From Rhizaria sp. SCN 62-66 (taxonomy: Eukaryota), in assembly GCA_001724265.1 (NCBI GenBank), contig MEDY01000129.1, positions 1-64,000 of the forward strand: 64,000 bases of DNA, read 5' to 3'. Shown piece after piece: positions 1 through 64,000 of this stretch. Both the position numbers and the translations under genes were made by a program. Positions within the stretch are counted from its first letter, which is position 1, and every line of letters starts with the position of its first letter. The notes below the pieces were generated by a model. That model worked only from the letters and a program-made list of their open reading frames with translations. It was not told the origin of the DNA and searched no databases.

Positions 1-2
1 AT

Positions 3-953
3 AAGGAGGCTCTGGAGACTGAACTAGCGAAGATTAAAGCAGATGAATAGGCTAAGGCAAAGGCAGTGGAGGAGGAGGAGGCTCGACGTCGAGATGCGCC
101 GTGGGTTACTTTATTGAAGTCTTCTGCGTGGGAGGCCGAGTTCGACACGCACATTGCGTGTGCTCTCGAGGAAAGCGGTTACCCGCGACGGATCGATAGT
201 TTGTGGGAAGCGCTTCCAGCCCCTGTGCGCAAACTTGGCGCGCCATCGTTAGTGGTACTTAGTGCGCTGCAAGAAAAGGCGCGTGATCGCATCTTGTCTC
301 ACCAAGCATCAACTCCACAGATAAAATCTCATCCGGATTTAGTAATGCAGGCACGCTTTCGTGACCCTTACAGGCAAAAGAGTGTGGAATACCGCATGGT
401 AGTTCGGCTTGATGATGCAAAGTTTCCCGCGAACGCCGCCCATTTTCGCGTCGCTGCGAGTCCCTACAACTTGGGTAAATTAGTGCACCAATGTTTTGTA
501 CCACCTGGTCAGACTGCAGCAACAATGCCTTTTGTCACGCTCTACCACCATGGTTCTAAAGTGTTATGCAACAAAATGCCTGTAATGCTGCCTGACGCGG
601 ACATTGTATATGGAGAATATACAGCACCTGGTGATGAAGCGGGCCTGATCTATCCAGTCGGCTCAGTGCTCGTTTATCCGCGCTGTGTAGTACCTTCTCA
701 AAGCTCGCGTTCCCGTGACACACCTGTATTCATCGTCTTTGAGCCCTGCGTAGCGAGTCTCCTGCGCGGTGCAGTGCCTGTCGGTCGCGTGATGTCGTGC
801 GTGAAGGGGACATCAGCGGCGAAAGCTGACAACAGTAGCATGCCATTCGATGATGCTGTGTTGCGCTGTTTTGAGCATCACTGCAGGAGTGGGAAGTGTG
901 ATAGGGATTATTTAACGTCCTCCTATTGCGTCTTCGAGAAATTTATGGAATGA
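3..953 (+). CDS. 5'-partial gene: coiled-coil followed by a degenerate cyclophilin-like C-terminal domain; in-frame TAG at 48-50
   Basis: Frame from nt 3 reads KEALETELAKIKADE*AKAKAVEEEEARRR into the 66..953 ORF; ends TGA. C-terminal region is clearly paralogous to that of 19421..21985 (FDTHIAC..ESGY, MVVRLDDAKFPANAAHFR, PDADIVYGEY, RGAVPVGRVMSCV). Confidence 0.7.
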
Positions 954-1637
954 GTCGAATGATCTATTGTGAAGCGTTTCGACGTCAATTGGTCAATAAA
1001 GTGTTGGATAAGCATTTGCATAAACATGAAAACCTTGCAACAATCACGAGCTCACTCGTTTATTCATGGTAGATGGAGGTCGCTTTCTCTCACTGCGTCA
1101 TACGCAGCGCCGAGCTCGACGTCACATTCGCCGGTGGTCTTCTTCCCACCGTCGTCAACTTTAACGCTACTATCGGAAGCAGTACCAATGTTGTTGCAAT
1201 CGTTGTCGTTGGCGTAATTGTCATCATGAGTCATCGTAGGATCAATGATAGCCGGCGCGATGTCCGATACGACGGGTGCAGTTAATGAAGGCTGCGGACT
1301 GCGAAGCGCGTGTTGTCGCACTGGTTGCGAGTCTTGTGGGGGATATTGCTGCTGAATTTGTGGCTGTGGCGCGGCACGTAACAACGGGAGCTGACGCAGG
1401 TCTCGTCTTCCAAAGGGTTGCGGTTGCAGCACGTTCTCATGTGATATCCGGGGCGTTGCCCGTCACAAACGTGGGAGCTGCGCTCTGCATAATAGCCGAG
1501 ATTGACACATTCATGCATGGCTGAAGTGGCATTTGTGATTGCCGACCGCTGTGAGCGTCTCGACCTGTATGAGTTGAGACTCGGTGAGACGAGACTGGAT
1601 GAGATGAGAGCAGAGACAGCGTGTCATTGACACCGGT

Positions 1638-2945
1638 ATGGAGGGCGTGAACGCGCACTGCGCATGTGGGCTTGAGTGCAAGGTGACGGCAGAGCCAATG
1701 TGGAAAGCCCTGGCCGCGCTCTACGAGGCATGTGGCGCGCGCGCGCGTGATGTTGATAAGCTTATCTCTACCAACGACGATGATAGCAACGACGATGAAG
1801 ACTGCCACATCAACGGTGATGGCCTTTACAACAACGATGCGATTAAATCAAACATCAGTGTTGAATTGAATAATGCATCGAAGAAGTTAAGCCCTTTTCA
1901 AACTCGAGCAATCCTAAGACTGCGTTAGGTGATAGGAGTGGCAAGAGCAATTGTAACAAGCAGAAGAACAAGAATGAACATATCGAGCCCGGCACTGTAA
2001 GCACTCCATCTATTGTTAAAACGCCAATTGAACATGTGGATCCAGCTGTTGTTGCCGTCTCGTCTTCTCCTTTCACAACAGTTGCAAGTACATTTGACTG
2101 CGGAAACTTAACCGTCACTGTTGGCGTGAAGTCGGAAAGTAGCAACCAAGGCCAGACTCGCGGATCCGGTTAGGTGTGGTTGACAGGAGGCAATCATGGT
2201 GTGGGCGAGGATGTAAACGAAAGCAAGACTCATGTGGAGTCCGACATCAACGCTAAGAACGCAGCGTCTGCTGTTGAATCAGGAAGCGGACACACAGCCG
2301 TCATCACGGTAGGCCTTCCGTCAGCACTAAACGTTGCGCCGTCTCAACACAATGCAAGTAACACCCAAACAAACAAGGACACCGCTGTGTTGCGTGTGCG
2401 TTGCAGTGTGTCGTTTCCTGACGTTGTGCAGCAGGCGCGCGCATTGCAGCTGTGCGTGGACGCTGTGGCAATCGATGTCGCTGCACAAGCCGATGCCAAC
2501 CAGCAACGTGTGCTTGCGCTGGAGGCAGAGAACAAGGTTTGGCAGAAGTGCAAGGTCGACTACGATAAGAGAATGTGTTTGCGAGAATCTGACAAAGAGT
2601 CGTTACAGAACATGCAACGCGCGTGGGAGGCTGAGAACCTGAGTTGGCAGAAGTGCAAGGTCGACTATGATAAGAAGATTAGTCTGACAAGGAGGCTTTG
2701 GAGACTGAACTAGCGCCGCACCGCCAGCAGCGAATCGCTGATGAAACATATGAAAAGGCTAAGGCTGGAGAGGAAGCGAAGGCAAAGGCAGAGAAAGAGG
2801 AGCCTCGACGTCGACACTCGCTGCCTGGGTGGGAGATATACCTACCAATGTAAGCGCAGCACGCGTAAGGCTACATTTTTCTCACAGCAAGTACAAGAAG
2901 AATAACATGCTTCGTCAGTGCGCACTTCGACACACATTTGTGCGT
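1638..2945 (+). pseudogene. Frameshifted, truncated paralog of the gene at 3..953
   Basis: 2687-2815 closely resembles nt 1-92 (aaggaggctYtggagactgaactagcg ... aaggcaaaggcag ... ctcgacgtcga); ttcgacacacatt at ~2926 matches the FDTH motif at ~141. Frame shifts near 1874-1928 and ~2680; in-frame TAG at 2171-2173. Confidence 0.55.
2521..2700 (+). repeat. Two-copy ~105-nt (35-aa) coiled-coil repeat, EAENxxWQKCKVDYDK
   Basis: tggcagaagtgcaaggtcgactaYgataag occurs at ~2540 and ~2645. Confidence 0.85.
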
Positions 2946-3139
2946 CGTAAGTCGTAAGGCTTATGAGCAATTATACTGAAGAGTTACGATATCCAGGAAA
3001 AAATGAGATGAAACAAGTTTGAAAGCTCCAAAAAAGTACACGATGCTCTATAATGTCACAACTGAAAGCTGAAGCTAAATATATAATGAATTCCTGCCAA
3101 CATAAGCGGGTGGACACATAACTTTGGCAATAAGATTGA

Positions 3140-6124
3140 TTATAAGTAAATATTGTACCACTTAATTCCGCCGTGGTAAATAGAGGCAGCTCCGTCAACG
3201 ATAGAATGAACCGCTCCTTGAAACATCTCAGCTATGGTTTGCCGCTGGCGGTTAATGTTCATTGCGGGAACGTAGGCGTAGAAGAAATACAGCTGTGTGC
3301 CCATCAATGCCACAACTGGCGCCGCTTGCAGCACAATTTGTAGCACAGAGAACAAAATGTTACGCCTAGTCACCGGCACAGTCGATATTTGCATTGCGAT
3401 CTTACAGAGAGCGTGCTGAATAGCCTGCTCACGCTCAGCATCTGTGTTATTCGGAGTCGTCTCTTGCTCTGTCTCTATGGAAACCATCTGCTTATGTTGA
3501 GTGTGCTCCGTAACCTGCACGGTTTGCTCCGGCGATAACGGCCCCGCAGTGTCTTGCGCTGTCACATTACGCACCGGAGTTCCAAGTTGAACGAGCTCGA
3601 TCTCAGCACTCGCAACACCAGCCCTGTTTTGAGAGGTTCTTCCGCCATTGACTGTCGTGCAACGCGGCTTTGCAACAGCTGATGTGGACCCAATAACAAA
3701 GTTTGCCAGCCTAAAAATACGTGGATTTGGCGTTGCAGTTGGTCCAGTAAGAAGCGCATTTAAGACATTCTCCTTCATGACAGTGTCGCCGAGTAAAAGA
3801 ATCGCTTTTTTGTTGCTTCGGTACTTTTGTTTACTGCGTATCTCTGTGTACCTAACCATCACGGCCTCACTTGCGTTGATCATGTACTCCACAAGACCCG
3901 GGTTGAAGGAGCTCACTCGCAGCATGTCGTTACTGTTATAGACAATCTCTTGCCTGATCGACTGAAGAACAACTTGTGTACACCAAATTAAACGTAAAAT
4001 GGCGTCACGTTCTTCACGGCTGCGTTTCTCGAGTTTGTAAAAAACATTAGTTTTTGTTTCATTCGGGTTGTCATTAGCTTTCTTTTTCTCAACTATCTTT
4101 CGCACTTTCAATGTGAAAAACTCATTTGTTACATTCGGCACACTCATGCGTTCCATTAAATGCGGTGACTCCTGGAGAATACTAAACACAGTCTCCAATT
4201 GAACGGCAACGCGTTCGTAAAGCTTTTGACTGGCTTTCCGCCCCACACTGCGCGCAACAATTACTGCAGCAATAAACACGACAAACAGGAAGTAAAGGTA
4301 GGGCCAGATTGCAATTAAGTACAGAATGAGGATCACGAGGAGATGAACAGCAAGACCCAGCGAGATTATGACAACAAAAAGCTCAAGAATGTACCACTAG
4401 CGTGGCAACCGTGAATGCAGCGGTGCACGCCCAAAGATTGATTTTGTGTAGATTGCCATTAGGGCCGCCGCCGACTGGCGTGTGAGCTCAATCGCCGCAA
4501 ACCCGTACCAGAGAACGACACTGAAGTTATCAACTCCCCAGCACTCATCGGCAATTGCGGCAAAGAACGCCCAAAAAGTGACAACATTGTAACAAATGCG
4601 GACAACCTTAAACACTGCAAGATAGTTTGCAAAAAACTGAAGTTGTGGTGCCAGCTGCTGTGCGTTCTTGTCCAGCTCAGCTTGCGCCGGGGTCGGCTTT
4701 GGTGGGAGCTGCCCATCGGCGGCGGTTGCACGTGATGAACTCACACTACCCTGCTCTTGAGGAACAACAATCTCTTGGTTATTGTTGTTGGCGTCTTCGG
4801 CATTGCCACCAGCATTGATATCACGATCGTCGTCGTAATCCTCAGGTGTCTCTTTACAACAACAGCAACGCAGACAGCCAATTGACTTCAACACCGCAGC
4901 CCTCACTTCAGGAACGGGATACACAAAGATGAAGAATTCAATAACCCAAGAAATGATGAATGATATAAGTGCCATCACAAGTGGTGGAAACTGCGGGTTG
5001 CAAAATGTGACTGTATCCACAAAGGTGCACTCGCCCTGCGGGGATATCAGTGCGTCAGGACGCAGGAAACACTCTTCTTGGTTAATGCTCGCAACTGAAC
5101 TGTTCCATTGCGCGAGGCAACCAGGATCGCTTTCTCCCCAAGGTGTGATATTTTCTTTGCAGACAAACCCGTCTGGACACTCTTCCTGTCCATCATAGCA
5201 CATTGGCACAATCACGGATCCGACTCTTGAGAATCGTCGCACAATGGCGCTGTAAGGCTCGTGAGGAAAGTCAGTATAGAATGGAACTCGGTAGCCCCAA
5301 TCATCACCATAGATGGATCTGGCCTCGTGCACAGGCATTGCGTAACGTGTGTTCCACGGATATGGCTCATTGTAAAAGCAGAAGCGCAACACATCGGTCT
5401 CATTATACTCGCGATAGTAGGTTGCCGCAAACTCTGGACAATCTACAGCAAAGGGTTGCCAAGAGAAGCAGTATGGCACGGACCCGCCAAGGGTTAAGCA
5501 CACCCCAAGTGTGTTGTCGATTGGCATATATCGCGTTTCCTCCGTGTCTCGACACTCGGAGCCAGCGGCGCACACACGAGTGCATATCTTCCCTAAGGTA
5601 CCTGCCACCGACAGTTCGATCAGTCCTGGTTTGCAGGGACCAGAGTATGGATTGCCGTACATGCCTTGCGGCACCGGAATGCGTTGCAGAGGCGGATATA
5701 CAACGCTTGTAGAGTTATCCTTGTCAGTATCGGAGTCGGTGTCGGTGCCGTTGCCAGTATCACTGTCGCTGCTGTTCGTTGTAACGAGGCTTGTGCCAGT
5801 ATAGTAAGCACGACTCTGACGCATTATACGACGGATGTTTTTTATAGCAAGCGTGTTATTGTTGTTTTTTGCTCCCTCAATAAGCGAGGTTATATTGTGT
5901 GTCATGTTCGGACTCGTTGTGCCACCGCTGGTGACAGTGGTGGCAGCTTCTTCTGCATCAGCATGCTCTAACTCCACTGCTAAAGCTTCCGTTGTGCGAT
6001 TGATTGCTCGAGCAGCATCTACGCGGATGTCAGCCAGCACAAGCAGGATAACGCAGAGGAAAGCGATGAATGCTGCGAGGAGCCGCGTTCGCCTTCTGAC
6101 GGCGTCGAGCGCAGCCAAGTACAT
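3140..6124 (-). CDS. ~994-aa multi-pass membrane protein with N-terminal signal/anchor and Cys-rich extracellular region; in-frame TAG at 4397-4399
   Basis: ORFs 4397..6130 and 3140..4336 share a frame and are joined by *WYILELFVVIISLGLAVHLLV, which is part of a hydrophobic helix. Many Cys and N-x-S/T sequons in the N-terminal half. The 3' end (TAA at 3140) is uncertain; a further intron is possible. Confidence 0.65.
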
Positions 6125-7774
6125 GACCAAAGCGAGCTCGTTGTTTCAATGAGACCGCACCTATAAACTGCAAACATGTGACATGATCAAAACTAATGCA
6201 TGAGAACACAACTAATCTTAGCTACGCAGATGTGTCCATTGAACTTAGGTGCTTATTAAGCGCGTAGGAGCGAGTAGGGTACATGTTTGACAGGAGAAAC
6301 AAAGGAGGAGATCGCATTTCATATCGTCCTTCATCACAGCTTTCACAGGCAATGTGACGCAGAGATATCAAAGAATATTTTTCAAAAAATTACGAGAAAC
6401 TGTTAAGTACAGTTTCAGGCTGTTGGCCACCTTTTCTACGCCAGTGTTTTAGTTTGAAGCCATTACGATTGACTTCAACGAGAAACGATATCTTGCTGAC
6501 CCCTCCTTAAGTGCAACTTTCTGAGGAATATAAGGACATATTGTTTCATAGTAAGAGTAATTGAGACGAAAAACAATTCGAAATATTTATTTGTCACTAA
6601 AATGCTGAACTACTCTGTCAAAACGTTGATATTAAGACATCACAGGCGCATTAACTGATTATACGACATTTAGTGTGAGGAAAGTGACTGTGAGCAGTTT
6701 CAGAGTTCTGGAGCTCTACGGAACAAACCGATGGAATTGGTACCACTTTGGTGCAATTCATGATAAAATAATAACTTAATGCAAATCGACATTTTCCACC
6801 TGGATATGGATCCTCTAACTCTAACACACACATCCAAACTATGACAGTGAAAATGCAGACCGGCGACACAAGGGCGCAGTGCGTGAAAGGTAGAAAAATG
6901 TGTTAGTTTGATTTATTATTATATGTATCATCGCAATTCTATTATGCTTGTTGCAAAGGACGGAAGTCAATATATTATATATAAAAACACGCATTCGCAA
7001 ACCCCACGGTATACATACACATCGATCATATGAGTGTGACGGCGTGTCATCATTCAGAGTCCGGATGCATACGAGTAGAGTGAGTTTGCATGAGACGTGG
7101 TGCATCTAAAGTAGGGACAACGCCGCGCTCACGCTCCGCCCACAGCCAGGCTCACAGCCACTATCCATCGCACGTGCATTACGGTTTGTGCTGACAGTGC
7201 AGTGATGCAGTGAGTGAAGTGCAGCGGGGCGGGTGATGCGGTCAGTCGGTCAGAGAGACAAGATAGAGGGCGCAGGAGGGGAAATGCTGCGGGGGCGTGT
7301 CCAAACGGGACTGCCGCCCCCGGCCCGGCCTGGTCCGGCCCTGGACTCATGGGAGAGGACTCGGCCTCGGCCTCAGACTCGAGAGACTCGAGAGGCTCGG
7401 ACTGCAGAGCGCTCGCCGGAGTGACAGACACGCAGGCAGAGCGGAGCAGTGAGTGGAGTCGACAGTAATGACGAGAGAAATGAGGTAACAGAGAACATAC
7501 ACACAAAAAAAACGGAAACCACTTAAGGAGAGGAAAAGAAAGGAAGATTCTGAGTCTTTCCTTCTTTTCAGATCACATTTAAGCACGACAGAGTGCGTCA
7601 CATCGACTGAAGGCTAACTTGATTATATAAACATACTTATATAGAAGGGAGAAAAAAACTAGACAAACAAAAGGCACTCACTCGAGTGCATGGGGAGCAC
7701 GTGTAAGAGAGAGAGAGAGAGCGCAACAGAGTGTATCTTGTTGAGTTGTCGGGTGTAAGAGCTGATTTCGCTGC

Positions 7775-8638
7775 TTACGCCTGAGCCGCCGCCTGCTTGG
7801 CAGCCTGCTTCTTCTTGAAGTCGTTGATAGCGGCCTTGACGGCGTCCTCAGCCAGCATCGAGCAGTGAATCTTGACGGGCGGCAGCGAAAGGTGCGACGC
7901 GATGTCCGTGTTCTATCGAAGCAACAGGCAGCAGTGGAGACGCAGAAGAAAGGGGAACGGAAAGGATGAGGTGAGTTGGGGTTGATCATTGGAGCGCGCG
8001 AGAGAGAGAGCAGTTGGCAGTGTGAGAGTGCGACGAAGGAGAGTGGCAGAGTAGGGGAATGAGAGAGTGTGCGCGCGTACCTTGAGGGCCATGGCCTCGT
8101 CGACCGTCTTGCCCTTGAGCCAGGTGGTGGCGTAAGAGGAGGAAGCGATAGCGCTGCCGCAGCCGAAGGTGCGGAACTTGACGTCCTCGACAACGCCGTC
8201 GTCGCTGATCTTGACCTGCAGCTTCATGACGTCACCGCACGCGGGGGCGCCGACCAGGCCTGCGAGGGGGCGCGGAGGGAGGCGAAGGGGAAGTGGGGAC
8301 GTGAGTGTGCGGGGTTTGGGGAAGCAGAGAGTGAGGCGGGACTGACTAACCTTAACACCAATATTGACGGCGAAAGTAACGATGGCAGAAAGATATATCC
8401 ATTCTGGCAGTTAAAAACAAGTTCGAAAATGACAGATTCACGTACCAGTGCCGACACTAGGGTCGTTCTTGTCGAGGGAGCCGACGTTTTGAGGCTTCTC
8501 GTAATGCTCGATGACATTAGGGTGGTAGCTGCGGCGAGGAGCGGCGACCAGGGGAGCCACAACGCCCGCACGCACGACGCCAGAAATAGTCGTGCGAAGC
8601 ACCGAGGTGCAAAGCTTCTGATGAACCTTAGAAAGCAT
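7775..8638 (-). CDS. ISCU: Mitochondrial Fe-S cluster scaffold IscU/Isu1; exons 8638-8446, 8259-8081, 7912-7775
   Basis: YHPNVIEHYEKPQNVGS, GLVGAPACGDVMKLQ, FRTFGCGSAIASSS, LSLPPVKIHCSMLAEDA; GT-AG introns; total length 510 nt, in frame; TAA stop. Confidence 0.97.
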
Positions 8639-9097
8639 TATAGAAATCGTAGTTAAGAACGGATGAAGCAAATGGAGTTTCTCGTCTTGACCGCTCCTCG
8701 TTCCGCTTCGGCTTCCGACGACTTTTTCGGAACCACCGCAGTCCGAAGCAGGGAGTGGGACTTTGTGATGAAACAAAATAAGAGATTCCAACATAGAACA
8801 GGCGTTGAGTTCTTTATAAAGACATTCATGAAATTAAATGCGTTTTATTAGACATTCTTTCAAGTCGTGCAAAGTTCTCAGAAGATTTTCACTGGGCTGC
8901 CGCTCGTTGAAGAGTGCCAACAAGGCAAGCTCACTTGGATCTTGTCGACTTAAATATTGAGCTGTTCTCTCTTTATATCTTAATTTGAGTCAAGAAAGTA
9001 GTCTTTTAAGTTGGTAAACTAACCAATGTGTCATAAAATATATTTGAATTTTGTATAGACACCAGTTTTTCAAGGTTTCTAGCAACTCGACACCGCG

Positions 9098-12000
9098 ATG
9101 TCGTCCTCGTCTGGAACGCGATTCAGCCCGCGTAGCGAAGACAACTCCGCATCAGACGCAGCAGCCACCGCAACGGCAGCGCTCAAGGCAAGCCTTGCGC
9201 AACGCGTTAACAAGGCCGGCAGCAAGCGGTCCAGCCAGTTGGACGCTCATGCAGCCGGATCCAAGAACCGCGACGATGAGCTTGAGAGCAGCGCCCAGCG
9301 CTTCGTGCGCTCCACCTCCATCGACTCCGCTTCAACCTCTACCTCAACTTCTAAAGCGCTCACAGCCACCCAATCCGCCTCCCGCGCGCTCACGCCGCCG
9401 CACCACACCCTGCGGTCGGACGCGGGCTTAGACGGGGTTGTGGAGACGCTGCTCTCGTTCCGCCGCCACCAGCACACGTACATGGGATACCGCGCGAACC
9501 ACCTCTCGCAGGGCGCGGTCGCACTGCTGGCGCTCGCTGTCCCCTCGCAGCTCGTCACCGCCTGGGCCGCGGGGTACCGCCGCAAGCTGCTCCCGGCCGC
9601 GCCCGAGGCCCCCGTCAGCGTCGGCAGCGGCTCTGGCTCTGGCACTGGCTCTGGCTCTGGCAGTGGCAGCGGTAGCAGTGGCAGTGGCACAGGCAGTGGG
9701 AGCGGCAGTGTTGCTGGAGGAGCGCGCGCTTTAACGCGGGGATCCTGGCGCGGCGCAGCGGGGCGGCGCAACGCATTCCGCCCACTGTTGCGCTTCTTCG
9801 AGGGCGAGATGGGCCGTCGGGAGGCGGCAGCTCGGCTAGCAAGGCTCGAGAACAGTAGCAGTACCAGTAGCGGCACTGCAGCGCACAGTGAGGCTGAGGA
9901 CGATGATGAGGAAGACTTTCGGACCGCCTGGGAAGGACTAGTTGCTGAGGTACGACTTTGAATTTATAAATTCTTTTGATTGATGTAGCATAATTGAAAT
10001 TCAAGTCAAGAGTCTAACGTAGCTCGCTTCTTGTCAATCCTACCCTTCCTTGCGTAGTATCTGCCGTTACTGTCACCGGGCTTTATGGGTGCCGTCACGC
10101 ATCCGCTGATTCAGACTGGACTTGCTGCTGTTGTTTTGCGCCGCGCCGCACTTGCCGCAGCTGCTGCCCGCGCCACTGCTGCCTCCGCAGCTGCCGCTGT
10201 TGCTGCCATATCTACCGACGCTGAAGCAGACGCTCACGCTCCCGCTGCCATCAACGCTAGTGCAGAGTTCAGCGCAGCGGCCAACATAAAGCCCGCCCAA
10301 GAGACTCCTAACAGCGGGCGCAGTCGCTCTGTTGTTAAGAAGAGGCTCACCAGCGGCGACTACCAACACTTGCCGTATCAGAACTCACTCTCGCTCTCAC
10401 AGTCGAACTCACAGTCACACGCTCCCGACCCAGAGCGCGCCGACATCAGCGGTACTAACCGTGAGCAGCGGGCGACGCTGGGTCCGCCGCCGCCGGTGCC
10501 GCCGCGTCCCACCAGCCGGCCTCGTCCGTCCAAGAGCGGCAGCGCGTCTAAGGGATCGGCCGTGGGGTCTAAGGGGGTGACCGTGAGCAAGGGCGGGTAC
10601 AGTCCTCTGTCAGACACGGCGCCCAGCGACAGCGACGATGAAAACCTGTACAGTGATGTCGAAGACCAGAGCAAAAGCAGCAAAGACATTGTTAGGGGTG
10701 GCATGAGTGCAAAGAGCAAGGCCGTGCATGTCGACAGCGTGGACAGCAGTCGTACTCTGTTCAGCCCTGTTGCTGGCGCGACTCAACCATCGACAGCGAA
10801 CAGCGCTGCCATTGCAATTGCGCCAGCTGCTGTGTCTGCCAGCGCCCACGCTGCCGCCGCGGCGGCCGCTGCTGCTGCAGCCGAGGCCGCCGCTGCCGAC
10901 GCCTTTGCACTGCGCGCCGCCGGCCGCGCAATGCTGATCGAAGGGCTGGCGTGGGCTGCGGACGAGTTTATGCCAATTACGGCTGCTAACGGTCACTTTG
11001 CGGCCCACAGTGACTACTCTGCGTTTAACCACGCTGGAGTCGGCAGTGTCGCTCCTGGTTACGAGTCAGCTCTCGGTCAAGATACAGCTGCTCACGGTCA
11101 GTTGTCCGAGCACTGGGACGCGGGGATTGCGCCGTATCCAACCTCGAACACACCACACAGCGCCAACGCTAAGAGTAGCGCAAGTGCTAGCAGTCACAGC
11201 GATGATGATGAGGACGATGACGCACCTTTAGATGCGCCAGAGTCAGTACTCGGCAAATACATGGGTGCACGCAGCGGCGACCTAACGCTTGCAGCAGACG
11301 CTGACGCAAATTTGAGCGCGGCTGCAAGCTGTGCAGAAAAGCCTTCAGTGGCGCGCGCCAGCACTACGAGCAGCAATGCGGTATCTCCTGACGCTGAACT
11401 TGAGATCGCCACCAACGCTGCTCTCTCAAACCACATCAACACTCGCAACAACATTGAAATCGATGCCAAGCAGACTACCGCTGATTCTGCCTCGACTGCG
11501 ATGTCACAGCGGAGTGTCGCCAGTATCTTGCGCTCAAACAGCTTGGCTTGCGCGGCTGGTTTGCCAACTTACACAGGTCCTCTATCGGTGCCTACTGCAT
11601 TGGCGCTGTACGACCGCCTCTCCGCGTTATACGTGGCCACGTTTGCGGAGACAATGCAGTTTTTTACGCAAACTGAGCTCTCACCGGTAATGCCGGCGCC
11701 CACAGTGAGCGCCACAGCTGCTGCAGTGACTGCGCCGACTCCGATTGCGGAGGCGTTGTTCGAGAGGACGCACTTCGACAAGGCCAAACTAAGCAGCTCG
11801 AGTCGCATTTTAAGCGCAAAGGCGAGCAGCGCGGGCGCTGACAGTATTGCGGCCTCAGCAACTGGCCACGCCTCTGTCCCAGTGTCGGGGCTGGCAGCAA
11901 GCGTGAGCGGCGGCGCAGGCGCGCTTGCAATCTCCGCCGACTGTCGCCTTGCGCGGCTGCGGCGGCGCGCGGCGGCCGCGCCGTACAACCAGCACCCGTC

Positions 12001-14111
12001 GCGCATGCTGGGGCAGCTGCACGCGCTGCGCGAGGATGAGGAAACAGGCCGGCACTTGCGCTGGGTGGCGGACCGGTGCGTCAGCGCCGCCGTGGCCGCT
12101 GCGAGGGCTGCGGCGGGCGACGCCGGGGTCAGGGGCGAGGGACGCACCGAGAACAGTCGCAGTCACAAGGCCGCTGACGCGGACGGAAGCTCAAGTGCGA
12201 GTGATGTCGGTGCTAGTGCAAACACTAATGGTAGCAGTTAGACTGCAAACACAGACGGTGCCGCTGCGGATGCTGAGGCTGTGATGATGGCTGGGCTGCT
12301 CAGCGATATTGTTGCACCGTTAAGCGCAGTGCTTGGACTGATGTTCTTTGCCTCTGATGACGACTTCTTTGTGCTCCATTGTACGTGGCGCTACAGCATG
12401 AAAGCGACTTGAGAAATGCAACACAATGGTTTTAGACTATGCTCATTTTTATTTTATATTTGTTTTATCGTTTGAATCTATAGGCTCCAACTCATTCTTC
12501 GCGCTGCGCCAACTGCTGCCGTGCTTGGCTCCGTCACAGCTACAACCCGTTCTAACTGACGGCCTGGCCACAATCCTCACGATATGGCTTGCGCAAGTAC
12601 GTACATCTTCACAGAATCAGTTCGTCTTCAAAATATTTTCCGGACCAAGGCTTGTTGTTCACTCATGTCTCACTTGTTTATCGTTCACGCTTACACTATC
12701 TAAGGGTCTTCCCGGTGCTGACTCGGCTGAGATCCGCCACCTCTTCGACAACGGGCTCCCCAGCACCACGCCTTCGCCATCGCCGGTGCGCTCCCCCGCG
12801 CCCGGCTACTCAACCATTGCGCCTGGTCGGCTCACCACTGCTGTTCAGCGGCTCGAGAAGAACGTCAGCGCACCGCAAAACGGGGCAACGTTTGGCGTGT
12901 TTGCCCTCCGTGGCAGCGCCGTCGACCCTGTTCCTCAATCGACCAAAAAAAGCTCGATCTCATACTCAGGCAACAACGATTCTCAGTTTGCGAGCAACAA
13001 CATCAACTCTGCCTCCGGCACTGGCGCCGTCTCTGCCACGTGCCCAATGCTCCCACCGTGGGCCGTGCTGGGCTCCGCCGCCGTGGGGGCGGCGCTGCGC
13101 GACGTGCACCCCACCAAGTCCATCTGGATGCTGTCTTGCGACGCGCCGGTCCACGGGCGCTCGCACGTCGTGCTGCGCTGTGCTTTACCGACAGTCGCCG
13201 CTGTACCGCAGCACAGCGGCGCCAGCAGCACCGGCCGCGACGCGCGCGGCAGCAGTGACGACACAAGCGAGGCAACAGCGGAGACGCCAGACACTGCTGC
13301 TACAGAGGAGCGTCGAGAGCCCGCGACGCCGGCTGCGGTGGAGGCCGCTGCCGGCGCCTCAAGCGCCAAAGAGGTGTGCGCGGCGCTGGCCGAAGAAGCC
13401 ACCGCCTCCGCGTCCGCGCCCGCGTCGATCCCGCCCCACGAGCGCGCCACCGTGACCGCGGCCTCGATCCAGACGGGCGGCGGCGTCTGGCAGCGGCGCT
13501 GGGACGCGCTGTTCGAAGCTGAGTACGCGCACGCACAGCAGCGCAAGCGCAGCGACTATGCGGCCGCGGTCGCCGACGGGGGCGCTGCGCTGTGCGCGCG
13601 GCTGGGGCTCTCTGCGGGCGTGGGGAGCGGGCTCGGGCTCGCGGGCACGCCCTTAGCCGGTGTAACTGGCGGCCAGAGTCTAAGTGCTGCGCAGAGAGCG
13701 AGGAGCGCAAGCGTGCCCGTACACCCTCGTTATAGTGAGAGCGCGGGGGTGAATCTAAGTGCACCCTTAGACCGTGTGGATGAGGTTGTGACTCTGGAGG
13801 CCGCTGCAAGGGGCACGGTGCTCACAGGGTTCCTGCCCCCGTCACTCATGGGGAACGCGTGGCGTCGCACCGACACCACAGCCAACACCACAAACATTCA
13901 CGTTCAAAGCACTGACCGGCAGACTGCAAGCTGGACTGACGCCACGCCTGCTCACAGCACTGGCGTGGGCGCAAACGCCGGCGCGAGCGCGAGTGCGAGT
14001 GGCGCAATCAGCAATACGGCCAGCGCAGTGTCGTTGGAGCGTGAGTGCGGCGAGCGCGCACTGTGGCTAGAGGGGCTTGCACGTGCGACGGCGCTCAAGG
14101 CGGTGATCTGA
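9098..14111 (+). CDS. Questin oxidase-like (DUF4243) protein, ~1,564 aa, inflated by low-complexity insertions; exons 9098-9949, 10058-12380, 12484-12596, 12705-14111; in-frame TAG at 12239-12241
   Basis: Family-like motifs in the expected order: NHLSQGAVALLAL, YLPLLSPGFMGAVTHPLIQTG, EGLAWAA, DFFVLHCSNSFFALRQLLP, WLAQGLP. All splice junctions keep frame. Confidence 0.75.
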
Positions 14112-14683
14112 GGACATTCGCCAGAATAGGTATGTGAGTGAACGAGGTAAAAGTAACGTACAATACGTCTCAATCGAGAGAGGTTTTGGTCAAGCTATGC
14201 GACGCTGCTTGGATGTGATTTACAATAAACAATTGTGTTTTATTAAACTTCAAAGGATGACAGAGAAGATATGAACAATTGGGCAATGAATACAGGCCTG
14301 TGTAAATAATGTGATGCTCTCTTGGTAGCAATATGCATCTTTTTAGCTCACAATAAGAGCGAGCGAGCAAGAACAACAGAAGAGACTGGACTAGATAGAC
14401 AAACAGCAGGACCCAAATTCGGCAACATACAAACAGAAACACTGATGGGATAATGTAAGTCTTGCATATGCCACCATACACTTGTGATGCGCATACTTGT
14501 TGCCACTGGCCCATGTTTAAGCAAAATTGTGTCACAAGACAGTTTTGAAGCAGCAGCGACACACAAAGCAACCAGTCGATGCTCCACATGACCCAAACAT
14601 TCGGTGACAACATAAATAACCGTGTTCACAACCCGGTGAGGGCGCGAACTAGTTCAGTTTCGGCGTCTGTTTCTCTGTTTCTC

Positions 14684-15301
14684 TCAGTAGTTGGACGACG
14701 GGCGGCGCTGCTGCTGCTGCTGCTGGCGGTAGAAGTGCGCGGCCTGATTCTCGGCCAGCATGCGCGAGCGATCCTCCTGGATGCGGCGCGCGATCTCGCG
14801 GTCCACGACTTCCTCCTCGGGCGTGGGCTCGTTGCTCTTGGTGGTGTAGATCTCGGCCGCGATGATGACGCCGATGACGCCGAAGAAGATGGCCATGACG
14901 CGCCAGTTGACGCTCGAGCCCAGCGCGCCGAAGTTGCCGATCTGGTCGTAGCGGAAGAAGCGCGTCATGCCGGACTCCTGCGCGGCGTCGTGCGCGAGGA
15001 AGCGCTCGGGGACGACCGTGGTGACCTCCTTGGTGAAGACGTTGTAGTAGGTGATCTCGCCCGTCTTGGGGTCCTTGCGCTGGTGCCAGTCGCGCACGCG
15101 CGCAGTGCCGCGCAGCGCCAGCGCCCGTGTCGCGGACGTCGCCGAGGCGCTAAACGCCGGCGCGGTGGAAGCGCGCGCGATGGTGGCGGGGCGAGCGGAG
15201 GAGAAGAGGCGATGGGCAGAGGGGCGGGGAAGCACCGAGCTCTGCGAGCGGGCTGCGACCGAAGCCACATTCTTAGAAGCCATCGACAGACGGGATAACA
15301 T
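14684..15301 (-). CDS. Small protein: predicted mitochondrial presequence, WW-like domain, one TM helix, coiled-coil tail
   Basis: Arg/Ser/Ala-rich N-terminus lacking acidic residues; RDWHQRKDPKTGEITYYNVFTKEVTTVVP; VMAIFFGVIGVIIAA; GC3-rich codons; TGA stop. Confidence 0.75.
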   Translation of the reverse strand: MLSRLSMASKNVASVAARSQSSVLPRPSAHRLFSSARPATIARASTAPAFSASATSATRALALRGTARVRDWHQRKDPKTGEITYYNVFTKEVTTVVPERFLAHDAAQESGMTRFFRYDQIGNFGALGSSVNWRVMAIFFGVIGVIIAAEIYTTKSNEPTPEEEVVDREIARRIQEDRSRMLAENQAAHFYRQQQQQQRRPSSNY

Positions 15302-15905
15302 TGTCTACAAAATGTAAAATAAGAAATCAAATAATTTTGTAAGTGTTTAATTCAATCTATATTACCCTGGTGCTATTTAACGGTTTCTTGAAGACTCTGG
15401 ATGATCTTTCCCGCAGCTCTTGAAGCCCGACTAACCGATAGCTTGCCGTCACTTTCGCACGACCCTACCGCCGTCAGCGCTTGCATTGTCGGTACACAAG
15501 GGTTCTCGCAAGGTATATAAAGGATCAAGATCGAAAAAACACATTATGACAGATTTTAAGTAGTTTTCATACTGAAAATAGTGTATATTACTTTATAGGC
15601 CTTGATCACCGCGCGGTGTCTCCGTAATAAGACGGTGGATTCCAAGAATGACTGTACCGAAAGCAAGGCGAGTAGCACACTCAAACCTCGCTAACAGCAA
15701 TAAAAATACGGCCCTCAGTCACGGCCCCGCACTCAGACTATGTACCTGCGTAAAATCATCTCTGGCCACACGACAAGTCGTCACAGTCTCCGCAGTCGGT
15801 CACATATCAGCATGCGTAACAGTTAGGAGACAAACGCTTCCTGGCCCTCCGAGGAATGCTCTGAGCTCGCGACAACTCACTCACAGCTCACTCACTGCTC
15901 AGTGC

Positions 15906-17201
15906 TCACTGCGCCGCACTCTTGCCCTCCTCCGCCGCCGCAGTCGCGCCCGCAGTCGCAGTGGTGCCAGCGGTAGCCGCGGTTGCCGCGGACGCCGCGG
16001 CAACCGCAGCGTCGATGTCCACGTTGGCATTAAGCGCCATGATCTCCTCCACGGAGACCTCCCCCTTAGCCAGTCTAAGTACCCTCAGCGCGAACTCCAT
16101 CGTGTTATCCCCCACCAGCACCACGTCAAACGCCTCCGCGTACGCCTTGAGGTGGTTCTCGACCTTCTTGCCGACGCCAGTGTTGAGGTATCCCACCCGC
16201 AGGACCGCGCCGGCGTCGTGCTGCGCGTCGTTGCTCATGGTGACGTCGCCCAGCGAGTCGCCCAGCAGCAGCACGTTGCGGCGCGATGTCACGTGCTGCT
16301 CGAACGCCGTCCCGCGGACTAGCCCGTCGTGCTTGTTGAAGACGTGGATGGGGCCGTCGGCGTTGGTGAACTCGGCCGCCAGTCCGTCTTTGAAGCCGAC
16401 GACGTTGGAGATGACGTGCATGTTGGCGCTCAGCAGTCCCTTGCGTTGCAGCACGTCCTCAATCACGTTCGCGATGCCCGCCGAGAAGACCAGAAACGGA
16501 ACATCCGCGGCCTCGCACAGCCGCAGCAGCGTGGCGCAGCGGGAGCGGAACGTGATCTTGTCTTCGACCGCGGTCACCATGCGCGCGAAAATCCCCTCCG
16601 GTAGCTTCTCCGCCACCAACGCGGCTTGCGCCAGCCCCCACCACTCGACCATCTTCCCAACGCGCTGCGCGTGCGACAGCGCCGGGTCGATTTCGCACGG
16701 GTAGTACGTGTTGAACAGCTCGCGCGTGCGCGCGCGGTACGCTTCGGACGTGAAATGCGACCGCTCGAGCACGCACCAGGAGGAGAGTCCCTCGGGGGTG
16801 GTCATCGTCGCGTCGAAGTCGCTCACGCAGTACAGGTCGCGCAGCCCGCCCGCCGCAATGCGCGCCAGCTTTGCGCGCACCGCGGCGGGGTCGCGGATGT
16901 GCGCCGTCGACGCGCGCAGGGCCGCGGGGTGCAGGTTCGCGCCGAGCCCGCGGACGTCGACCGCGGTGGCGGCCAGGACGGCGGCCGCAGCGTCGTCCGC
17001 GGGCGGCAGCGGGGACACCGCCGTGATGGCTGAGTGGGCGGCGGCGGCGGCAGCGTCTGTTGGGACTGCGAGAGTGCTGCTGCTACTGCTACTGCTGCTG
17101 CTGCTGCCGTGGGCGGCGGTGGCAGGGACGGGGAGGAGGACGCTGGTGTTAGCGCCAATCGAGGCCGGGTGCGTCGTCGCGGCGTTCAAAGAGCTGCTCA
17201 T
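15906..17201 (-). CDS. NT5C3: Pyrimidine 5'-nucleotidase (cN-III / NT5C3, HAD family)
   Basis: VSDFDATMT (HAD motif I), YYPCEIDP, MVEWW, FSAGIANVIE, IHVFNK, NVLLLGDSLGDVTM, FDVVLVGD. Confidence 0.93.
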   Translation of the reverse strand: MSSSLNAATTHPASIGANTSVLLPVPATAAHGSSSSSSSSSSTLAVPTDAAAAAAHSAITAVSPLPPADDAAAAVLAATAVDVRGLGANLHPAALRASTAHIRDPAAVRAKLARIAAGGLRDLYCVSDFDATMTTPEGLSSWCVLERSHFTSEAYRARTRELFNTYYPCEIDPALSHAQRVGKMVEWWGLAQAALVAEKLPEGIFARMVTAVEDKITFRSRCATLLRLCEAADVPFLVFSAGIANVIEDVLQRKGLLSANMHVISNVVGFKDGLAAEFTNADGPIHVFNKHDGLVRGTAFEQHVTSRRNVLLLGDSLGDVTMSNDAQHDAGAVLRVGYLNTGVGKKVENHLKAYAEAFDVVLVGDNTMEFALRVLRLAKGEVSVEEIMALNANVDIDAAVAAASAATAATAGTTATAGATAAAEEGKSAAQ

Positions 17202-17646
17202 TGAACGGCTGCAAGGCAGTGCAGAGAGAACCAGAGTAATTTTCGTGTAGATTAGAACAGAGAGAGGTTATGTGGTGAGTGAACACAATTGCAGGGGCGT
17301 AGTGGGGGCGAATGGCGGAGCGTCCGATAAGCGACTTCGGCTTTTGTGGCTGCAGGCGCGTAAGAGAGGTTTCTGAATGGGGAATGTCTTTTCAAGATGT
17401 AAATTAATGAACATCACAGAAAAACGCACTGTTCTCGTCCGGGGGCTAAAGAACTGCCTTCTTGACGGACGTAAGTCACACGACCGCGTTGTACAAAATT
17501 TACGCTTTGGCATTGTTGCCGTCATGGATCTGCGATTTCCCCTTTGTGATGTTTTGAATCACGACGGATATATCGTCTCAAGAGCGCTTTGGAGATACAA
17601 GGCTAGGTTAAAAGGCAAGAACACACTTGATTAGACTCTTGTCCGA

Positions 17647-19342
17647 ATGAGCTCTGGCTTCATGGGTAGTCCGTCGCGTATTTCGCGCTTCGACATGTAC
17701 CGCTCAGTTCCCAAGGACCTTGCAGAGCCCACATCAATTGGCGGCACAGGTACGTAAGATCGATACATATCAAGTGCATCACGAGACATGTCACGTGTTA
17801 TAAAAATTAGTTCCATAAAAAGCTGGCCATATCTTCATTAGACTTGTTAATATCACTATATCCGACTTGTTGTTCTTACCTACCCGTGCCATTCTTCGTG
17901 GCGCCATCGTGTCCTACATCTCCGTTCTCCGTCACAGTCTCTCTGCTCGCGATGGTGGTAATGGGCTACCTCTTTCTGACCGAACTCTACTCGTACCTGA
18001 CCCCCACAATTACCAGCACTCTTTCCGTCGGCAGCGAGAACGACCTCCACGACAAAACTGACTGGGCTTCTGCCGCTACCGCCACTGCCTCTGCCTCTGC
18101 GTCCGCGGGCACGGAGGGCGAGCAGGGCGACGCGGCTGCCGTGGCGGAGGTGGACATGGTGCGGCTTAACTTCGACGTCACGATGCTGCGGCTGCCGTGC
18201 GTGGTGGCGAGCGTTGACCACCAGGACGTCATGGGCGGCCACACGATGGACATCCACGGGTCGGTCACCAAGACGCGCGTGTCCGCGACGGGCGCGATCA
18301 TCGGGCCCTATGTCCCGCACGAGGAGCGCGAGGACCACGGTGATCACGAGCATGGTGACGGCCGCGACAGTGAGGAGGCGCCTGCTGCGCCGGCGAGGTA
18401 CAACGCACAGAGCGACAAAGCAGGCAAAACGACGGCGACGACAGAGGGCGAGACGGCGGCGCGGGTCGTGATCAAGAAGCGGACGCCGCACATGCACGGC
18501 CACAGCCACGGCCACGGCGCCATCACGCCCGCGCTGGCGGCTCAGCTTGCGGCAGAGGCGGACGAGCAGATCGGTGAAGGTTGCCGCATCACTGGTAAGT
18601 TCAACTCTAACTGGAACACAAACGATTTAGCAGCATGGTTTGTAGTTTTGCTCTAAAATGTATTCATCTGTAAATTTAAGTATTTTCATTTTATGTTTAA
18701 ACAGCAAGTTTCAGTGTTACTCTAGGTTCATATCACAGCTCTTCTAAAATGTCTGATCATATCTTTTTTCATATCTTTTCTGTTTTAGGTTTCATTTCTG
18801 TCAAGAAGGTTCCCGGCAACTTCCACATCTCCGCCCACGCGCACGCGAACCTCCTCCCGCGCCTGTTTCCCGCCGCGACGGGCGCTTTTATGGACGTCTC
18901 GCACCGCATCCACGCGCTCTGGTTCGGCTCCACGGCCGCGGGCGCCGCCGTGCGCAGCCACGTCGCGGCGGCGCGCCTCGACCCGCTCGCTGGCTCCACC
19001 GCGCGGCTGCCGCAGGTCGGCCCGCGCGCCGCGCCCTACTCGCAGGAGTACTTCCTCGAGGTTGTGCCCACGACGTTCACGGAGCGCGGCGGCCGCGTGC
19101 ACCGCGTGCACCAGTTCGTCGCGCACCGCACCGCCGTGCAAGGCCGCTACGCCATCCCCGCCGTGTACTTCCGGCTCAACTTCTCGCCCATTGCGGTCGC
19201 TTTTACGGCGGAGGGAAAGCCACTGGCGCAGTTCGTGGTGCAGGTGTGCGCGATCGTCGGCGGCGTGTTCACCGTGCTGGGGCTCGTGTCCGGCTGGCTA
19301 AACTCGTCGTACAGGGTGCTTGTCAACAAGAGGCCCATGTGA
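17647..19342 (+). CDS. ER-Golgi intermediate compartment protein (Erv46/ERGIC family); exons 17647-17749, 17938-18594, 18789-19342
   Basis: FDMYRSVPKDLAEPTSIGG, LNFDVTMLRLPC, EGCRITGFISVKKVPGNFHIS, EYFLEVVPT, PAVYFRLNFSPI, VCAIVGGVFTV; two TM helices. Confidence 0.93.
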
Positions 19343-19420
19343 GACGAGAGCGATCGCGGCGAGACGGTTCTGCAGTGAGACGTCTCTGCTCTGAGCGCCA
19401 GTGGAGCTCACCATCGTCGT

Positions 19421-21985
19421 TTATATCCTGGGCTTGAACTTGAGGAAGCGAACAGTCATTTTCCCCACGTAATTGCCCTCAAGGCACCACTTCGCTTGGC
19501 AGCGCGCATTGAGACCCTTCAAGACCGGGGCGTCGAAAGGCTCGTCTCCACTGTCGTGTTTGGCCGGCTCATTGCCCGCCACGCATGACATCACACGGCC
19601 GACAGGCACGGCGCCGCGCATGAGGTTGACCGGACACTGTCTGAAGACGATGAACCAGGGCGAATCATGATTACCCTTGTTCTCAAGTTCACCGGGAAGT
19701 ACGCTGCGTGGATACATTAAAACTGTGCCGACGGGATACATCGTGATTTTGTTTTCGCTTTTGCTTTTGGTTCTCGAAGCAGACATCGAGTATTCGCCGT
19801 ATACGATGTCGCTATCGGGAAACTGGATTCGATCAGTGTTGCGATGGCACTCACAGTCATATTTATAGAAAACCAGTACTGGCATTGCTGCGGATTTACC
19901 GCGGGGCACAATGCACACGTGTCGATAGTTGCCAAGAGCTTGCCTGACAAGTCCTGCACGGAAATGCGCAGCATTGCAGGGAAACTTCTCATCATTGAGC
20001 CTGATTACCATACTGTACGTTTTTTGCGTTGAGTACGATTCGTTAAGCTGAAGTTTCATCACCACATCAGACGTCATGTGCTCACTTTTCACTTTCGACT
20101 TTGCAAAGGCAATGATGCTTTCCCGTGCCCTGACCTGTGAAAGGGATAGGACAGCTTGAGACGGCTCATTAGTGGGGCGTGAGTGGTTCAGCTGTTGAAT
20201 GTAGCCGCTTTCTTTGAGCTTGCACACAATGTACGTGTCAAACGCGTCCTGCCAAAACAACTTAGACCGCTTCAAAAACCCACCCATTTCTTCGAGAGTC
20301 TGCAGGCGCACCTTCTTCTCTGAAGCTGTTTCAGGTGCAATCACCGCCATTCTGACGAGCAGTGTGCGCAATTGCTCGAGCTCGTGCAACGCGGGTGCAC
20401 CGTCGCTTGTGTTCAGGTGATCGTCATTTTGCAGCAGCTCGAGCGCTTGCAGCCCGCGGCCGGCGATGAGCTCGGCCACGAAGGGGTTCCACGGCGTAAC
20501 CCTGCGTTGGTGCACTGCAGGGTCTGGTGAGGTGTCGCTGGTGCTGATCATTACGCGCAGCAGGTGCAAAAGAGACGTCACACTTTTTGTAAACAGCCAT
20601 GTATACATGGCTGTCGTTGCAAAAAACGTTAGCAATGCGCAACATGTCTTCATTGCGCCACTGGCAAGCAGCTGCTTTGCCATGAGCGTAGCGTCTGAGG
20701 CAGTGTTTAACATATTGTTTAACAAGAGGACAGTATTGATTCCAACTATATCGCAATCCATTATGCGAATAGACTCGTAGTACTTGCTGTGGTGAACTTC
20801 TATGCAGTTTAGAATTGGGGCGAAGCCACGTGCGCGCGAGAGACTCTGGGCGAACTCAGGGAAGTGAGCTGTCAATCGCACAAGCATGGGGAGATAGATT
20901 ACGAGGGACTTAATATCCCATTGATGATCCGATATATTGTTGACGCCAATATAATCGAGAATTTTCTCAAGACGGGGCTTTGTAAAGGCCCACATCAACG
21001 TAGAATTGTCAAACAAGCGCATAAAGTTACGAAGCAATCTTGGACTCCCGAGATCCCATAGAGTTGGCACAAAGTCATCACTCGCCGCAAACTCCGCAAG
21101 GTCACGACGGCGCTGTGCATCGCCTGCTGAGCGAGCACTGGCGTTTAGGCACGCACACACGCTGTCATTATCGTCGAGGCTTTTAACTTGGTTGTCACGG
21201 CTACAGTCGCACTCGAACAGATAGGAGAGCGCAGAGTAGACGACGCAAGGAAGCCTTGAATTCCACTCACGCTTTGGATGGTCTTGGATGATGTTGCGCA
21301 TCAGTGTGACAAAAGGTGACGCGTCTGCGTACGGAAGCCGTGGCTTGGCATTTATGTTGTCCCTATAGGATGCGTGAAGGAGATGCAGAGTGGACTGTAC
21401 AGCTCCATAATATTGAAGATGCGCTGCTGTCACGTATGGCCGGCGTCCGTCTTGGATCGCCACTCGATGCAAGCGGGGCAGGATATGCGTCAAAGCACTG
21501 ACCCAGACTGACGTGTTGACATCCGCTATAGTCACTATGGCACCCACAAGATTCAGGATATTTGTCACCATGAACAGCTGAGGACGGAGTGAAAGGAGCC
21601 CAAGAAGCTTCTCAACGGTGCCATACTGAGATATAAGTTTTTCCTCCGCATCGTGCTTGTCGATCAATGCAAGCAGCTTGATCGTGACCTTTAGCTGTTC
21701 AGTGATAGGGCTGTTGACTTTGTCCGTGGGTCTGCTGAAGTTACTCGTGATGACGAGCGACTGCAGAATCAGTGTTACGACCCCGCTCTCGCGGAGCACT
21801 TCGATGCAACGAGACGAGGATAAGTGAATGCAAAGCGCCTGTCGAGCGGTGATTTGCTTCTCTGACAGGGATGTAACATCACCGATTGCTGCGTATAACT
21901 GTGCGTACAACTTTTGCTTCTTGCTCTCCGATATGTCGTCGAATGCGGGATCGTAGGACGAGACAGAATCAGAGGAGCCTGACAT
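19421..21985 (-). CDS. Intronless ~854-aa protein: helical (ARM-like) N-terminal region plus degenerate cyclophilin-like C-terminal domain
   Basis: Long ORF with Leu-rich helical segments (ESGVVTLILQSL, YGTVEKLLGLL, LLASGAMKTCCALL); C-terminus paralogous to 66..953; TAA stop. Confidence 0.75.
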   Translation of the reverse strand: MSGSSDSVSSYDPAFDDISESKKQKLYAQLYAAIGDVTSLSEKQITARQALCIHLSSSRCIEVLRESGVVTLILQSLVITSNFSRPTDKVNSPITEQLKVTIKLLALIDKHDAEEKLISQYGTVEKLLGLLSLRPQLFMVTNILNLVGAIVTIADVNTSVWVSALTHILPRLHRVAIQDGRRPYVTAAHLQYYGAVQSTLHLLHASYRDNINAKPRLPYADASPFVTLMRNIIQDHPKREWNSRLPCVVYSALSYLFECDCSRDNQVKSLDDNDSVCACLNASARSAGDAQRRRDLAEFAASDDFVPTLWDLGSPRLLRNFMRLFDNSTLMWAFTKPRLEKILDYIGVNNISDHQWDIKSLVIYLPMLVRLTAHFPEFAQSLSRARGFAPILNCIEVHHSKYYESIRIMDCDIVGINTVLLLNNMLNTASDATLMAKQLLASGAMKTCCALLTFFATTAMYTWLFTKSVTSLLHLLRVMISTSDTSPDPAVHQRRVTPWNPFVAELIAGRGLQALELLQNDDHLNTSDGAPALHELEQLRTLLVRMAVIAPETASEKKVRLQTLEEMGGFLKRSKLFWQDAFDTYIVCKLKESGYIQQLNHSRPTNEPSQAVLSLSQVRARESIIAFAKSKVKSEHMTSDVVMKLQLNESYSTQKTYSMVIRLNDEKFPCNAAHFRAGLVRQALGNYRHVCIVPRGKSAAMPVLVFYKYDCECHRNTDRIQFPDSDIVYGEYSMSASRTKSKSENKITMYPVGTVLMYPRSVLPGELENKGNHDSPWFIVFRQCPVNLMRGAVPVGRVMSCVAGNEPAKHDSGDEPFDAPVLKGLNARCQAKWCLEGNYVGKMTVRFLKFKPRI

Positions 21986-22603
21986 CACGTATACGTGCAC
22001 GAATCAACTTCCCGAGGACTTGCTATTTTTTGGGTGAAAAATCACGTTGTATGGACTTGTTGGGCTCTGTACGTTGGTTGTAATGAGATCATGTTTGAAA
22101 TGAGCTTTGAGATGAGATTGGGTCTGGGCGACATCAGGGTGATCCCACGAACAAGAGACAGCAACACCGAATACAATTATTGCACTTTATCTCTAACTTG
22201 TTGAGTATTTGAGATACGATTTCGAAGACAAGCAACACCTTTCTAGCCCTCCCTCACAGTTTACTCTTGGCGATGTCTCTGTGATGGCGATCAGCACATG
22301 GGTAAGCAACTCAATTTCGATCGTGTTCGCAAAAATAGTCTATATGACATGCTGTTCAGAGAATATTATTACGTGTTGTTGCAATGATCATTTGTCAAAA
22401 TTTATTCCGGTCTAAGCTGATTTATATTCGAATTACATATGCGTGCTGTGGTACGAATAATATTGTCAAAGCGGTGCTGCTGCGACTTAAAGAAGTTACG
22501 CCGACTTGAAGCGCACTTGAGCGAAGATGTGCACAACTCAATCAAATTAAATTCTCGTACAACGATTACATATAAATCCTATATCTAAGTATCGGCCGGG
22601 TAC

Positions 22604-23397
22604 TTAGAGCCCAAGCGCCTTCTTGACGTCGTCGCGGTCCTCCTGCCACTGCAGCGCGGCCAGTACGACTGACGCGAAATTGTCCTTGTCGCTCAGAGAC
22701 GCGTACGCCGTCTCGATAACCTCTTTCCTGTAAGACGGCAGGCAGTCACAGCGGATTTGGTGCAACGCAACAAGGTATGTCGTGAGAAGATGAGAAGGAC
22801 GAGCGGCCACAGTGGTGAGCGCGAGATGTGACGAGCATAGAGGGTCGAGAGAGAAGGAGAATGAGGATTGCAACAGGGCGAAATTGAGTTCAAAGATCAA
22901 AATAGGCAACATTAATACAGTTATACGCAGCAAAAAGTGGTAAACGTGTTTTCAAGCGACTTCAAGATGATTGTTGATGACATCAGAGACAAGAAATGAA
23001 CCGTAATACGCGAAGAGGGTTGATCCGTTGACGTACTGGATGGTCTTGACGATTGCGATAAGGTCCTTGAGCTGGGCGCAGGTAATGGTGTGGTGTGCAG
23101 CCATAGCCTTAATCTTGGCAATTTGGTCGCGGGGCTGCATCATGCCGCGCGACAGGCTGGGCGCGGCAGAGCGAGGCAACGAAGAGAGCAGTGTTGTCGT
23201 TTGTGGATGAGCAAAAGGCACGTACAAGAGTCAGCATATCGGGCAGCAGTCAAAGCTCACAGTCATACAACCCACACGCTCGCATAGAAAGCACATCAAA
23301 ACACAAATTAAAAAATCTTACAATAGAGGTCAGAGTATCAGACGTACCTGGCGACAAGATCCTTAAACTGACCGTCGTCCAAAGGGGTGGTAGCCAT
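22604..23397 (-). CDS. Stand-alone DUF4476-like protein, 97 aa; exons 23397-23348, 23156-23037, 22727-22604
   Basis: Spliced frame MATTPLDDGQFKDLVASLSRG...HTITCAQLKDLI...IETAYASLSDKDNFASVVL...EDRDDVKKALGL fits the DUF4476 pattern (TCxQ, DKxNF, DR); two GTACGT introns; total length 294 nt. Confidence 0.75.
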
Positions 23398-24346
23398 CTA
23401 TTTGAAAAGAGAGATCGCGCATTCAAAACAATTATATAGAGAGTATAATTAACAAACCATATAGAAATAACTGTAGAAATCCCATAAGCATAGTGATATT
23501 TCAATTGACGGACGTTGCGATGCAATAAATCCGATTTACTTTGGCACTAGCTACCTTTCGACCCCGAGGCTGCCGTCGCTGCCAATCTTGCCAGCATTAA
23601 AACCACATTTTATTCATTATCTTGATGTAATTTAATATCATTGGAAAGAAATTTGACATGAACAAACAAAATTATAAGATACTCTTATAATAATTGCTAA
23701 TACACTTAGAGAACTGTGTTGTCGCAACATATCTCATGATTTTCAGTTCATTTGTAATTGCGCAACTTCGTCGTTACGCTAACAGAGAGGACTCTGAGAT
23801 GCATACCACTTGTGCTATAGCGCATACACAACAATTTACGTGCACAATTTGTTTGAGCAGTGACAGCAAGCAATCCGCAGCGATATTTTCGCCAAGGTTG
23901 CAGTCTACGGATAGTTCAGCACCTCGAGCTGACAGCTAATCATTTTTTGATGGGAGGCGCAGTATAAACTTAAAGTCGAGCTCAAGACAGGGAAACGGCG
24001 TTAAAACAGCGTGATTTCAGTCTGTTGTCACATAATTCCTAGTATGACCGTGTCAGACTCACCACAAACGCTTTTTGACAGTGACAAGCGCGATTTGTCC
24101 CCAGCACAGGACTATAGCAAATCATCTTGATCTCAATATCACCACATGCCAACGCAAATTTTCAAGTGTGCCGAAGAAGATCAAACAATGAAATGCAGAT
24201 GTTTTATTTTGCTTTCCTCTCGAACAAATCGCTGTCCCTTTATCCACGCATTTCCCATAACCCTTCTGTGTCCCCATCCCTCTTGTCACTCGCGCTAACA
24301 TTCTCACTTGCCTTGCGTTCTCACGCTACCAAAATCTCACCCTTGC

Positions 24347-26578
24347 ATGGTTGCAGTTATGAACCCCACCAAGACAACTCCCCCCGCGTCCGCCGCGCAG
24401 CCCGCGTGCAGTGGGTCTTCCGAGCGCGACTGCTACCACCAGTGCGGGCAGAAGGTCCTTTCCTCCCTCGCCCGCTTCTCCTCGGCGCCGGCTTCGACCT
24501 CGGAAGCACTCTTCGCTTTTGCGCACTGTTGCATGCTTGGACTCGGCTTTCGCCCCTTTTGCTCCTCCACGGGCGAGCTCTGCGCGGCCGACGCGTCGAC
24601 TCTGCCCAACTTCGCCGCCCCCGGCGCGCAGGGCGGGATGCTGACAGCGCGCTACCGCTTCATCGGCCACGGCTTCACCGAGAAGCCCACCATCACCGAG
24701 ACACATTTTCCCCCGCGGCAGCAGGAGCGCATCGGCAAGGATGCCGACGCTCCCGCGCTTACCCAAGCCCAGGCCCAGTCTAAGAGCGGCAGCGAGAGCG
24801 ACTTCAAGTCGGACCGTGCCATGACCTCCGCCCCTGCTGGGGGCGCGATGGCCGCGCACAAGGCCGACATCGAGCGCCACGGCCGCCGCGCTGAAGGCGC
24901 GGTGTGCGACGTGGTGCTTGAAGGCCGCGTCACCGCCGACGGCCTCGCGCTCAGCGTCAACGAGGGCGCCGCGGCGCTGCAGTCGCAGCAAGAGCAGTAT
25001 TCGCAGAGCCAGAGCTGGGGCATGTCGTCGAGCTCGTCTTATTCCAGCTCCAGCCGCCGCCGTCCCGAGCTGGCGCTGCGCGCGGCCGACTGGCTTGCCA
25101 AGGACGCGGCGGGGCGCCCTTACAGCGACGCGCGGGAGATGTTTATCAACGCTGATGGGCTCTGCAAGACCCTCAACGAGGGCTGCTTCCAGGGCATCAT
25201 TCCCGACAAGGTAAGTTGAACTGTATAATATTTATAAATTATAATTTAAATATTATACTGTAATTTTATACTTGAAGGTCAATGTATGGCCGAGAAAATC
25301 AAGTGAAAAGTGCTGGAGTGACGAACTGACAAGCGTTTGTGGTGGCTCGAGGGGGGTCTGGCTGGATCGGAAACAACGTGATTCGCGAAAGAAGACGTCG
25401 CGCATGTGACCGTATATCAAATTCAAAGCGTGCTATCAATAGTTATTTTGCGATTTAAACTTTATTCATCTTTTTGTGACTCGCAAGTCGTTGCTCTATG
25501 CAACCATATAGCACCTTTTCACTTCAATCCCTCTCTGTTGCTTCCGCCCCCTTCCGCTTCCCCTTGCTCTGGCGCCCTGTCTGTCTGTTCTCGCCCACAG
25601 CCCCCATCCTTGCGCCCCGGCAACCACTTTTTCTCGCAGTTCTTCGGCTTCTCCTCCGTTCCCCGCCTCGGCACCAACATCTAAGCAGCTCCACTAAGAG
25701 CTACGCCTCTCCTTGCATCAATGCAACCTCACCAGCCCTCTGGCCCTGGCTCTAGCTCCGGCTCCGGCTCCGGTGGCCCTGGCTCTGCAGCCACCGGCCC
25801 GTGCCCGCACCCCTCGTGCCAGCCCGGCGCCGCGCGCGACAGCCACCACCCTCACAGCGGCGTCCCGGGAGCGAACGACGGCCTCGCCCGCCAGCAACAG
25901 CCCGGTCACATGCCCGGCGCTCCCCCAGCTCCCGGTCACGGTCACGAGCGCGATCGCGCTCGCGACGGCTACAACAACAACAGCGGGGGCCGCATGCCAC
26001 CCGACGTCGACGACCGTGGCCCCGCCATCGGGCTCGGCGACCTGGACCCCCAGCACTCGCGCGGCACGTTCCCCCCGAACAGCCATAACTTGGACAATGA
26101 CGGCCACGGCTACGGCTACGACTTCCCCGACCCCGTTGTGCCGGGCCCCGGCGGACTGGTGGGGCCGGACGACCTCGCGCGCGCGCGCGGCCGCGGCGGC
26201 CTCAGCGGCGGCCCTGACTACCCTCCTGGCCCTGGCTACGGCGGATACGGCGGCGGCGGCGGCGGTCGCTACGGCCCCGGCGGCGGCTACGGCCCCGGCT
26301 ATGGCGGCCCTGGCGGCTACGGCGGTCCCACAGGCCCCAGCGGCATCGGTGGTATCGGCGGCTTGCCCGGCCCCGGCGGCTACGGCGGCCCCGGCGGCTA
26401 CGGCGGCGGTGGCGGGCCAATGGGTCCCCACGGCCCCGGCGGTGTCCCACCCGGCCACGGCGGCCGCGGACAGCCTCGTTTTGACCCCTACGGCCCGTTC
26501 CCGGGCATGGGGCGGCCCGGCAATGACCACTTGCCGCCGCCGGGGCCGCGCGGGTTCGGGCCAGGCGGGTTCATGTAA
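24347..26578 (+). CDS. PSMF1: Proteasome inhibitor PI31; exons 24347-25210, 25736-26578
   Basis: FP-domain start LFAFAHCCMLGLGFR and RYRF; C-terminal IGLGDLDP, GGLVGPDD, PRFDPYGP, PGNDHLPPPG. The acceptor at 25735 is the only nearby AG giving a stop-free in-frame join. Confidence 0.85.
26218..26440 (+). repeat. GPGGYG / GGYGG low-complexity peptide repeats within PI31
   Basis: Repeated ggccccggcggctacggc-type units. Confidence 0.85.
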
Positions 26579-27653
26579 GTAGGGCGTCTAGGTAGGACGG
26601 AAATTTTAGCTCCCGATGGCGTGATTTCGATCATAATGTAACTGTATCATATCGACATGCGTATGTGTGCTCGCAGAGACGTGCGCGCAGCGGTCGGTCA
26701 ATTATAATGGTATTTTGATTAAATATTGGAAATTGGAAAGGAAACATTGAGTATGACCAGTTTTCTTGCTTTGTTAAGATGCAATGATTTTAAGTCAGAT
26801 CTTTGTTACGTCATGATCTGCGCTCTTCACTTTCAGAGTGTCGGGCTAAGTGTTGAAGTTGCATCAAACTTGGACGGATATAACGATAATAAAGCTGAGA
26901 ACTTCACTCAAGTCACTCGTTAACGAATAACCATATCGGTAAAGTATTCATAGTGTGCGTGCTGCATAAAAAAAACAACATCCATACGTAATACGTACAA
27001 TATACATATAACAAGACAATCATAACATGTACAGTCGAGGATGATAGGAAAGACCAAGATAATGGTTGGAAAAACCGAGATAGTGGTTCTGTTGTCAGAG
27101 GTTCGCTCTCAATGCTTGACTGGAGCCTCAAAGAGGTCTGACAAAGAAATAATATTATAAAATAATATAATCATTAGAAATGATATACAAGCCATCAGTT
27201 ACACACTAAACTATTGGTGTGGTACTCCAGTCCAGCAACGTTCAGAGCGCGATGTTTGATTCAAGTCGACCACAAAAAACGTATTCCAAAATTTTGAGTG
27301 ATACTTCGTCTCTGTCTCACTTGAACTAGCGCCAATCATATCGAAACTGCTCGGACACGTTGAAAAGCTTATACAACATATTGTAACATGATGAAAAACT
27401 TGGAATAGCACGTTGTCGCCACTATACTGCAGTAGATATTATTTGCTTACGTTCCGCGGCTAGTTATACGAGGACAAAATAGTGTATTTAAGAAATACAA
27501 GAGGACCTATGGCCTCAGTTAGTCAAAGGAAATACTTAAAAATACAATAAAATCTTACTGAACACACGAATTATCGAATAATTGAATGTGACATGCAGAA
27601 TGCAGACATCTTCCACAGTCACATCAAACTTCGCTCGAGCTTAGGCATTCCCT

Positions 27654-30600
27654 TCACCGCGCGAGCTTGAGCATAATCTTCCTGTGCGCAAAGCAGAGAA
27701 AATCAACGTACGACAGCGACGCGGGCGACTTGTTCTTCCCCGCGGCCTCATCCACCACTCGGACGGGCGCGCGATCAAAGATAAGCCGCGTGTGCATCGC
27801 GATCTCCTCCTGCGTGCGCATGCCGCGGAGAATGCCCACGCCCGCGGGGCCCAACGCCGCGGGTGGGGCCGTGACGCCCGCGCCCTCGCTCGCAAACACC
27901 ACGCGCACGGCCTGCGCGGCGGGCATCCCGCGGCGCGCAGACGCAATGATGTCGTGCAGCGTCGCGTGCACTTGCGCGATGAACTCGCCGTCGACTGCAG
28001 TGCCCGCGGCCGCGGCATCAAGCTCACCGCGCGCGCGGACAGAGGCCAGCAGCGGCTTCACCCCGGCGCCGGCCACGGTTGCGCCGGGCAGCGTCGGCGT
28101 CACCCCGGCCGCGTGGACCTTAAAGAGCGCGGTGATGACGTGCGCCGGCACTGCCGAGCCGACGTAGACGTAGAGCGTGCGTGCGTCGTCGAGCACGAAG
28201 ATGCTCGTGGCGCTCAGCGATGACAGCTGCGGCGTCTCGGTCGGCCACCCGCCGCGCACGGGCTCCTCACCGGGCGGGGTGTCGGCCGAGTCCCCCTCGG
28301 GAGACAGCGCAGGCCCTCGGTACGCACACTTGATCACGTCGTACAGCCGCGGGACGACGGCCGTGGTAGCCAGCGCGGCGGGCAGGCACAGCGCCTGCAC
28401 GGCCAGCGTCGTCCGGTCGTCGACGCGCACGCCGGTGCCTTCGCGCTGCAGCAGCTCGGACTTAATCAGACCCAGCGTGCAAACAGGCAGCAGCTTCACA
28501 GTGTCGGGCAGGATGAGCTGCGTCGACACGGACCCGACGCAAACATACTTGCGGTACGCGTAGAGGCAGTCAAGCAGTGAGTTGACCGCGGCGTCCTGCG
28601 ACGCCAGTAGCACGGCGTTGGACGCGCCCGACCCCGCGCCCGCGGCGGCGGCCTTGTGCGCAGTGCGGTAGTAGAGCGGCTCGGCGGCCTGCTTCAACGA
28701 GAGCGCGACGATCGTGTCCAGGTCCACGCGCGTGAACACGTCGCCCACGGTCGCCACGATGGGTAGCGACAGCGTGTGCACGCGGATGCGCCGATGCCCA
28801 GACGCCGTCGTGTAAAGCAGCGCAGCCTGTACGCAGCACTCGTTGGGGGACCCCGCGGCGCCGCCCTTGCCGCTCTGCACGACGGCCTGCGACGGCGGCA
28901 TCAGCGGCGCGTGGCCCGGGTTGCCCCCCGCCCAGGCACCGGTACCAGTGAGCGACAACGTGTCGCGGTACTCCACGCGGAACCCCACGGCCTTGTCGGC
29001 GTCGACCGTCGCAAGCAGGTTGTCGTAGTACGAGTAGAAGTTGCCGTAATACTGCGCCACGGCCAGCCCGCGCGAGACGCGGATGATGAGCGTCGCGTTG
29101 GCGCCCGCCGCGCGCGTGACGAGGTTGCGCCTCACGTCCTTGGCCAGCGTTTCGCCGTCGAGCAGTGCGAACGATCCTGGGAGCACCAGGCCGGCGCCCG
29201 AGCTCGCCGCCGCGGCGCCGGCGCCGCTGCGGGTAGGCTGCGCCACGGTCAGCGAAGAGGCGTAGTAGCGGTAGAGCTGACCACCGGTGACCGTGCTGAG
29301 CGCGGACACCGTGGCCACGTCGGCGTAGGACGAGCCCGCAGAGGCGAGGCGGCAGGAGAACAGGTCGAACCCGAGACTGAGTCCAACGGCCTTGACGCCG
29401 AGCTCCTCGTAGAACCCTTCGCCGGCGGGAGCGTACAGCGCTGCGAGCGCGGCGGCGGCCTGCGAGGACCCATGCACGTTGCTGTACAGCGCCGCGTCCT
29501 CGCGCATCGGCAGCGCGCCCGCGCCGTGATTCGGCAGCGACGCCGAGAACAGCAGCACGCGCCCGCCGCCGAGGCGGTAGTCGCTGGAGCCGACGTGACC
29601 GCCCGTGTCGCGCTTGCGGTCGCCCGCGCCGGGCCCCGCGAGCTCCTCGAACAGCAGCACGGCCGTCTTGGCCGCAGCACCCACGGCCGCCGCGGGGCCG
29701 GCGCGGCCTGTGGCAACGTCGCGCGCGTGCTGCGCCGGCAGCGCGGCCAGCACGGCGTCCAACCGGGCCGCGGAGGCTGGATTGCAGAGCGAGGAGACGC
29801 ACATGGCGGCCGGGACGGGCAGGAACGGGTCGCCCGCGGAGGTCATCACGACGGTCTCGGCCTCGGGCCAGTCGCCGCGCGTGTTGAGGTTGGCGTTACT
29901 GGCGTTGCCAGCGCTGTTGCTGTTGTTTGTGGACGAGGACTGAGCCGCGGGAGCCGGGGCAAGCATCTGCAGCTGCACCGTGGCGCCGTACGTGATCACG
30001 GCCACGAACGGGCCCCGCGGTAGCGCAGAGGCAGCGGGGCTGTAGCGGGCGTGCTCGGCGAACTCGGCCTGCGCGCGCGCCGCCATCTGCGCTGTCGACT
30101 CGCGCAGCGCGGCGACGGCCGAGGCGAAGAAGCCTGACCGCACTGCGCCCACCGAGGCGTCGAGCGCGTAGATGTAGCACATGTTGAGCGGCTCGCGGGC
30201 GCGGTTCGCAGCCTGCGCGGCCGCGGACGGCGCGCTGGCGCCACTAACACCTCCGGAGTCTGAAGAGGCGGCGGCGGCGGCGGCGGCGGCGGAGGAAGAG
30301 ATGCCCCAGAGAGAGGCGGGCGCAGGGAACTCAACGGAGCCGTGGCATAGCTCCGGACGCTGGTTGCGGTCGCGCCGCAGGCCGTCGGCGTCGAGGTTGC
30401 ACCGGTACCACTCAGGCACCTCCTGTTAAAGCGCAAACCAGATCAAATGCAGCAAGAAAGCGAAAGCGACACAAAGGGATAATAACACACCAGTGAGCCA
30501 AAAGTAATATGATTCACAAGTATGATAAATTAAGCTATTATTCGAGTATATAGACGTAAAATATGGATAAATATATCTCAATACGTCTGCAATATGTCGA

Positions 30601-32822
30601 CATCCTTGCGAGGTATATCTAGGTATATGTACGCACCTGCGTGAGCTCGCAGAGGTTGCAGACCATCTTGGCGCCCAGCTCCTGGAAGCGGAAGAACGGG
30701 TTGACATACGCGCGGCACCCGCGGCAGCGCACGGGCCCCTCTGGCGCGGTGACGGACGCTAGCTCGACGGCCGTGTCGCCGGGCAGAGTGGCCGCGAGCG
30801 GCTGGAGGACGCCGCCGACGGCGATCTTGGTCTTGGCCATGACGGCGGCCTCGGCCGGGATGGCGTGCGCAGTGAGGCGCAGGAAGCGCGGCGACGCGTT
30901 GCCTTGATCAATGACGGTGAAGCGGGACGACGCCGGCGGTAGCTGCTCCCCGCCGCGCGTGCGGACTAGTGCGCGCGTCTCGGCCTCGAACACCGGGAGA
31001 GTCGACGGGTCGATGCGCGGGCCGAAGCTGCCGCCGGAGCCGGAGCCAGAGGAATTGGGGGGGCGCGAAGGCTGCGGGTGCGGCACTGCGCCCGCGGTCT
31101 GAGACTGAGGCTGCTGCTGCTGTTGCTGCTGCTGTTGCTGCTGGGGCTGCTGCTGGGGCTGGGGCGGAGGAGCCTGGCCCGGCATCAGGGGCATCAGCAT
31201 CCCGTTCGCGGCCGGCGCCGGCGCGCCCATAGTAGGAGGCGGGGGAAACGCCGCGCCGCCGCTGAGCGTCGAGGACAGACTGGGCGCGGCCGAGGGTCCG
31301 CCCACCGCAGTGTACATGTACCCGTTGCCCACCGCGTTAGTCGGGCCCTGGGCAATCCCGCCGAGGCCGCCGCTAGTCGCAGGTGCAGTCGCGGAGGGAA
31401 AGCCGCCGCCGCCGCCGCCGCCGACAGCGTTGGCGGCAGAGGGAGACGGCGTGACACCGGAGGGCGCTGCCGAGAGCGAGGGCAGCGTGATGCTCGTCGC
31501 CGCCAGCAGTGCGCCGGTCGCAGCCACGCTGGGGGCCCCGGGCAGCGAGTTCAGGCCGTTGTTGCCGTTGCCGTTGGGGAAGACCGGGGCGGGGAACGCG
31601 GCGGCGTGCGTGCCGGGGACCTGCTGTCCCGGCGGCGCCAGAGCGTTGGCGGCGTGAGGGGCGGGCGGGACGGCGGAGGGGAACGGAGACAGCGCGGGCG
31701 ACGGCACGTCCTGGGCGGGGAAGCGCGGCAGCAGGCCCGAGGCGCCGGGCACCGCACCGCCGAAGCCGAGCCCGAGCCCGGCGCCGTGGCCGCCTGCGAC
31801 AGGCAGGGGCCCGCCGACAGTGGCCGCCGTCGCGAGGGGGGACGCGGCGCCGCTGGCCAGGCCCGACGCAGGGCCGCCGCCCATAGTAGAGAGCGGGGGG
31901 ATACCGCCGACCGCGCCGGGGGCTGCGGGGGCGGGGGGCGCGGTGAGCGAGAGGGGCGCGGGGGGAAAGAACGGCGACGACGGAGGCGGGGCAGCGGCAC
32001 CAGCACCAACAGGGGGGAACGGAGGCTTAAACGCAGCGCCGGCGCCAGCGGCGGCGCCAGCGGGGGCAGCAAAGGGGTTTTGCAGAGGCGCGGGGGCCGT
32101 GAAGGGCGCCGGAGCCGTGAAGGGCGCCGGGGCGGTAAAAGGCGCGGGCGCGGTAAACGGCGCGGGGGCGCTGAACGGGACAGGGGCACTGAAGGGCGCG
32201 GGCGCGGGCGCCGAGAACGGGGCCGGGGGCGTCGCAGCGGTGAAGGGGGCGGCGGGGGCAGTGAACGGCGCGGGTGTGGTGAATGGAGCCGGTGCACCGA
32301 CGGCTGCGGGGGCAAACGGGTTGGCGACGGGCGCAACGGCAGCAGGGCGCGGCGCAGCAGCAGTTCCAGCAGCAGCGCCCGCGCCGGCGCCGGCGCCAGC
32401 GGGAGCGGGAGCGGCGGAGAAGGCAGGGGAAGGGGCGCCAGCGGGGAACGCGGCGCCGGCGGAGAAGGCGGCGGGCGCGAAGGGGTTCGGGACAGCACCG
32501 CCAGCGGGGGCCGCGGGGGAGCCAGCAGCAGGAGCAGGAGCAGGAGCAGGAGCAGCAGCAGCAGGGAAGCCAGGCATAGGCGCGCCGGGGAAAGCGCCGA
32601 AGGGGTTAGCAGGGGGCGCTGCGCCGGCACCGCCAGGGGCCGGGGGGAAGGCGGGGAAACCGGAGAATCTGTCAAGAGCAGGGACAGGGCAAGCAAGAAG
32701 TTACAACATGAAGTGTGAGCGTGGTAGTGCAAGAAAGCCAAGGTTCGAACAGAGACAGGAGGAAGCAACTGTCAGAGAGCAAGTGAGGGAGGATGCGTGA
32801 GTGAAACGTACCCGGGCTGCAT
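27654..32822 (-). CDS. SEC24: COPII coat protein Sec24 (C/D-like); exons 32822-32812, 32668-30637, 30422-27654
   Basis: DQGNASPRFLRLT, zinc finger PVRCRGCRAYVNPF...CNLC, RPELCHGSVEF, VQAALLYT..GHRRIRVHTLSLP, QLILPDTVKLLP, SYVDFLCFAHRKI; spliced length 4812 nt, in frame. Confidence 0.95.
32085..32300 (-). repeat. Tandem APFTAP/APFSAP hexapeptide repeats in the Sec24 N-terminus
   Basis: Translation ...APFSAPAPAPFSAPVPFSAPAPFTAPAPFTAPAPFTAPAPFTAP...; 18-nt period. Confidence 0.9.
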
Positions 32823-33510
32823 GGCGTTCAGTCAGCAACGAGGCCTGCAAGGCGCGCTGCGAGAAGGCTGGGTGCGGGAGTTAGGGGCGAACCCTTAAGG
32901 GAGAGCCAGATGGCAGACGATGCGGGCGCGTTTGAAGGAGGACGCACCGAGGAGGGTCTGGGAGAAAGTTTGTCTGTAGCAAAAGACAGGAAGTGTAAGA
33001 TTGAAAAAGAAGGCAAGTGGGCAGTCAGCACAAAGTATATGTTGCTGTGAAAAGCGTCATGGGCGCGCACGAGATCGCAGTGGCGCGTGAGCAGTTGCTG
33101 ACCAGGCAGATTTGGTGACTTTGGGTGTGGCTAAGGTCTGATTCGATCACGCCGAAGCAAACCACCAAGGACACTACTTTTGCGCAGAGAAAGCAAAGTA
33201 AAGAATAATAACAGTGCGTCCAATGCCAAACCAATGGTTGCTAGTCCTATCCGCTGTCACCACGATGCACATGATCGGCTTTGGTTCGTGCCGCCCGAGA
33301 TCTTCACGGCTGGTCCGACCAACAGCAGCCAACCTCATTTTTTCGGTCCACAGCCACAAGTAACAGCACCTTCTGACAATGACCGAAATCACACTTGTTC
33401 AAGTTTAAATCTTCACATTACGAGAGAGAAACCAACATAGACAGTTCATATTAAGAATTAAGTGTATTATATCTGGAGTTAAATTCTCAAATAGTCCTCA
33501 GTACCCCGAA

Positions 33511-34608
33511 TTAGTCCGCCTTCTTAGCGGGAGTTACGACAGGAGCAGCCACAGCAGCCGGAGCAGCGATCTTCTTTGCACTGCTATTGATGTTACTGAC
33601 TCCGATAGGCTTGACCCCCCTGGCAGCCTCGCGCTCAACCACGCCCTCCAGCCCTCCGCCCAGCGCGCGCGCGCGTTCCTCCTGCCTCTTCTCAGCGCGC
33701 CACGCCTTAGAGTCAAGTCCTGCCGAAGCCATCGCGGTCGCGATGTCGTCCCGAGTCACGGCGCCCTCGCCGCGCGCGCGCTTGACGGCCTGCTCCTTCT
33801 CCCAGCGCTCCTGTTTGTTGTCGCGGATCGCCAGCAGCACAGTTTCGATCGCCAGTACGCCGACTACGCCCACGGCGCCGAAGCCCATTTGCAGCGCCGT
33901 GTTGTGCTGGTACAGCATGCGGCCGACGTACCACATCACGACGAACCCCGTCACCATCATCATGATGATGTTCGCCGCAATGGAGAGGTCCTTGGTGACG
34001 TGGCTAAACCCGCCGAAAATGCCGTCCTCTTTCCCACTCGTCCCGTCCGCCCGCTTGCCCAGCAAGAGGTTGATCTCGCGTTTCGCCACTTTAGCGCGGA
34101 TCCGCTCCAGGTTCGCCGCGACGGCGGGGGAATACACCGGAGGCGCGTCGGGGTTCGTCACGGGCGCAATGGACGACCCACGGACCAGCTCGTGCACGTA
34201 CCCCGCAACCGCAGCGCCACGAGCGCCGGTGTTGCTCGTAAACTGCGAGTTGCGCTGGGGCGCGACACGGGAGATGAAGAGTAGCCCGGCCGACAGCGGC
34301 TGCAGCAGTGACATCGGCAGGGGGGCGGACGCGGGCAGCGCGCGCAGAGAGACGAGGTGCGCGAGGGTCAGCGCGGGTGGCAGCGCGGGCAGGGCAGCAG
34401 CAGCGGAGGCTGATTTGGAACTGTGCTTGCTGGCTGCGGTTGATGACAAGGACGCGGGCGCCGCGGTGTTGGTGCGAGCGCAGTCAGGGTCGTAGAAGGC
34501 GAGGACGTCGGCAACGGCGGCGGAAATGCGCGCGGTGGGCGTGAAGGACATCTCGGGTACCTTGGGCGGCGAAGACGGCGCTAAGGTGGCCGACGCGGGG
34601 GCGGACAT
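33511..34608 (-). CDS. VMA12: V-ATPase assembly factor Vma12/TMEM199
   Basis: YVHELVRGS, SPAVAANLERIRAKVAKREINLLL, two TM helices (IAANIIMMMVTGFVVMWY; GVVGVLAIETVLL), C-terminal KKAD ER-retrieval signal. Confidence 0.85.
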   Translation of the reverse strand: MSAPASATLAPSSPPKVPEMSFTPTARISAAVADVLAFYDPDCARTNTAAPASLSSTAASKHSSKSASAAAALPALPPALTLAHLVSLRALPASAPLPMSLLQPLSAGLLFISRVAPQRNSQFTSNTGARGAAVAGYVHELVRGSSIAPVTNPDAPPVYSPAVAANLERIRAKVAKREINLLLGKRADGTSGKEDGIFGGFSHVTKDLSIAANIIMMMVTGFVVMWYVGRMLYQHNTALQMGFGAVGVVGVLAIETVLLAIRDNKQERWEKEQAVKRARGEGAVTRDDIATAMASAGLDSKAWRAEKRQEERARALGGGLEGVVEREAARGVKPIGVSNINSSAKKIAAPAAVAAPVVTPAKKAD

Positions 34609-35008
34609 CGTGGGCGTTCGAGCGGGGATTGTGGTGACGTGCTGCTGAACTAGTGCTTCTGGGGCAAAGAATAAACTACGGTGACGCGCAATAATTTAAT
34701 AAAATAGAGGTGAGATACATTTAAAGTGGATCAGATTACTCCCGGATCTAACAACGGTTCCTGCATAGAAATATATCTGCACTTCAGAAGCGCTCAAGAG
34801 ACAGCCACGTCGCGGACAGCGGGACCTCAAACCGAACGTGTGGCCAGGAATCTCGCACTGTTCATTGTCCATCTGAACTTCCGTTAACAGTAATGTCACG
34901 CTACCACCGAAACAAACACACAAGAATATATACTATATCTTTTGTCTCATCTTCCCAACAACGTTTTTGCCCCGCAATGTTCAACCCCGCTCCCACTCTA
35001 GCGCTGAC

Positions 35009-36134
35009 ATGCTTGCTCGCACCCTGCGCAGCGTCTCCTCCGTCGCGTCCCGCCGCGCCCCTTCTGCGGTCTCTCTGCTGGCGCGTGGCCCCGCGCGCCA
35101 CTTCTCCTCCCCCAAGGACAACATCGTCGACGCAGAGTACACCGAGGTCACCGGCTCTGGCAGTGCCGCCGCGTCCGGTGGCAACAGCAACCCCAACAGC
35201 ATCAACTTCGACATCGAGGTGGCCGTCAAGATCCGCAGCGACATCGTCGACACACTGCGCTCCGAGAACGTTAAGGGCCTGCTCGAGACGCTCGCGCAGA
35301 GCTCCGACCTGCCTCTGGCCAAGTGGCGCACTGTCGAGAGCGTCATGAACCAGGTCACGGAGCAGATAATCGCAGACTACCAGACCAAGGAGCCGTCGTT
35401 CCCGCTCCAGGGCCCGCCCGCCGTGGCCGCGAGCAACTTCGACACGCTCTGCCGCGTTGTCGCGTTGAGCGAGGACGGCGCGCCGCTGCGCGAGGCCTGG
35501 GAGGAGCAGTGGGCCGCGCTCCTCTCCTCCGCGTACGGCACCGACGAATACGTCACGCGCAACGCTAAGATTGCCCCCGAGGCCGCGCAGCGCATGGGGT
35601 ACATGTACAAGCAGTTTACGCAGCACGAGACGTTTAAGTCTATGCTCGCCGAGCGGCTGAATGAGCAGGCCATCGCGCAGTCAGGCCCCACTGCGTCTGG
35701 CGCAGTGCGTTCGCTGGAGCAGAAGCAGCGCACGCGCGCGCTAATCTCGGTGCTCGACCCCTTTCTCACGCGGCTCTACAAACAGTTTGGCTTTGAGGGA
35801 CCCGATTGTACGTGCACAAAAGCATTGCAAAGGAAGCAACGATATTTGACTAAAATGTGACACATGAACTGACTATTTGCTTTACGTAATTTTTACCATT
35901 TACACACTTGCTTGCTTTTTGCATAACTGTACTCATCACTTATGTCACCCTGTGCTTTCTCGCGTTTTTGCTTTGTTTTGCTTTGTTGTGCTTTGTTTTG
36001 TGTACTATTGTATCACAGGCTTCCCGCTGATGCAGAAAGCACTCTCGGTGCACTTTGTCGACCCCGAGGTCGTGGCGGAGTTCACAGACGCCGGCAAGCG
36101 CGCCACCACCATGGCTGGCCTTGAGGACTTCTGA
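35009..36134 (+). CDS. Predicted mitochondrial helical protein, possibly C10 (C12orf57)-like; exons 35009-35807, 36019-36134
   Basis: Presequence MLARTLRSVSSVASRR; GTACGT-AG intron gives ...QFGFEGPDCFPLMQKALSVHFVDPEV... The family call is tentative. Confidence 0.7.
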
Positions 36135-36867
36135 GCGAGCGTGTTGTTGCGACGATATTTATGGCAGAAGCTGCTATATCAGCTAGGGCCACATCGTTAC
36201 ATGCAACAAACCATTGCGAGCTGAATGCTGCGACTCGGAATACACATTTCTGGTTTTGGACAAAAACATGCACCACCCTTGTGGCGATGAAGATTTTATT
36301 TACATAGGTCTTGTTTAGAAGCTTGCAAAGGTCTCTATTCAGTTCCACAATGCATCTTGAGCTCAGATTGAGCATGAATTTTCTTACTTGTCGTCCGAGT
36401 ACAACACGCGACCATTCTTAAAATAGGACAGTGGGTTCAAGAGGCAGAACAAATTTACGTGCAGAGCCATAGCAGACAAGATGATTACAGTCAGTTGCCA
36501 AATATGTCTGAGAATCAACTTAAAAAGAAAAAGAGCCGTTGCGATGCTCACAGTCGCAGGTTCGTCGTCGGAGGGATCAGGATTTATGACGGCGAATTAC
36601 AAGATCTTTATCCAATTTTTGCAAGAGAAACAATTATGCCAACTTGATCATGAAACAAAGTAATCAGATTTTATTATCTTCAAGTTGATATCAGAGTTTA
36701 TCGTGTGCATCAGACCTCACGAGCGACACGTTTCCATCTCCTTGTCCACAGTCCATCCCACTTCACTCGCACGCATCCCACGGCGTTCACCAACGCTCTC
36801 TTCAACCCCTGACATCTTCCGTGTGCAGACACGTTACAACTCTGTTCCGCACGCCGCCGCACAGCCG

Positions 36868-37662
36868 ATGATGGGCGCCGCTTCCTCCCGCGATGACGAC
36901 TCCCCGCTCTCCCCCACTTCGCACTCGCCGCCGCCCACGCCGCCGCCGCCCAACGACACGACGCCGCGTCCCCGTGCGCCCCGCGTCCCCGCGCCAAACC
37001 CATCGGCGCCCGCTTCGCAATCCGCGTTTACCACGCCTTCTGGTGACGTGAACTTCTCCCGTGCGCCCGCTGCTGACGACGCTGCAACGCTGCCTGCACG
37101 CCCCTTAGCCTCCGCCCCGGCCTCAGCCTCTGCCGCAGTCTCCGCCTCTGCCTCTGTCTCGGCTGCCACTGCGGCGCAGCCCGACACACGCGCCGTCACC
37201 GCGAATATGTCCGCTGCTGAGATCATCGCACTGTTTACCGAATCAGCGCGCGCCCGTGACGAAGCCAGCGCACAGCGTGACAGCGGCCAACCCGTTGATA
37301 CGCTGCGGCTGCATACAAGCGCACAGCAGACAGGACCCTTTGTTGGTACTAGCGTTGAGGCGCAGGTTCCTTTAACAGCGCCTCTGCTCGTGGGCGTTGG
37401 CACACTGGGCGTTGGCATCGGCGCTATGCACACACACGCTGGCCGAGACTCGCTGCCACACGGTGACCGTGCTGTCGACAAACCCGCGGTTCATGACTGC
37501 GGCCAGTGCAGCCGCTGCGGCGACTGCGTGCACGAGTCCGACGGCACGCTGTCGCTGCAGGCGTACCTCGCCACCGCCGCGCCGCCGCCGCCGCTGCTGC
37601 CGCCACGCGCGGCCAGTCTCGATGCCCCGCGCGACTGTTGCGCTCCACTCCTCGCACTACTC

Positions 37663-37693
<31 letters not shown>

Positions 37694-40600
37694 TTCTGCC
37701 ACAGCAGCAGGGCGACACCGCTGGCGGCAGCGCGGCTCTGGCCCCGCTAGACACACTGCTCAATCTCAACCGTGAACGTGACCGTGAGCACGACCGCGAG
37801 CGAGAGTTCGAGCAGGAGCGCCAGAGGGCGGCTGAAATCGCGCGCTTTCACGACATTATGCGCGTGTTGCGGCGCGAGGCTGCACAGCTGCGCGGCGAGC
37901 GCAGGCAGCTAGACGGCGGACAGAACGGGGAACCCTTAGATCTGAGGCTTGCTGCTGTAGCAGGAGGGTACCTAGACCCTGCCGAGCACTTACAGTTCGA
38001 CAGGCGGCCTCACATGACGCAACATCACCAGCAACAACAACAACAAGGACAGCAAGAGCAGCCGCAAATGTATCCGCATATGCAGTTACCGCAGCATGAT
38101 GCACAGTTGCAGCACGGCCAGTTAGTGGGCGACCACTTACACCGAGTGCATTTGCAGCACGCTCACGCGCTTGATGAGCAAGAACACGCAGCGCAGCTTC
38201 TGCGTGAACGGAATGTTCAACTTGTACACAACAGCAACAACAAGAACGAGATCGCTAACAGCACGAGTAATGCAGCAGCCAGTGCAAACGTACCGGCTGA
38301 TGTAACGAACGCTGCACACGTACTAGCAAAAGCCTCAGCTCTTCCGCCGGCTATCTCCGCTTACTACGGCGTGCGTGACCCCGTGTACAGCACGATGAAC
38401 AGCGGCATTCGCGAGACAATGCGCGACGCGGTGCGCGACGTCGAGGAGGACTCGGCGGGCCGCAGCGACGCTGCGGTCGCTGTGTGGAGCGCGCGCGAGG
38501 GCACGCCGTGGACCCACCACGAGAGTACGTTTGCGACATAGACGTAATATTGAAACAAGTTTGAAACTCATACGTTAATCAAACACTAGACTTACACTTT
38601 GTCTTTATTTCCTTGTTTTTTTGGCAGCCGCCGCACTGTTGCACCTGGCGGTCTGCCATGAGTTCTCAGCAAACGCAATGTGTGCTTTTTTGCGCCGCAC
38701 GCGTGCGGACATCACCCAGGTACGCCGTCCGACGAGCAGTAAAATCTATCTCAAGCCATCGATCTCACAAACCTAAAGTCTTAAAACACTTAGCTAACGC
38801 CTTTTCCTGTCACTCTCCCTTCGTCATCACTCTAGCACCTGACACACTTGCTGTGTGCGCTCGCCATCAAGGTCCCCGTCGCTGTCCCCATTCCCCGCAC
38901 CGTCACGCCCACCCTGTCGCCCGCAGTCGCGACAGCGCCCGCGCAAGCTGCCGCCGCTCCCGGACAGACTGTGGCGCGTCCGCTGCGGCCTGCGCCGTCG
39001 CCCGCGTGCGCGTTGTCTCCGCCGCAGCTGATCGCTCCGCGCCCGGTCAACGCGACCAGTGCACGGACAGCGAGTTTTGCTGCTGCAGGCGCAAGTAGCG
39101 GAGACTCGCCTGCACTCGCGGCAGCCGCTGCCGGTGCGACACTGCTGCCGCAGCTGCCGCCGCTGCCGCCGCACTTGCAAACGCTGCAGTCGCTGTCACC
39201 GATGCGGTTGTCACCGTACGCTCACTCGCCGCCGTTGTTGTCAGCATCAGCAGAGTAGTCCCAAGCGCTGCCGCTGACGCTAGCAGCGCCGTCGTCGCAG
39301 CTCCTGGGCCTGTCACCACCACTGTCACGACTATCTGCGGCGCCGCGGCCGCCGCCGTTGCCGCCCGCCGCCGCTGCTGCCGCACGCTTCCAGCTCGAGT
39401 CGCGGCTTAACTTCTCGCTCGCCGCGCGCTGGCCGCACTTGCGCCCCGTGTTGACGCAAATGCTTTGCCACTTGCTGCCGTTGCCGGCGCCGCTGTGCGC
39501 TGAAATCGCAGCGCTCGCAGCGCCGTCGCTGGCGCCGGGAGATGTGTTGAACGTGCTTGATGAACGCGGCCGGGACACGTGGTATAAAGCGGTTGTGCTC
39601 GATGTTAAGCCGCCGTCGCCGCCGCTGGGGAGCGCACCGGTTGCAGGGCCAGCATTGTCTTTGCTGCCACGCGGCGTTGCAGTGGGAGCCGCAAACATCA
39701 GCGGCGGCAACAGTAGTCGCGACGCAGACAGTGGCCAAGACATGAACAGTGACAGCGTTTATAGCGACTCAACGGCAACAGAGAGCGACAATGAGCATGA
39801 CAGTACCCACATGCATGTTTACAGTGACAGTCACGTGAATGAGGAGCAAGAAGACGGCAGTTGTCAGATGAGTGACATCAATGACACGCGACGCACACGT
39901 GGCACACATAAGTTGAACAACACCAAACATAGTCGTTTCGTCCCCGCGACAGCTGTACTAAGTCCGCGAGCACGGCCCAACCGCGCAACAACATGTGCTG
40001 CGACTAAAAACATTCGGAACCATAGTGCACCGGACCTAGCTGAGGAAAGCGTCTCGCGTGCATTTGATAATCTCACTCAAGGCCCCAACGTTGCGCTGCC
40101 GAACAACCACACTCGCCAGTTTGCCAACTTGCGCGTGCTTACCGCCGCAATATTCCCAGGCATGGCCGCTGAGACGGTGAGGCTTGCGGCCTCGCTGTCG
40201 GCCGCAGTTGCAGAGGCCGCCGGGCCGCATGTCCCGCCAACACAGGCACACCCTCAAGGACTAGAGCATGGGGTAGCACTTCACGACAAGCATCAAGCAG
40301 CCGCTACCACAGCGCCAGCAGCAACGCCAGCGACGACGGCTGCAGCGCCTGACGCTAACGACGGCTGCGTGGACGTGGTGCGCATTGCACTACGCATTGC
40401 AGCCCGCCACTCCCTTCCGCCGACGCCCGCAGTGCTTTTGGCGCTCGTTCCCGCTGCGCTGACTCTGATGGCGCACCGCGCCGCGCGGCTGGCGGCGTTT
40501 GGCGGCGCGGCGCGCATGCCGGTTACCGACGGCCCCGCAAGCGTGGCGGACGGGCCTTGCGCCTGCGGCGGCGTGTGCGCGGCCGCGGTGGGCGACGTAA

Positions 40601-43600
40601 GCGCGGCGGCGCGCGCTGAGGCCGAAAGCGGCCCAGTGTGTCCGTGGACGCAACGGTTTGCTCTGGTGCACGAGGCGATGACAACTGCGCCCAGTGCGTG
40701 GGGCTGCGTATTCGACACGGTGCCTTTGCGCGGGCAACAGCAGCAACAACCGCAGCAGCAGCAACAACAGCAGGTGCAGCGACTTGTGCCACTTGCTCTT
40801 GAAGACAACGTCGCACCACCGCGCGCGCTCGCACACGCACAAGCACAGGCGCAACATCAGCACGCGGAGGGCCAGGCACAAGCTCACGGCCACAACTTAG
40901 AGCCCCGTCAGGCGCGTGGCCCCGAGCCCGACTTGGCGGGCGCGCGCCGTCAACTCTACCCGGGCGCGGCAGTCGCCCCGCTCCGCACTGGCGGCGGAGG
41001 CGGTGCGGTAAGCGGAGGCATTGCGCTCGTGCAACAACGCCTGCAAGACGCGGCCGCGGCTGAGAGCACGTCCGTCATGGTCGCGCGGGTCATCATCGAA
41101 GAAGAGGCAGCGCGCGCGGCGGACCGCGCAAGGCGCAGGCTGGAGCGCAGGGCGGAGCGCGTGCGGCGCGGTCGGCCGTGGGGCCGAACAGTCGCGATGG
41201 GCGCGTACGGCATGTATGGGAACGTCTTCAATGGTAAGTTTACAACATGAACAACATATCAACTCACAAATGCCCGGTTCAAATGCAAAGTCTATCCCTC
41301 GTCTTAACACTTGATCACCCACACCCCACACAACATTTGTTTTTTTATTTATAGAGGTACTGAGCGTTCGTCAGCAGCGCTCCTCTTTACGGGAAGGGCC
41401 GTACGACGCTTATACGACGCCTGCAGCTGCGCTCGACGAGGCCGCCCGCGTCACTGCGCTGGGCCATGCAGCGCAAAGGCTTGCCCTATGGGAGCGAGTC
41501 GAAACGCGTTGCGAGCAGGAAGCTGCTGCAGCAGCGCTTGCAGTCATGGCAAGCCACAACAGCGCTCGTGATGACACTTGTGGTCACAGCGAACACCTGT
41601 ACTGCTGTCCCGCAGCAAGCGATTGTAAGCAGTGTGATGACTGCGGCTACGACCACCTGGCGCCCGTGTCGGCCGCTTTGCGCGCGTTGCTCTGGCGCCT
41701 GTTGCCGCCACCCCCACGCTACGCTGCAGACACAACCCTAGAAGCAAACGCGCACGCGAGCGACGCGATCATGCAGAGTAATAACAGTGCGGTTCAAGGT
41801 GGCGTCACATCCGCAGCCGCCTGTTTTGCCGCCGCATCTGCCGCCGCGTCATCCCCGAGCTTGGCAGTAGCTGCGGCGCTTGCGTGCGCTGCGCTGCCTC
41901 AGGCACGTCGCAGCGGCGCGAGCGCAAACGCTGCCGCGGACGAGGGCCCTGCGTCATGGCTCCGGCGACGTGCGTGGGCAGTGGTCGAGTACACCGACTT
42001 AGAGCGCCGCATCGACGCCGCGCTTGACCGCAAGCAAGCGCGGCTGCAGACGCTGTGGACAAAGCTCGGGCCTGCGCTACAAAGCACACTTGAGAGCAGT
42101 AATCTTTGCAGGAGCGCGGCCGCGGCGTCGGGCAGCTGTACAGAGGAAGGCGACACTAGAGAGAGCGAAAGCGTAACACTGTTTGCGCAGCTAAGCATTT
42201 CAAGCCCGACCACGCATCAACAGCAGTGCGGTGCAATGCCGACTATTGCCGCGTTTCCAGTTGCGGCTGCGCTATCACCGGCGTCATCACCGCAGGGCTC
42301 CCCTGGCACTGCGCTGTTTGCCGGCTCTGCCAGCTCGGCTGGGTCTGCAGGCTCGGCAAGCCGCGCAAAGCGGAAACGCATGGAGACCCCTGACGCCAAA
42401 CATACCAATTCTGCACTGACTAACGGCAATGATGCGCAGACTGGTAGTCGTGGTGCCAACAATCGCGTTGCCGTTGATGATCGCAAGTATTCCGACCAAG
42501 ATAGCAACAGCGACAACAGCACACCGCCAAGCGCGCATCACACTCGTGGCAATGTGAAACTTTGCCAGCAGCAGCCCAAGAAAGAGAGGTCTTACGCAAA
42601 AGACGTTATCAGTGGTCCCAGGGCTCATGCAGCAGGGGCGGACGAGAGCAGCTCGCTTGCCGTTGGTGCTGCAGCAACGGCAACCACAGGCGCCGACACA
42701 GTTTCTCCGTTTCGCGGACCGTTTGTCAAGCGCAGCACAGCGTACACGCGCCCCGGTGTAGCGTCTGCTTGCGCTAGCGCTGCCAGCGTTGAAGCAGACA
42801 CTATGCACAGCCAAACAGGCGCGTGCGCAGGCGCGTGCGCAACAACGCCTCCGCTAGTGCCCACACTGAGCGGCGTCTCTGTGGCAAATGCCGGCGATAT
42901 GGGGCCAGTGTCTGCACCACAGTTGCCGTCACAAGCGCAGACCCAAGCGCCTGCACTTGAGCTTAATGCTGGCAATGGCAGCCATTCTGTTCCAGCTGCA
43001 AACCCCAGTCGTCGTGAGCAGGCGTTAGCGTCGCGCTTGCGCGAGCTTGCAGCTGCGTTCGCCAACTTAGAGCATGCCAACACGCAGCAACAACAGTTAA
43101 CTCGTGATACAGCCTGCTCGCAGCAACTGCAGCAGCAGCAACAGCGCCAGCGCGCGCTCCCGCTCTTCTGGCCCGACTCAACTCTCGCTCGCCGCTACGG
43201 CCCGCCGCTGCCCATGCCAGCAACAGCAGCGGCCAGCGCGCCCGCAACATCTTCCGCTCATTACGCAACCGGCGCGCCCGTTCCCGGCGTGTGCGCGCCG
43301 CAAGTGCGCGTGCACTACCTCGGCTGGGGGCCCAAGTGGGACGAGTGGCTGCCCACGCCCGCGCCGCGCGTGGCGGGGCCCGGGGCGCGGACGGCCGCGG
43401 GCGCGCGCACGGGGCCCGACGTAAGCGCAAGGCCAGCGCACGTGGCGGCGGCGGAGAGCGTGGCGCGCGCGGAGGCAGTGTTTGCAACGCAGGTGCGCGC
43501 GCACGTGCTCAGCGCAGCGCTGGCGACAGAACATCAAGAGCGACGTCAGTATCTTGCGACCAATGATGATGGTGTCTTGGGCCGGAGCAGTGCAGACAAT

Positions 43601-45250
43601 GAAAGTGACGTAGACAGAGGCGCAAGTAGCAACGACGCTTTGCCCGTATCTATGTCTGACAGTACTACGCGACATCATCCTCCGTATCAACTCAGGCAGC
43701 TTGGCGATATGCAACTCCTCGCAGCTTACATAGATAACAATGACACAAGAGCAGTTGCTACGGACACTGCTGCGCAGTCATCTGATTCCGACGTGGCATT
43801 TCTGTCACGCGCACATCAAAACACCACCAACAGCGCTGCTTTGTCACCCACACTCTCTCGCATGCACTCTTTTACAGCATCAATTTCAAGCAGTCTGAGT
43901 AGCTCTGACAGCGACAACGATAGCGACAACGAGGAGTCCAGTGACAGCGATCACACTGGCTCCGAACCTTACTCTGGTTACGACGCAATTCACGCATTTG
44001 GAGGCAGCGGCTACGGCCATGACAGCGACGACTCAATTCCTCTCACACCCGTTGACGCGAGCACATCGACTGACACTCCACAGACGCCACCCCATCGCCG
44101 CAGCCGCAGGGGCCGCGGCGTGCTGCGCGACGAAGCCACCGAAAGTCGCTTGCGGGAGGGCGCACGGAGCAACTACCGCGCACTGGCGCTGGCGCTGGCA
44201 AGCCCTTCCCAGACGGCTGCGATTACATTGAATCTGTCAGCCGCAACAGCTCTGCGTAGCTCGGCAGCGGCGGTGCAGAGCGCGCTGGGCCCGCCGCTGC
44301 CACGTTTCTCACACGGCAACCCGCTGGCTAATAGAGTCGGTTTTGGCGCTGGCGCTGGTGCGAGGGGTGAGAATGGCGACACAGACAGTAACGAGTCCGA
44401 CAGCGTGAGCGAAGGGGACATCGAGGGCCTCAGTCAGCGGTACAGGCTTCCCCCAACGCGCGACTACACAGCGCTGGCCGCCGCAGCTGTTGTTTCCACT
44501 GCAGCTGCCGCTCGGAGTCACGCTGCGTCAAACCCCAGTCAAAGCGCAGCACTGACTGTGCCAGTGCACGTACCAACGCTTGGCAGTGCTGCGGATAGCG
44601 CGGCCAGCGCTCACACCAGTGGGCGCAACGCCATGACGAGGCAATGTGCAGTTCGTAGCTATCTCGCCACAGAAGAGGAGGAGGAAGAGCAACACAACCA
44701 GAACGTCAGTAACTCGCATACGCAGACTGTGCAGACTGACCACTCAGCAAGTTACGGGGCAGGCGACGAAGACGTGATTTTCACGCACGGCCAATATTCC
44801 AGCCTAGATATGGACGACTTCGATCACACGTCTGCCGCCACTCACGACGAAAACACCCTGCCCGCGCACCACAACTCACAGTTACACCCACAGTCCCAAC
44901 GATTTCCGCTTTCGCAGCCGCTTTCGCAGTCGCAGTCGCAGGCAGCAAACGCAAGCCTGACCAGTGACAGCTGGCGCCCGTTTCCCGGCGCGCCGCCGCG
45001 CCACATGGTGTGCGCCGCGGCGGTAATGGTGGCGCGCCGCATGCTGGCGGAGAGCGAGCGCGAGAAGCGCGCCGACCGGGCTCTGCGCAAGGCGGAGCGA
45101 CGCAGGCGCCGCATGACTGCCGAAGAGCTTGACGAAGCCGTTCTATCGCTGGTCGCAGCGCGGCAAATGGCAGAGAATCTATCACAGGAAAACGAGGTGG
45201 ATAGACCGGCGGATGAGTCGAGCGAAGGAGCAGAGAACTATTACAACTAA
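36868..45250 (+). CDS. ~2,680-aa low-complexity protein with a split Tudor-knot/chromo-barrel domain; exons 36868-38524, 38628-38719, 38836-41233, 41355-45250; in-frame TAG at 39256-39258
   Basis: Four exons join in frame through GT-AG introns (total 8043 nt). GDVLNVLDERGRDTWYKAVVLDV at 39538-39606; VRVHYLGWGPKWDEWLP at 43304-43354. TAA stop. Confidence 0.7.
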
Positions 45251-45438
45251 ACGACTTCGTCAAGATGGATAACGTAACTGAACCAAAATGTACTACAAAG
45301 TAATCTAATGTGATCTCGTGAGCCTCAATACGGTTGTTTGATTTTGAAAACGATGCACCAATACTGGTCCTGTAAATAAATATTGTTACGTTTATTTTTG
45401 AATTTCACTCCATCGATATGTTCGACACGCTGTGGCTA

Positions 45439-48399
45439 TCAGTACTTCGTGCCAACGCGCACCTTGTTCTTGATCACGTGCTCCTGCGTCTTCGCGAGCC
45501 CCGTCAGCGTCTTGCCGCCGCTCAGCCCCAGCATCTCGGTCGCGGTCTGCGCCCCGTACGTCGCTGCAGCCACTGCGGCCGGGGCTGGCGCCGGGGCCTT
45601 GCTGAGCTTCGACAGTGGCTTCTGCGGCAGCTGCGAGTTCAGCGCGTTTTCAATCGCCACCGCCTGCAACGCGGCTGCGCGTGCAGCGTGTGTGCGTGAC
45701 GGCCTCGCTTCTGTCGGCAGCGGTGCGGCCTTGCTGGCAAACACAGAGTGCATCCCAAGTTCGTCAAACTCGCTGACGTTAAGTGAGTGCGAGTGTGCGT
45801 CCAGGTCAAGCGCAGCCGCGCGCGCCGCGGCAGCCGCAGCCTCGCGCGCGCCCGCGCTATTTGCTCCCGCGTTCGCGTTCGAGTATGCGTTGTCTGGCGC
45901 AAAGATCGCGGCCAAAATGGCGTCCGCGGAGAGGGACTCGACCGTGGTTGCGGCAGGGCGCTCGTACACCGGCCGCTGCCGCTTGGCCAGGACACTGGTG
46001 CCTGTGCGCGCCGCGGCGGCAGCAGCGGCGACATCACTGGCCGACACCGGCACCGATGCTGAGCGTGGCGCTGTCGCGTGTGCTGCTGCGGTTGCAACAG
46101 GAGTCGCAGACACGGGCATAGAGGGCAGCACAGGCGCAGGCGCGTTGGGATCATGCACCAGCTGCACGGCGTCCATCACGACAGCGTCAGGCACACCAGT
46201 CGCGTCCGTATTAGCGCTAGTATCCGTGGCTGCGGGCTGTTGCTGCTGTTTCTGCAGCTTTTTCTTATCCTCACGCACACGCTTGCCTCCCAGCGCTTCG
46301 AGCCCCGAATGGATGAGCTGCGCAATGAGATCGCGGTCCCGCCGCGCCGCCTCGGCGTGCGGCATCACCGCCGCGCCGAACCGGTGCGCGAGCCACACGT
46401 ACAGATCCAGGTTCGAGAACGTCTCCTCCAGCCTGTCGATCGCGTCGGGATCGGTCGGAACGCCGGGACGCGTCACGTAGGTCGCCGACGGGATGGGCAC
46501 CGCGCCGCCCGCGGAGAGGCGGCGCGCGTACCACTCGACCAACACGCGCTGCGACGGGTATTTCTCCACCGCGGCGGGCGCGTAGCACAGCGTGACGCGC
46601 TGGTACGGGTCCAGCTGGATATTGTCAGTGATCGTGGCCAGCTCCAGCAGCGAGTCAAGCGAGCCCAACTCGTAGGCGTCGTCGACGGAGTGGCGCGCGC
46701 GGAGATTGTGCAGGTATGACGAGAGCGGCAGCGACGGGAAGCGCCGGCAGAACGCCAACAGATGACCTGTGCTGGGGGACAGCTGCGCACGCTGCATCGG
46801 CGGCGGCGTTGATGCGAAGACTTCCTTGAGGAACTGCAGATCGGTGTCGTGGTAGAGCGCGGTGACGGTGCCGCCACCCTCAGCCGCGGTGTGGCGCGAG
46901 CCAAAGCGGCCCGCGCGGCCGCCGATCTGCAGCGCCTCGGAGACCGTGAGCGTGCGGAACTGATCGCCGTCGAACTTGATCGTCGTCGAGAAAACAACAC
47001 GGCCGATGTTTAAGTTAAGCCCCATGCCGATCGCATCGGTCGCGACGAGGATGTCGACGCCGGAGTCGGGCTAGTTGAACAGCTCGGCCTGCAGCTTACG
47101 CACTGCGGGCGGCAGCGAGCCGTATACGATAGCGCAGCGCATGCCTGTCGCGCTCTCAATCTTGTCACGCATCGCATAGACCATGTCACGGCGGAAGACG
47201 ATCACGGCGTCGCCGGGACGCAGTTCCGAAAAATCACGCACGGGTGTGTCGGCCACGGCCAGCGGGGAGAGGCGTTCGTACCGGTTGACGTAGACGTCCT
47301 CGCCGGTGAGTTTAGCCGCGTTGAGGACCCACTCGAGCGTCGATGCGTCGCCGCAGATGTGGACTTCCTTCGCGGCAACGCCGAGGAAAGCGTTGGTCCA
47401 AGCAAACCCACGGTCTGCATCGGCCATCATCTGCCCTTCGTCGATCACGGCGACGTCGACAGCACGGTCAAACATGGCCATTTCGACCGTGGACGACACG
47501 TGTGTGGCGCCAGGCACGTCGATCACTTCCTGTCCAGTCAGCAGCGAGCACGCGACGCCGCGCGCCGTGAGACGATCGTGGATTTCCCACGCTAGCAGCC
47601 GCAGCGGGCCGCAGTACAGCCCCGACTCGGCGGCGGCGAGGCGCTCCAGCGCGCGGTGCGTTTTGCCGGAGTTGGTGGGCCCGGCGTGGACGACGATGCG
47701 CCGCTTCAACAGGCGCGCAAGCGGGAACCAGAGGTCGGGCCGCCGCAGGTTGAGGAATGTGCGCCAGTCGAGCGCCCCCACGCGCGCGCAGCGCTCGGGC
47801 AGCGCGGGGAGCGCGGCGGAGGCTTCCTCGCCGAGTCCGGCCCAGTACACGTGGTGCTCTTGGGCGGCGGACCCGGGGAACGCGGCGGCGTGCTCCGCCA
47901 TCACATCCCGCGCGAGCGCCTGCAGCGGCAGCACGTCGGGCAGCTCGGAGTCGGCGACGGCGGCCTCGGAGGCGGCCCACTCGGCCGGGGACAGCGCCTC
48001 CGCGGCCTTAGCCGCGTCAGCGACGAGCTGTGCGTCAAGCCTTGCGCGCTGCGAGAGGCGGTCACTGTTCGCGCGCTGGTGGCGCTCGTTCATCGCGGCC
48101 ACGCGCCGGGCCATTTCAGGCGTCTCTAGGGGCGCGCGCGGGAACGGGGTGTCGCGCTCGGCGTTCGCGCCGGCGAAGTTGAGGCCGGTCTGCGCGCCGT
48201 TCTCTTTCGAGGAGAAAGCTGCGGAGGCTACTGTAGTCAAGCGCGCAGTGAGGGGAGCGGAGGACGAGCATGTCGGCGCCAGCACAACGCGCGGAGCGGG
48301 CACGTTGGAAGGCATTGGACCTAACGTACTGAGAAGCTGCGGCGGCGCGGAGAGACGCGCGAGTGCCGATACGAGGCGCGGGGGCCCGCGGCTAAGCAT
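45439..48399 (-). CDS. SUV3: Mitochondrial RNA helicase SUV3; in-frame TAG at 47071-47073
   Basis: WFPLAR, HAGPTNSGKT, YCGPLRLLAWEI, STVEM, VIDEGQM, RGFAWT, YGSLPP..RKLQAELFN*PDSGVDILVATDAIGMGLNLNI, LQIGGRAGRFG, LDLYVWLAHRF. Confidence 0.95.
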
Positions 48400-49039
48400 C
48401 GTGCGCTGTGGAATCGGCGTTTGGAAATAATAGCGCGTTATAAGGGTATATTGTGAGATATAGAAATGAATTTTGCATACAAAAATTATTAAATTACGAT
48501 ACATATGATATCCAATTAATACCGTTATTGACGCTCGTACAATTGTACAGAGCCTTCTTTTAAGCTGCGGTTGAGGACCCCCTGGCTATCGCCGGCTGAA
48601 CAACGGACTGGTCCTCGTCATAGCCTAGCACAAAGCCTACCTCGACGTACTGATCGTTGATACGGGAGATGCATGCGATTTCGTTTATTTCGCTACTTGA
48701 AATATAAATTCAGTTTGGTTTATTCGTAACTGCAGTCGTTATGGCGATCGTATCTCGTGTTTTCATTCGTCAATGGCGTCAGACCAAAGGGGCATCTTGT
48801 CTGCTTCTCCAATCACCTTTAGCAATATAAAAAGGAAGCACGCTAAGCAAAATTACACGCAGTCCGATTAGCCGTGCACCAAATAATAATATTACGCATG
48901 CATTGACTCATTTACCACCTCTTTGTCTTTCCCTATACGCAGAAACCTGTCAAAGCGTCCTGCAATCTTGCTGCTTGTTGCTGATCTCTGAGTCGCGACA
49001 CCAGCTAGTTTCCCTTTCGCGCCGCCTTCTGCCCGCTCG

Positions 49040-51722
49040 ATGGACCCGCCTTCCCCGCGCGGCGGCGCTTCTTCGCGCTCGTCGTCCCCCTCGGCCGCAG
49101 CAGCCCGTCAGACGCCCTCTCTATCAGGCTCCGCGCCTGTTGTCATCCCACCCACGACTCCCCTTGCCGCGCCTCCGGCCGCCGCCAGCGTCGCCAATGC
49201 CGCCGCGGCCGGTGCAGCCCCGCTGCCGTTGGGCGCCAGTCTCTTTGGCACGGATCCCGAGCCCTCAACCATGGGGCGTTCCTACATCTATGACGACAAC
49301 GCCAACAATAACAACAACAACAACAGCACTGGCAACGGTGGGAGCGTGAGCACCGCGGGCGGCGTCGTTCGCGGCGGCTACCTCGGTCTCGGCAACAACA
49401 GCCACGGCGACGGCGACGGCGACGGCGGCAGCAACAGCAGCAGCGCCGCTAGCTCCCGCCGCAACAGTCTCCAAACCTCCGCTCCTCTCCTTGGCAACTC
49501 TAACCCTAACCACAACAATAATACCAACAACAACAGCAACAACAACGCGTCGTCACAGTCACCCCACTCCGCCACGGTCACGACCGCGACCGGCCGCCAC
49601 GGCGGCGGCGGCAGAGGCTCGGGCGGCCCCGGCTCCCGCGCCGGCTCCGGCCCCAGCTCGCGCCACAGCTCGCGCCGCGGTTCCGGCTCTAGCGGGTCAG
49701 GCGGCGCGAACACCCTGGCAGCGCTGAACCTGCCGCCGCCTGGAACCGCGGGGTCTGAGCTCAGCGCGGAGGAGATCGCCGCGGTCTGGGACGCTTCAGA
49801 CGCCGAGGTTGCGGAGCTGGCGCAGCAACGCCGTCAAGCGCCTCTGTACACTGTCATCATGATGTGTTTGACCGTGTTGTTTGTGTTTGCTGACCAGAAC
49901 GTCATGGCGCCAAACTTGACCCAGATCGCGCGCGAGTTCAAGATGTCTAACGATGAGCGCGACACCAAGCTCGGCGGGTACATTTCGGCCGCGTTCTTCC
50001 TCATCGGCGCTCCCGTCGCGCTTATCGTCGGATACTTCACTGATAAGTTCAATCGCCCTATCGTCTTCGCCATCGTCGTGCTGCTCGGTGAAATCCCTTG
50101 TTTTTGCTCTGGCTTTGCGTCCAACTACACAGAACTGTTTATCACGCGCGCGCTGACCGGCATCGCCATCGGCGGCGCTGTCCCGCTTGTTTACTCACTG
50201 CTCGGTGACTTGTTCAACACTGAACAGCGCTCGCTCGCCGCCGCCGCGATCGGTATCTGCATGGGCGGCGGCATCCTTCTCGGTCAAATCATCGGCGGGC
50301 TTGTCGGTCCCCCCGCGGGATGGCGCGTGCCGTTCTTCATTGTGGCAGCCCCCGCGATTGTATTTGCGGTTATTGTCCTGTTCACCGTCAAAGACCCACC
50401 GCGCGGGCAGCAGGAGGAAGCTGCTGCGCGCTCACTCGTCGCTGGACAGGTACGATATTTTTCCTGTCAAAGAACAAATATGCAAGTAAATATGATTTAA
50501 CGAAGATTTATATGTTGTTCATTCTTTTTAGTTTAAAATAATGTCACAATACCTATTGTTTTTGTTTTGTTTTGAATTATGTAGGCGTATTCTGGCCAGT
50601 TCACGTGGCGCAAGGTAGGCGACATGCTCCGCACCAAGACCAACATCCTCGTCTACCTTACTTGCGCCACAAGCACAATCCCTTGGGGCGCGATTTTTGT
50701 CTTTGCCAACGATTTCCTTGCCGAGAACCGTCGCCTGGGCCCCGCCAAGGCGACCTGGGTCGTCGTCGTGTTCGGCGTCGGCTCCGGTATCGGCGTCGTG
50801 CTGGGTGGCTACATCGGTCAAAAGATCTACAACGCGAGTCGGCCCTCGATTGGTATCTACATGGCGCTCACCACGGCCATCGGCGTCATCCCTATGGCGC
50901 TGCTGTTTGAGATCGCAACGCCTTCGATCTACGCGCTGCTAATCTTTCTCGCTCTGTTTGCCGGCGCGCTGCTGTCTGCGGCCTCGGCAAACACCAAGGC
51001 CGTATCCCTCAACGTCAACCTGCCCGGTACGTCTCACCCATTCATCACGATATCTCTGAGATGTACTTACATCTTCATTTAGTGACATTTCTGCCACAAT
51101 TCAATCGATTAGAATCCATATTTTTTGCACACTGTCTCACTTGACACTCATTAGGGACTGAACTCTTTCTTTGTTTCACCCACTCTGGAACTGCGACTAT
51201 GAACGCACATCTACAGAGGTGCGCGGCACTGCCTTCGCGATGGTGAACATCATGGACGACCTGGGCAAGGGCCTCGGTCCGATGATCTTCGCCGCCATCG
51301 CGCGCGGCGTTGGACGCCCCTGGGTACGTACTGCTACAGTATCATCATGAAATGACAAAATACTCCGTCCTAAGTTTTCGTGTCCTAATTGTACTGTACT
51401 TGCACATGGTGATCTCTGATTGTACTTTCCTCTCATTTTGCACTTGCTTTCACTTAACTCACGACGAACACGACGCTTTTGACGCATTCTTGCGCTTTCA
51501 CATCCACAGGCAATGAACATCTCGATGATGATGTTCGTCGTTACGGCATGCTTTATCGGCTGCATCTACTGGACGCTCGAGGCCGACGAAGACCGCGTCC
51601 AGGCGATTATCACTCAGCAGCAGGACGACTCGCTGCCGCCCGAGGCGCTCGCCAGACGGTCTTCGTTTGATGCGCCGCTGGGCTTGGCGGAGCACGCACT
51701 TGCGCCTGAGAACGCTGTTTGA
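49040..51722 (+). CDS. MFS transporter, Spinster-like; exons 49040-50449, 50585-51026, 51217-51323, 51510-51722
   Basis: FADQNVMAPNLTQIA, GYFTDKFNR, RALTGIAIGG, GWRVPF, NVNLPEVRGTAFA, DDLGKGLGP; about 12 hydrophobic segments; long N/G/S-rich N-terminus. Confidence 0.9.
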
Positions 51723-52678
51723 GTGATGACTGTGGACAGCTTCTACGACTGTGAGCAGTGGCGGCGATGAACAGCAATTGCGAGCTGAGTTGTCAGTTGG
51801 CTGGAGCTGCTAGTTGCTGCTGAGTTTGTGATCGTACTTTTTAGAAGTGTTTTTTTTTGTGTGTAAATATGTACTAGCGTGTTATTTGCTAATCTAAGCT
51901 GTTTTTTTTTTTTTTAAATGTGTTATGTTGGTGTGTGCCTGAAGAGCGTTGGAGGTAGCAACGGTTCGTACTCAAAGCGTTCATGTTCTTGCATGTGTAC
52001 GAGTATGTTCGTGCTTTCTTTGCGTTAAGATGATAATAATGGTGTCCGTTACAGGCTTTTACAAGTGATTGTGAAATTGTCTTTTGTTGTTGCTGTGTTT
52101 GTGCCTGTTTACGTTGTCGGGAGTTGAGACCTTCGGTATCGCCCACACTCCGTACACACATACGAGGCATGCAGTCATTTGTGTCGAGAAATTACTAAAG
52201 ATCCAAATGAGAGAAGTTTGAATGAGCGAAATAAGTATTTGTACTTTTTGGATGTGAACCTACTCTCCCAGCATTATGATGAGTCGTGACATTGAGCGAA
52301 ATCTCATACTATGCGACGGATTCTTCTTGATGATGCTTTGGTGTGTGGTATGAATAAACTGTTTATTGTGTTTTTCATCTGTGTAACATGGATTTTGTGT
52401 GTGTTGATTTTTACTGTTTTGATTTTCATTTTCCCTCTCTATGATGTCCAATGTGCGCTCGTGAACAATGACAAGAACCCCCGAAGCATCTTCACAAGTG
52501 CCGCAACATTCATAACAACAGTCAGTGCTGCGACACAACGCGCTCACACAGAGCGCGCGTGTGTGTGCCTAGAGATCTGCTGGTAATATCTACACATGCT
52601 CACAGTCACTGGCTATACATTTTTTTTTTGCAGGAAAAAGGATTTGTGTTGTTTCGTTGGCACTTACATTGTAGGTAC

Positions 52679-53713
52679 TTACTCCTTGTTGACGTGAATG
52701 AACTCAGAGTCGGACAGCGCAGAGGTGGCGACGGAGGCCTCAGCGGACGCAGCCTCGGACTCCTCAGCCTCGGCAGCCTTCTCCGTCGCCTCAGCGGCGG
52801 CGGCAGGGGCCTCAGCGGCGGCCTCAGCGGGCTTCTCAGCCTCGGCAACAGCAGCAGCAGCGGCGGCGGCGGGCTGGTTCGCGGCAAGCGACTTGTGGGA
52901 GCCGTCGCAGAAGGGCTCACCCTCAGCACGGCCCTTGGCGAGGCCGCAGGCGCAGACCCAAACCTGGTCCTTGCCAGTCGACTCCTTGCTGACGGCCTTG
53001 GGGGCGACGGACGTGCCGTGCTCGGCGTTGTACGCGCGGTGGGAGCCGTCGCAGTAGGGGAAGTTCTTGGACTGGCCGCACGTGCAGATGTACTTGGTCT
53101 TGCCATCTGGAGAGACACGCGAAACAGCAACAACAAAGCGAAGGAAAGAAAACAGGACAATAGGGAGCATGACAAAACAATTTAGTTAGGATTTAGTGAG
53201 AATACAGTATTATTTGACCAAATCATGCGCTATTAGAGTATACTAAGGACGGATGCAAGATATAATTGCGAATTTGAGTGCAAGCGTACCGGTGAGGTCG
53301 ACAGCGATGGGTTTGGAACCCTTGTTGTGGGCAATGGGGTAGGCCTCCTTGTTCTGGCAGCAGCCGGCGTCCTCGATATCGCCGCCCTTGCAACATGCGC
53401 TCTTGGCGGCGCACGCGGCCTGCTTCTCGGCTGAGCAGCCCTTGGCGGCGCACTCAGCCTTCTGAGCAGGCGAGCAACTAGTGGCGCTGGCGCTGGAGCC
53501 GCAGCAGCCGCCGGCGGCGGCGGCCTCGGAGGTGCCGTGGGGATTGATGGGGGAAATCTTAGCGAAGGTGTTGCGGCAGAGGCAGCAGAGGAAGTTGCGC
53601 ACGGTCTCGGACTTCTGGTAGAGAACGTAGGTGCCGAGGGCGACGAAGCCGGCAATGATGCCGGCCTTGACCACGCAGGGCTGCTTCGCGCACGAGGAAG
53701 TGGAGCAGGACAT
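52679..53713 (-). CDS. CDGSH iron-sulfur protein with two CDGSH motifs and an N-terminal TM anchor; exons 53713-53290, 53106-52679
   Basis: ICTCGQSKNFPYCDGSH and VCACGLAKGRAEGEPFCDGSH; TM segment AGIIAGFVALGTYVLY; Cys-rich linker. Confidence 0.9.
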
Positions 53714-54458
53714 TCGCTAACTGCGGTGCAGAAGAGCGCAAAAGGGCGGAGTTTAAGGGTGGTAGAGCGGAGTGAACGCGCACAGAGAATAGAGGGTGAG
53801 AAGTCTGTCAACCGGGGGCGTGGGAGGAAAAGCAGCTGCTTTTTGGGTCGCGTTCAAGAAGCGCCGGCAAATACTGTCTCGGGAGAGACACAAACGACGT
53901 ATAAAGCACATGTAATAAAGAGATTATGCCAAATATTAAACCGTAATGCTATTCCGACATGTTTTCACAAAGCCTATGGGCTGGGCACGCCACACGAGTC
54001 GTCACAAACTAACTGGTGAACCTAGCAAATGCGTATGTTGGTTTCGCCCCCCGCAAGTTCTCACGCAAAAAACACGCCTTCCAGACGCATCTCACGAGAA
54101 AAACAGAAGCATTTCGAGCTCAAATCATAGTATATAATAAAAACAAGACATTCTATATTGCTGTTTCGTGTTACGCTTTGCTGCATCATTTTCACAGAGA
54201 TACCGCTACTAAGATGTATTCGTCAGTGGGACCCGAGGTCTGATCCACCCAATCTACTGCCATCGTAAGCAATGCTACACTGACCAGACAGGTCAAACAA
54301 CTACAACGCAGCTAATTAGAGACTTTAACACATGGATTTGGCCATTTTGCGGCCACCAATAAACAATCACCGCGCAAAGAGGCAGTCAGTGAGTCACGAG
54401 TAACAACAACAAAGGTTTAGAGTTGAGAGTGAACGATACGCCTGACAAGCATCCGCGT

Positions 54459-57242
54459 TCATTTCTCGTCGCCCTTCCCACTGGTACCGCCCTGCTGTCC
54501 CTGCTGCTGCTGCCCTTGCTGCCCACTCTGTCCCTGCCCCTGCTGCTGCTGTTGCTGCATCTGCTGCTGTTGCTGCATCTGCTGCTGTTGCTGCCTCAGC
54601 CTCTTAAAGTGCTTATTTTTGGTGTGGATATACAGCGCCTGATGCGACCCGTATGCCTTGCCGCACCCGGGCGCCTCGCACGTGTAGATCCGCTCAATCT
54701 CGTGCGCCGCGCGCCGCACGCGCGTCCCGCCCGCGCCGGCACCCGTCGCCGCGTTGCCGGTCGACGCGGCGTAGTCGCCGCCCAGCAGCGTCGTGAACGC
54801 GCCGGCCGAGGCGAGCGCGGCCAGAGTCGGTGAGTTGCCCGTACTGCCGCCGTTGCCCGCACCAGAGCCGGAGGATACGCTACTGCCTCCGCCGCTGCTG
54901 CCCGCTGCCGCGCGGCCGCTGCCGCCACTGCCGCCTTTGCTGCTGCCGCCGCCACCGCCCTGGCGCCCCCCAGCGGCGCCGCTGCCGCTGTCAGCGCCGT
55001 TGCCGCTGTTGCCGCCGCTCTGCGCCGCGCCCGCCGCGGCCGGCAGCGCGAGCCGCATGGAGGCCATCGTGCGCTTGTGCGCGTCGACGTCGTCCAGCGC
55101 CTCGACGCGGCCAAACTTCGAGTAGACGAACGCCGCCGTGTCCGACGCCGCCGCCCATCCCGTGGTATTCCCGGTCGGCGCGTGCGCGTGCGAATGCGAG
55201 TGCGCGAGCGCGGCCGCGTCCGACACGCCCGCGGCCGTCGCGGCCGTCGCGGCGGCGGCGGCGGCGGCGCGGGCCGCGGTGCTCGGCATCGGGGTCAGCC
55301 CGGCCGCGTAGCTGTAGTTGTACGGGTACCCCGTGGCGCCGCCAGCGGCCGCGATGGCAGCGGCGGCCGCGGCGGCGGTGACGCTCGCACTTGGCGCCGC
55401 CGCCGCCGCTGCAGACTGACTGCCCCCGCCGCGGCCCGCGCTGCCACTGGAAGTCGACGCCGCCGCCGTGGTTGCGGTGCTGCTGCCCTTACTGCGATCG
55501 CGGTCGCCGCGGCCACGGTCACGGTCGTCCTTGCCCGCCGCCGTCGCAACTGCAGTCCCCGCGGCATTCGAGGCGCCGGCGCCACCGGTCGACTGGTTGG
55601 AGATCGCCTGCAGCGCTGTGAGCGACGAGTGCGCTAGCGCGGCGACTGCAGCGGGGATCGACGCGCGCGCCGCCGACGTCATCCACGGGTTCGAGGACGC
55701 GTACCCCATCACAGCGGCCGCAGCGTCGCGCGCGGAGGCCGCCGAGGCCGCGGCGACGACGGCGCCCGACAGGCGGTGGTGCTCCGCGTTGTGCGGGGCG
55801 CGGCCCAGCGCGGGGCCGCCGGGCCGGTAGGCAGAGAGACGGCCCGTGCCGGGATGCACCGCGGTGAGCGCGGCGCGGTCGGCGGCGCTGAGCGAAGACG
55901 ACGCGGGTGTATTCGCGGAGGCCGCCGACGACGACGCGGCGGTGGTGGACCGGGCGGACCGGGCGCGGCTGGCGCTCTCGGCGGTGCCGTCGCCGTCGTC
56001 TTCCATAGCGTCGCCGCCGTTCGCAGCAGAAGTTGCAGAGGCAGAGGCGGAGGCGTCGGGCTCGCGCGCGCGCTTCCGGTTGCGGTTCTGCTCAGCAGCG
56101 TCGCCGTTCGCAGCGCTGGCAGTTGACGCGGTCGCGTTGTTGTTGTTGCTGCTGCTATTGCTGTTGCTGCTGTTGTTGGCGTAGGACGAGTCCGGGGGCG
56201 CGATTGGGATCGCGAGCAGCGGTGACGACCGCGGCACCGACGGCGCCTCATGCAGCGACGACGCGACCGCGAGGCGGCGCCAGTACGCCTCCGCCGCGGC
56301 CGCCGCGGCGCTGGCGGAGCCCGCGGGGGCGGCTTGCATTAACCGCGCCGCGGTGCCGGCGAGGCGGGCGCGCGCGGCGCCGAGAGCGACGGCGCTGCCC
56401 GCGACGGCCGCGGCCTCGGCGCCGCCCGAAAGCGCGTCGCTGCCCTCGGCGGTGTCGGCGCTGGCGGTGGAGTTGAGCGCGCGCAGGTCGGCGTGAGCTT
56501 CGTGCAACAGAGCCCAGGCCTCTGTGGCAGAGGCGGTCACTGCAGCGGTCGCGGCCTCGGTCGCGGACAAAGACGGGTTGGCTACCGCGGCGGCAGCGGC
56601 GGCGGCGGCGGCGGAGGCGGCACGCGCGGCCCCGGCGGCGGCGTCGGCGGCCGTGGGCAGTGTGGGGGCCATGTCGGCCACGGGACGCGCTGGGAGAGGC
56701 GCCAGCGGTAAAGAGTCGACGTGAGCCTTCCAGATGCGGTAGTGGAGCGAGAACTTCCAGATTTGGTAGTAGAAGTCAACACACTGCTGCGTGGTCTTGG
56801 TGCGGATGTGGCGCGACATGACGTGGAAGTCCTTGCCCCACTGGCAGATGCAGGCTTCGAAAAGCGCGATTTCCTTCGGGGACCAGATGTCCATGGGCGA
56901 CGGCCGGCGCAGCGGGGAGCGAAGTGCGTCGATCGTGCAGTACGCGGTCTGCCCGTACTCACCAGAGACCCAAACGGAGTTGCCGTTGGCGTGGACCTCG
57001 CGCGGGCGCATGTAGAAAGCGAGGGACGCGCGCAGCCAGGCGTCGAACTTGTCGCGGCCGGGCAGCTCGGCGCTGTGCGCGGGGCACAGAGCCATCTCCT
57101 CCTCTTCCGTCATCAGCAGGTGTGACGGGGAAGAGCCGCGGCGCACGGTCTTACGACGTTTTGTCTTGCGCTTGGGCTGCGCAGAACGGCGGTTGCGAGA
57201 GCTGTTGCTTCCGCCACCAGAGCGCGAAGGAGCGTCACTCAT
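54459..57242 (-). CDS. SANT/Myb-like domain plus C-terminal C2H2 zinc finger, nuclear regulator
   Basis: WSPKEIALFEACICQWGKDFHVMSRHIRTKTTQQCVDFYY; YTCEAPGCGKAYGSHQALYIHTKNKH; basic NLS-like PKRKTKRRK; polyQ tail. Start codon is uncertain. Confidence 0.85.
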   Translation of the reverse strand: MSDAPSRSGGGSNSSRNRRSAQPKRKTKRRKTVRRGSSPSHLLMTEEEEMALCPAHSAELPGRDKFDAWLRASLAFYMRPREVHANGNSVWVSGEYGQTAYCTIDALRSPLRRPSPMDIWSPKEIALFEACICQWGKDFHVMSRHIRTKTTQQCVDFYYQIWKFSLHYRIWKAHVDSLPLAPLPARPVADMAPTLPTAADAAAGAARAASAAAAAAAAAVANPSLSATEAATAAVTASATEAWALLHEAHADLRALNSTASADTAEGSDALSGGAEAAAVAGSAVALGAARARLAGTAARLMQAAPAGSASAAAAAAEAYWRRLAVASSLHEAPSVPRSSPLLAIPIAPPDSSYANNSSNSNSSSNNNNATASTASAANGDAAEQNRNRKRAREPDASASASATSAANGGDAMEDDGDGTAESASRARSARSTTAASSSAASANTPASSSLSAADRAALTAVHPGTGRLSAYRPGGPALGRAPHNAEHHRLSGAVVAAASAASARDAAAAVMGYASSNPWMTSAARASIPAAVAALAHSSLTALQAISNQSTGGAGASNAAGTAVATAAGKDDRDRGRGDRDRSKGSSTATTAAASTSSGSAGRGGGSQSAAAAAAPSASVTAAAAAAAIAAAGGATGYPYNYSYAAGLTPMPSTAARAAAAAAATAATAAGVSDAAALAHSHSHAHAPTGNTTGWAAASDTAAFVYSKFGRVEALDDVDAHKRTMASMRLALPAAAGAAQSGGNSGNGADSGSGAAGGRQGGGGGSSKGGSGGSGRAAAGSSGGGSSVSSGSGAGNGGSTGNSPTLAALASAGAFTTLLGGDYAASTGNAATGAGAGGTRVRRAAHEIERIYTCEAPGCGKAYGSHQALYIHTKNKHFKRLRQQQQQMQQQQQMQQQQQQGQGQSGQQGQQQQGQQGGTSGKGDEK

Positions 57243-57883
57243 CGCGGCTGCAATCGGGCCACGGAACAAAGGAGAGCAAATGTCATGATAAAGAGGCATA
57301 GAGATAATGTGAGTCAGGTGTACGCTGGATAAGCACAATATAACCATGCATTCGTTGTCGCAGCGGTATTCTCACCCAGGGATAAGGGCGGCACTGCGAA
57401 GATCAATGAGAGCGAGGTATCACTCTGACGATTACACTGCCACTTGGAGTACGGCCTGCAGCCGACACCGACGGGCTGCGCGCACAATACAAATATAGAA
57501 GCTTCACCAATCTCGTATAAATTACGGTCCCACCAGTGACATTCAAAATGATGACTTCTGCATGTCCCAGCAAGGTGCGCTTTGATTGCCAACTTTCGCG
57601 CCTGCTGCAGAGCGCCTCGGACTCGAACCGAAAAAAAATTGTCCGTGGACGATTCGAGCTTGTCGTTTTCATGTCACCACCGCATCAATACTCATTTTTT
57701 CACGCTGTATCACACACGGCCGAATAGGGCTGCTATATTCCCGCCAGATTTTATTTAATCGCATTGCGTAGAGTGCGTTTTACGTTGTTGCCGAGCTGTC
57801 CGAAACTCTCGTTTCCGCTCTCCCCCTTCTCACTCGCATCTCCCCCTTTCCTTGTCTGTCCCTCGTGCTCCTGTTCGCCGCAG

Positions 57884-59431
57884 ATGTTGCGCTCGCTCAC
57901 CCGTGCCCACCGCGCCGCCGCGAAGGCCTCTGCCGCGCCCGTCGCCGCCCGCGCGCTGCTGTCCACCGCCGTGCGCGCCCCCGCGCTGCAGCAGCTGAGC
58001 GCGCTGGTGTCCGAGCCCGCCGGCGCCCACTTCGATGCCGTCGTCCTCGGCGCCGGCATCGGCGGTGTCGCGGCCGCCGTCGGCATCACGTCCCCTGCCA
58101 TCACGCGCGTTACGCTTGACACCGTGCCAGTTGACGTCAACGCCGCGCCCTCGTCGACCGCGGCCGCTGTGGTTGATCTGACTACCCCGGCCGGCGAGCG
58201 TAAGCGTGTGCTCGTGCTTGAGTCAGAGGGCGACTTCTGCTTCCACTCCACGGGCCGCTCCGCCGCCATCTACTCCGAGGTCTACGGCTCCCCTGCCGTG
58301 CGCGCTCTCAGCACGGCCACGAAACCGTTTTACTACGCGCACGCCGCGTCTGGCCTGGTCAGTGAAACTCCACTCGCCGTCCGCCGACCCGCGCTGCACG
58401 TCACCAACGACCCCGCGCAGGCGGATATCAAAACCATCTACGCCGAGTCCGCGCCCTTGGTGCCCTCGCTGCGCCACATCACGCCCGCCGAGGCCGTCGA
58501 CGCGTGCCCGTGGCTCATCGGCGCTACGGAGGACTTCCTCCACCGCGGCGAGCCCGCGTCTAACTTAGACGCAGAGGAGACTGAGAAGCGTCGCGCCGCC
58601 GTGATTACGGGCGCGCTGCTGGAGCCCGACGCGGCGACGATGGACGTCGACGCCATCTGGACCTCAATGACTAAGCTTGCGCGCGGCAACGGCGCCGCGT
58701 TCGTCAAAGGCGCTGCAGTGACCGACGCCACCGTCGACGCCGCTAGCAACCGCTGGACGCTCAAGATCGCCCCGTCCGAGAGCAACGCCGTGTCCCCCAA
58801 CGCCGGCGAGACCGTGAGCGTGACCACGGACCTCGTTGTCAACGCGTCCGGTGCTTGGGCCGACACCGTGGCCAGCAAGTTCGGCGTCGCCCCAGTGGGG
58901 ATCACTCCGATGCGCCGCACCATCATCCAGTTCGATCCCGCTGACGTGGCGCCCGCGTTTCCCGCCGCCGCGGGCTTTGCGGACAAGGACGCGTACCTCC
59001 GCGCGCAGGGCGCCTGGCCCGCTGTGTTCGATGCCCACGACACGTACTACTACAAGCCTGAGAGCGGCCGCGTCCTGGCGTCCCCCGCCGACGAGACCCC
59101 CACGGAGCCGTGCGACGCCCAACCCGACGACTGGGACATCGCGGTCTGCGTCGACCGGCTCAACGACGCGACGCCGTTCCGCCCGCGCAAGGTCGCAGAG
59201 AAGTGGGCCGGGCTCCGCTGCTTCGCCACTGACCGTGAGTTCGTCATCGGCGAGGATGCGTCTGCCAAGGGGTTTTTCTGGATGGCCGGGCTCGGCGGTT
59301 ACGGCATCCAGACTGCGATGGGTAACGCGAAGCTCATCGCGGGGCTTGTGCACGAGGGCAAGGTGCCGCAGGAGCTGAAGAAGTGGGGATTCGATGAGAG
59401 CAAGATCTCTCCCAACCGCTTCCGCAAGTAA
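57884..59431 (+). CDS. FAD-dependent oxidoreductase (DAO family; D-arginine dehydrogenase-like) with predicted mitochondrial presequence
   Basis: VVLGAGIGG, FHSTGRSAA, VNASGAWAD, PMRRT, YYKPESGRVLASPADE, KWAGLRCF..DR, GFFWMAGLGGYGIQT. Confidence 0.9.
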   Translation: MLRSLTRAHRAAAKASAAPVAARALLSTAVRAPALQQLSALVSEPAGAHFDAVVLGAGIGGVAAAVGITSPAITRVTLDTVPVDVNAAPSSTAAAVVDLTTPAGERKRVLVLESEGDFCFHSTGRSAAIYSEVYGSPAVRALSTATKPFYYAHAASGLVSETPLAVRRPALHVTNDPAQADIKTIYAESAPLVPSLRHITPAEAVDACPWLIGATEDFLHRGEPASNLDAEETEKRRAAVITGALLEPDAATMDVDAIWTSMTKLARGNGAAFVKGAAVTDATVDAASNRWTLKIAPSESNAVSPNAGETVSVTTDLVVNASGAWADTVASKFGVAPVGITPMRRTIIQFDPADVAPAFPAAAGFADKDAYLRAQGAWPAVFDAHDTYYYKPESGRVLASPADETPTEPCDAQPDDWDIAVCVDRLNDATPFRPRKVAEKWAGLRCFATDREFVIGEDASAKGFFWMAGLGGYGIQTAMGNAKLIAGLVHEGKVPQELKKWGFDESKISPNRFRK

Positions 59432-60055
59432 GCATAAGTAAGCTTAAGCCGCTTGTGTCACTATTTGTGTTGAGACGTTTGTCGATCGGGTTATATTTGA
59501 ATACATAGTTTATATATTTTTGAGATACGATGCAGTATATAAAAGCACTTTGTATTGTTCTGTTTCATCAACTACAAGCCACTACGCATCGACACACGTA
59601 CTGCAACATGATTCCAAACAACAAGAGCTTGATCACGTGTCACTGTACTGTTATGTTTGTTGCGCTGCGAAAGAGCTGAAACGAAACATAATGATAATAT
59701 TTGTAATTGTGTTTTTGTTCTTATTTTAAGTTCGAAAGCACGGAGGAAAACAACACATCACAGTGACGCAGTATACTTATAAGTTTCTGTGAGGAGTCGC
59801 GCTTCGCTACTTTCGACAGTTTTCTTACATTTTCTTTTTCTGGTTGTTGTCGTTGTTCTTGAACTTGATGATATTTTTTCCTATTGCGTTTAAATTTCAT
59901 GCTAATTCATCCTTCTACTACTCAATCACATCACTTGAAACCAATCGCTTCCTTCCCTTAATAATTCTAAGCTTTAGTAACCACAGCTTGCAGAGTCCGA
60001 TTCGCGGTAATCGCTATAGCAGCTGCAATTGTGCTTATTTCGCGCCTTCAAGTAT

Positions 60056-62047
60056 TTAAAGGTCGGTGAGGTCGGTGGCAACGTAGACGTAGGGGTAGTA
60101 CTCCTGGCCGCCGCCCATGGTCGCCAAATCGATATCCGCGTCGGCCTTGGAGCCGGCGAGCAGAGACGAGTTGGCGAGCCCCGAGTAGAGGTTGTTAAGC
60201 ACATCACGCAGCTTCTTCTCCGAACCCTTCTCGGGCAGCAGCAGCGCGGCGATCCACTCGGTGGACAGACCGTAGCGCAGCACCGCCTCAACGTACACGC
60301 GCATCGCAACCACGTGGGTCCACGCGACGAACGCTTCTTCGAACTGCGACTCGCACCACAGCAACAGGTGCTCCCAGCGCGCGCGGCGCTTGTTGACGAG
60401 CTCGGCCATGATGAGGCGGTTGCGCTCATCCTCGTGTGCGTCAAACTTGAACGGACGCACAGTCCACCGGTGGTCGCGGCAGATAGCCTTGAACTTCTCC
60501 ACGTTGGCCGTCGACTGCGCACCGCTGTGCTCGTCGCGGTCGCGCGCGTTGCTGCTGCTGGCCGAGTCGCCCACGGCGGCGTCGGGGCGCTTGAAGAGAA
60601 CGACGCGGTACAGCACGAACTCGTCACCGGGGACCTGCTCCTCGCCGACAACCTTGATGGCGGAGCCGGGGACGACAGTGGACGTGGGCACGTTGGCAGA
60701 GCTCTTCTTGTTGCCGTTGCGGTCCACGGCCTTCGCGGCGGCCGCGGGGGCAGGGGCAGTCGCAGCCGGGGAAGCGGCAGCGGCGGCGGGGGCGGCGACA
60801 GTGCCCATGGCCTTGTCCATCTCGGCCTTGCGCGCGCGCTCGCGGGCCTCGGCCTCGGCATGGCGCTCGCGCTCAGCCTGCGCCTTCTCGGCGGCCCACT
60901 GCTCGACGAGCATGTACGACGCCAGGAACTCCTGCTCCTTGAGCTTGGGCACGGCGAGGAACACCGTCGTCAGGTGAGGGGTCTCGACCACGACCTCGGG
61001 GCGCAGGAAGCGCGAGATGGGGCGGACGAGGATCGAGCCGTTTTCCTTACGCTCCTGCGCGGTGACGAGGCCCTTGATCTCGTTGAACTCGGACAGCAGG
61101 CGGCGCAGCTCCTCGTCAGACTTAGCGAAGTCGTCGACGACCTTAAGACGGATCGTGTCGATCGAGTCCGACTCGTTGAACACGTACCGGTTCCAGCGGA
61201 ACTTGAAAAACGCCTCGCGGGGCGTCTTGGCCTGGTTCGCGCCGTGCGGGTCCGCGCCGAGCGCCTCGCCGATCATGAGAGACTGCGGAACGGCGGCGGC
61301 GGAGAGCTCGTCGGCGTTGTAATCGGCTGAGTGGTTCGCGAGCAGGACACGCTCCTCGGGACGGACCTTGGAGGGCTCGGCCTTGCGGGTGTCGTCGAAG
61401 GTGCGCTTAATCTTCTTGACGAGGGCGTTCATCGACGTGTCGAGCTTGGCGAGGTCGTCGGAGAGCGCGATGAGGGTGTCGATGGTGCCGACCTTGAGCT
61501 TCGGGATGCGGAACTTGTGGTTCACGGACAGGCTGCGGGCCGCGGTGGCGTCGTCCAGACGACGCCGCGTCTGCTGCGCGTCCTTGTTCTCCGCGGGCAC
61601 GGCTGTTGGGAGGACGGGCAAGTGAGGTACAGGGAGGGCAAATGGGGAGCGAGAGAGAAGGAGGGGAAATGGCAGTGGTCGGAGATTGGGGTGAGTGGGA
61701 CAAGCACATCCTAGGCATGGGAGAGTGAGATAAGGACACAGGCAGGCAAAAGAGGCACAAAGGGGTACATCCGGCAACAATCATTTGGGACAAACGACTT
61801 GTGTAAATATCAGTATTTCCTGAGGTGTTCTGCGGAAAGGAAAGTCGGCATAGTGAAGCAGATGAGGAGCTGGCCTCGGGGCGCCAGTCTGCCACAGCTA
61901 GCGCGATGAAATGAAGTTGTGAAAAAGTGCTATGCTGTGCACATCGTGCTTCAGATACATGTCTAAGATGCGATTCTAGTTGCGAAGTAAAGTGACTTCA
62001 TGCCGAAGAGCTGACGTACCAATGACCCAAGCGGCGTTGCTTGCCAT
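60056..62047 (-). CDS. ATP6V1C: V-type ATPase subunit C; exons 62047-62020, 61602-60056
   Basis: MASNAAWVIAVP, FRIPKLKVGTIDTLIALSDDLAKLD, FRWN, VVPGSA, FEEAFVAWTHVVAMRVYVEAVLRYGL, EYYPYV. Confidence 0.96.
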
Positions 62048-63042
62048 AGAGCCCTGCGGACGGAAAAGACGAATGGGGACGGATACAAGAGGGCGGGTGA
62101 GCACAGAAGAGCTAAAACGCGGTGATTAAGACAGATGACTACGTGAAAAGTCTGCTCAAAAGCGGCCGGTGTCGACACGAAGGCAATAAGGACCGCCAGG
62201 ATTGGGTTTTCTCGACCAAAGACGTGCACCGTCGAACCGGTCCTGCAGAGTAAATAAGTGTGTTCAAATATGGGCAGACCAATGTCAGTCTTCGCAGCAA
62301 TCCGTTGATAGAAAGAAATTCCCACCATCTACCTTCCCATAACCATTATTTACTACTTCAACCAGCGTATGCCCGATATAGACCCATAACAAGCCGATCC
62401 CTACGTCACCCCTCTTCTCAATTCTTCTCTTCTCTGTGCCAGCCAGCAGCCGGTCGGTCGGAAAAATCTGACTGCCACACAGCGAAAAATTAGGCCTCGT
62501 TCCGAGCGGTGCCGAAGAGACGGGCCAGTTTCGTCGAGAGTCCGCCCATACTCGGCTCCAGTAAAAAGCTCAGAAGTTGTGACACACTGTATGGGGTTTG
62601 TTATGCGGTGGTCAATGTTGGATGTTTTTCATATGCCATATTTCGTGCACTTGTGCGGTATAACCACGCTTTCTTCGGGAGGTGGCGAGCACCTCGGCTT
62701 TTCAGGGGCGTCGCTTGCAGCAAAGCGGACTGTTCGCATTACGCCCGTGCATTCTTCAATGAAAATGCAGTGTAATAACAGGATACCAGTCTCATGTACC
62801 TTCCGAGCTACATCCCAACTCCGAATCCCCGGCTTTATGAGGCCCTGAGAGGGAAGGTCTGAGCATGGACCCGCGATCGAGCAATCCTCCGAGCCGGGCT
62901 TATCCCACGCTTCGCGACGCCGGTCAGGCGCACTTGCTCACTGAATCCCGCGAAACCCATCTGTGACAACGTACACACTCACTTCTCCCACATTTCCGTC
63001 CTTGTTTCTTCCTCCCATGCGTTTGTTATAATAGAAGCCGAT

Positions 63043-64000
63043 ATGTTGAAGAACGCTATCCGCATGGCCAAGGCCGTCAAGGCCCCCGTGGTGTCCGCGC
63101 CCGCGCGCAACACCCACCTGCTCAAGGCGCGCATGGCCGAGATGATCCCCAAGCGCCGCGAGGAGTTCTCCGCCCTCAACAAGACCCACGGCGAGAAGGT
63201 CATCGACTCCGTCACCGTCGGCCAGCTCACCGGTGGCATGCGCGGTATTAAGTGCATGCTCTGGGAGACTTCCATCCTTGACGCCAACGAGGGTATCCGC
63301 TACCGTGGCAAGACCATCCCCGAGCTCCAGGCCGCTCTCCCCGGCGTTTCTCGCCCCGGACTCTCTAAGGGCGAGCCCCTCCCCGAGGCGACCCTCTGGT
63401 ACCTCATGACCGGTGAGGTCCCCACCGAGGCCCAGGTTGAGTTCCTCCGCCAGGACCTCCACGAGCGCTCCAAGATCCCCGCCCACCTCAAGCACGTCAT
63501 CGCGGCCCTCCCCAAGGAGACCCACCCCATGACCCAGTTCATCTCCGCCATTGCCGCGCTCCAGACCGACTCGATCTTCGCTGAGAAGTACCACACCGTC
63601 AACAAGAAGGACTACTGGGGCCCCGCGTTCGAGGACGCCCTCAACGTCATCGCCAAGCTCCCCAAGGTCGCCGCCATGATCTACAACCACTCGTACGGCA
63701 ACGGCACCACCCCCGACGCCGACACCTCGCTCGACATGGCCGCCGCGTTCAACCGCATGATCGGCTTCGGCGCTGGGGGCAAGCCCTCGATGCAGGGCTG
63801 GGTCGACGAGAAGGAGTCCAAGGACGCCTTCGACGAGTACATGCGTCTCTACCTCACCATCCACTCCGACCACGAGGGTGGCAACGTTTCCGCGCACTCC
63901 GTCCGCCTTGTGGGCTCCGCGCTCTCTGACCCCTACCTCGCCTTCTCGGCCGGTATGGCCGGTCTCGCGGGCCCGCTCCACGGTCTCGCCAACCAGGAGG
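63043..64000 (+). CDS. CS: Mitochondrial citrate synthase, 3'-partial (runs off the window, so absent from the ORF track)
   Basis: GGMRGIKCMLWETSILDANEGIRYRG, EPLPEATLWYLMTGEVPT, HPMTQF, YLTIHSDHEGGNVSAH, LSDPYL, AGPLHGLANQE. Confidence 0.97.
   Translation, partial: MLKNAIRMAKAVKAPVVSAPARNTHLLKARMAEMIPKRREEFSALNKTHGEKVIDSVTVGQLTGGMRGIKCMLWETSILDANEGIRYRGKTIPELQAALPGVSRPGLSKGEPLPEATLWYLMTGEVPTEAQVEFLRQDLHERSKIPAHLKHVIAALPKETHPMTQFISAIAALQTDSIFAEKYHTVNKKDYWGPAFEDALNVIAKLPKVAAMIYNHSYGNGTTPDADTSLDMAAAFNRMIGFGAGGKPSMQGWVDEKESKDAFDEYMRLYLTIHSDHEGGNVSAHSVRLVGSALSDPYLAFSAGMAGLAGPLHGLANQE

Follow-up and report, generated by a model that had tools for sequence, protein, structure and literature searches.

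UAG probably encodes an amino acid, leaving UAA and UGA as the sole terminators, in the eukaryote from which the DNA analysed here derives (the window, a stretch of 64 kb with a GC content of 58.7% and ~14,000 codons in ~19 genes). This reading had been put forward in the initial annotation, and our analysis upheld it: five of the six in-frame TAG codons examined were internal to coding sequence, no fixed gene end was a TAG, and the TAGs recurred in other assemblies (Table 1). Given that the reassignment is real, sequence comparison gives about an even chance that UAG encodes glutamate, with glutamine as the main alternative residue.

Table 1. Coordinates of the TAG-bearing genes and of the in-frame TAG codons in the window.
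Feature	Position	Strand	Details
Partial gene of a lineage-specific family	3..953	+	Cut by the window start; ends TGA 951-953
In-frame TAG	48..50	+	Linker of gene 3..953
In-frame TAG	2171..2173	+	Exon 2 of tandem paralog copy
Membrane-protein gene, 994 codons	3140..6124	-	Without known relatives; ends TAA 3140-3142
In-frame TAG	4397..4399	-	Flanked by 582 and 418 open codons, in one frame
Three-exon gene	9098..14111	+	Exons 9098-9949, 10058-12380, 12484-14111; ends TGA
In-frame TAG	12239..12241	+	Codon 1012 of three-exon gene
Giant low-complexity gene, four exons	36664..45250	+	Open frame from 36664; ends TAA
Giant-gene exons	36664-38524, 38628-38719, 38836-41233, 41355-45250	+	Spliced model, 2748 codons
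In-frame TAG	39256..39258	+	Codon 792 of 2748 in giant gene; sole internal stop
SUV3 mitochondrial RNA helicase gene	45439..48399	-	Pfam domains; ends TGA 45439-45441
In-frame TAG	47071..47073	-	~Codon 443 of SUV3, in the Helicase_C core

Results

In-frame TAG codons in individual genes

The positions and strands of the six in-frame TAGs listed by the initial annotation, and the codons that follow them (GCT, GTG, TGG, ACT, TCC and CCC), were all recovered. Coding sequence had been described as continuing past all six; this held for 47071, 4397, 12239, 39256 and 48, and 2171 was set apart because the frame of its gene copy is broken. The codon-usage frame was unchanged across five of the six sites.

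The TAG at 47071 was flanked by open frames of 504 and 543 codons within a gene encoding the helicase SUV3 (Pfam matches to DEXQc_Suv3 at 1.8e-63, Helicase_C and SUV3_C; start ATG counted by hand), and SUV3 homology carried on for 543 codons past the TAG. Alignment with 11 homologs was gapless across the site, and the C-terminus agreed to a few residues with that of the closest relative (P0005, 80% identical), which has aspartate opposite the TAG. Among 120 homologs, the column at the TAG was occupied by D (62), T (17), E (14), A (9), N (6), a gap (5), S (2), H (2), K (2) and Q (1), with neither leucine nor tryptophan in any of them. In a search for shorter SUV3 matches, none of the near relatives (80–99% identical) crossed the TAG. 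A metagenome scan with the SUV3 alignment returned 28 loci, of which the sole close one (L001) was the window's own sequence, 100% identical over 2466 bases, and none was the locus of a relative.

In the spliced model of the three-exon gene (1601 codons), the TAG at 12239 was the sole internal stop. The exon frames joined exactly across two inferred introns, one of 108 nt (GTACGA..GCGTAG, GC 0.36) and one of 103 nt (GTACGT..CTATAG, GC 0.34). This TAG was rejected as the end of the gene, as the frame continues past it into the 103-nt intron and then into an exon of 541 codons.

Two introns of the giant gene (38525-38627 and 38720-38835) were removed, with GT..AG borders, in a contig from an RNA library (run X5), and a third was predicted at 41234-41354 (GTAAGT..TATAG, GC 0.37). 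The RNA-library contig, read for collinearity only, was collinear with the window and gapless over 39006-39739, with six letters differing. In a polyA run (X8), no contig among those listed lay over either of the TAGs examined, and uncovered parts were not used as evidence. Two frames tied in codon-usage score at 39256, and the frame of the model alone was free of TAA and TGA. A candidate intron over this TAG was rejected, being GC-rich and 43 nt long, which is not a multiple of three and would break the frame. Strain differences in the gene, at 42816 and 43910, were of 12 nt and thus multiples of three.

The codon-usage frame was identical on either side of the TAG at 4397. The sole upstream GTACG donor would yield a 112-nt piece with a GC of 0.59 and a broken frame, and an intron over this TAG was accordingly rejected. 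In a search of 1.84 billion representatives, the only matches to the 994-codon product were P0130 and P0253, both of them fragments of the product itself, and this TAG is therefore without an aligned residue.

The gene cut by the window start belongs to a lineage-specific family. Residues 43–314 of its product and the C-terminal domain encoded at 19421-22003(-) shared 39% identity (E 5e-59), and both proteins stop right after this shared domain. Both flanks of the TAG at 48 aligned to a continuous frame of the tandem paralog copy at 2689-2826 (tblastn E 1.8e-6; MAFFT), and four differences between the two blocks were synonymous and at third positions. The TAG stood opposite a paralog GAA (Glu) in a single-gap alignment and opposite threonine in a two-gap alignment, both within a low-complexity block; the linker of the gene at 19421-22003(-) showed no likeness to this block. 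The paralog copy itself consists of exon 1 (1638-1815), an inferred 113-nt intron (1816-1928, placed by hand) and an exon 2 in which the codon-usage score favoured the same frame on either side of the TAG at 2171. Its frame shifts near 2683-2689 and another in-frame TAG, absent from the initial annotation, follows at 2711 and could be the true terminator of this copy. Because of the frame break, 2171 was not counted among the five internal sites. A frame-keeping GTAAGC..TAG piece of 177 nt could take out the TAG at 2171.

Gene ends and stop statistics

The initial annotation had counted 20 gene ends without a TAG. At least three of these (9961, 38547 and 41250) turned out to be exon ends entering introns, and the absence of TAG held for the 16 ends that could be fixed (nine TGA and seven TAA). 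If 20–25% of stops were TAG, simple arithmetic puts the chance of finding none among 16 at 0.01–0.03. Several ends were backed by homology (SUV3, together with V-ATPase C, DAO and ERV, which finish where their Pfam models do) and others by paralogy (G1 and the gene at 19421-22003(-)). GC dropped after 15 of the 16 fixed ends, typically from 0.6 to 0.37, and no drop followed four of the six in-frame TAGs. The seven TAA-ended genes showed a GC drop after the TAA and a further stop soon downstream.

Across all six frames, just two stop triplets (those at 47071 and 4397) had at least 200 open codons on either side, and both were TAG, a triplet that accounted for no more than 775 of the 3607 stop triplets. 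As had been claimed earlier, intact models contained no internal TAA or TGA, either in the spliced models or in the 6358 codons used for codon-usage training, an absence that is partly by construction, since TAA and TGA served to delimit the frames. In-frame UAG was sparse, at ~0.36 per 1000 codons and in five to six of the ~19 genes. Among the codons one step from UAG, GAG was the commonest (36.2 per 1000).

Recurrence of the TAGs in other assemblies

Sequence of this organism occurred in runs X1–X3, and diverged strains in X4 and X5. Run X3, which belongs to a separate study, yielded contigs without differences from the window over 46056-48595 and 38282-39527, which cover two of the TAG sites. 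P0139, the frame that the SUV3 TAG cuts, was present on seven public contigs, and P0130, cut at 4397, on four. The contigs in which the TAGs recur may stem from related reactors, or may be one data set filed repeatedly, and may not be fully independent.

The residue that UAG would encode

The residue call rests on two positions, the SUV3 column, with aspartate ahead of glutamate, and site 48. An acidic residue is favoured because aspartate and glutamate dominate the SUV3 column and because the paralog has glutamate at site 48. The frequency of GAG among the one-step neighbours of UAG also speaks for glutamate. The assignment to glutamine made in the initial annotation was not supported by the single Q in 120 homologs or by the paralog glutamate, and the four peptide contexts that it had cited in favour of a polar residue proved to be low-complexity stretches that do not discriminate between residues.

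The source organism

The window is best explained as the nuclear DNA of a GC-rich, intron-poor and aerobic eukaryote that is uncultured and turns up in metagenomes from wastewater and bioreactors. It encodes citrate synthase, IscU and the mitochondrial SUV3. Introns of the window measured 103–214 nt with GTACG or GTAAG donors, and real introns had a GC of 0.30–0.46; in-frame TAGs at 10055, 38539 and 30619, plus one in IscU, were intronic. In a SUV3 tree built from 56 of 121 sequences (those with organism names and the closest others), the window fell inside a clade of seven sequences with a support of 100, to which a Choanoeca sequence was a weak sister (88). Protein-atlas data on V-ATPase C carried no taxonomic information. 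A tRNA scan of the 64-kb window found no tRNA genes, and an Rfam scan of the same window gave no matches.

Discussion

Alternative explanations of the in-frame TAGs

Window introns often end in TAG, some in-frame TAGs were indeed intronic, and the 177-nt piece could remove the one at 2171; even so, we consider it extremely unlikely that the TAGs discussed here are intron ends, or lie inside unrecognised introns, and are hence untranslated. Such an intron is impossible in SUV3 given the collinear alignment, the pieces at 4397 and 39256 would break the frame and have a GC of 0.58–0.59 (compared to the much lower values of real introns), the RNA-library contig is collinear over 39256, and the flanks of the TAGs score as coding. 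It is also very improbable that the TAGs entered decaying genes as nonsense mutations or stem from errors of assembly. The frame break in the copy that carries TAG 2171 would suit decay, as would the fact that several TAG carriers are lineage-specific genes without homologs, but the internal stops are all TAG and never TAA or TGA, five good models lack a frameshift, SUV3 is otherwise intact and conserved, the same TAGs stand in contigs of another study and on the seven and four public contigs, and the strain indels of the giant gene keep to multiples of three.

Restorative RNA editing, in which premature genomic TAGs are altered in the mRNA (e.g. by A-to-I editing to UGG, as in filamentous ascomycetes), would account for TAG as the sole internal stop, and it would fit the fungal A-to-I machinery, which favours a U just ahead of the edited A and often targets UAG (PMC11156358, PMC10776026, PMC4817773). 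We nevertheless regard editing as very unlikely, as it leaves the absence of TAG at the 16 gene ends unexplained, tryptophan is missing from the SUV3 column, and the SUV3 tree places the organism outside the ascomycetes; in addition, about a quarter of the window genes carry a TAG, compared to 71 pseudogenes reported as restored by A-to-I editing in the whole Fusarium genome (PMC11156358, PMC10776026, PMC4817773). A UAG of dual meaning, read mostly as an amino acid and in some genes as a context-dependent stop, as in codes without dedicated stops, appears unlikely. The sample comprised only 16 gene ends, TAG 2711 could be one true end, and the very low use of UAG fits an intermediate stage; against this, none of those 16 ends was a TAG, and TAG 2711 is out of frame relative to the frame conserved between both paralogs.

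Proposed mechanism

Reassignment of UAG to a sense codon, the reading that we prefer, would involve either a tRNA with a CUA anticodon, for which tRNA-Glu is a plausible source, or efficient near-cognate reading, together with an eRF1 that would no longer recognise UAG. New UAG codons would arise mainly from GAG, which leads their one-step neighbours in frequency in the window. The complete proposal, that UAG alone became glutamate while UAA and UGA were kept as stops, through an early, low-usage codon capture in a deep lineage of wastewater-reactor eukaryotes, is tentative, and we rate it at somewhat below an even chance.

Comparison with known codes

A few lineages are already known in which UAG alone is reassigned, and the organism of the window seems to add one more. 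In Iotanema spirale (Fornicata), UAG is reported to encode glutamine with UAA and UGA as stops, on the basis of 204 in-frame UAGs in 126 genes (PMC5304391). The two cases are alike in that UAG alone is reassigned and UAA and UGA are the sole terminators, and alike in evidence, with in-frame UAGs in conserved genes and none at the homology-defined ends described (PMC5304391). They differ in the abundance of UAG, the window having five to six in ~19 long genes, in the residue, as the two informative sites of the window favour an acidic one, and in habit, Iotanema being an anaerobic gut flagellate whereas the window organism encodes citrate synthase, IscU and SUV3 (PMC5304391). For Rhizaria sp. 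exLh (Sainouroidea), in which UAG encodes leucine, 384 UAGs in 71 genes were described, mostly at conserved leucines, and the terminators listed were UAA (56) and UGA (15) with no others (PMC5304391). Here too UAG alone is reassigned, and the protist is uncultured and known from sequence data alone; unlike exLh, the window has no leucine in its SUV3 column, and its UAG is far rarer (PMC5304391).

Among phyllopharyngean ciliates and Protocruzia, UAG was assigned to leucine or glutamine, and in Scotinosphaera to serine, and as in the window UAG is sense while UAA is still a stop (PMC11687900). Those ciliate codes were found by mining metagenome-assembled genomes, with UAG in up to 91.1% of genes and a GC of 27.4–53.6% (PMC11687900). 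The window is unlike phyllopharyngeans and Protocruzia in its higher GC, its intron lengths and donors, and its contigs of at least 97.8 kb.

In the peritrich code, UAR encodes glutamate. We know of no NCBI table in which TAG alone is glutamate. The oligohymenophorean ciliate PL0344 reads UAA as lysine and UAG as glutamate, and Blastocrithidia reads UAR as glutamate (PMC10553269, PMC12153298). If glutamate holds for the window, it would share UAG = glutamate with PL0344, peritrichs and Blastocrithidia, but UAA is also sense in these codes, whereas it ends 7 of the 16 window genes, several of them with confirmation by homology. A code with UAR as glutamate was thus rejected for the window, in which UAA is not sense and V-ATPase C and DAO stop where their Pfam models end. 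Our literature search returned no code with UAG alone as glutamate, and the UAG-only cases described in PMC11687900 are leucine, glutamine and serine.

Implications

Public protein collections hold gene fragments of this organism that are cut at a TAG (P0139, P0130 and P0253), and therefore gene calling with the standard code mis-annotates the lineage in metagenomes. Nuclear codes that split UAG from UAA are known from just a handful of lineages and bear on whether eRF1 can come to discriminate between both codons. One more lineage outside the ciliates in which UAG is very sparse would show reassignment at an early stage, and UAG as glutamate, if true, would be a new code table.

In-frame TAG codons and their coding context

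All six in-frame TAG codons reported in the initial annotation, and the codons that follow them, were found in the sequence exactly as claimed (6/6), and the observation of in-frame TAGs is real. A six-frame scan of the window returned two stop triplets with at least 200 open codons on either side, both of them TAG, the rarest stop triplet (775 of 3607). The TAG in SUV3 sat without gaps in an alignment with 11 homologs, and homology ran on to the C-terminus, where the TGA falls within a few residues of the point at which the most similar relative (80% identical) ends. TAG 12239(+) resembles a gene end under the standard code; beyond it the frame stayed open for another 47 codons, as far as a GTACGT donor, the downstream intron linked this frame, in phase, to a 541-codon exon, and the upstream intron attached another exon.

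Positions of in-frame TAG codons, introns and the SUV3 gene in the window
Feature	Position	Strand	Details
SUV3 helicase	45439-48399	-	Pfam
TAG	47071	-	Helicase_C core of SUV3
TAG	4397	-	single TAG flanked by abutting open frames (582 and 418 codons)
TAG	12239	+	sole internal stop of a three-exon model, 1601 codons
TAG	39256	+	one internal TAG in a model of 2748 codons
TAG	48	+	gene truncated by window start; block paralogous to 2689-2826
TAG	2171	+	candidate in-frame TAG; exon 2 of paralog copy 1638-2905(+)
Intron	9950-10057	+	108 nt, predicted
Intron	12381-12483	+	103 nt, GTACGT donor, AT-rich, inferred
Intron	38525-38627	+	GT..AG; absent from X5 contig (RNA-type library)
Intron	38720-38835	+	GT..AG; absent from X5 contig (RNA-type library)
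Intron	41234-41354	+	inferred
Intron	18595-18788	+	
Intron	30423-30636	-	

The public run X5, labelled metagenomic RNA-Seq, behaved as RNA, since it included spliced contigs and gave almost no cover between genes. Removing the two introns absent from its contig left the frame that carries TAG 39256(+), and intron 41234-41354 would link this gene to the next long frame. The gene itself (36664-45250(+)) is giant and without a Pfam family; Ala, Pro, Ser and Gln abound in its product, and its codon bias is below that of the other genes.

A codon-usage score trained on 6358 codons from confident exons identified the correct frame for 73 of 75 training windows, and it chose the frame of the TAG on both flanks at five of the six sites, 2171(+) included. 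At 39256(+), in a low-complexity stretch, two frames tied; the exon there lacks TAA and TGA along its length in the model frame only.

Introns in this window could mislead, as an in-frame TAG at an intron end could be mistaken for a recoded codon. Spliceosomal introns were few per gene, 103-214 nt long and of GC 0.30-0.46 (exons ~0.6), with GTACG, GTAAG or GTGCG donors and TAG as the 3' end in five of seven; a CTAAC-like motif lay ~40 nt upstream of the end in two of seven. Several further in-frame TAGs proved intronic or 5' of a start codon, so the initial annotation was right to list only six. An intron covering the SUV3 TAG was ruled out by the collinear alignment. Introns covering TAGs 4397(-) and 39256(+) were also rejected: the sole consensus-like upstream donor would excise 112 nt and 43 nt, respectively, neither a multiple of three, at GC 0.58-0.59.

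The remaining two TAGs belong to a lineage-specific family comprising genes 3-953(+), 1638-2905(+) and 19421-22003(-), in which the C-terminal domains of the first and last are 39% identical (E 5e-59) and the middle copy has the linker block in common with gene 3-953(+). The block around TAG 48(+) has a paralog with a continuous frame. The copy with TAG 2171(+) changes frame twice: a 113-nt intron takes it from mod 0 to mod 2, and a 10-nt deletion relative to its own internal repeat, near 2683-2689, takes it from mod 2 to mod 1; a further TAG at 2711 lies in the pre-shift frame. This copy may be a decaying duplicate.

Gene ends

Sixteen gene ends could be fixed, nine at TGA, seven at TAA and none at TAG; six of these were backed by homology or paralogy. 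Past 15 of the 16, GC dropped (typically from ~0.6 to ~0.37), the codon-usage score fell too and the next stop came 1-45 codons on, the exception to the GC drop being the gene ending at 19421, which lies partly antisense to another gene. Past four of the six TAGs the GC drop was absent. The earlier count of 20 gene ends was not reproduced because at least three are exon ends running into introns; its message that none is TAG holds, and zero of 16 would have a probability of ~0.01-0.03 assuming that TAG closes 20-25% of genes. With TAGs inside coding frames and none at these ends, the 64-kb sample gives good support to the proposal of UAG as a sense codon with UAA and UGA as stops, which on this sequence evidence we consider probable.

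Recurrence in other assemblies and protein collections

Contigs from another study (run X3) were identical to the window across TAGs 47071 and 39256, and a separately assembled metagenome contig of 2466 bases matched it at 100% identity, SUV3 TAG included; these recurring assemblies may be less than fully independent. In public protein collections, SUV3 and gene 3140-6124(-) occurred only as TAG-cut fragments, and therefore standard-code gene calling truncates this organism's proteins. The SUV3 fragment cut at the TAG (P0139, 477 aa) was on seven contigs and that cut at TAG 4397 (P0130, 575 aa) on four, the longest bearing contig being 97,818 bases; P0253 (338 aa) is a third such fragment. Gene 3140-6124(-) encodes a membrane protein of 994 codons, Cys-rich in its N-terminal part, whose only homologs among 1.84 billion representative proteins were its own fragments.

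Runs X4, X5 and X8, from other studies, contained strains ~1% diverged from the window (over 28701-48700). Among the differences listed, every strain indel in coding parts had a length divisible by three (12, 12 and 6 nt); the 12-nt indels lie in the giant gene, at 42816 and 43910.

Candidate amino acid for UAG

The residue call rests on two informative positions, the SUV3 column and site 48; the other four TAGs lie in low-complexity or lineage-specific sequence. Across 120 homologs the SUV3 column held D 62, T 17, E 14, A 9, N 6, gap 5, S 2, H 2, K 2, Q 1 and L 0, and in the six closest relatives D, G, D, D, D and E. At site 48, where four synonymous third-position differences mark the frame as the selected one, a single-gap alignment (MAFFT on DNA; tblastn) placed the TAG opposite GAA (Glu) of the paralog, and a BLASTP alternative with two gaps placed it opposite Thr. 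Candidate residues were those a single base change from UAG (Q, E, K, L, S, W, Y), among which Glu is the best fit at both positions; GAG was the most frequent one-step neighbour codon in the window. The Gln favoured by the initial annotation found no support, given one Q in 120 homologs and GAA opposite the TAG at site 48. If the reassignment is real, Glu would have about an even chance and Gln would be unlikely, which makes Glu the better guess from sequence comparison.

Source organism and relation to known codes

Pfam recognised ordinary eukaryotic nuclear genes in the window, including SUV3, Sec24, ERGIC/ERV, V-ATPase subunit C, Vma12, pyrimidine 5'-nucleotidase, DAO oxidoreductase, an MFS transporter, a Myb protein, IscU and citrate synthase. 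The same DNA occurred in the metagenome runs of several studies, drawn from bioreactors, wastewater and microbial fuel cells, and together these indicate an uncultured eukaryote. Scans of the 64-kb window found no tRNA genes and no Rfam matches. G+C was 58.7% overall and uneven per 4 kb (0.48 to 0.71), being 0.48-0.50 at 1-8000 and 20001-24000, home of the lineage-specific family and the membrane protein without relatives, versus 0.71 at 28001-32000. Among the 56 sequences of a SUV3 tree, the window protein grouped with six metagenome proteins (support 100); this clade joined a Choanoeca sequence only weakly (88), and Paulinella and Cafeteria, among others, lay close by.

UAG-only reassignment has been described to Leu in Rhizaria sp. 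exLh and to Gln in Iotanema (PMC5304391), to Gln in Protocruzia and two phyllopharyngean lineages, to Leu in one phyllopharyngean clade and to Ser in Scotinosphaera (PMC11687900). With its genes of mitochondrial type (SUV3, IscU, citrate synthase), its GC of 58.7% and its ~100-nt introns, the window fits neither Iotanema, an anaerobic fornicate, nor the ciliates with UAG reassignment, whose GC is 27.4-53.6% (PMC11687900). The window organism may or may not be related to the sainouroid rhizarian exLh, which, unlike it, uses UAG as Leu at 5.4 per gene (PMC5304391). UAG as Glu has been described solely alongside reassigned UAA (PMC10553269, PMC12153298), and literature searches yielded neither a UAG-only Glu code nor any report from wastewater eukaryotes. 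UAG-only reassignment is thus of an already described kind, and the variant seen here is possibly undescribed.

Follow-up and report, generated by a model that had tools for sequence, protein, structure and literature searches.

What does a cell make of a TAG codon that lies in the middle of a helicase gene, with open reading frame and homology on either side? The question is raised by a gene for the mitochondrial RNA helicase SUV3 in the window, i.e., the whole stretch of DNA analyzed here (64,000 nucleotides of contig C129, from a eukaryotic assembly, G000, of 34.9 Mb in 714 contigs). A preliminary description had regarded this TAG as the strongest single site for a variant genetic code.

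UAA and UAG almost always carry the same meaning, and UAG-only exceptions are few. The UAG-only nuclear codes listed in PMC11687900 use Leu, Gln or Ser; the same paper describes Glu for UAG in one ciliate, in which UAA is Lys, and for both UAR codons in peritrichs. A literature search, mostly outside subscription papers and supplements, found no report of UAG as Glu with UAA and UGA as stops.

About 1.05 Mb of sequence was examined (988 kb of loci plus the window; ~3% of the genome). We consider it highly probable that UAG is a sense codon in this organism, and a nuclear code in which UAG specifies Glu and UAA and UGA are stops is the likely explanation.

An in-frame TAG in the SUV3 helicase gene

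The features of the gene are as follows:

45439..48399, minus strand: SUV3 mitochondrial RNA helicase gene, one 986-codon open frame when the TAG is read, with ATG at 48399 and TGA at 45441-45439
47278..47739, minus strand: DEXQc_Suv3 domain, residues 221-374, upstream of the TAG (216 bits)
46900..47220, minus strand: Helicase_C domain (Pfam, E 5e-11), residues 394-500, spanning the TAG
47071..47073, minus strand: in-frame TAG, codon 443, inside Helicase_C; most likely Glu
47071..47103, minus strand: possible intron (rival reading), a 33-nt GT..AG stretch whose last three letters are the TAG; the residues it encodes are identical to those of the closest homologue
SUV3 residues 655-701, minus strand: SUV3_C domain (Pfam)

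The minus-strand codons first quoted for this site match the sequence exactly, with TAG at 47073-47071, and the codon does fall in the conserved helicase core, as had been stated, since Helicase_C spans residue 443. The part 3' of it, put earlier at some 540 intact codons, consists of 543 open codons over which homology continues: P0001, the nearest homologue, is 86% identical up to the TAG and 76-77% identical beyond it. ATDAIGMG and QIGGRAGR, which we take to be helicase motifs V and VI, both lie 3' of the TAG and would be lost by termination there. Compared with the SUV3/SUPV3L1 family (PF22527, PF00271, PF12513), domain order and motifs are intact, whereas a TAG in place of the usual Asp and an extended C-terminal tail of low complexity set this gene apart. 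The TAG column was described as usually polar, and an alignment of 120 homologues bears this out: the column is dominated by acidic residues (D 90, T 11, E 7, S 4, A 4, G 3, Q 1), with one residue in each homologue and no insertion.

The site was compared in contigs of 4 of 18 listed sequencing runs; runs with a small share of the organism were left out as evidence. The TAG is kept where contigs of runs X3, X4 and X7 bridge the site. These runs belong to studies P2, P3 and P5, all distinct from the likely source, and no replacement codon was seen there. Runs X4 and X7 differ from the window at synonymous sites 1, 9 and 85 codons from the TAG. All four strain SNPs in codons 221-701 are synonymous and are found on both sides of the TAG; five of six in the low-complexity tail change the residue. 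A JGI contig (L124), which may share the source of the window, has the same TAG. No second SUV3 was found by a Pfam family search of the assembly, in which the top match scored 216 bits and the other three of four scored 30-36 bits. Run X7 is probably DNA; contigs of a poly(A) RNA run (X6, share 0.19) cover other parts of SUV3, none of them the TAG. The SUV3 TAG is true sequence, neither a base error nor the mark of a dying gene.

The tail of the gene (45439-46290, minus strand) comprises ~280 low-complexity residues that vary between strains. Near 48203, run X4 carries an in-frame insertion of 6 nt.

In-frame TAG codons across the genome

Reading frames were scored by a codon model for which 73 long frames served as the training set. 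Over the first 660 kb, stops with coding sequence upstream were still followed by coding sequence in 16 of 37 cases for TAG, 1 of 79 for TAA and 0 of 75 for TGA. A stricter two-sided filter applied to all loci retained 23 TAG among 212,560 coding codons, or about 1 in 9,000; GAG and GAA together numbered 9,296, which puts TAG at ~0.25% of Glu codons. Unfiltered, the same windows contain 85 TAG, an upper bound. This filter had no non-coding background model and also passed 6 TAA and 3 TGA, which look intronic or untranslated. The earlier suggestion of a genome-wide variant with TAG as a sense codon thus agrees with these data, as in-frame TAG recurs, TAA and TGA do not, and a CUA tRNA is present (see below).

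Three further sites lie in the window:

4397..4399, minus strand: in-frame TAG flanked on either side by coding-like sequence, in a 1001-codon frame (3140-6145) that has no match in Pfam
12239..12241, plus strand: in-frame TAG close to the end of a frame of 804 codons (9998-12412); a weaker case, in low-complexity sequence
39256..39258, plus strand: possible in-frame TAG in frame 38785-41250; weak, coding score ~0 downstream

Sites that could be aligned with homologues are in genes for SUV3, TTLL9, UBE2J1, an ASCC3-like protein, two kinases and a ubiquitin-like domain. The TAG was inside a Pfam match in 2 of 31 windows. Genome-wide, 142 kinase matches included 9 with TAG only, 1 with TAA only, none with TGA only and 4 mixed; three of the nine were inspected, and two proved to be in frame and one an intron acceptor. 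Searches for DEAD (43 matches) and ABC (20 matches) domains gave no true TAG site, the sole TAG being an intron acceptor. The TAGs in domain matches that were rejected as intron acceptors include those at L134 and L178. An all-against-all paralogue search returned mostly antisense frames. The base following sense TAG (+4) was C in 9 cases, G in 6, A in 5 and T in 3, with no clear difference from CAG or GAG.

Codes with such rare use of a reassigned codon escape annotation. Public gene calls break at TAG, and are split at the SUV3, UBE2J1, L155 and L148 sites on 4 to 7 contigs each.

At L148:397-1230 (minus strand), a tyrosine-kinase-like domain is fused to a C-terminal repeated domain without Pfam match, and the in-frame TAG is in the latter. 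The window also contains a Sec24-like gene (27654-32700, minus strand) whose N-terminus is long and rich in Pro and Ala; its one intron, of ~200 nt, follows the zinc finger.

TAG at gene ends

TAG is nearly absent from gene ends, although a few candidate TAG ends remain. Among 144 clean gene-end-like stops, 74 were TAA, 65 TGA and 5 TAG, and three of these five resemble introns or sense sites. KDEL followed by a stop occurred 21 times genome-wide, with TGA in 11 and TAA in 10 cases and never with TAG. The broader pattern K/H/N/Q-D-E-L followed by TRR had 38 matches (TGA 17, TAA 14, TGG 6, TAG 1, the last being HDEL-TAG); its reversed control had 14.

At three apparent gene ends, TAG is followed within two codons by TAA or TGA (window 38539-38547, plus strand; L069:4970, plus strand; L103:1657, minus strand). 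Such arrangements might mark genes whose original stop was lost and whose frame now runs on to a backup stop. The tandem signature showed no enrichment after TAG gene ends (0 of 5).

A tRNA with a CUA anticodon

A single tRNA with the anticodon CUA came out of a pattern search; it lies on the minus strand at G000:C84:76008-76080. It forms a full cloverleaf, aligns with the full RF00005 model at 58 bits and is followed by a T run; it carries neither an encoded CCA nor a long variable arm. Folding of this RNA alone gave a z of -1.5, which is not significant. Contig C84 has eukaryotic genes and window-like composition, and carries both this tRNA and the TTLL9 gene with its TAG. No similar Glu-type CUA tRNA was found in prokaryotic or viral contigs with one exact pattern. 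ARAGORN labels the tRNA Pyl because it relies on the anticodon alone.

Compared with 44 other tRNA sequences of the genome, the CUA tRNA best matches Glu(CTC), with 47 of 73 positions identical and a score of 34 versus 21.5 for the next; identity is 36-37/73 to Gln(CTG) and 39/73 to Asp. Its first five acceptor pairs are common to both of the organism's own Glu tRNAs (CTC and TTC), and its T-stem is as in Glu(CTC). Position 73 is G, like that of the own Asp tRNA and not the A73 of Glu(CTC), and the D and anticodon arms differ from those of the own Glu tRNAs. A pattern search for UUA tRNAs, which intron-bearing or unassembled genes would escape, returned tRNA-Lys and one poor match only. An engineered human tRNA-Glu(CUA) is described as inserting about 95% Glu by mass spectrometry (PMC12204705).

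The gene for the release factor eRF1 is located on contig C63. Its ASNIKS (TASNIKS) motif is intact, and one TAG lies inside the domain-1 match (G000:C63:103370-103699, minus strand); this could belong to an intron acceptor or be truly in frame. The canonical patterns E55-x-G-T and G-x-S-M-I-S-L were not matched at this locus, which an intron or divergence could explain equally, so an intron may interrupt the region.

Which residue is inserted at UAG

Only three TAG sites are well conserved, and two of them favor Asp. At the TTLL9 site, 115 of 120 homologues have Glu, one has Gln and none has Asp. The UBE2J1 column is D 86, E 16, T 8, S 6, N 2, G 1 and A 1, with no Q (n=120). The ASCC3-like and two kinase sites are in variable columns; the ASCC3-like and L160 kinase sites were rejected as informative, being too variable.

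We scored all 20 residues at seven sites on fixed trees (LG+C20+G4; 15-35 homologues per site after thinning), an idea taken from PMC5304391. Over the seven sites, the adverse one included, the posterior was 0.87 for Glu, 0.13 for Asp and 0.004 for Gln. Leu was 25.5 and Trp 44 log units below Glu, the best residue, and the exclusion of Leu and Trp proposed from the SUV3 site is therefore upheld. Profile log-odds over six sites were 8.1 for E, 6.1 for D and -7.0 for Q. Taken one by one, the sites differ: Asp is preferred at SUV3 and UBE2J1, Glu at TTLL9 and Gln at the ubiquitin-like copy L040, the last because the genome's own ubiquitin has CAG (Gln) where L040 has TAG. SUV3 is not the most telling site, as it alone favors Asp; the decisive evidence comes instead from TTLL9 and the CUA tRNA. 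The aligned columns and the tRNA together suggest that the residue at UAG is acidic and most likely Glu.

The neighborhood of TAG is mixed. Several TAGs are in or beside CAG runs (polyQ), and Gln makes up 8.4% of the residues neighboring TAG, compared with 14.1% for CAG and 3.7% for GAG; the corresponding Asp shares are 7.8%, 3.8% and 6.8%. This may reflect two mutational sources of a rare Glu codon.

In L040 (728-1597), a ubiquitin-like domain, which contains the TAG, is followed in one frame by a Peptidase_S74 (endosialidase chaperone) domain.

Proposed mechanism

If UAG is read as Glu, a duplicated tRNA-Glu(CUC) could have become the CUA tRNA by one anticodon base change, and its product would be charged by glutamyl-tRNA synthetase. 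It would pair with UAG and not with UAA, as argued in PMC5304391, and would outcompete eRF1 at UAG, where eRF1 action may be weakened. SUV3 would then be made full length, with Glu443 replacing the usual Asp. The rare UAG codons may be supplied by synonymous GAG to TAG changes and by tolerated CAG to TAG changes in unconstrained stretches.

Given the very low use of UAG, this genome is a candidate for an early stage of reassignment, in which codon-capture and ambiguous-intermediate models become testable in one organism. A more specific version would place the code near its birth in a non-ciliate protist, with one new tRNA-Glu(CUA), Glu inserted at conserved sites and partly Gln in CAG runs, and an in-frame UAG in the eRF1 gene itself forming a feedback loop on termination; we regard it as rather unlikely.

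Comparison with known codes

UAG-only reassignments have been described in the rhizarian exLh (Leu) and in Iotanema spirale (Gln) (PMC5304391), and in phyllopharyngean ciliates (Leu, Gln), Protocruzia tuzeti (Gln) and Scotinosphaera (Ser) (PMC11687900). As in these codes, UAG is here uncoupled from UAA, UAA and UGA end genes, and decoding is assigned, by prediction or observation, to a CUA anticodon. The differences are the residue, Glu, and the frequency: exLh has 384 UAG in 71 genes, compared with ~1 in 9,000 codons here. In addition, the tRNA gene has been identified here, as it had not been for exLh or Iotanema. Evidence of the type used for UAG-only codes by Panek 2017 is present, namely in-frame UAG in many unrelated genes, UAA and UGA that are not sense codons, and a cognate CUA tRNA found without a UUA tRNA.

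Oligohymenophorea sp. PL0344 (UAG = Glu, UAA = Lys, UGA = stop; PMC10553269) also has CUA tRNAs that are nearest to tRNA-Glu. There, UAA is a sense codon and UUA tRNAs and ten CUA tRNAs occur, whereas here UAA is a main stop, one CUA tRNA is present and the UUA search found no such tRNA. In Blastocrithidia, UAR is Glu, UGA is Trp and UAA also serves as a stop, and the tRNA-Glu(CUA) is derived from a duplicated tRNA-Glu (PMC12153298). Blastocrithidia and the peritrichs resemble the present case in decoding UAG as Glu, but both UAA and UAG are sense codons in them, whereas in-frame UAA and UGA are essentially absent here and the genome is GC-rich; UAG makes up 1.4-1.7% of codons in Blastocrithidia against about 1 in 9,000 here.

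None of these codes was accepted as it stands. An exLh-type code was rejected on the 25.5 log units separating Leu from Glu and on a CUA tRNA without long variable arm, and an Iotanema-type code on a posterior of 0.004 for Gln and a tRNA unlike the own Gln tRNAs, with one site (L040) adverse to this rejection. A PL0344-type code was rejected since UAA is not a sense codon here (coding downstream in 1 of 79 cases), ends genes and had no UUA tRNA in our search; for peritrich- and Blastocrithidia-type codes, UAA is likewise not read as Glu, being a gene-end stop with no UUA tRNA found. A code with UAG as Glu and both UAA and UGA as stops would constitute a new translation table, for which the decoding tRNA gene is identified.

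Alternative explanations

UAG might be ambiguous, partly a stop, with the single tRNA-Glu(CUA) acting as a natural suppressor and rare nonsense changes being tolerated rather than fully recoded. This is unlikely: it agrees with a single tRNA gene, 23 clear sites in 212,560 codons that mostly fall in poorly conserved regions (a Pfam match contained TAG in 2 of 31 windows), a few possible TAG gene ends and an eRF1 whose TASNIKS looks intact, but gene ends have lost TAG almost entirely (it occurs in none of the 21 KDEL-stops and in 5 of the 144 clean ends), and the TAG of a single-copy helicase is fixed across strains. It is improbable that UAG is Gln, either as in Iotanema or in CAG-rich contexts only, by a near-cognate tRNA-Gln, with Glu elsewhere. 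The CAG in the ubiquitin paralogue of the TAG-bearing copy, the polyQ contexts and the insertion of Gln at stops in Gln-rich yeast contexts described in PMC13192750 speak for this; however, Gln occurs in 1/120, 1/120 and 0/120 homologues at the three conserved sites, its posterior is 0.004, and the CUA tRNA does not resemble the organism's Gln tRNAs. Moreover, C>T transitions in polyQ would yield TAG whatever its meaning.

That UAG is Asp, with the CUA tRNA charged by aspartyl-tRNA synthetase, we hold to be decidedly improbable. The Asp-dominated SUV3 and UBE2J1 columns, the posterior of 0.13 and the G73 common to the CUA tRNA and the own Asp tRNA must be set against the absence of Asp from all 120 homologues at TTLL9, the Glu-like body of the tRNA (39/73 to Asp) and the two anticodon changes needed to turn GUC into CUA. 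AspRS reads anticodon bases that this change would remove. The chance is very small that the SUV3 TAG is removed or altered in RNA, by splicing of a 33-nt intron (47103-47071) or by editing. The stretch has a GTGCGT donor like that of the Sec24 intron in the window and a CTAG acceptor, its removal would keep the frame, and TAGs within domain matches at L134 and L178 were intron acceptors; yet it encodes 10 residues that match P0001 exactly and belong to a conserved region of the helicase, A-to-I editing would produce Trp, which scores worst of all residues, and TTLL9, UBE2J1 and the CUA tRNA would be left unexplained by either process. An ordinary nonsense mutation, a pseudogene or a G>T sequencing artefact is hardly credible when three other studies have the same TAG next to strain SNPs, no second SUV3 was found by the Pfam search, conservation persists past the TAG, and the effect is specific to TAG, with gene calls split on 4 to 7 contigs per site.

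The host organism

Four runs, from bioreactor and wastewater metagenomes, contain half or more of the window's words; the organism recurs in such data. In a quick SUV3 tree of 43 sequences picked from 121, the SUV3 studied here and P0001-P0006 form a long-branched clade of seven. Loci of relatives from metagenomes amounted to one identical contig, six homologues of 41-51% identity and one weak match.

The 18S gene is very divergent and interrupted, and its contig may belong to another organism. Extreme 18S sequences in Sainouroidea and an insertion in the polyubiquitin of Rhizaria are described in PMC6133090, which makes Rhizaria (Cercozoa, Sainouroidea) a lead for the host lineage and no more; no polyubiquitin junction was found in the genome. 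Should the host prove to be a sainouroid rhizarian, UAG-only codes would have arisen independently twice in that group, one with Leu and one with Glu.

The 18S rRNA gene (L001:1500-5945, on G000:C706) is AT-rich and lengthened to ~4.4 kb by several insertions that by eye look like group I introns, some perhaps nested. At L105:1223-4034, three single ubiquitin genes are arranged in tandem; they are divergent, carry an additional Ser behind the initial Met and end in a tail of three residues. A protein almost identical to them is filed under the nematode Panagrolaimus superbus (P0516), and perhaps comes from a contaminating relative.
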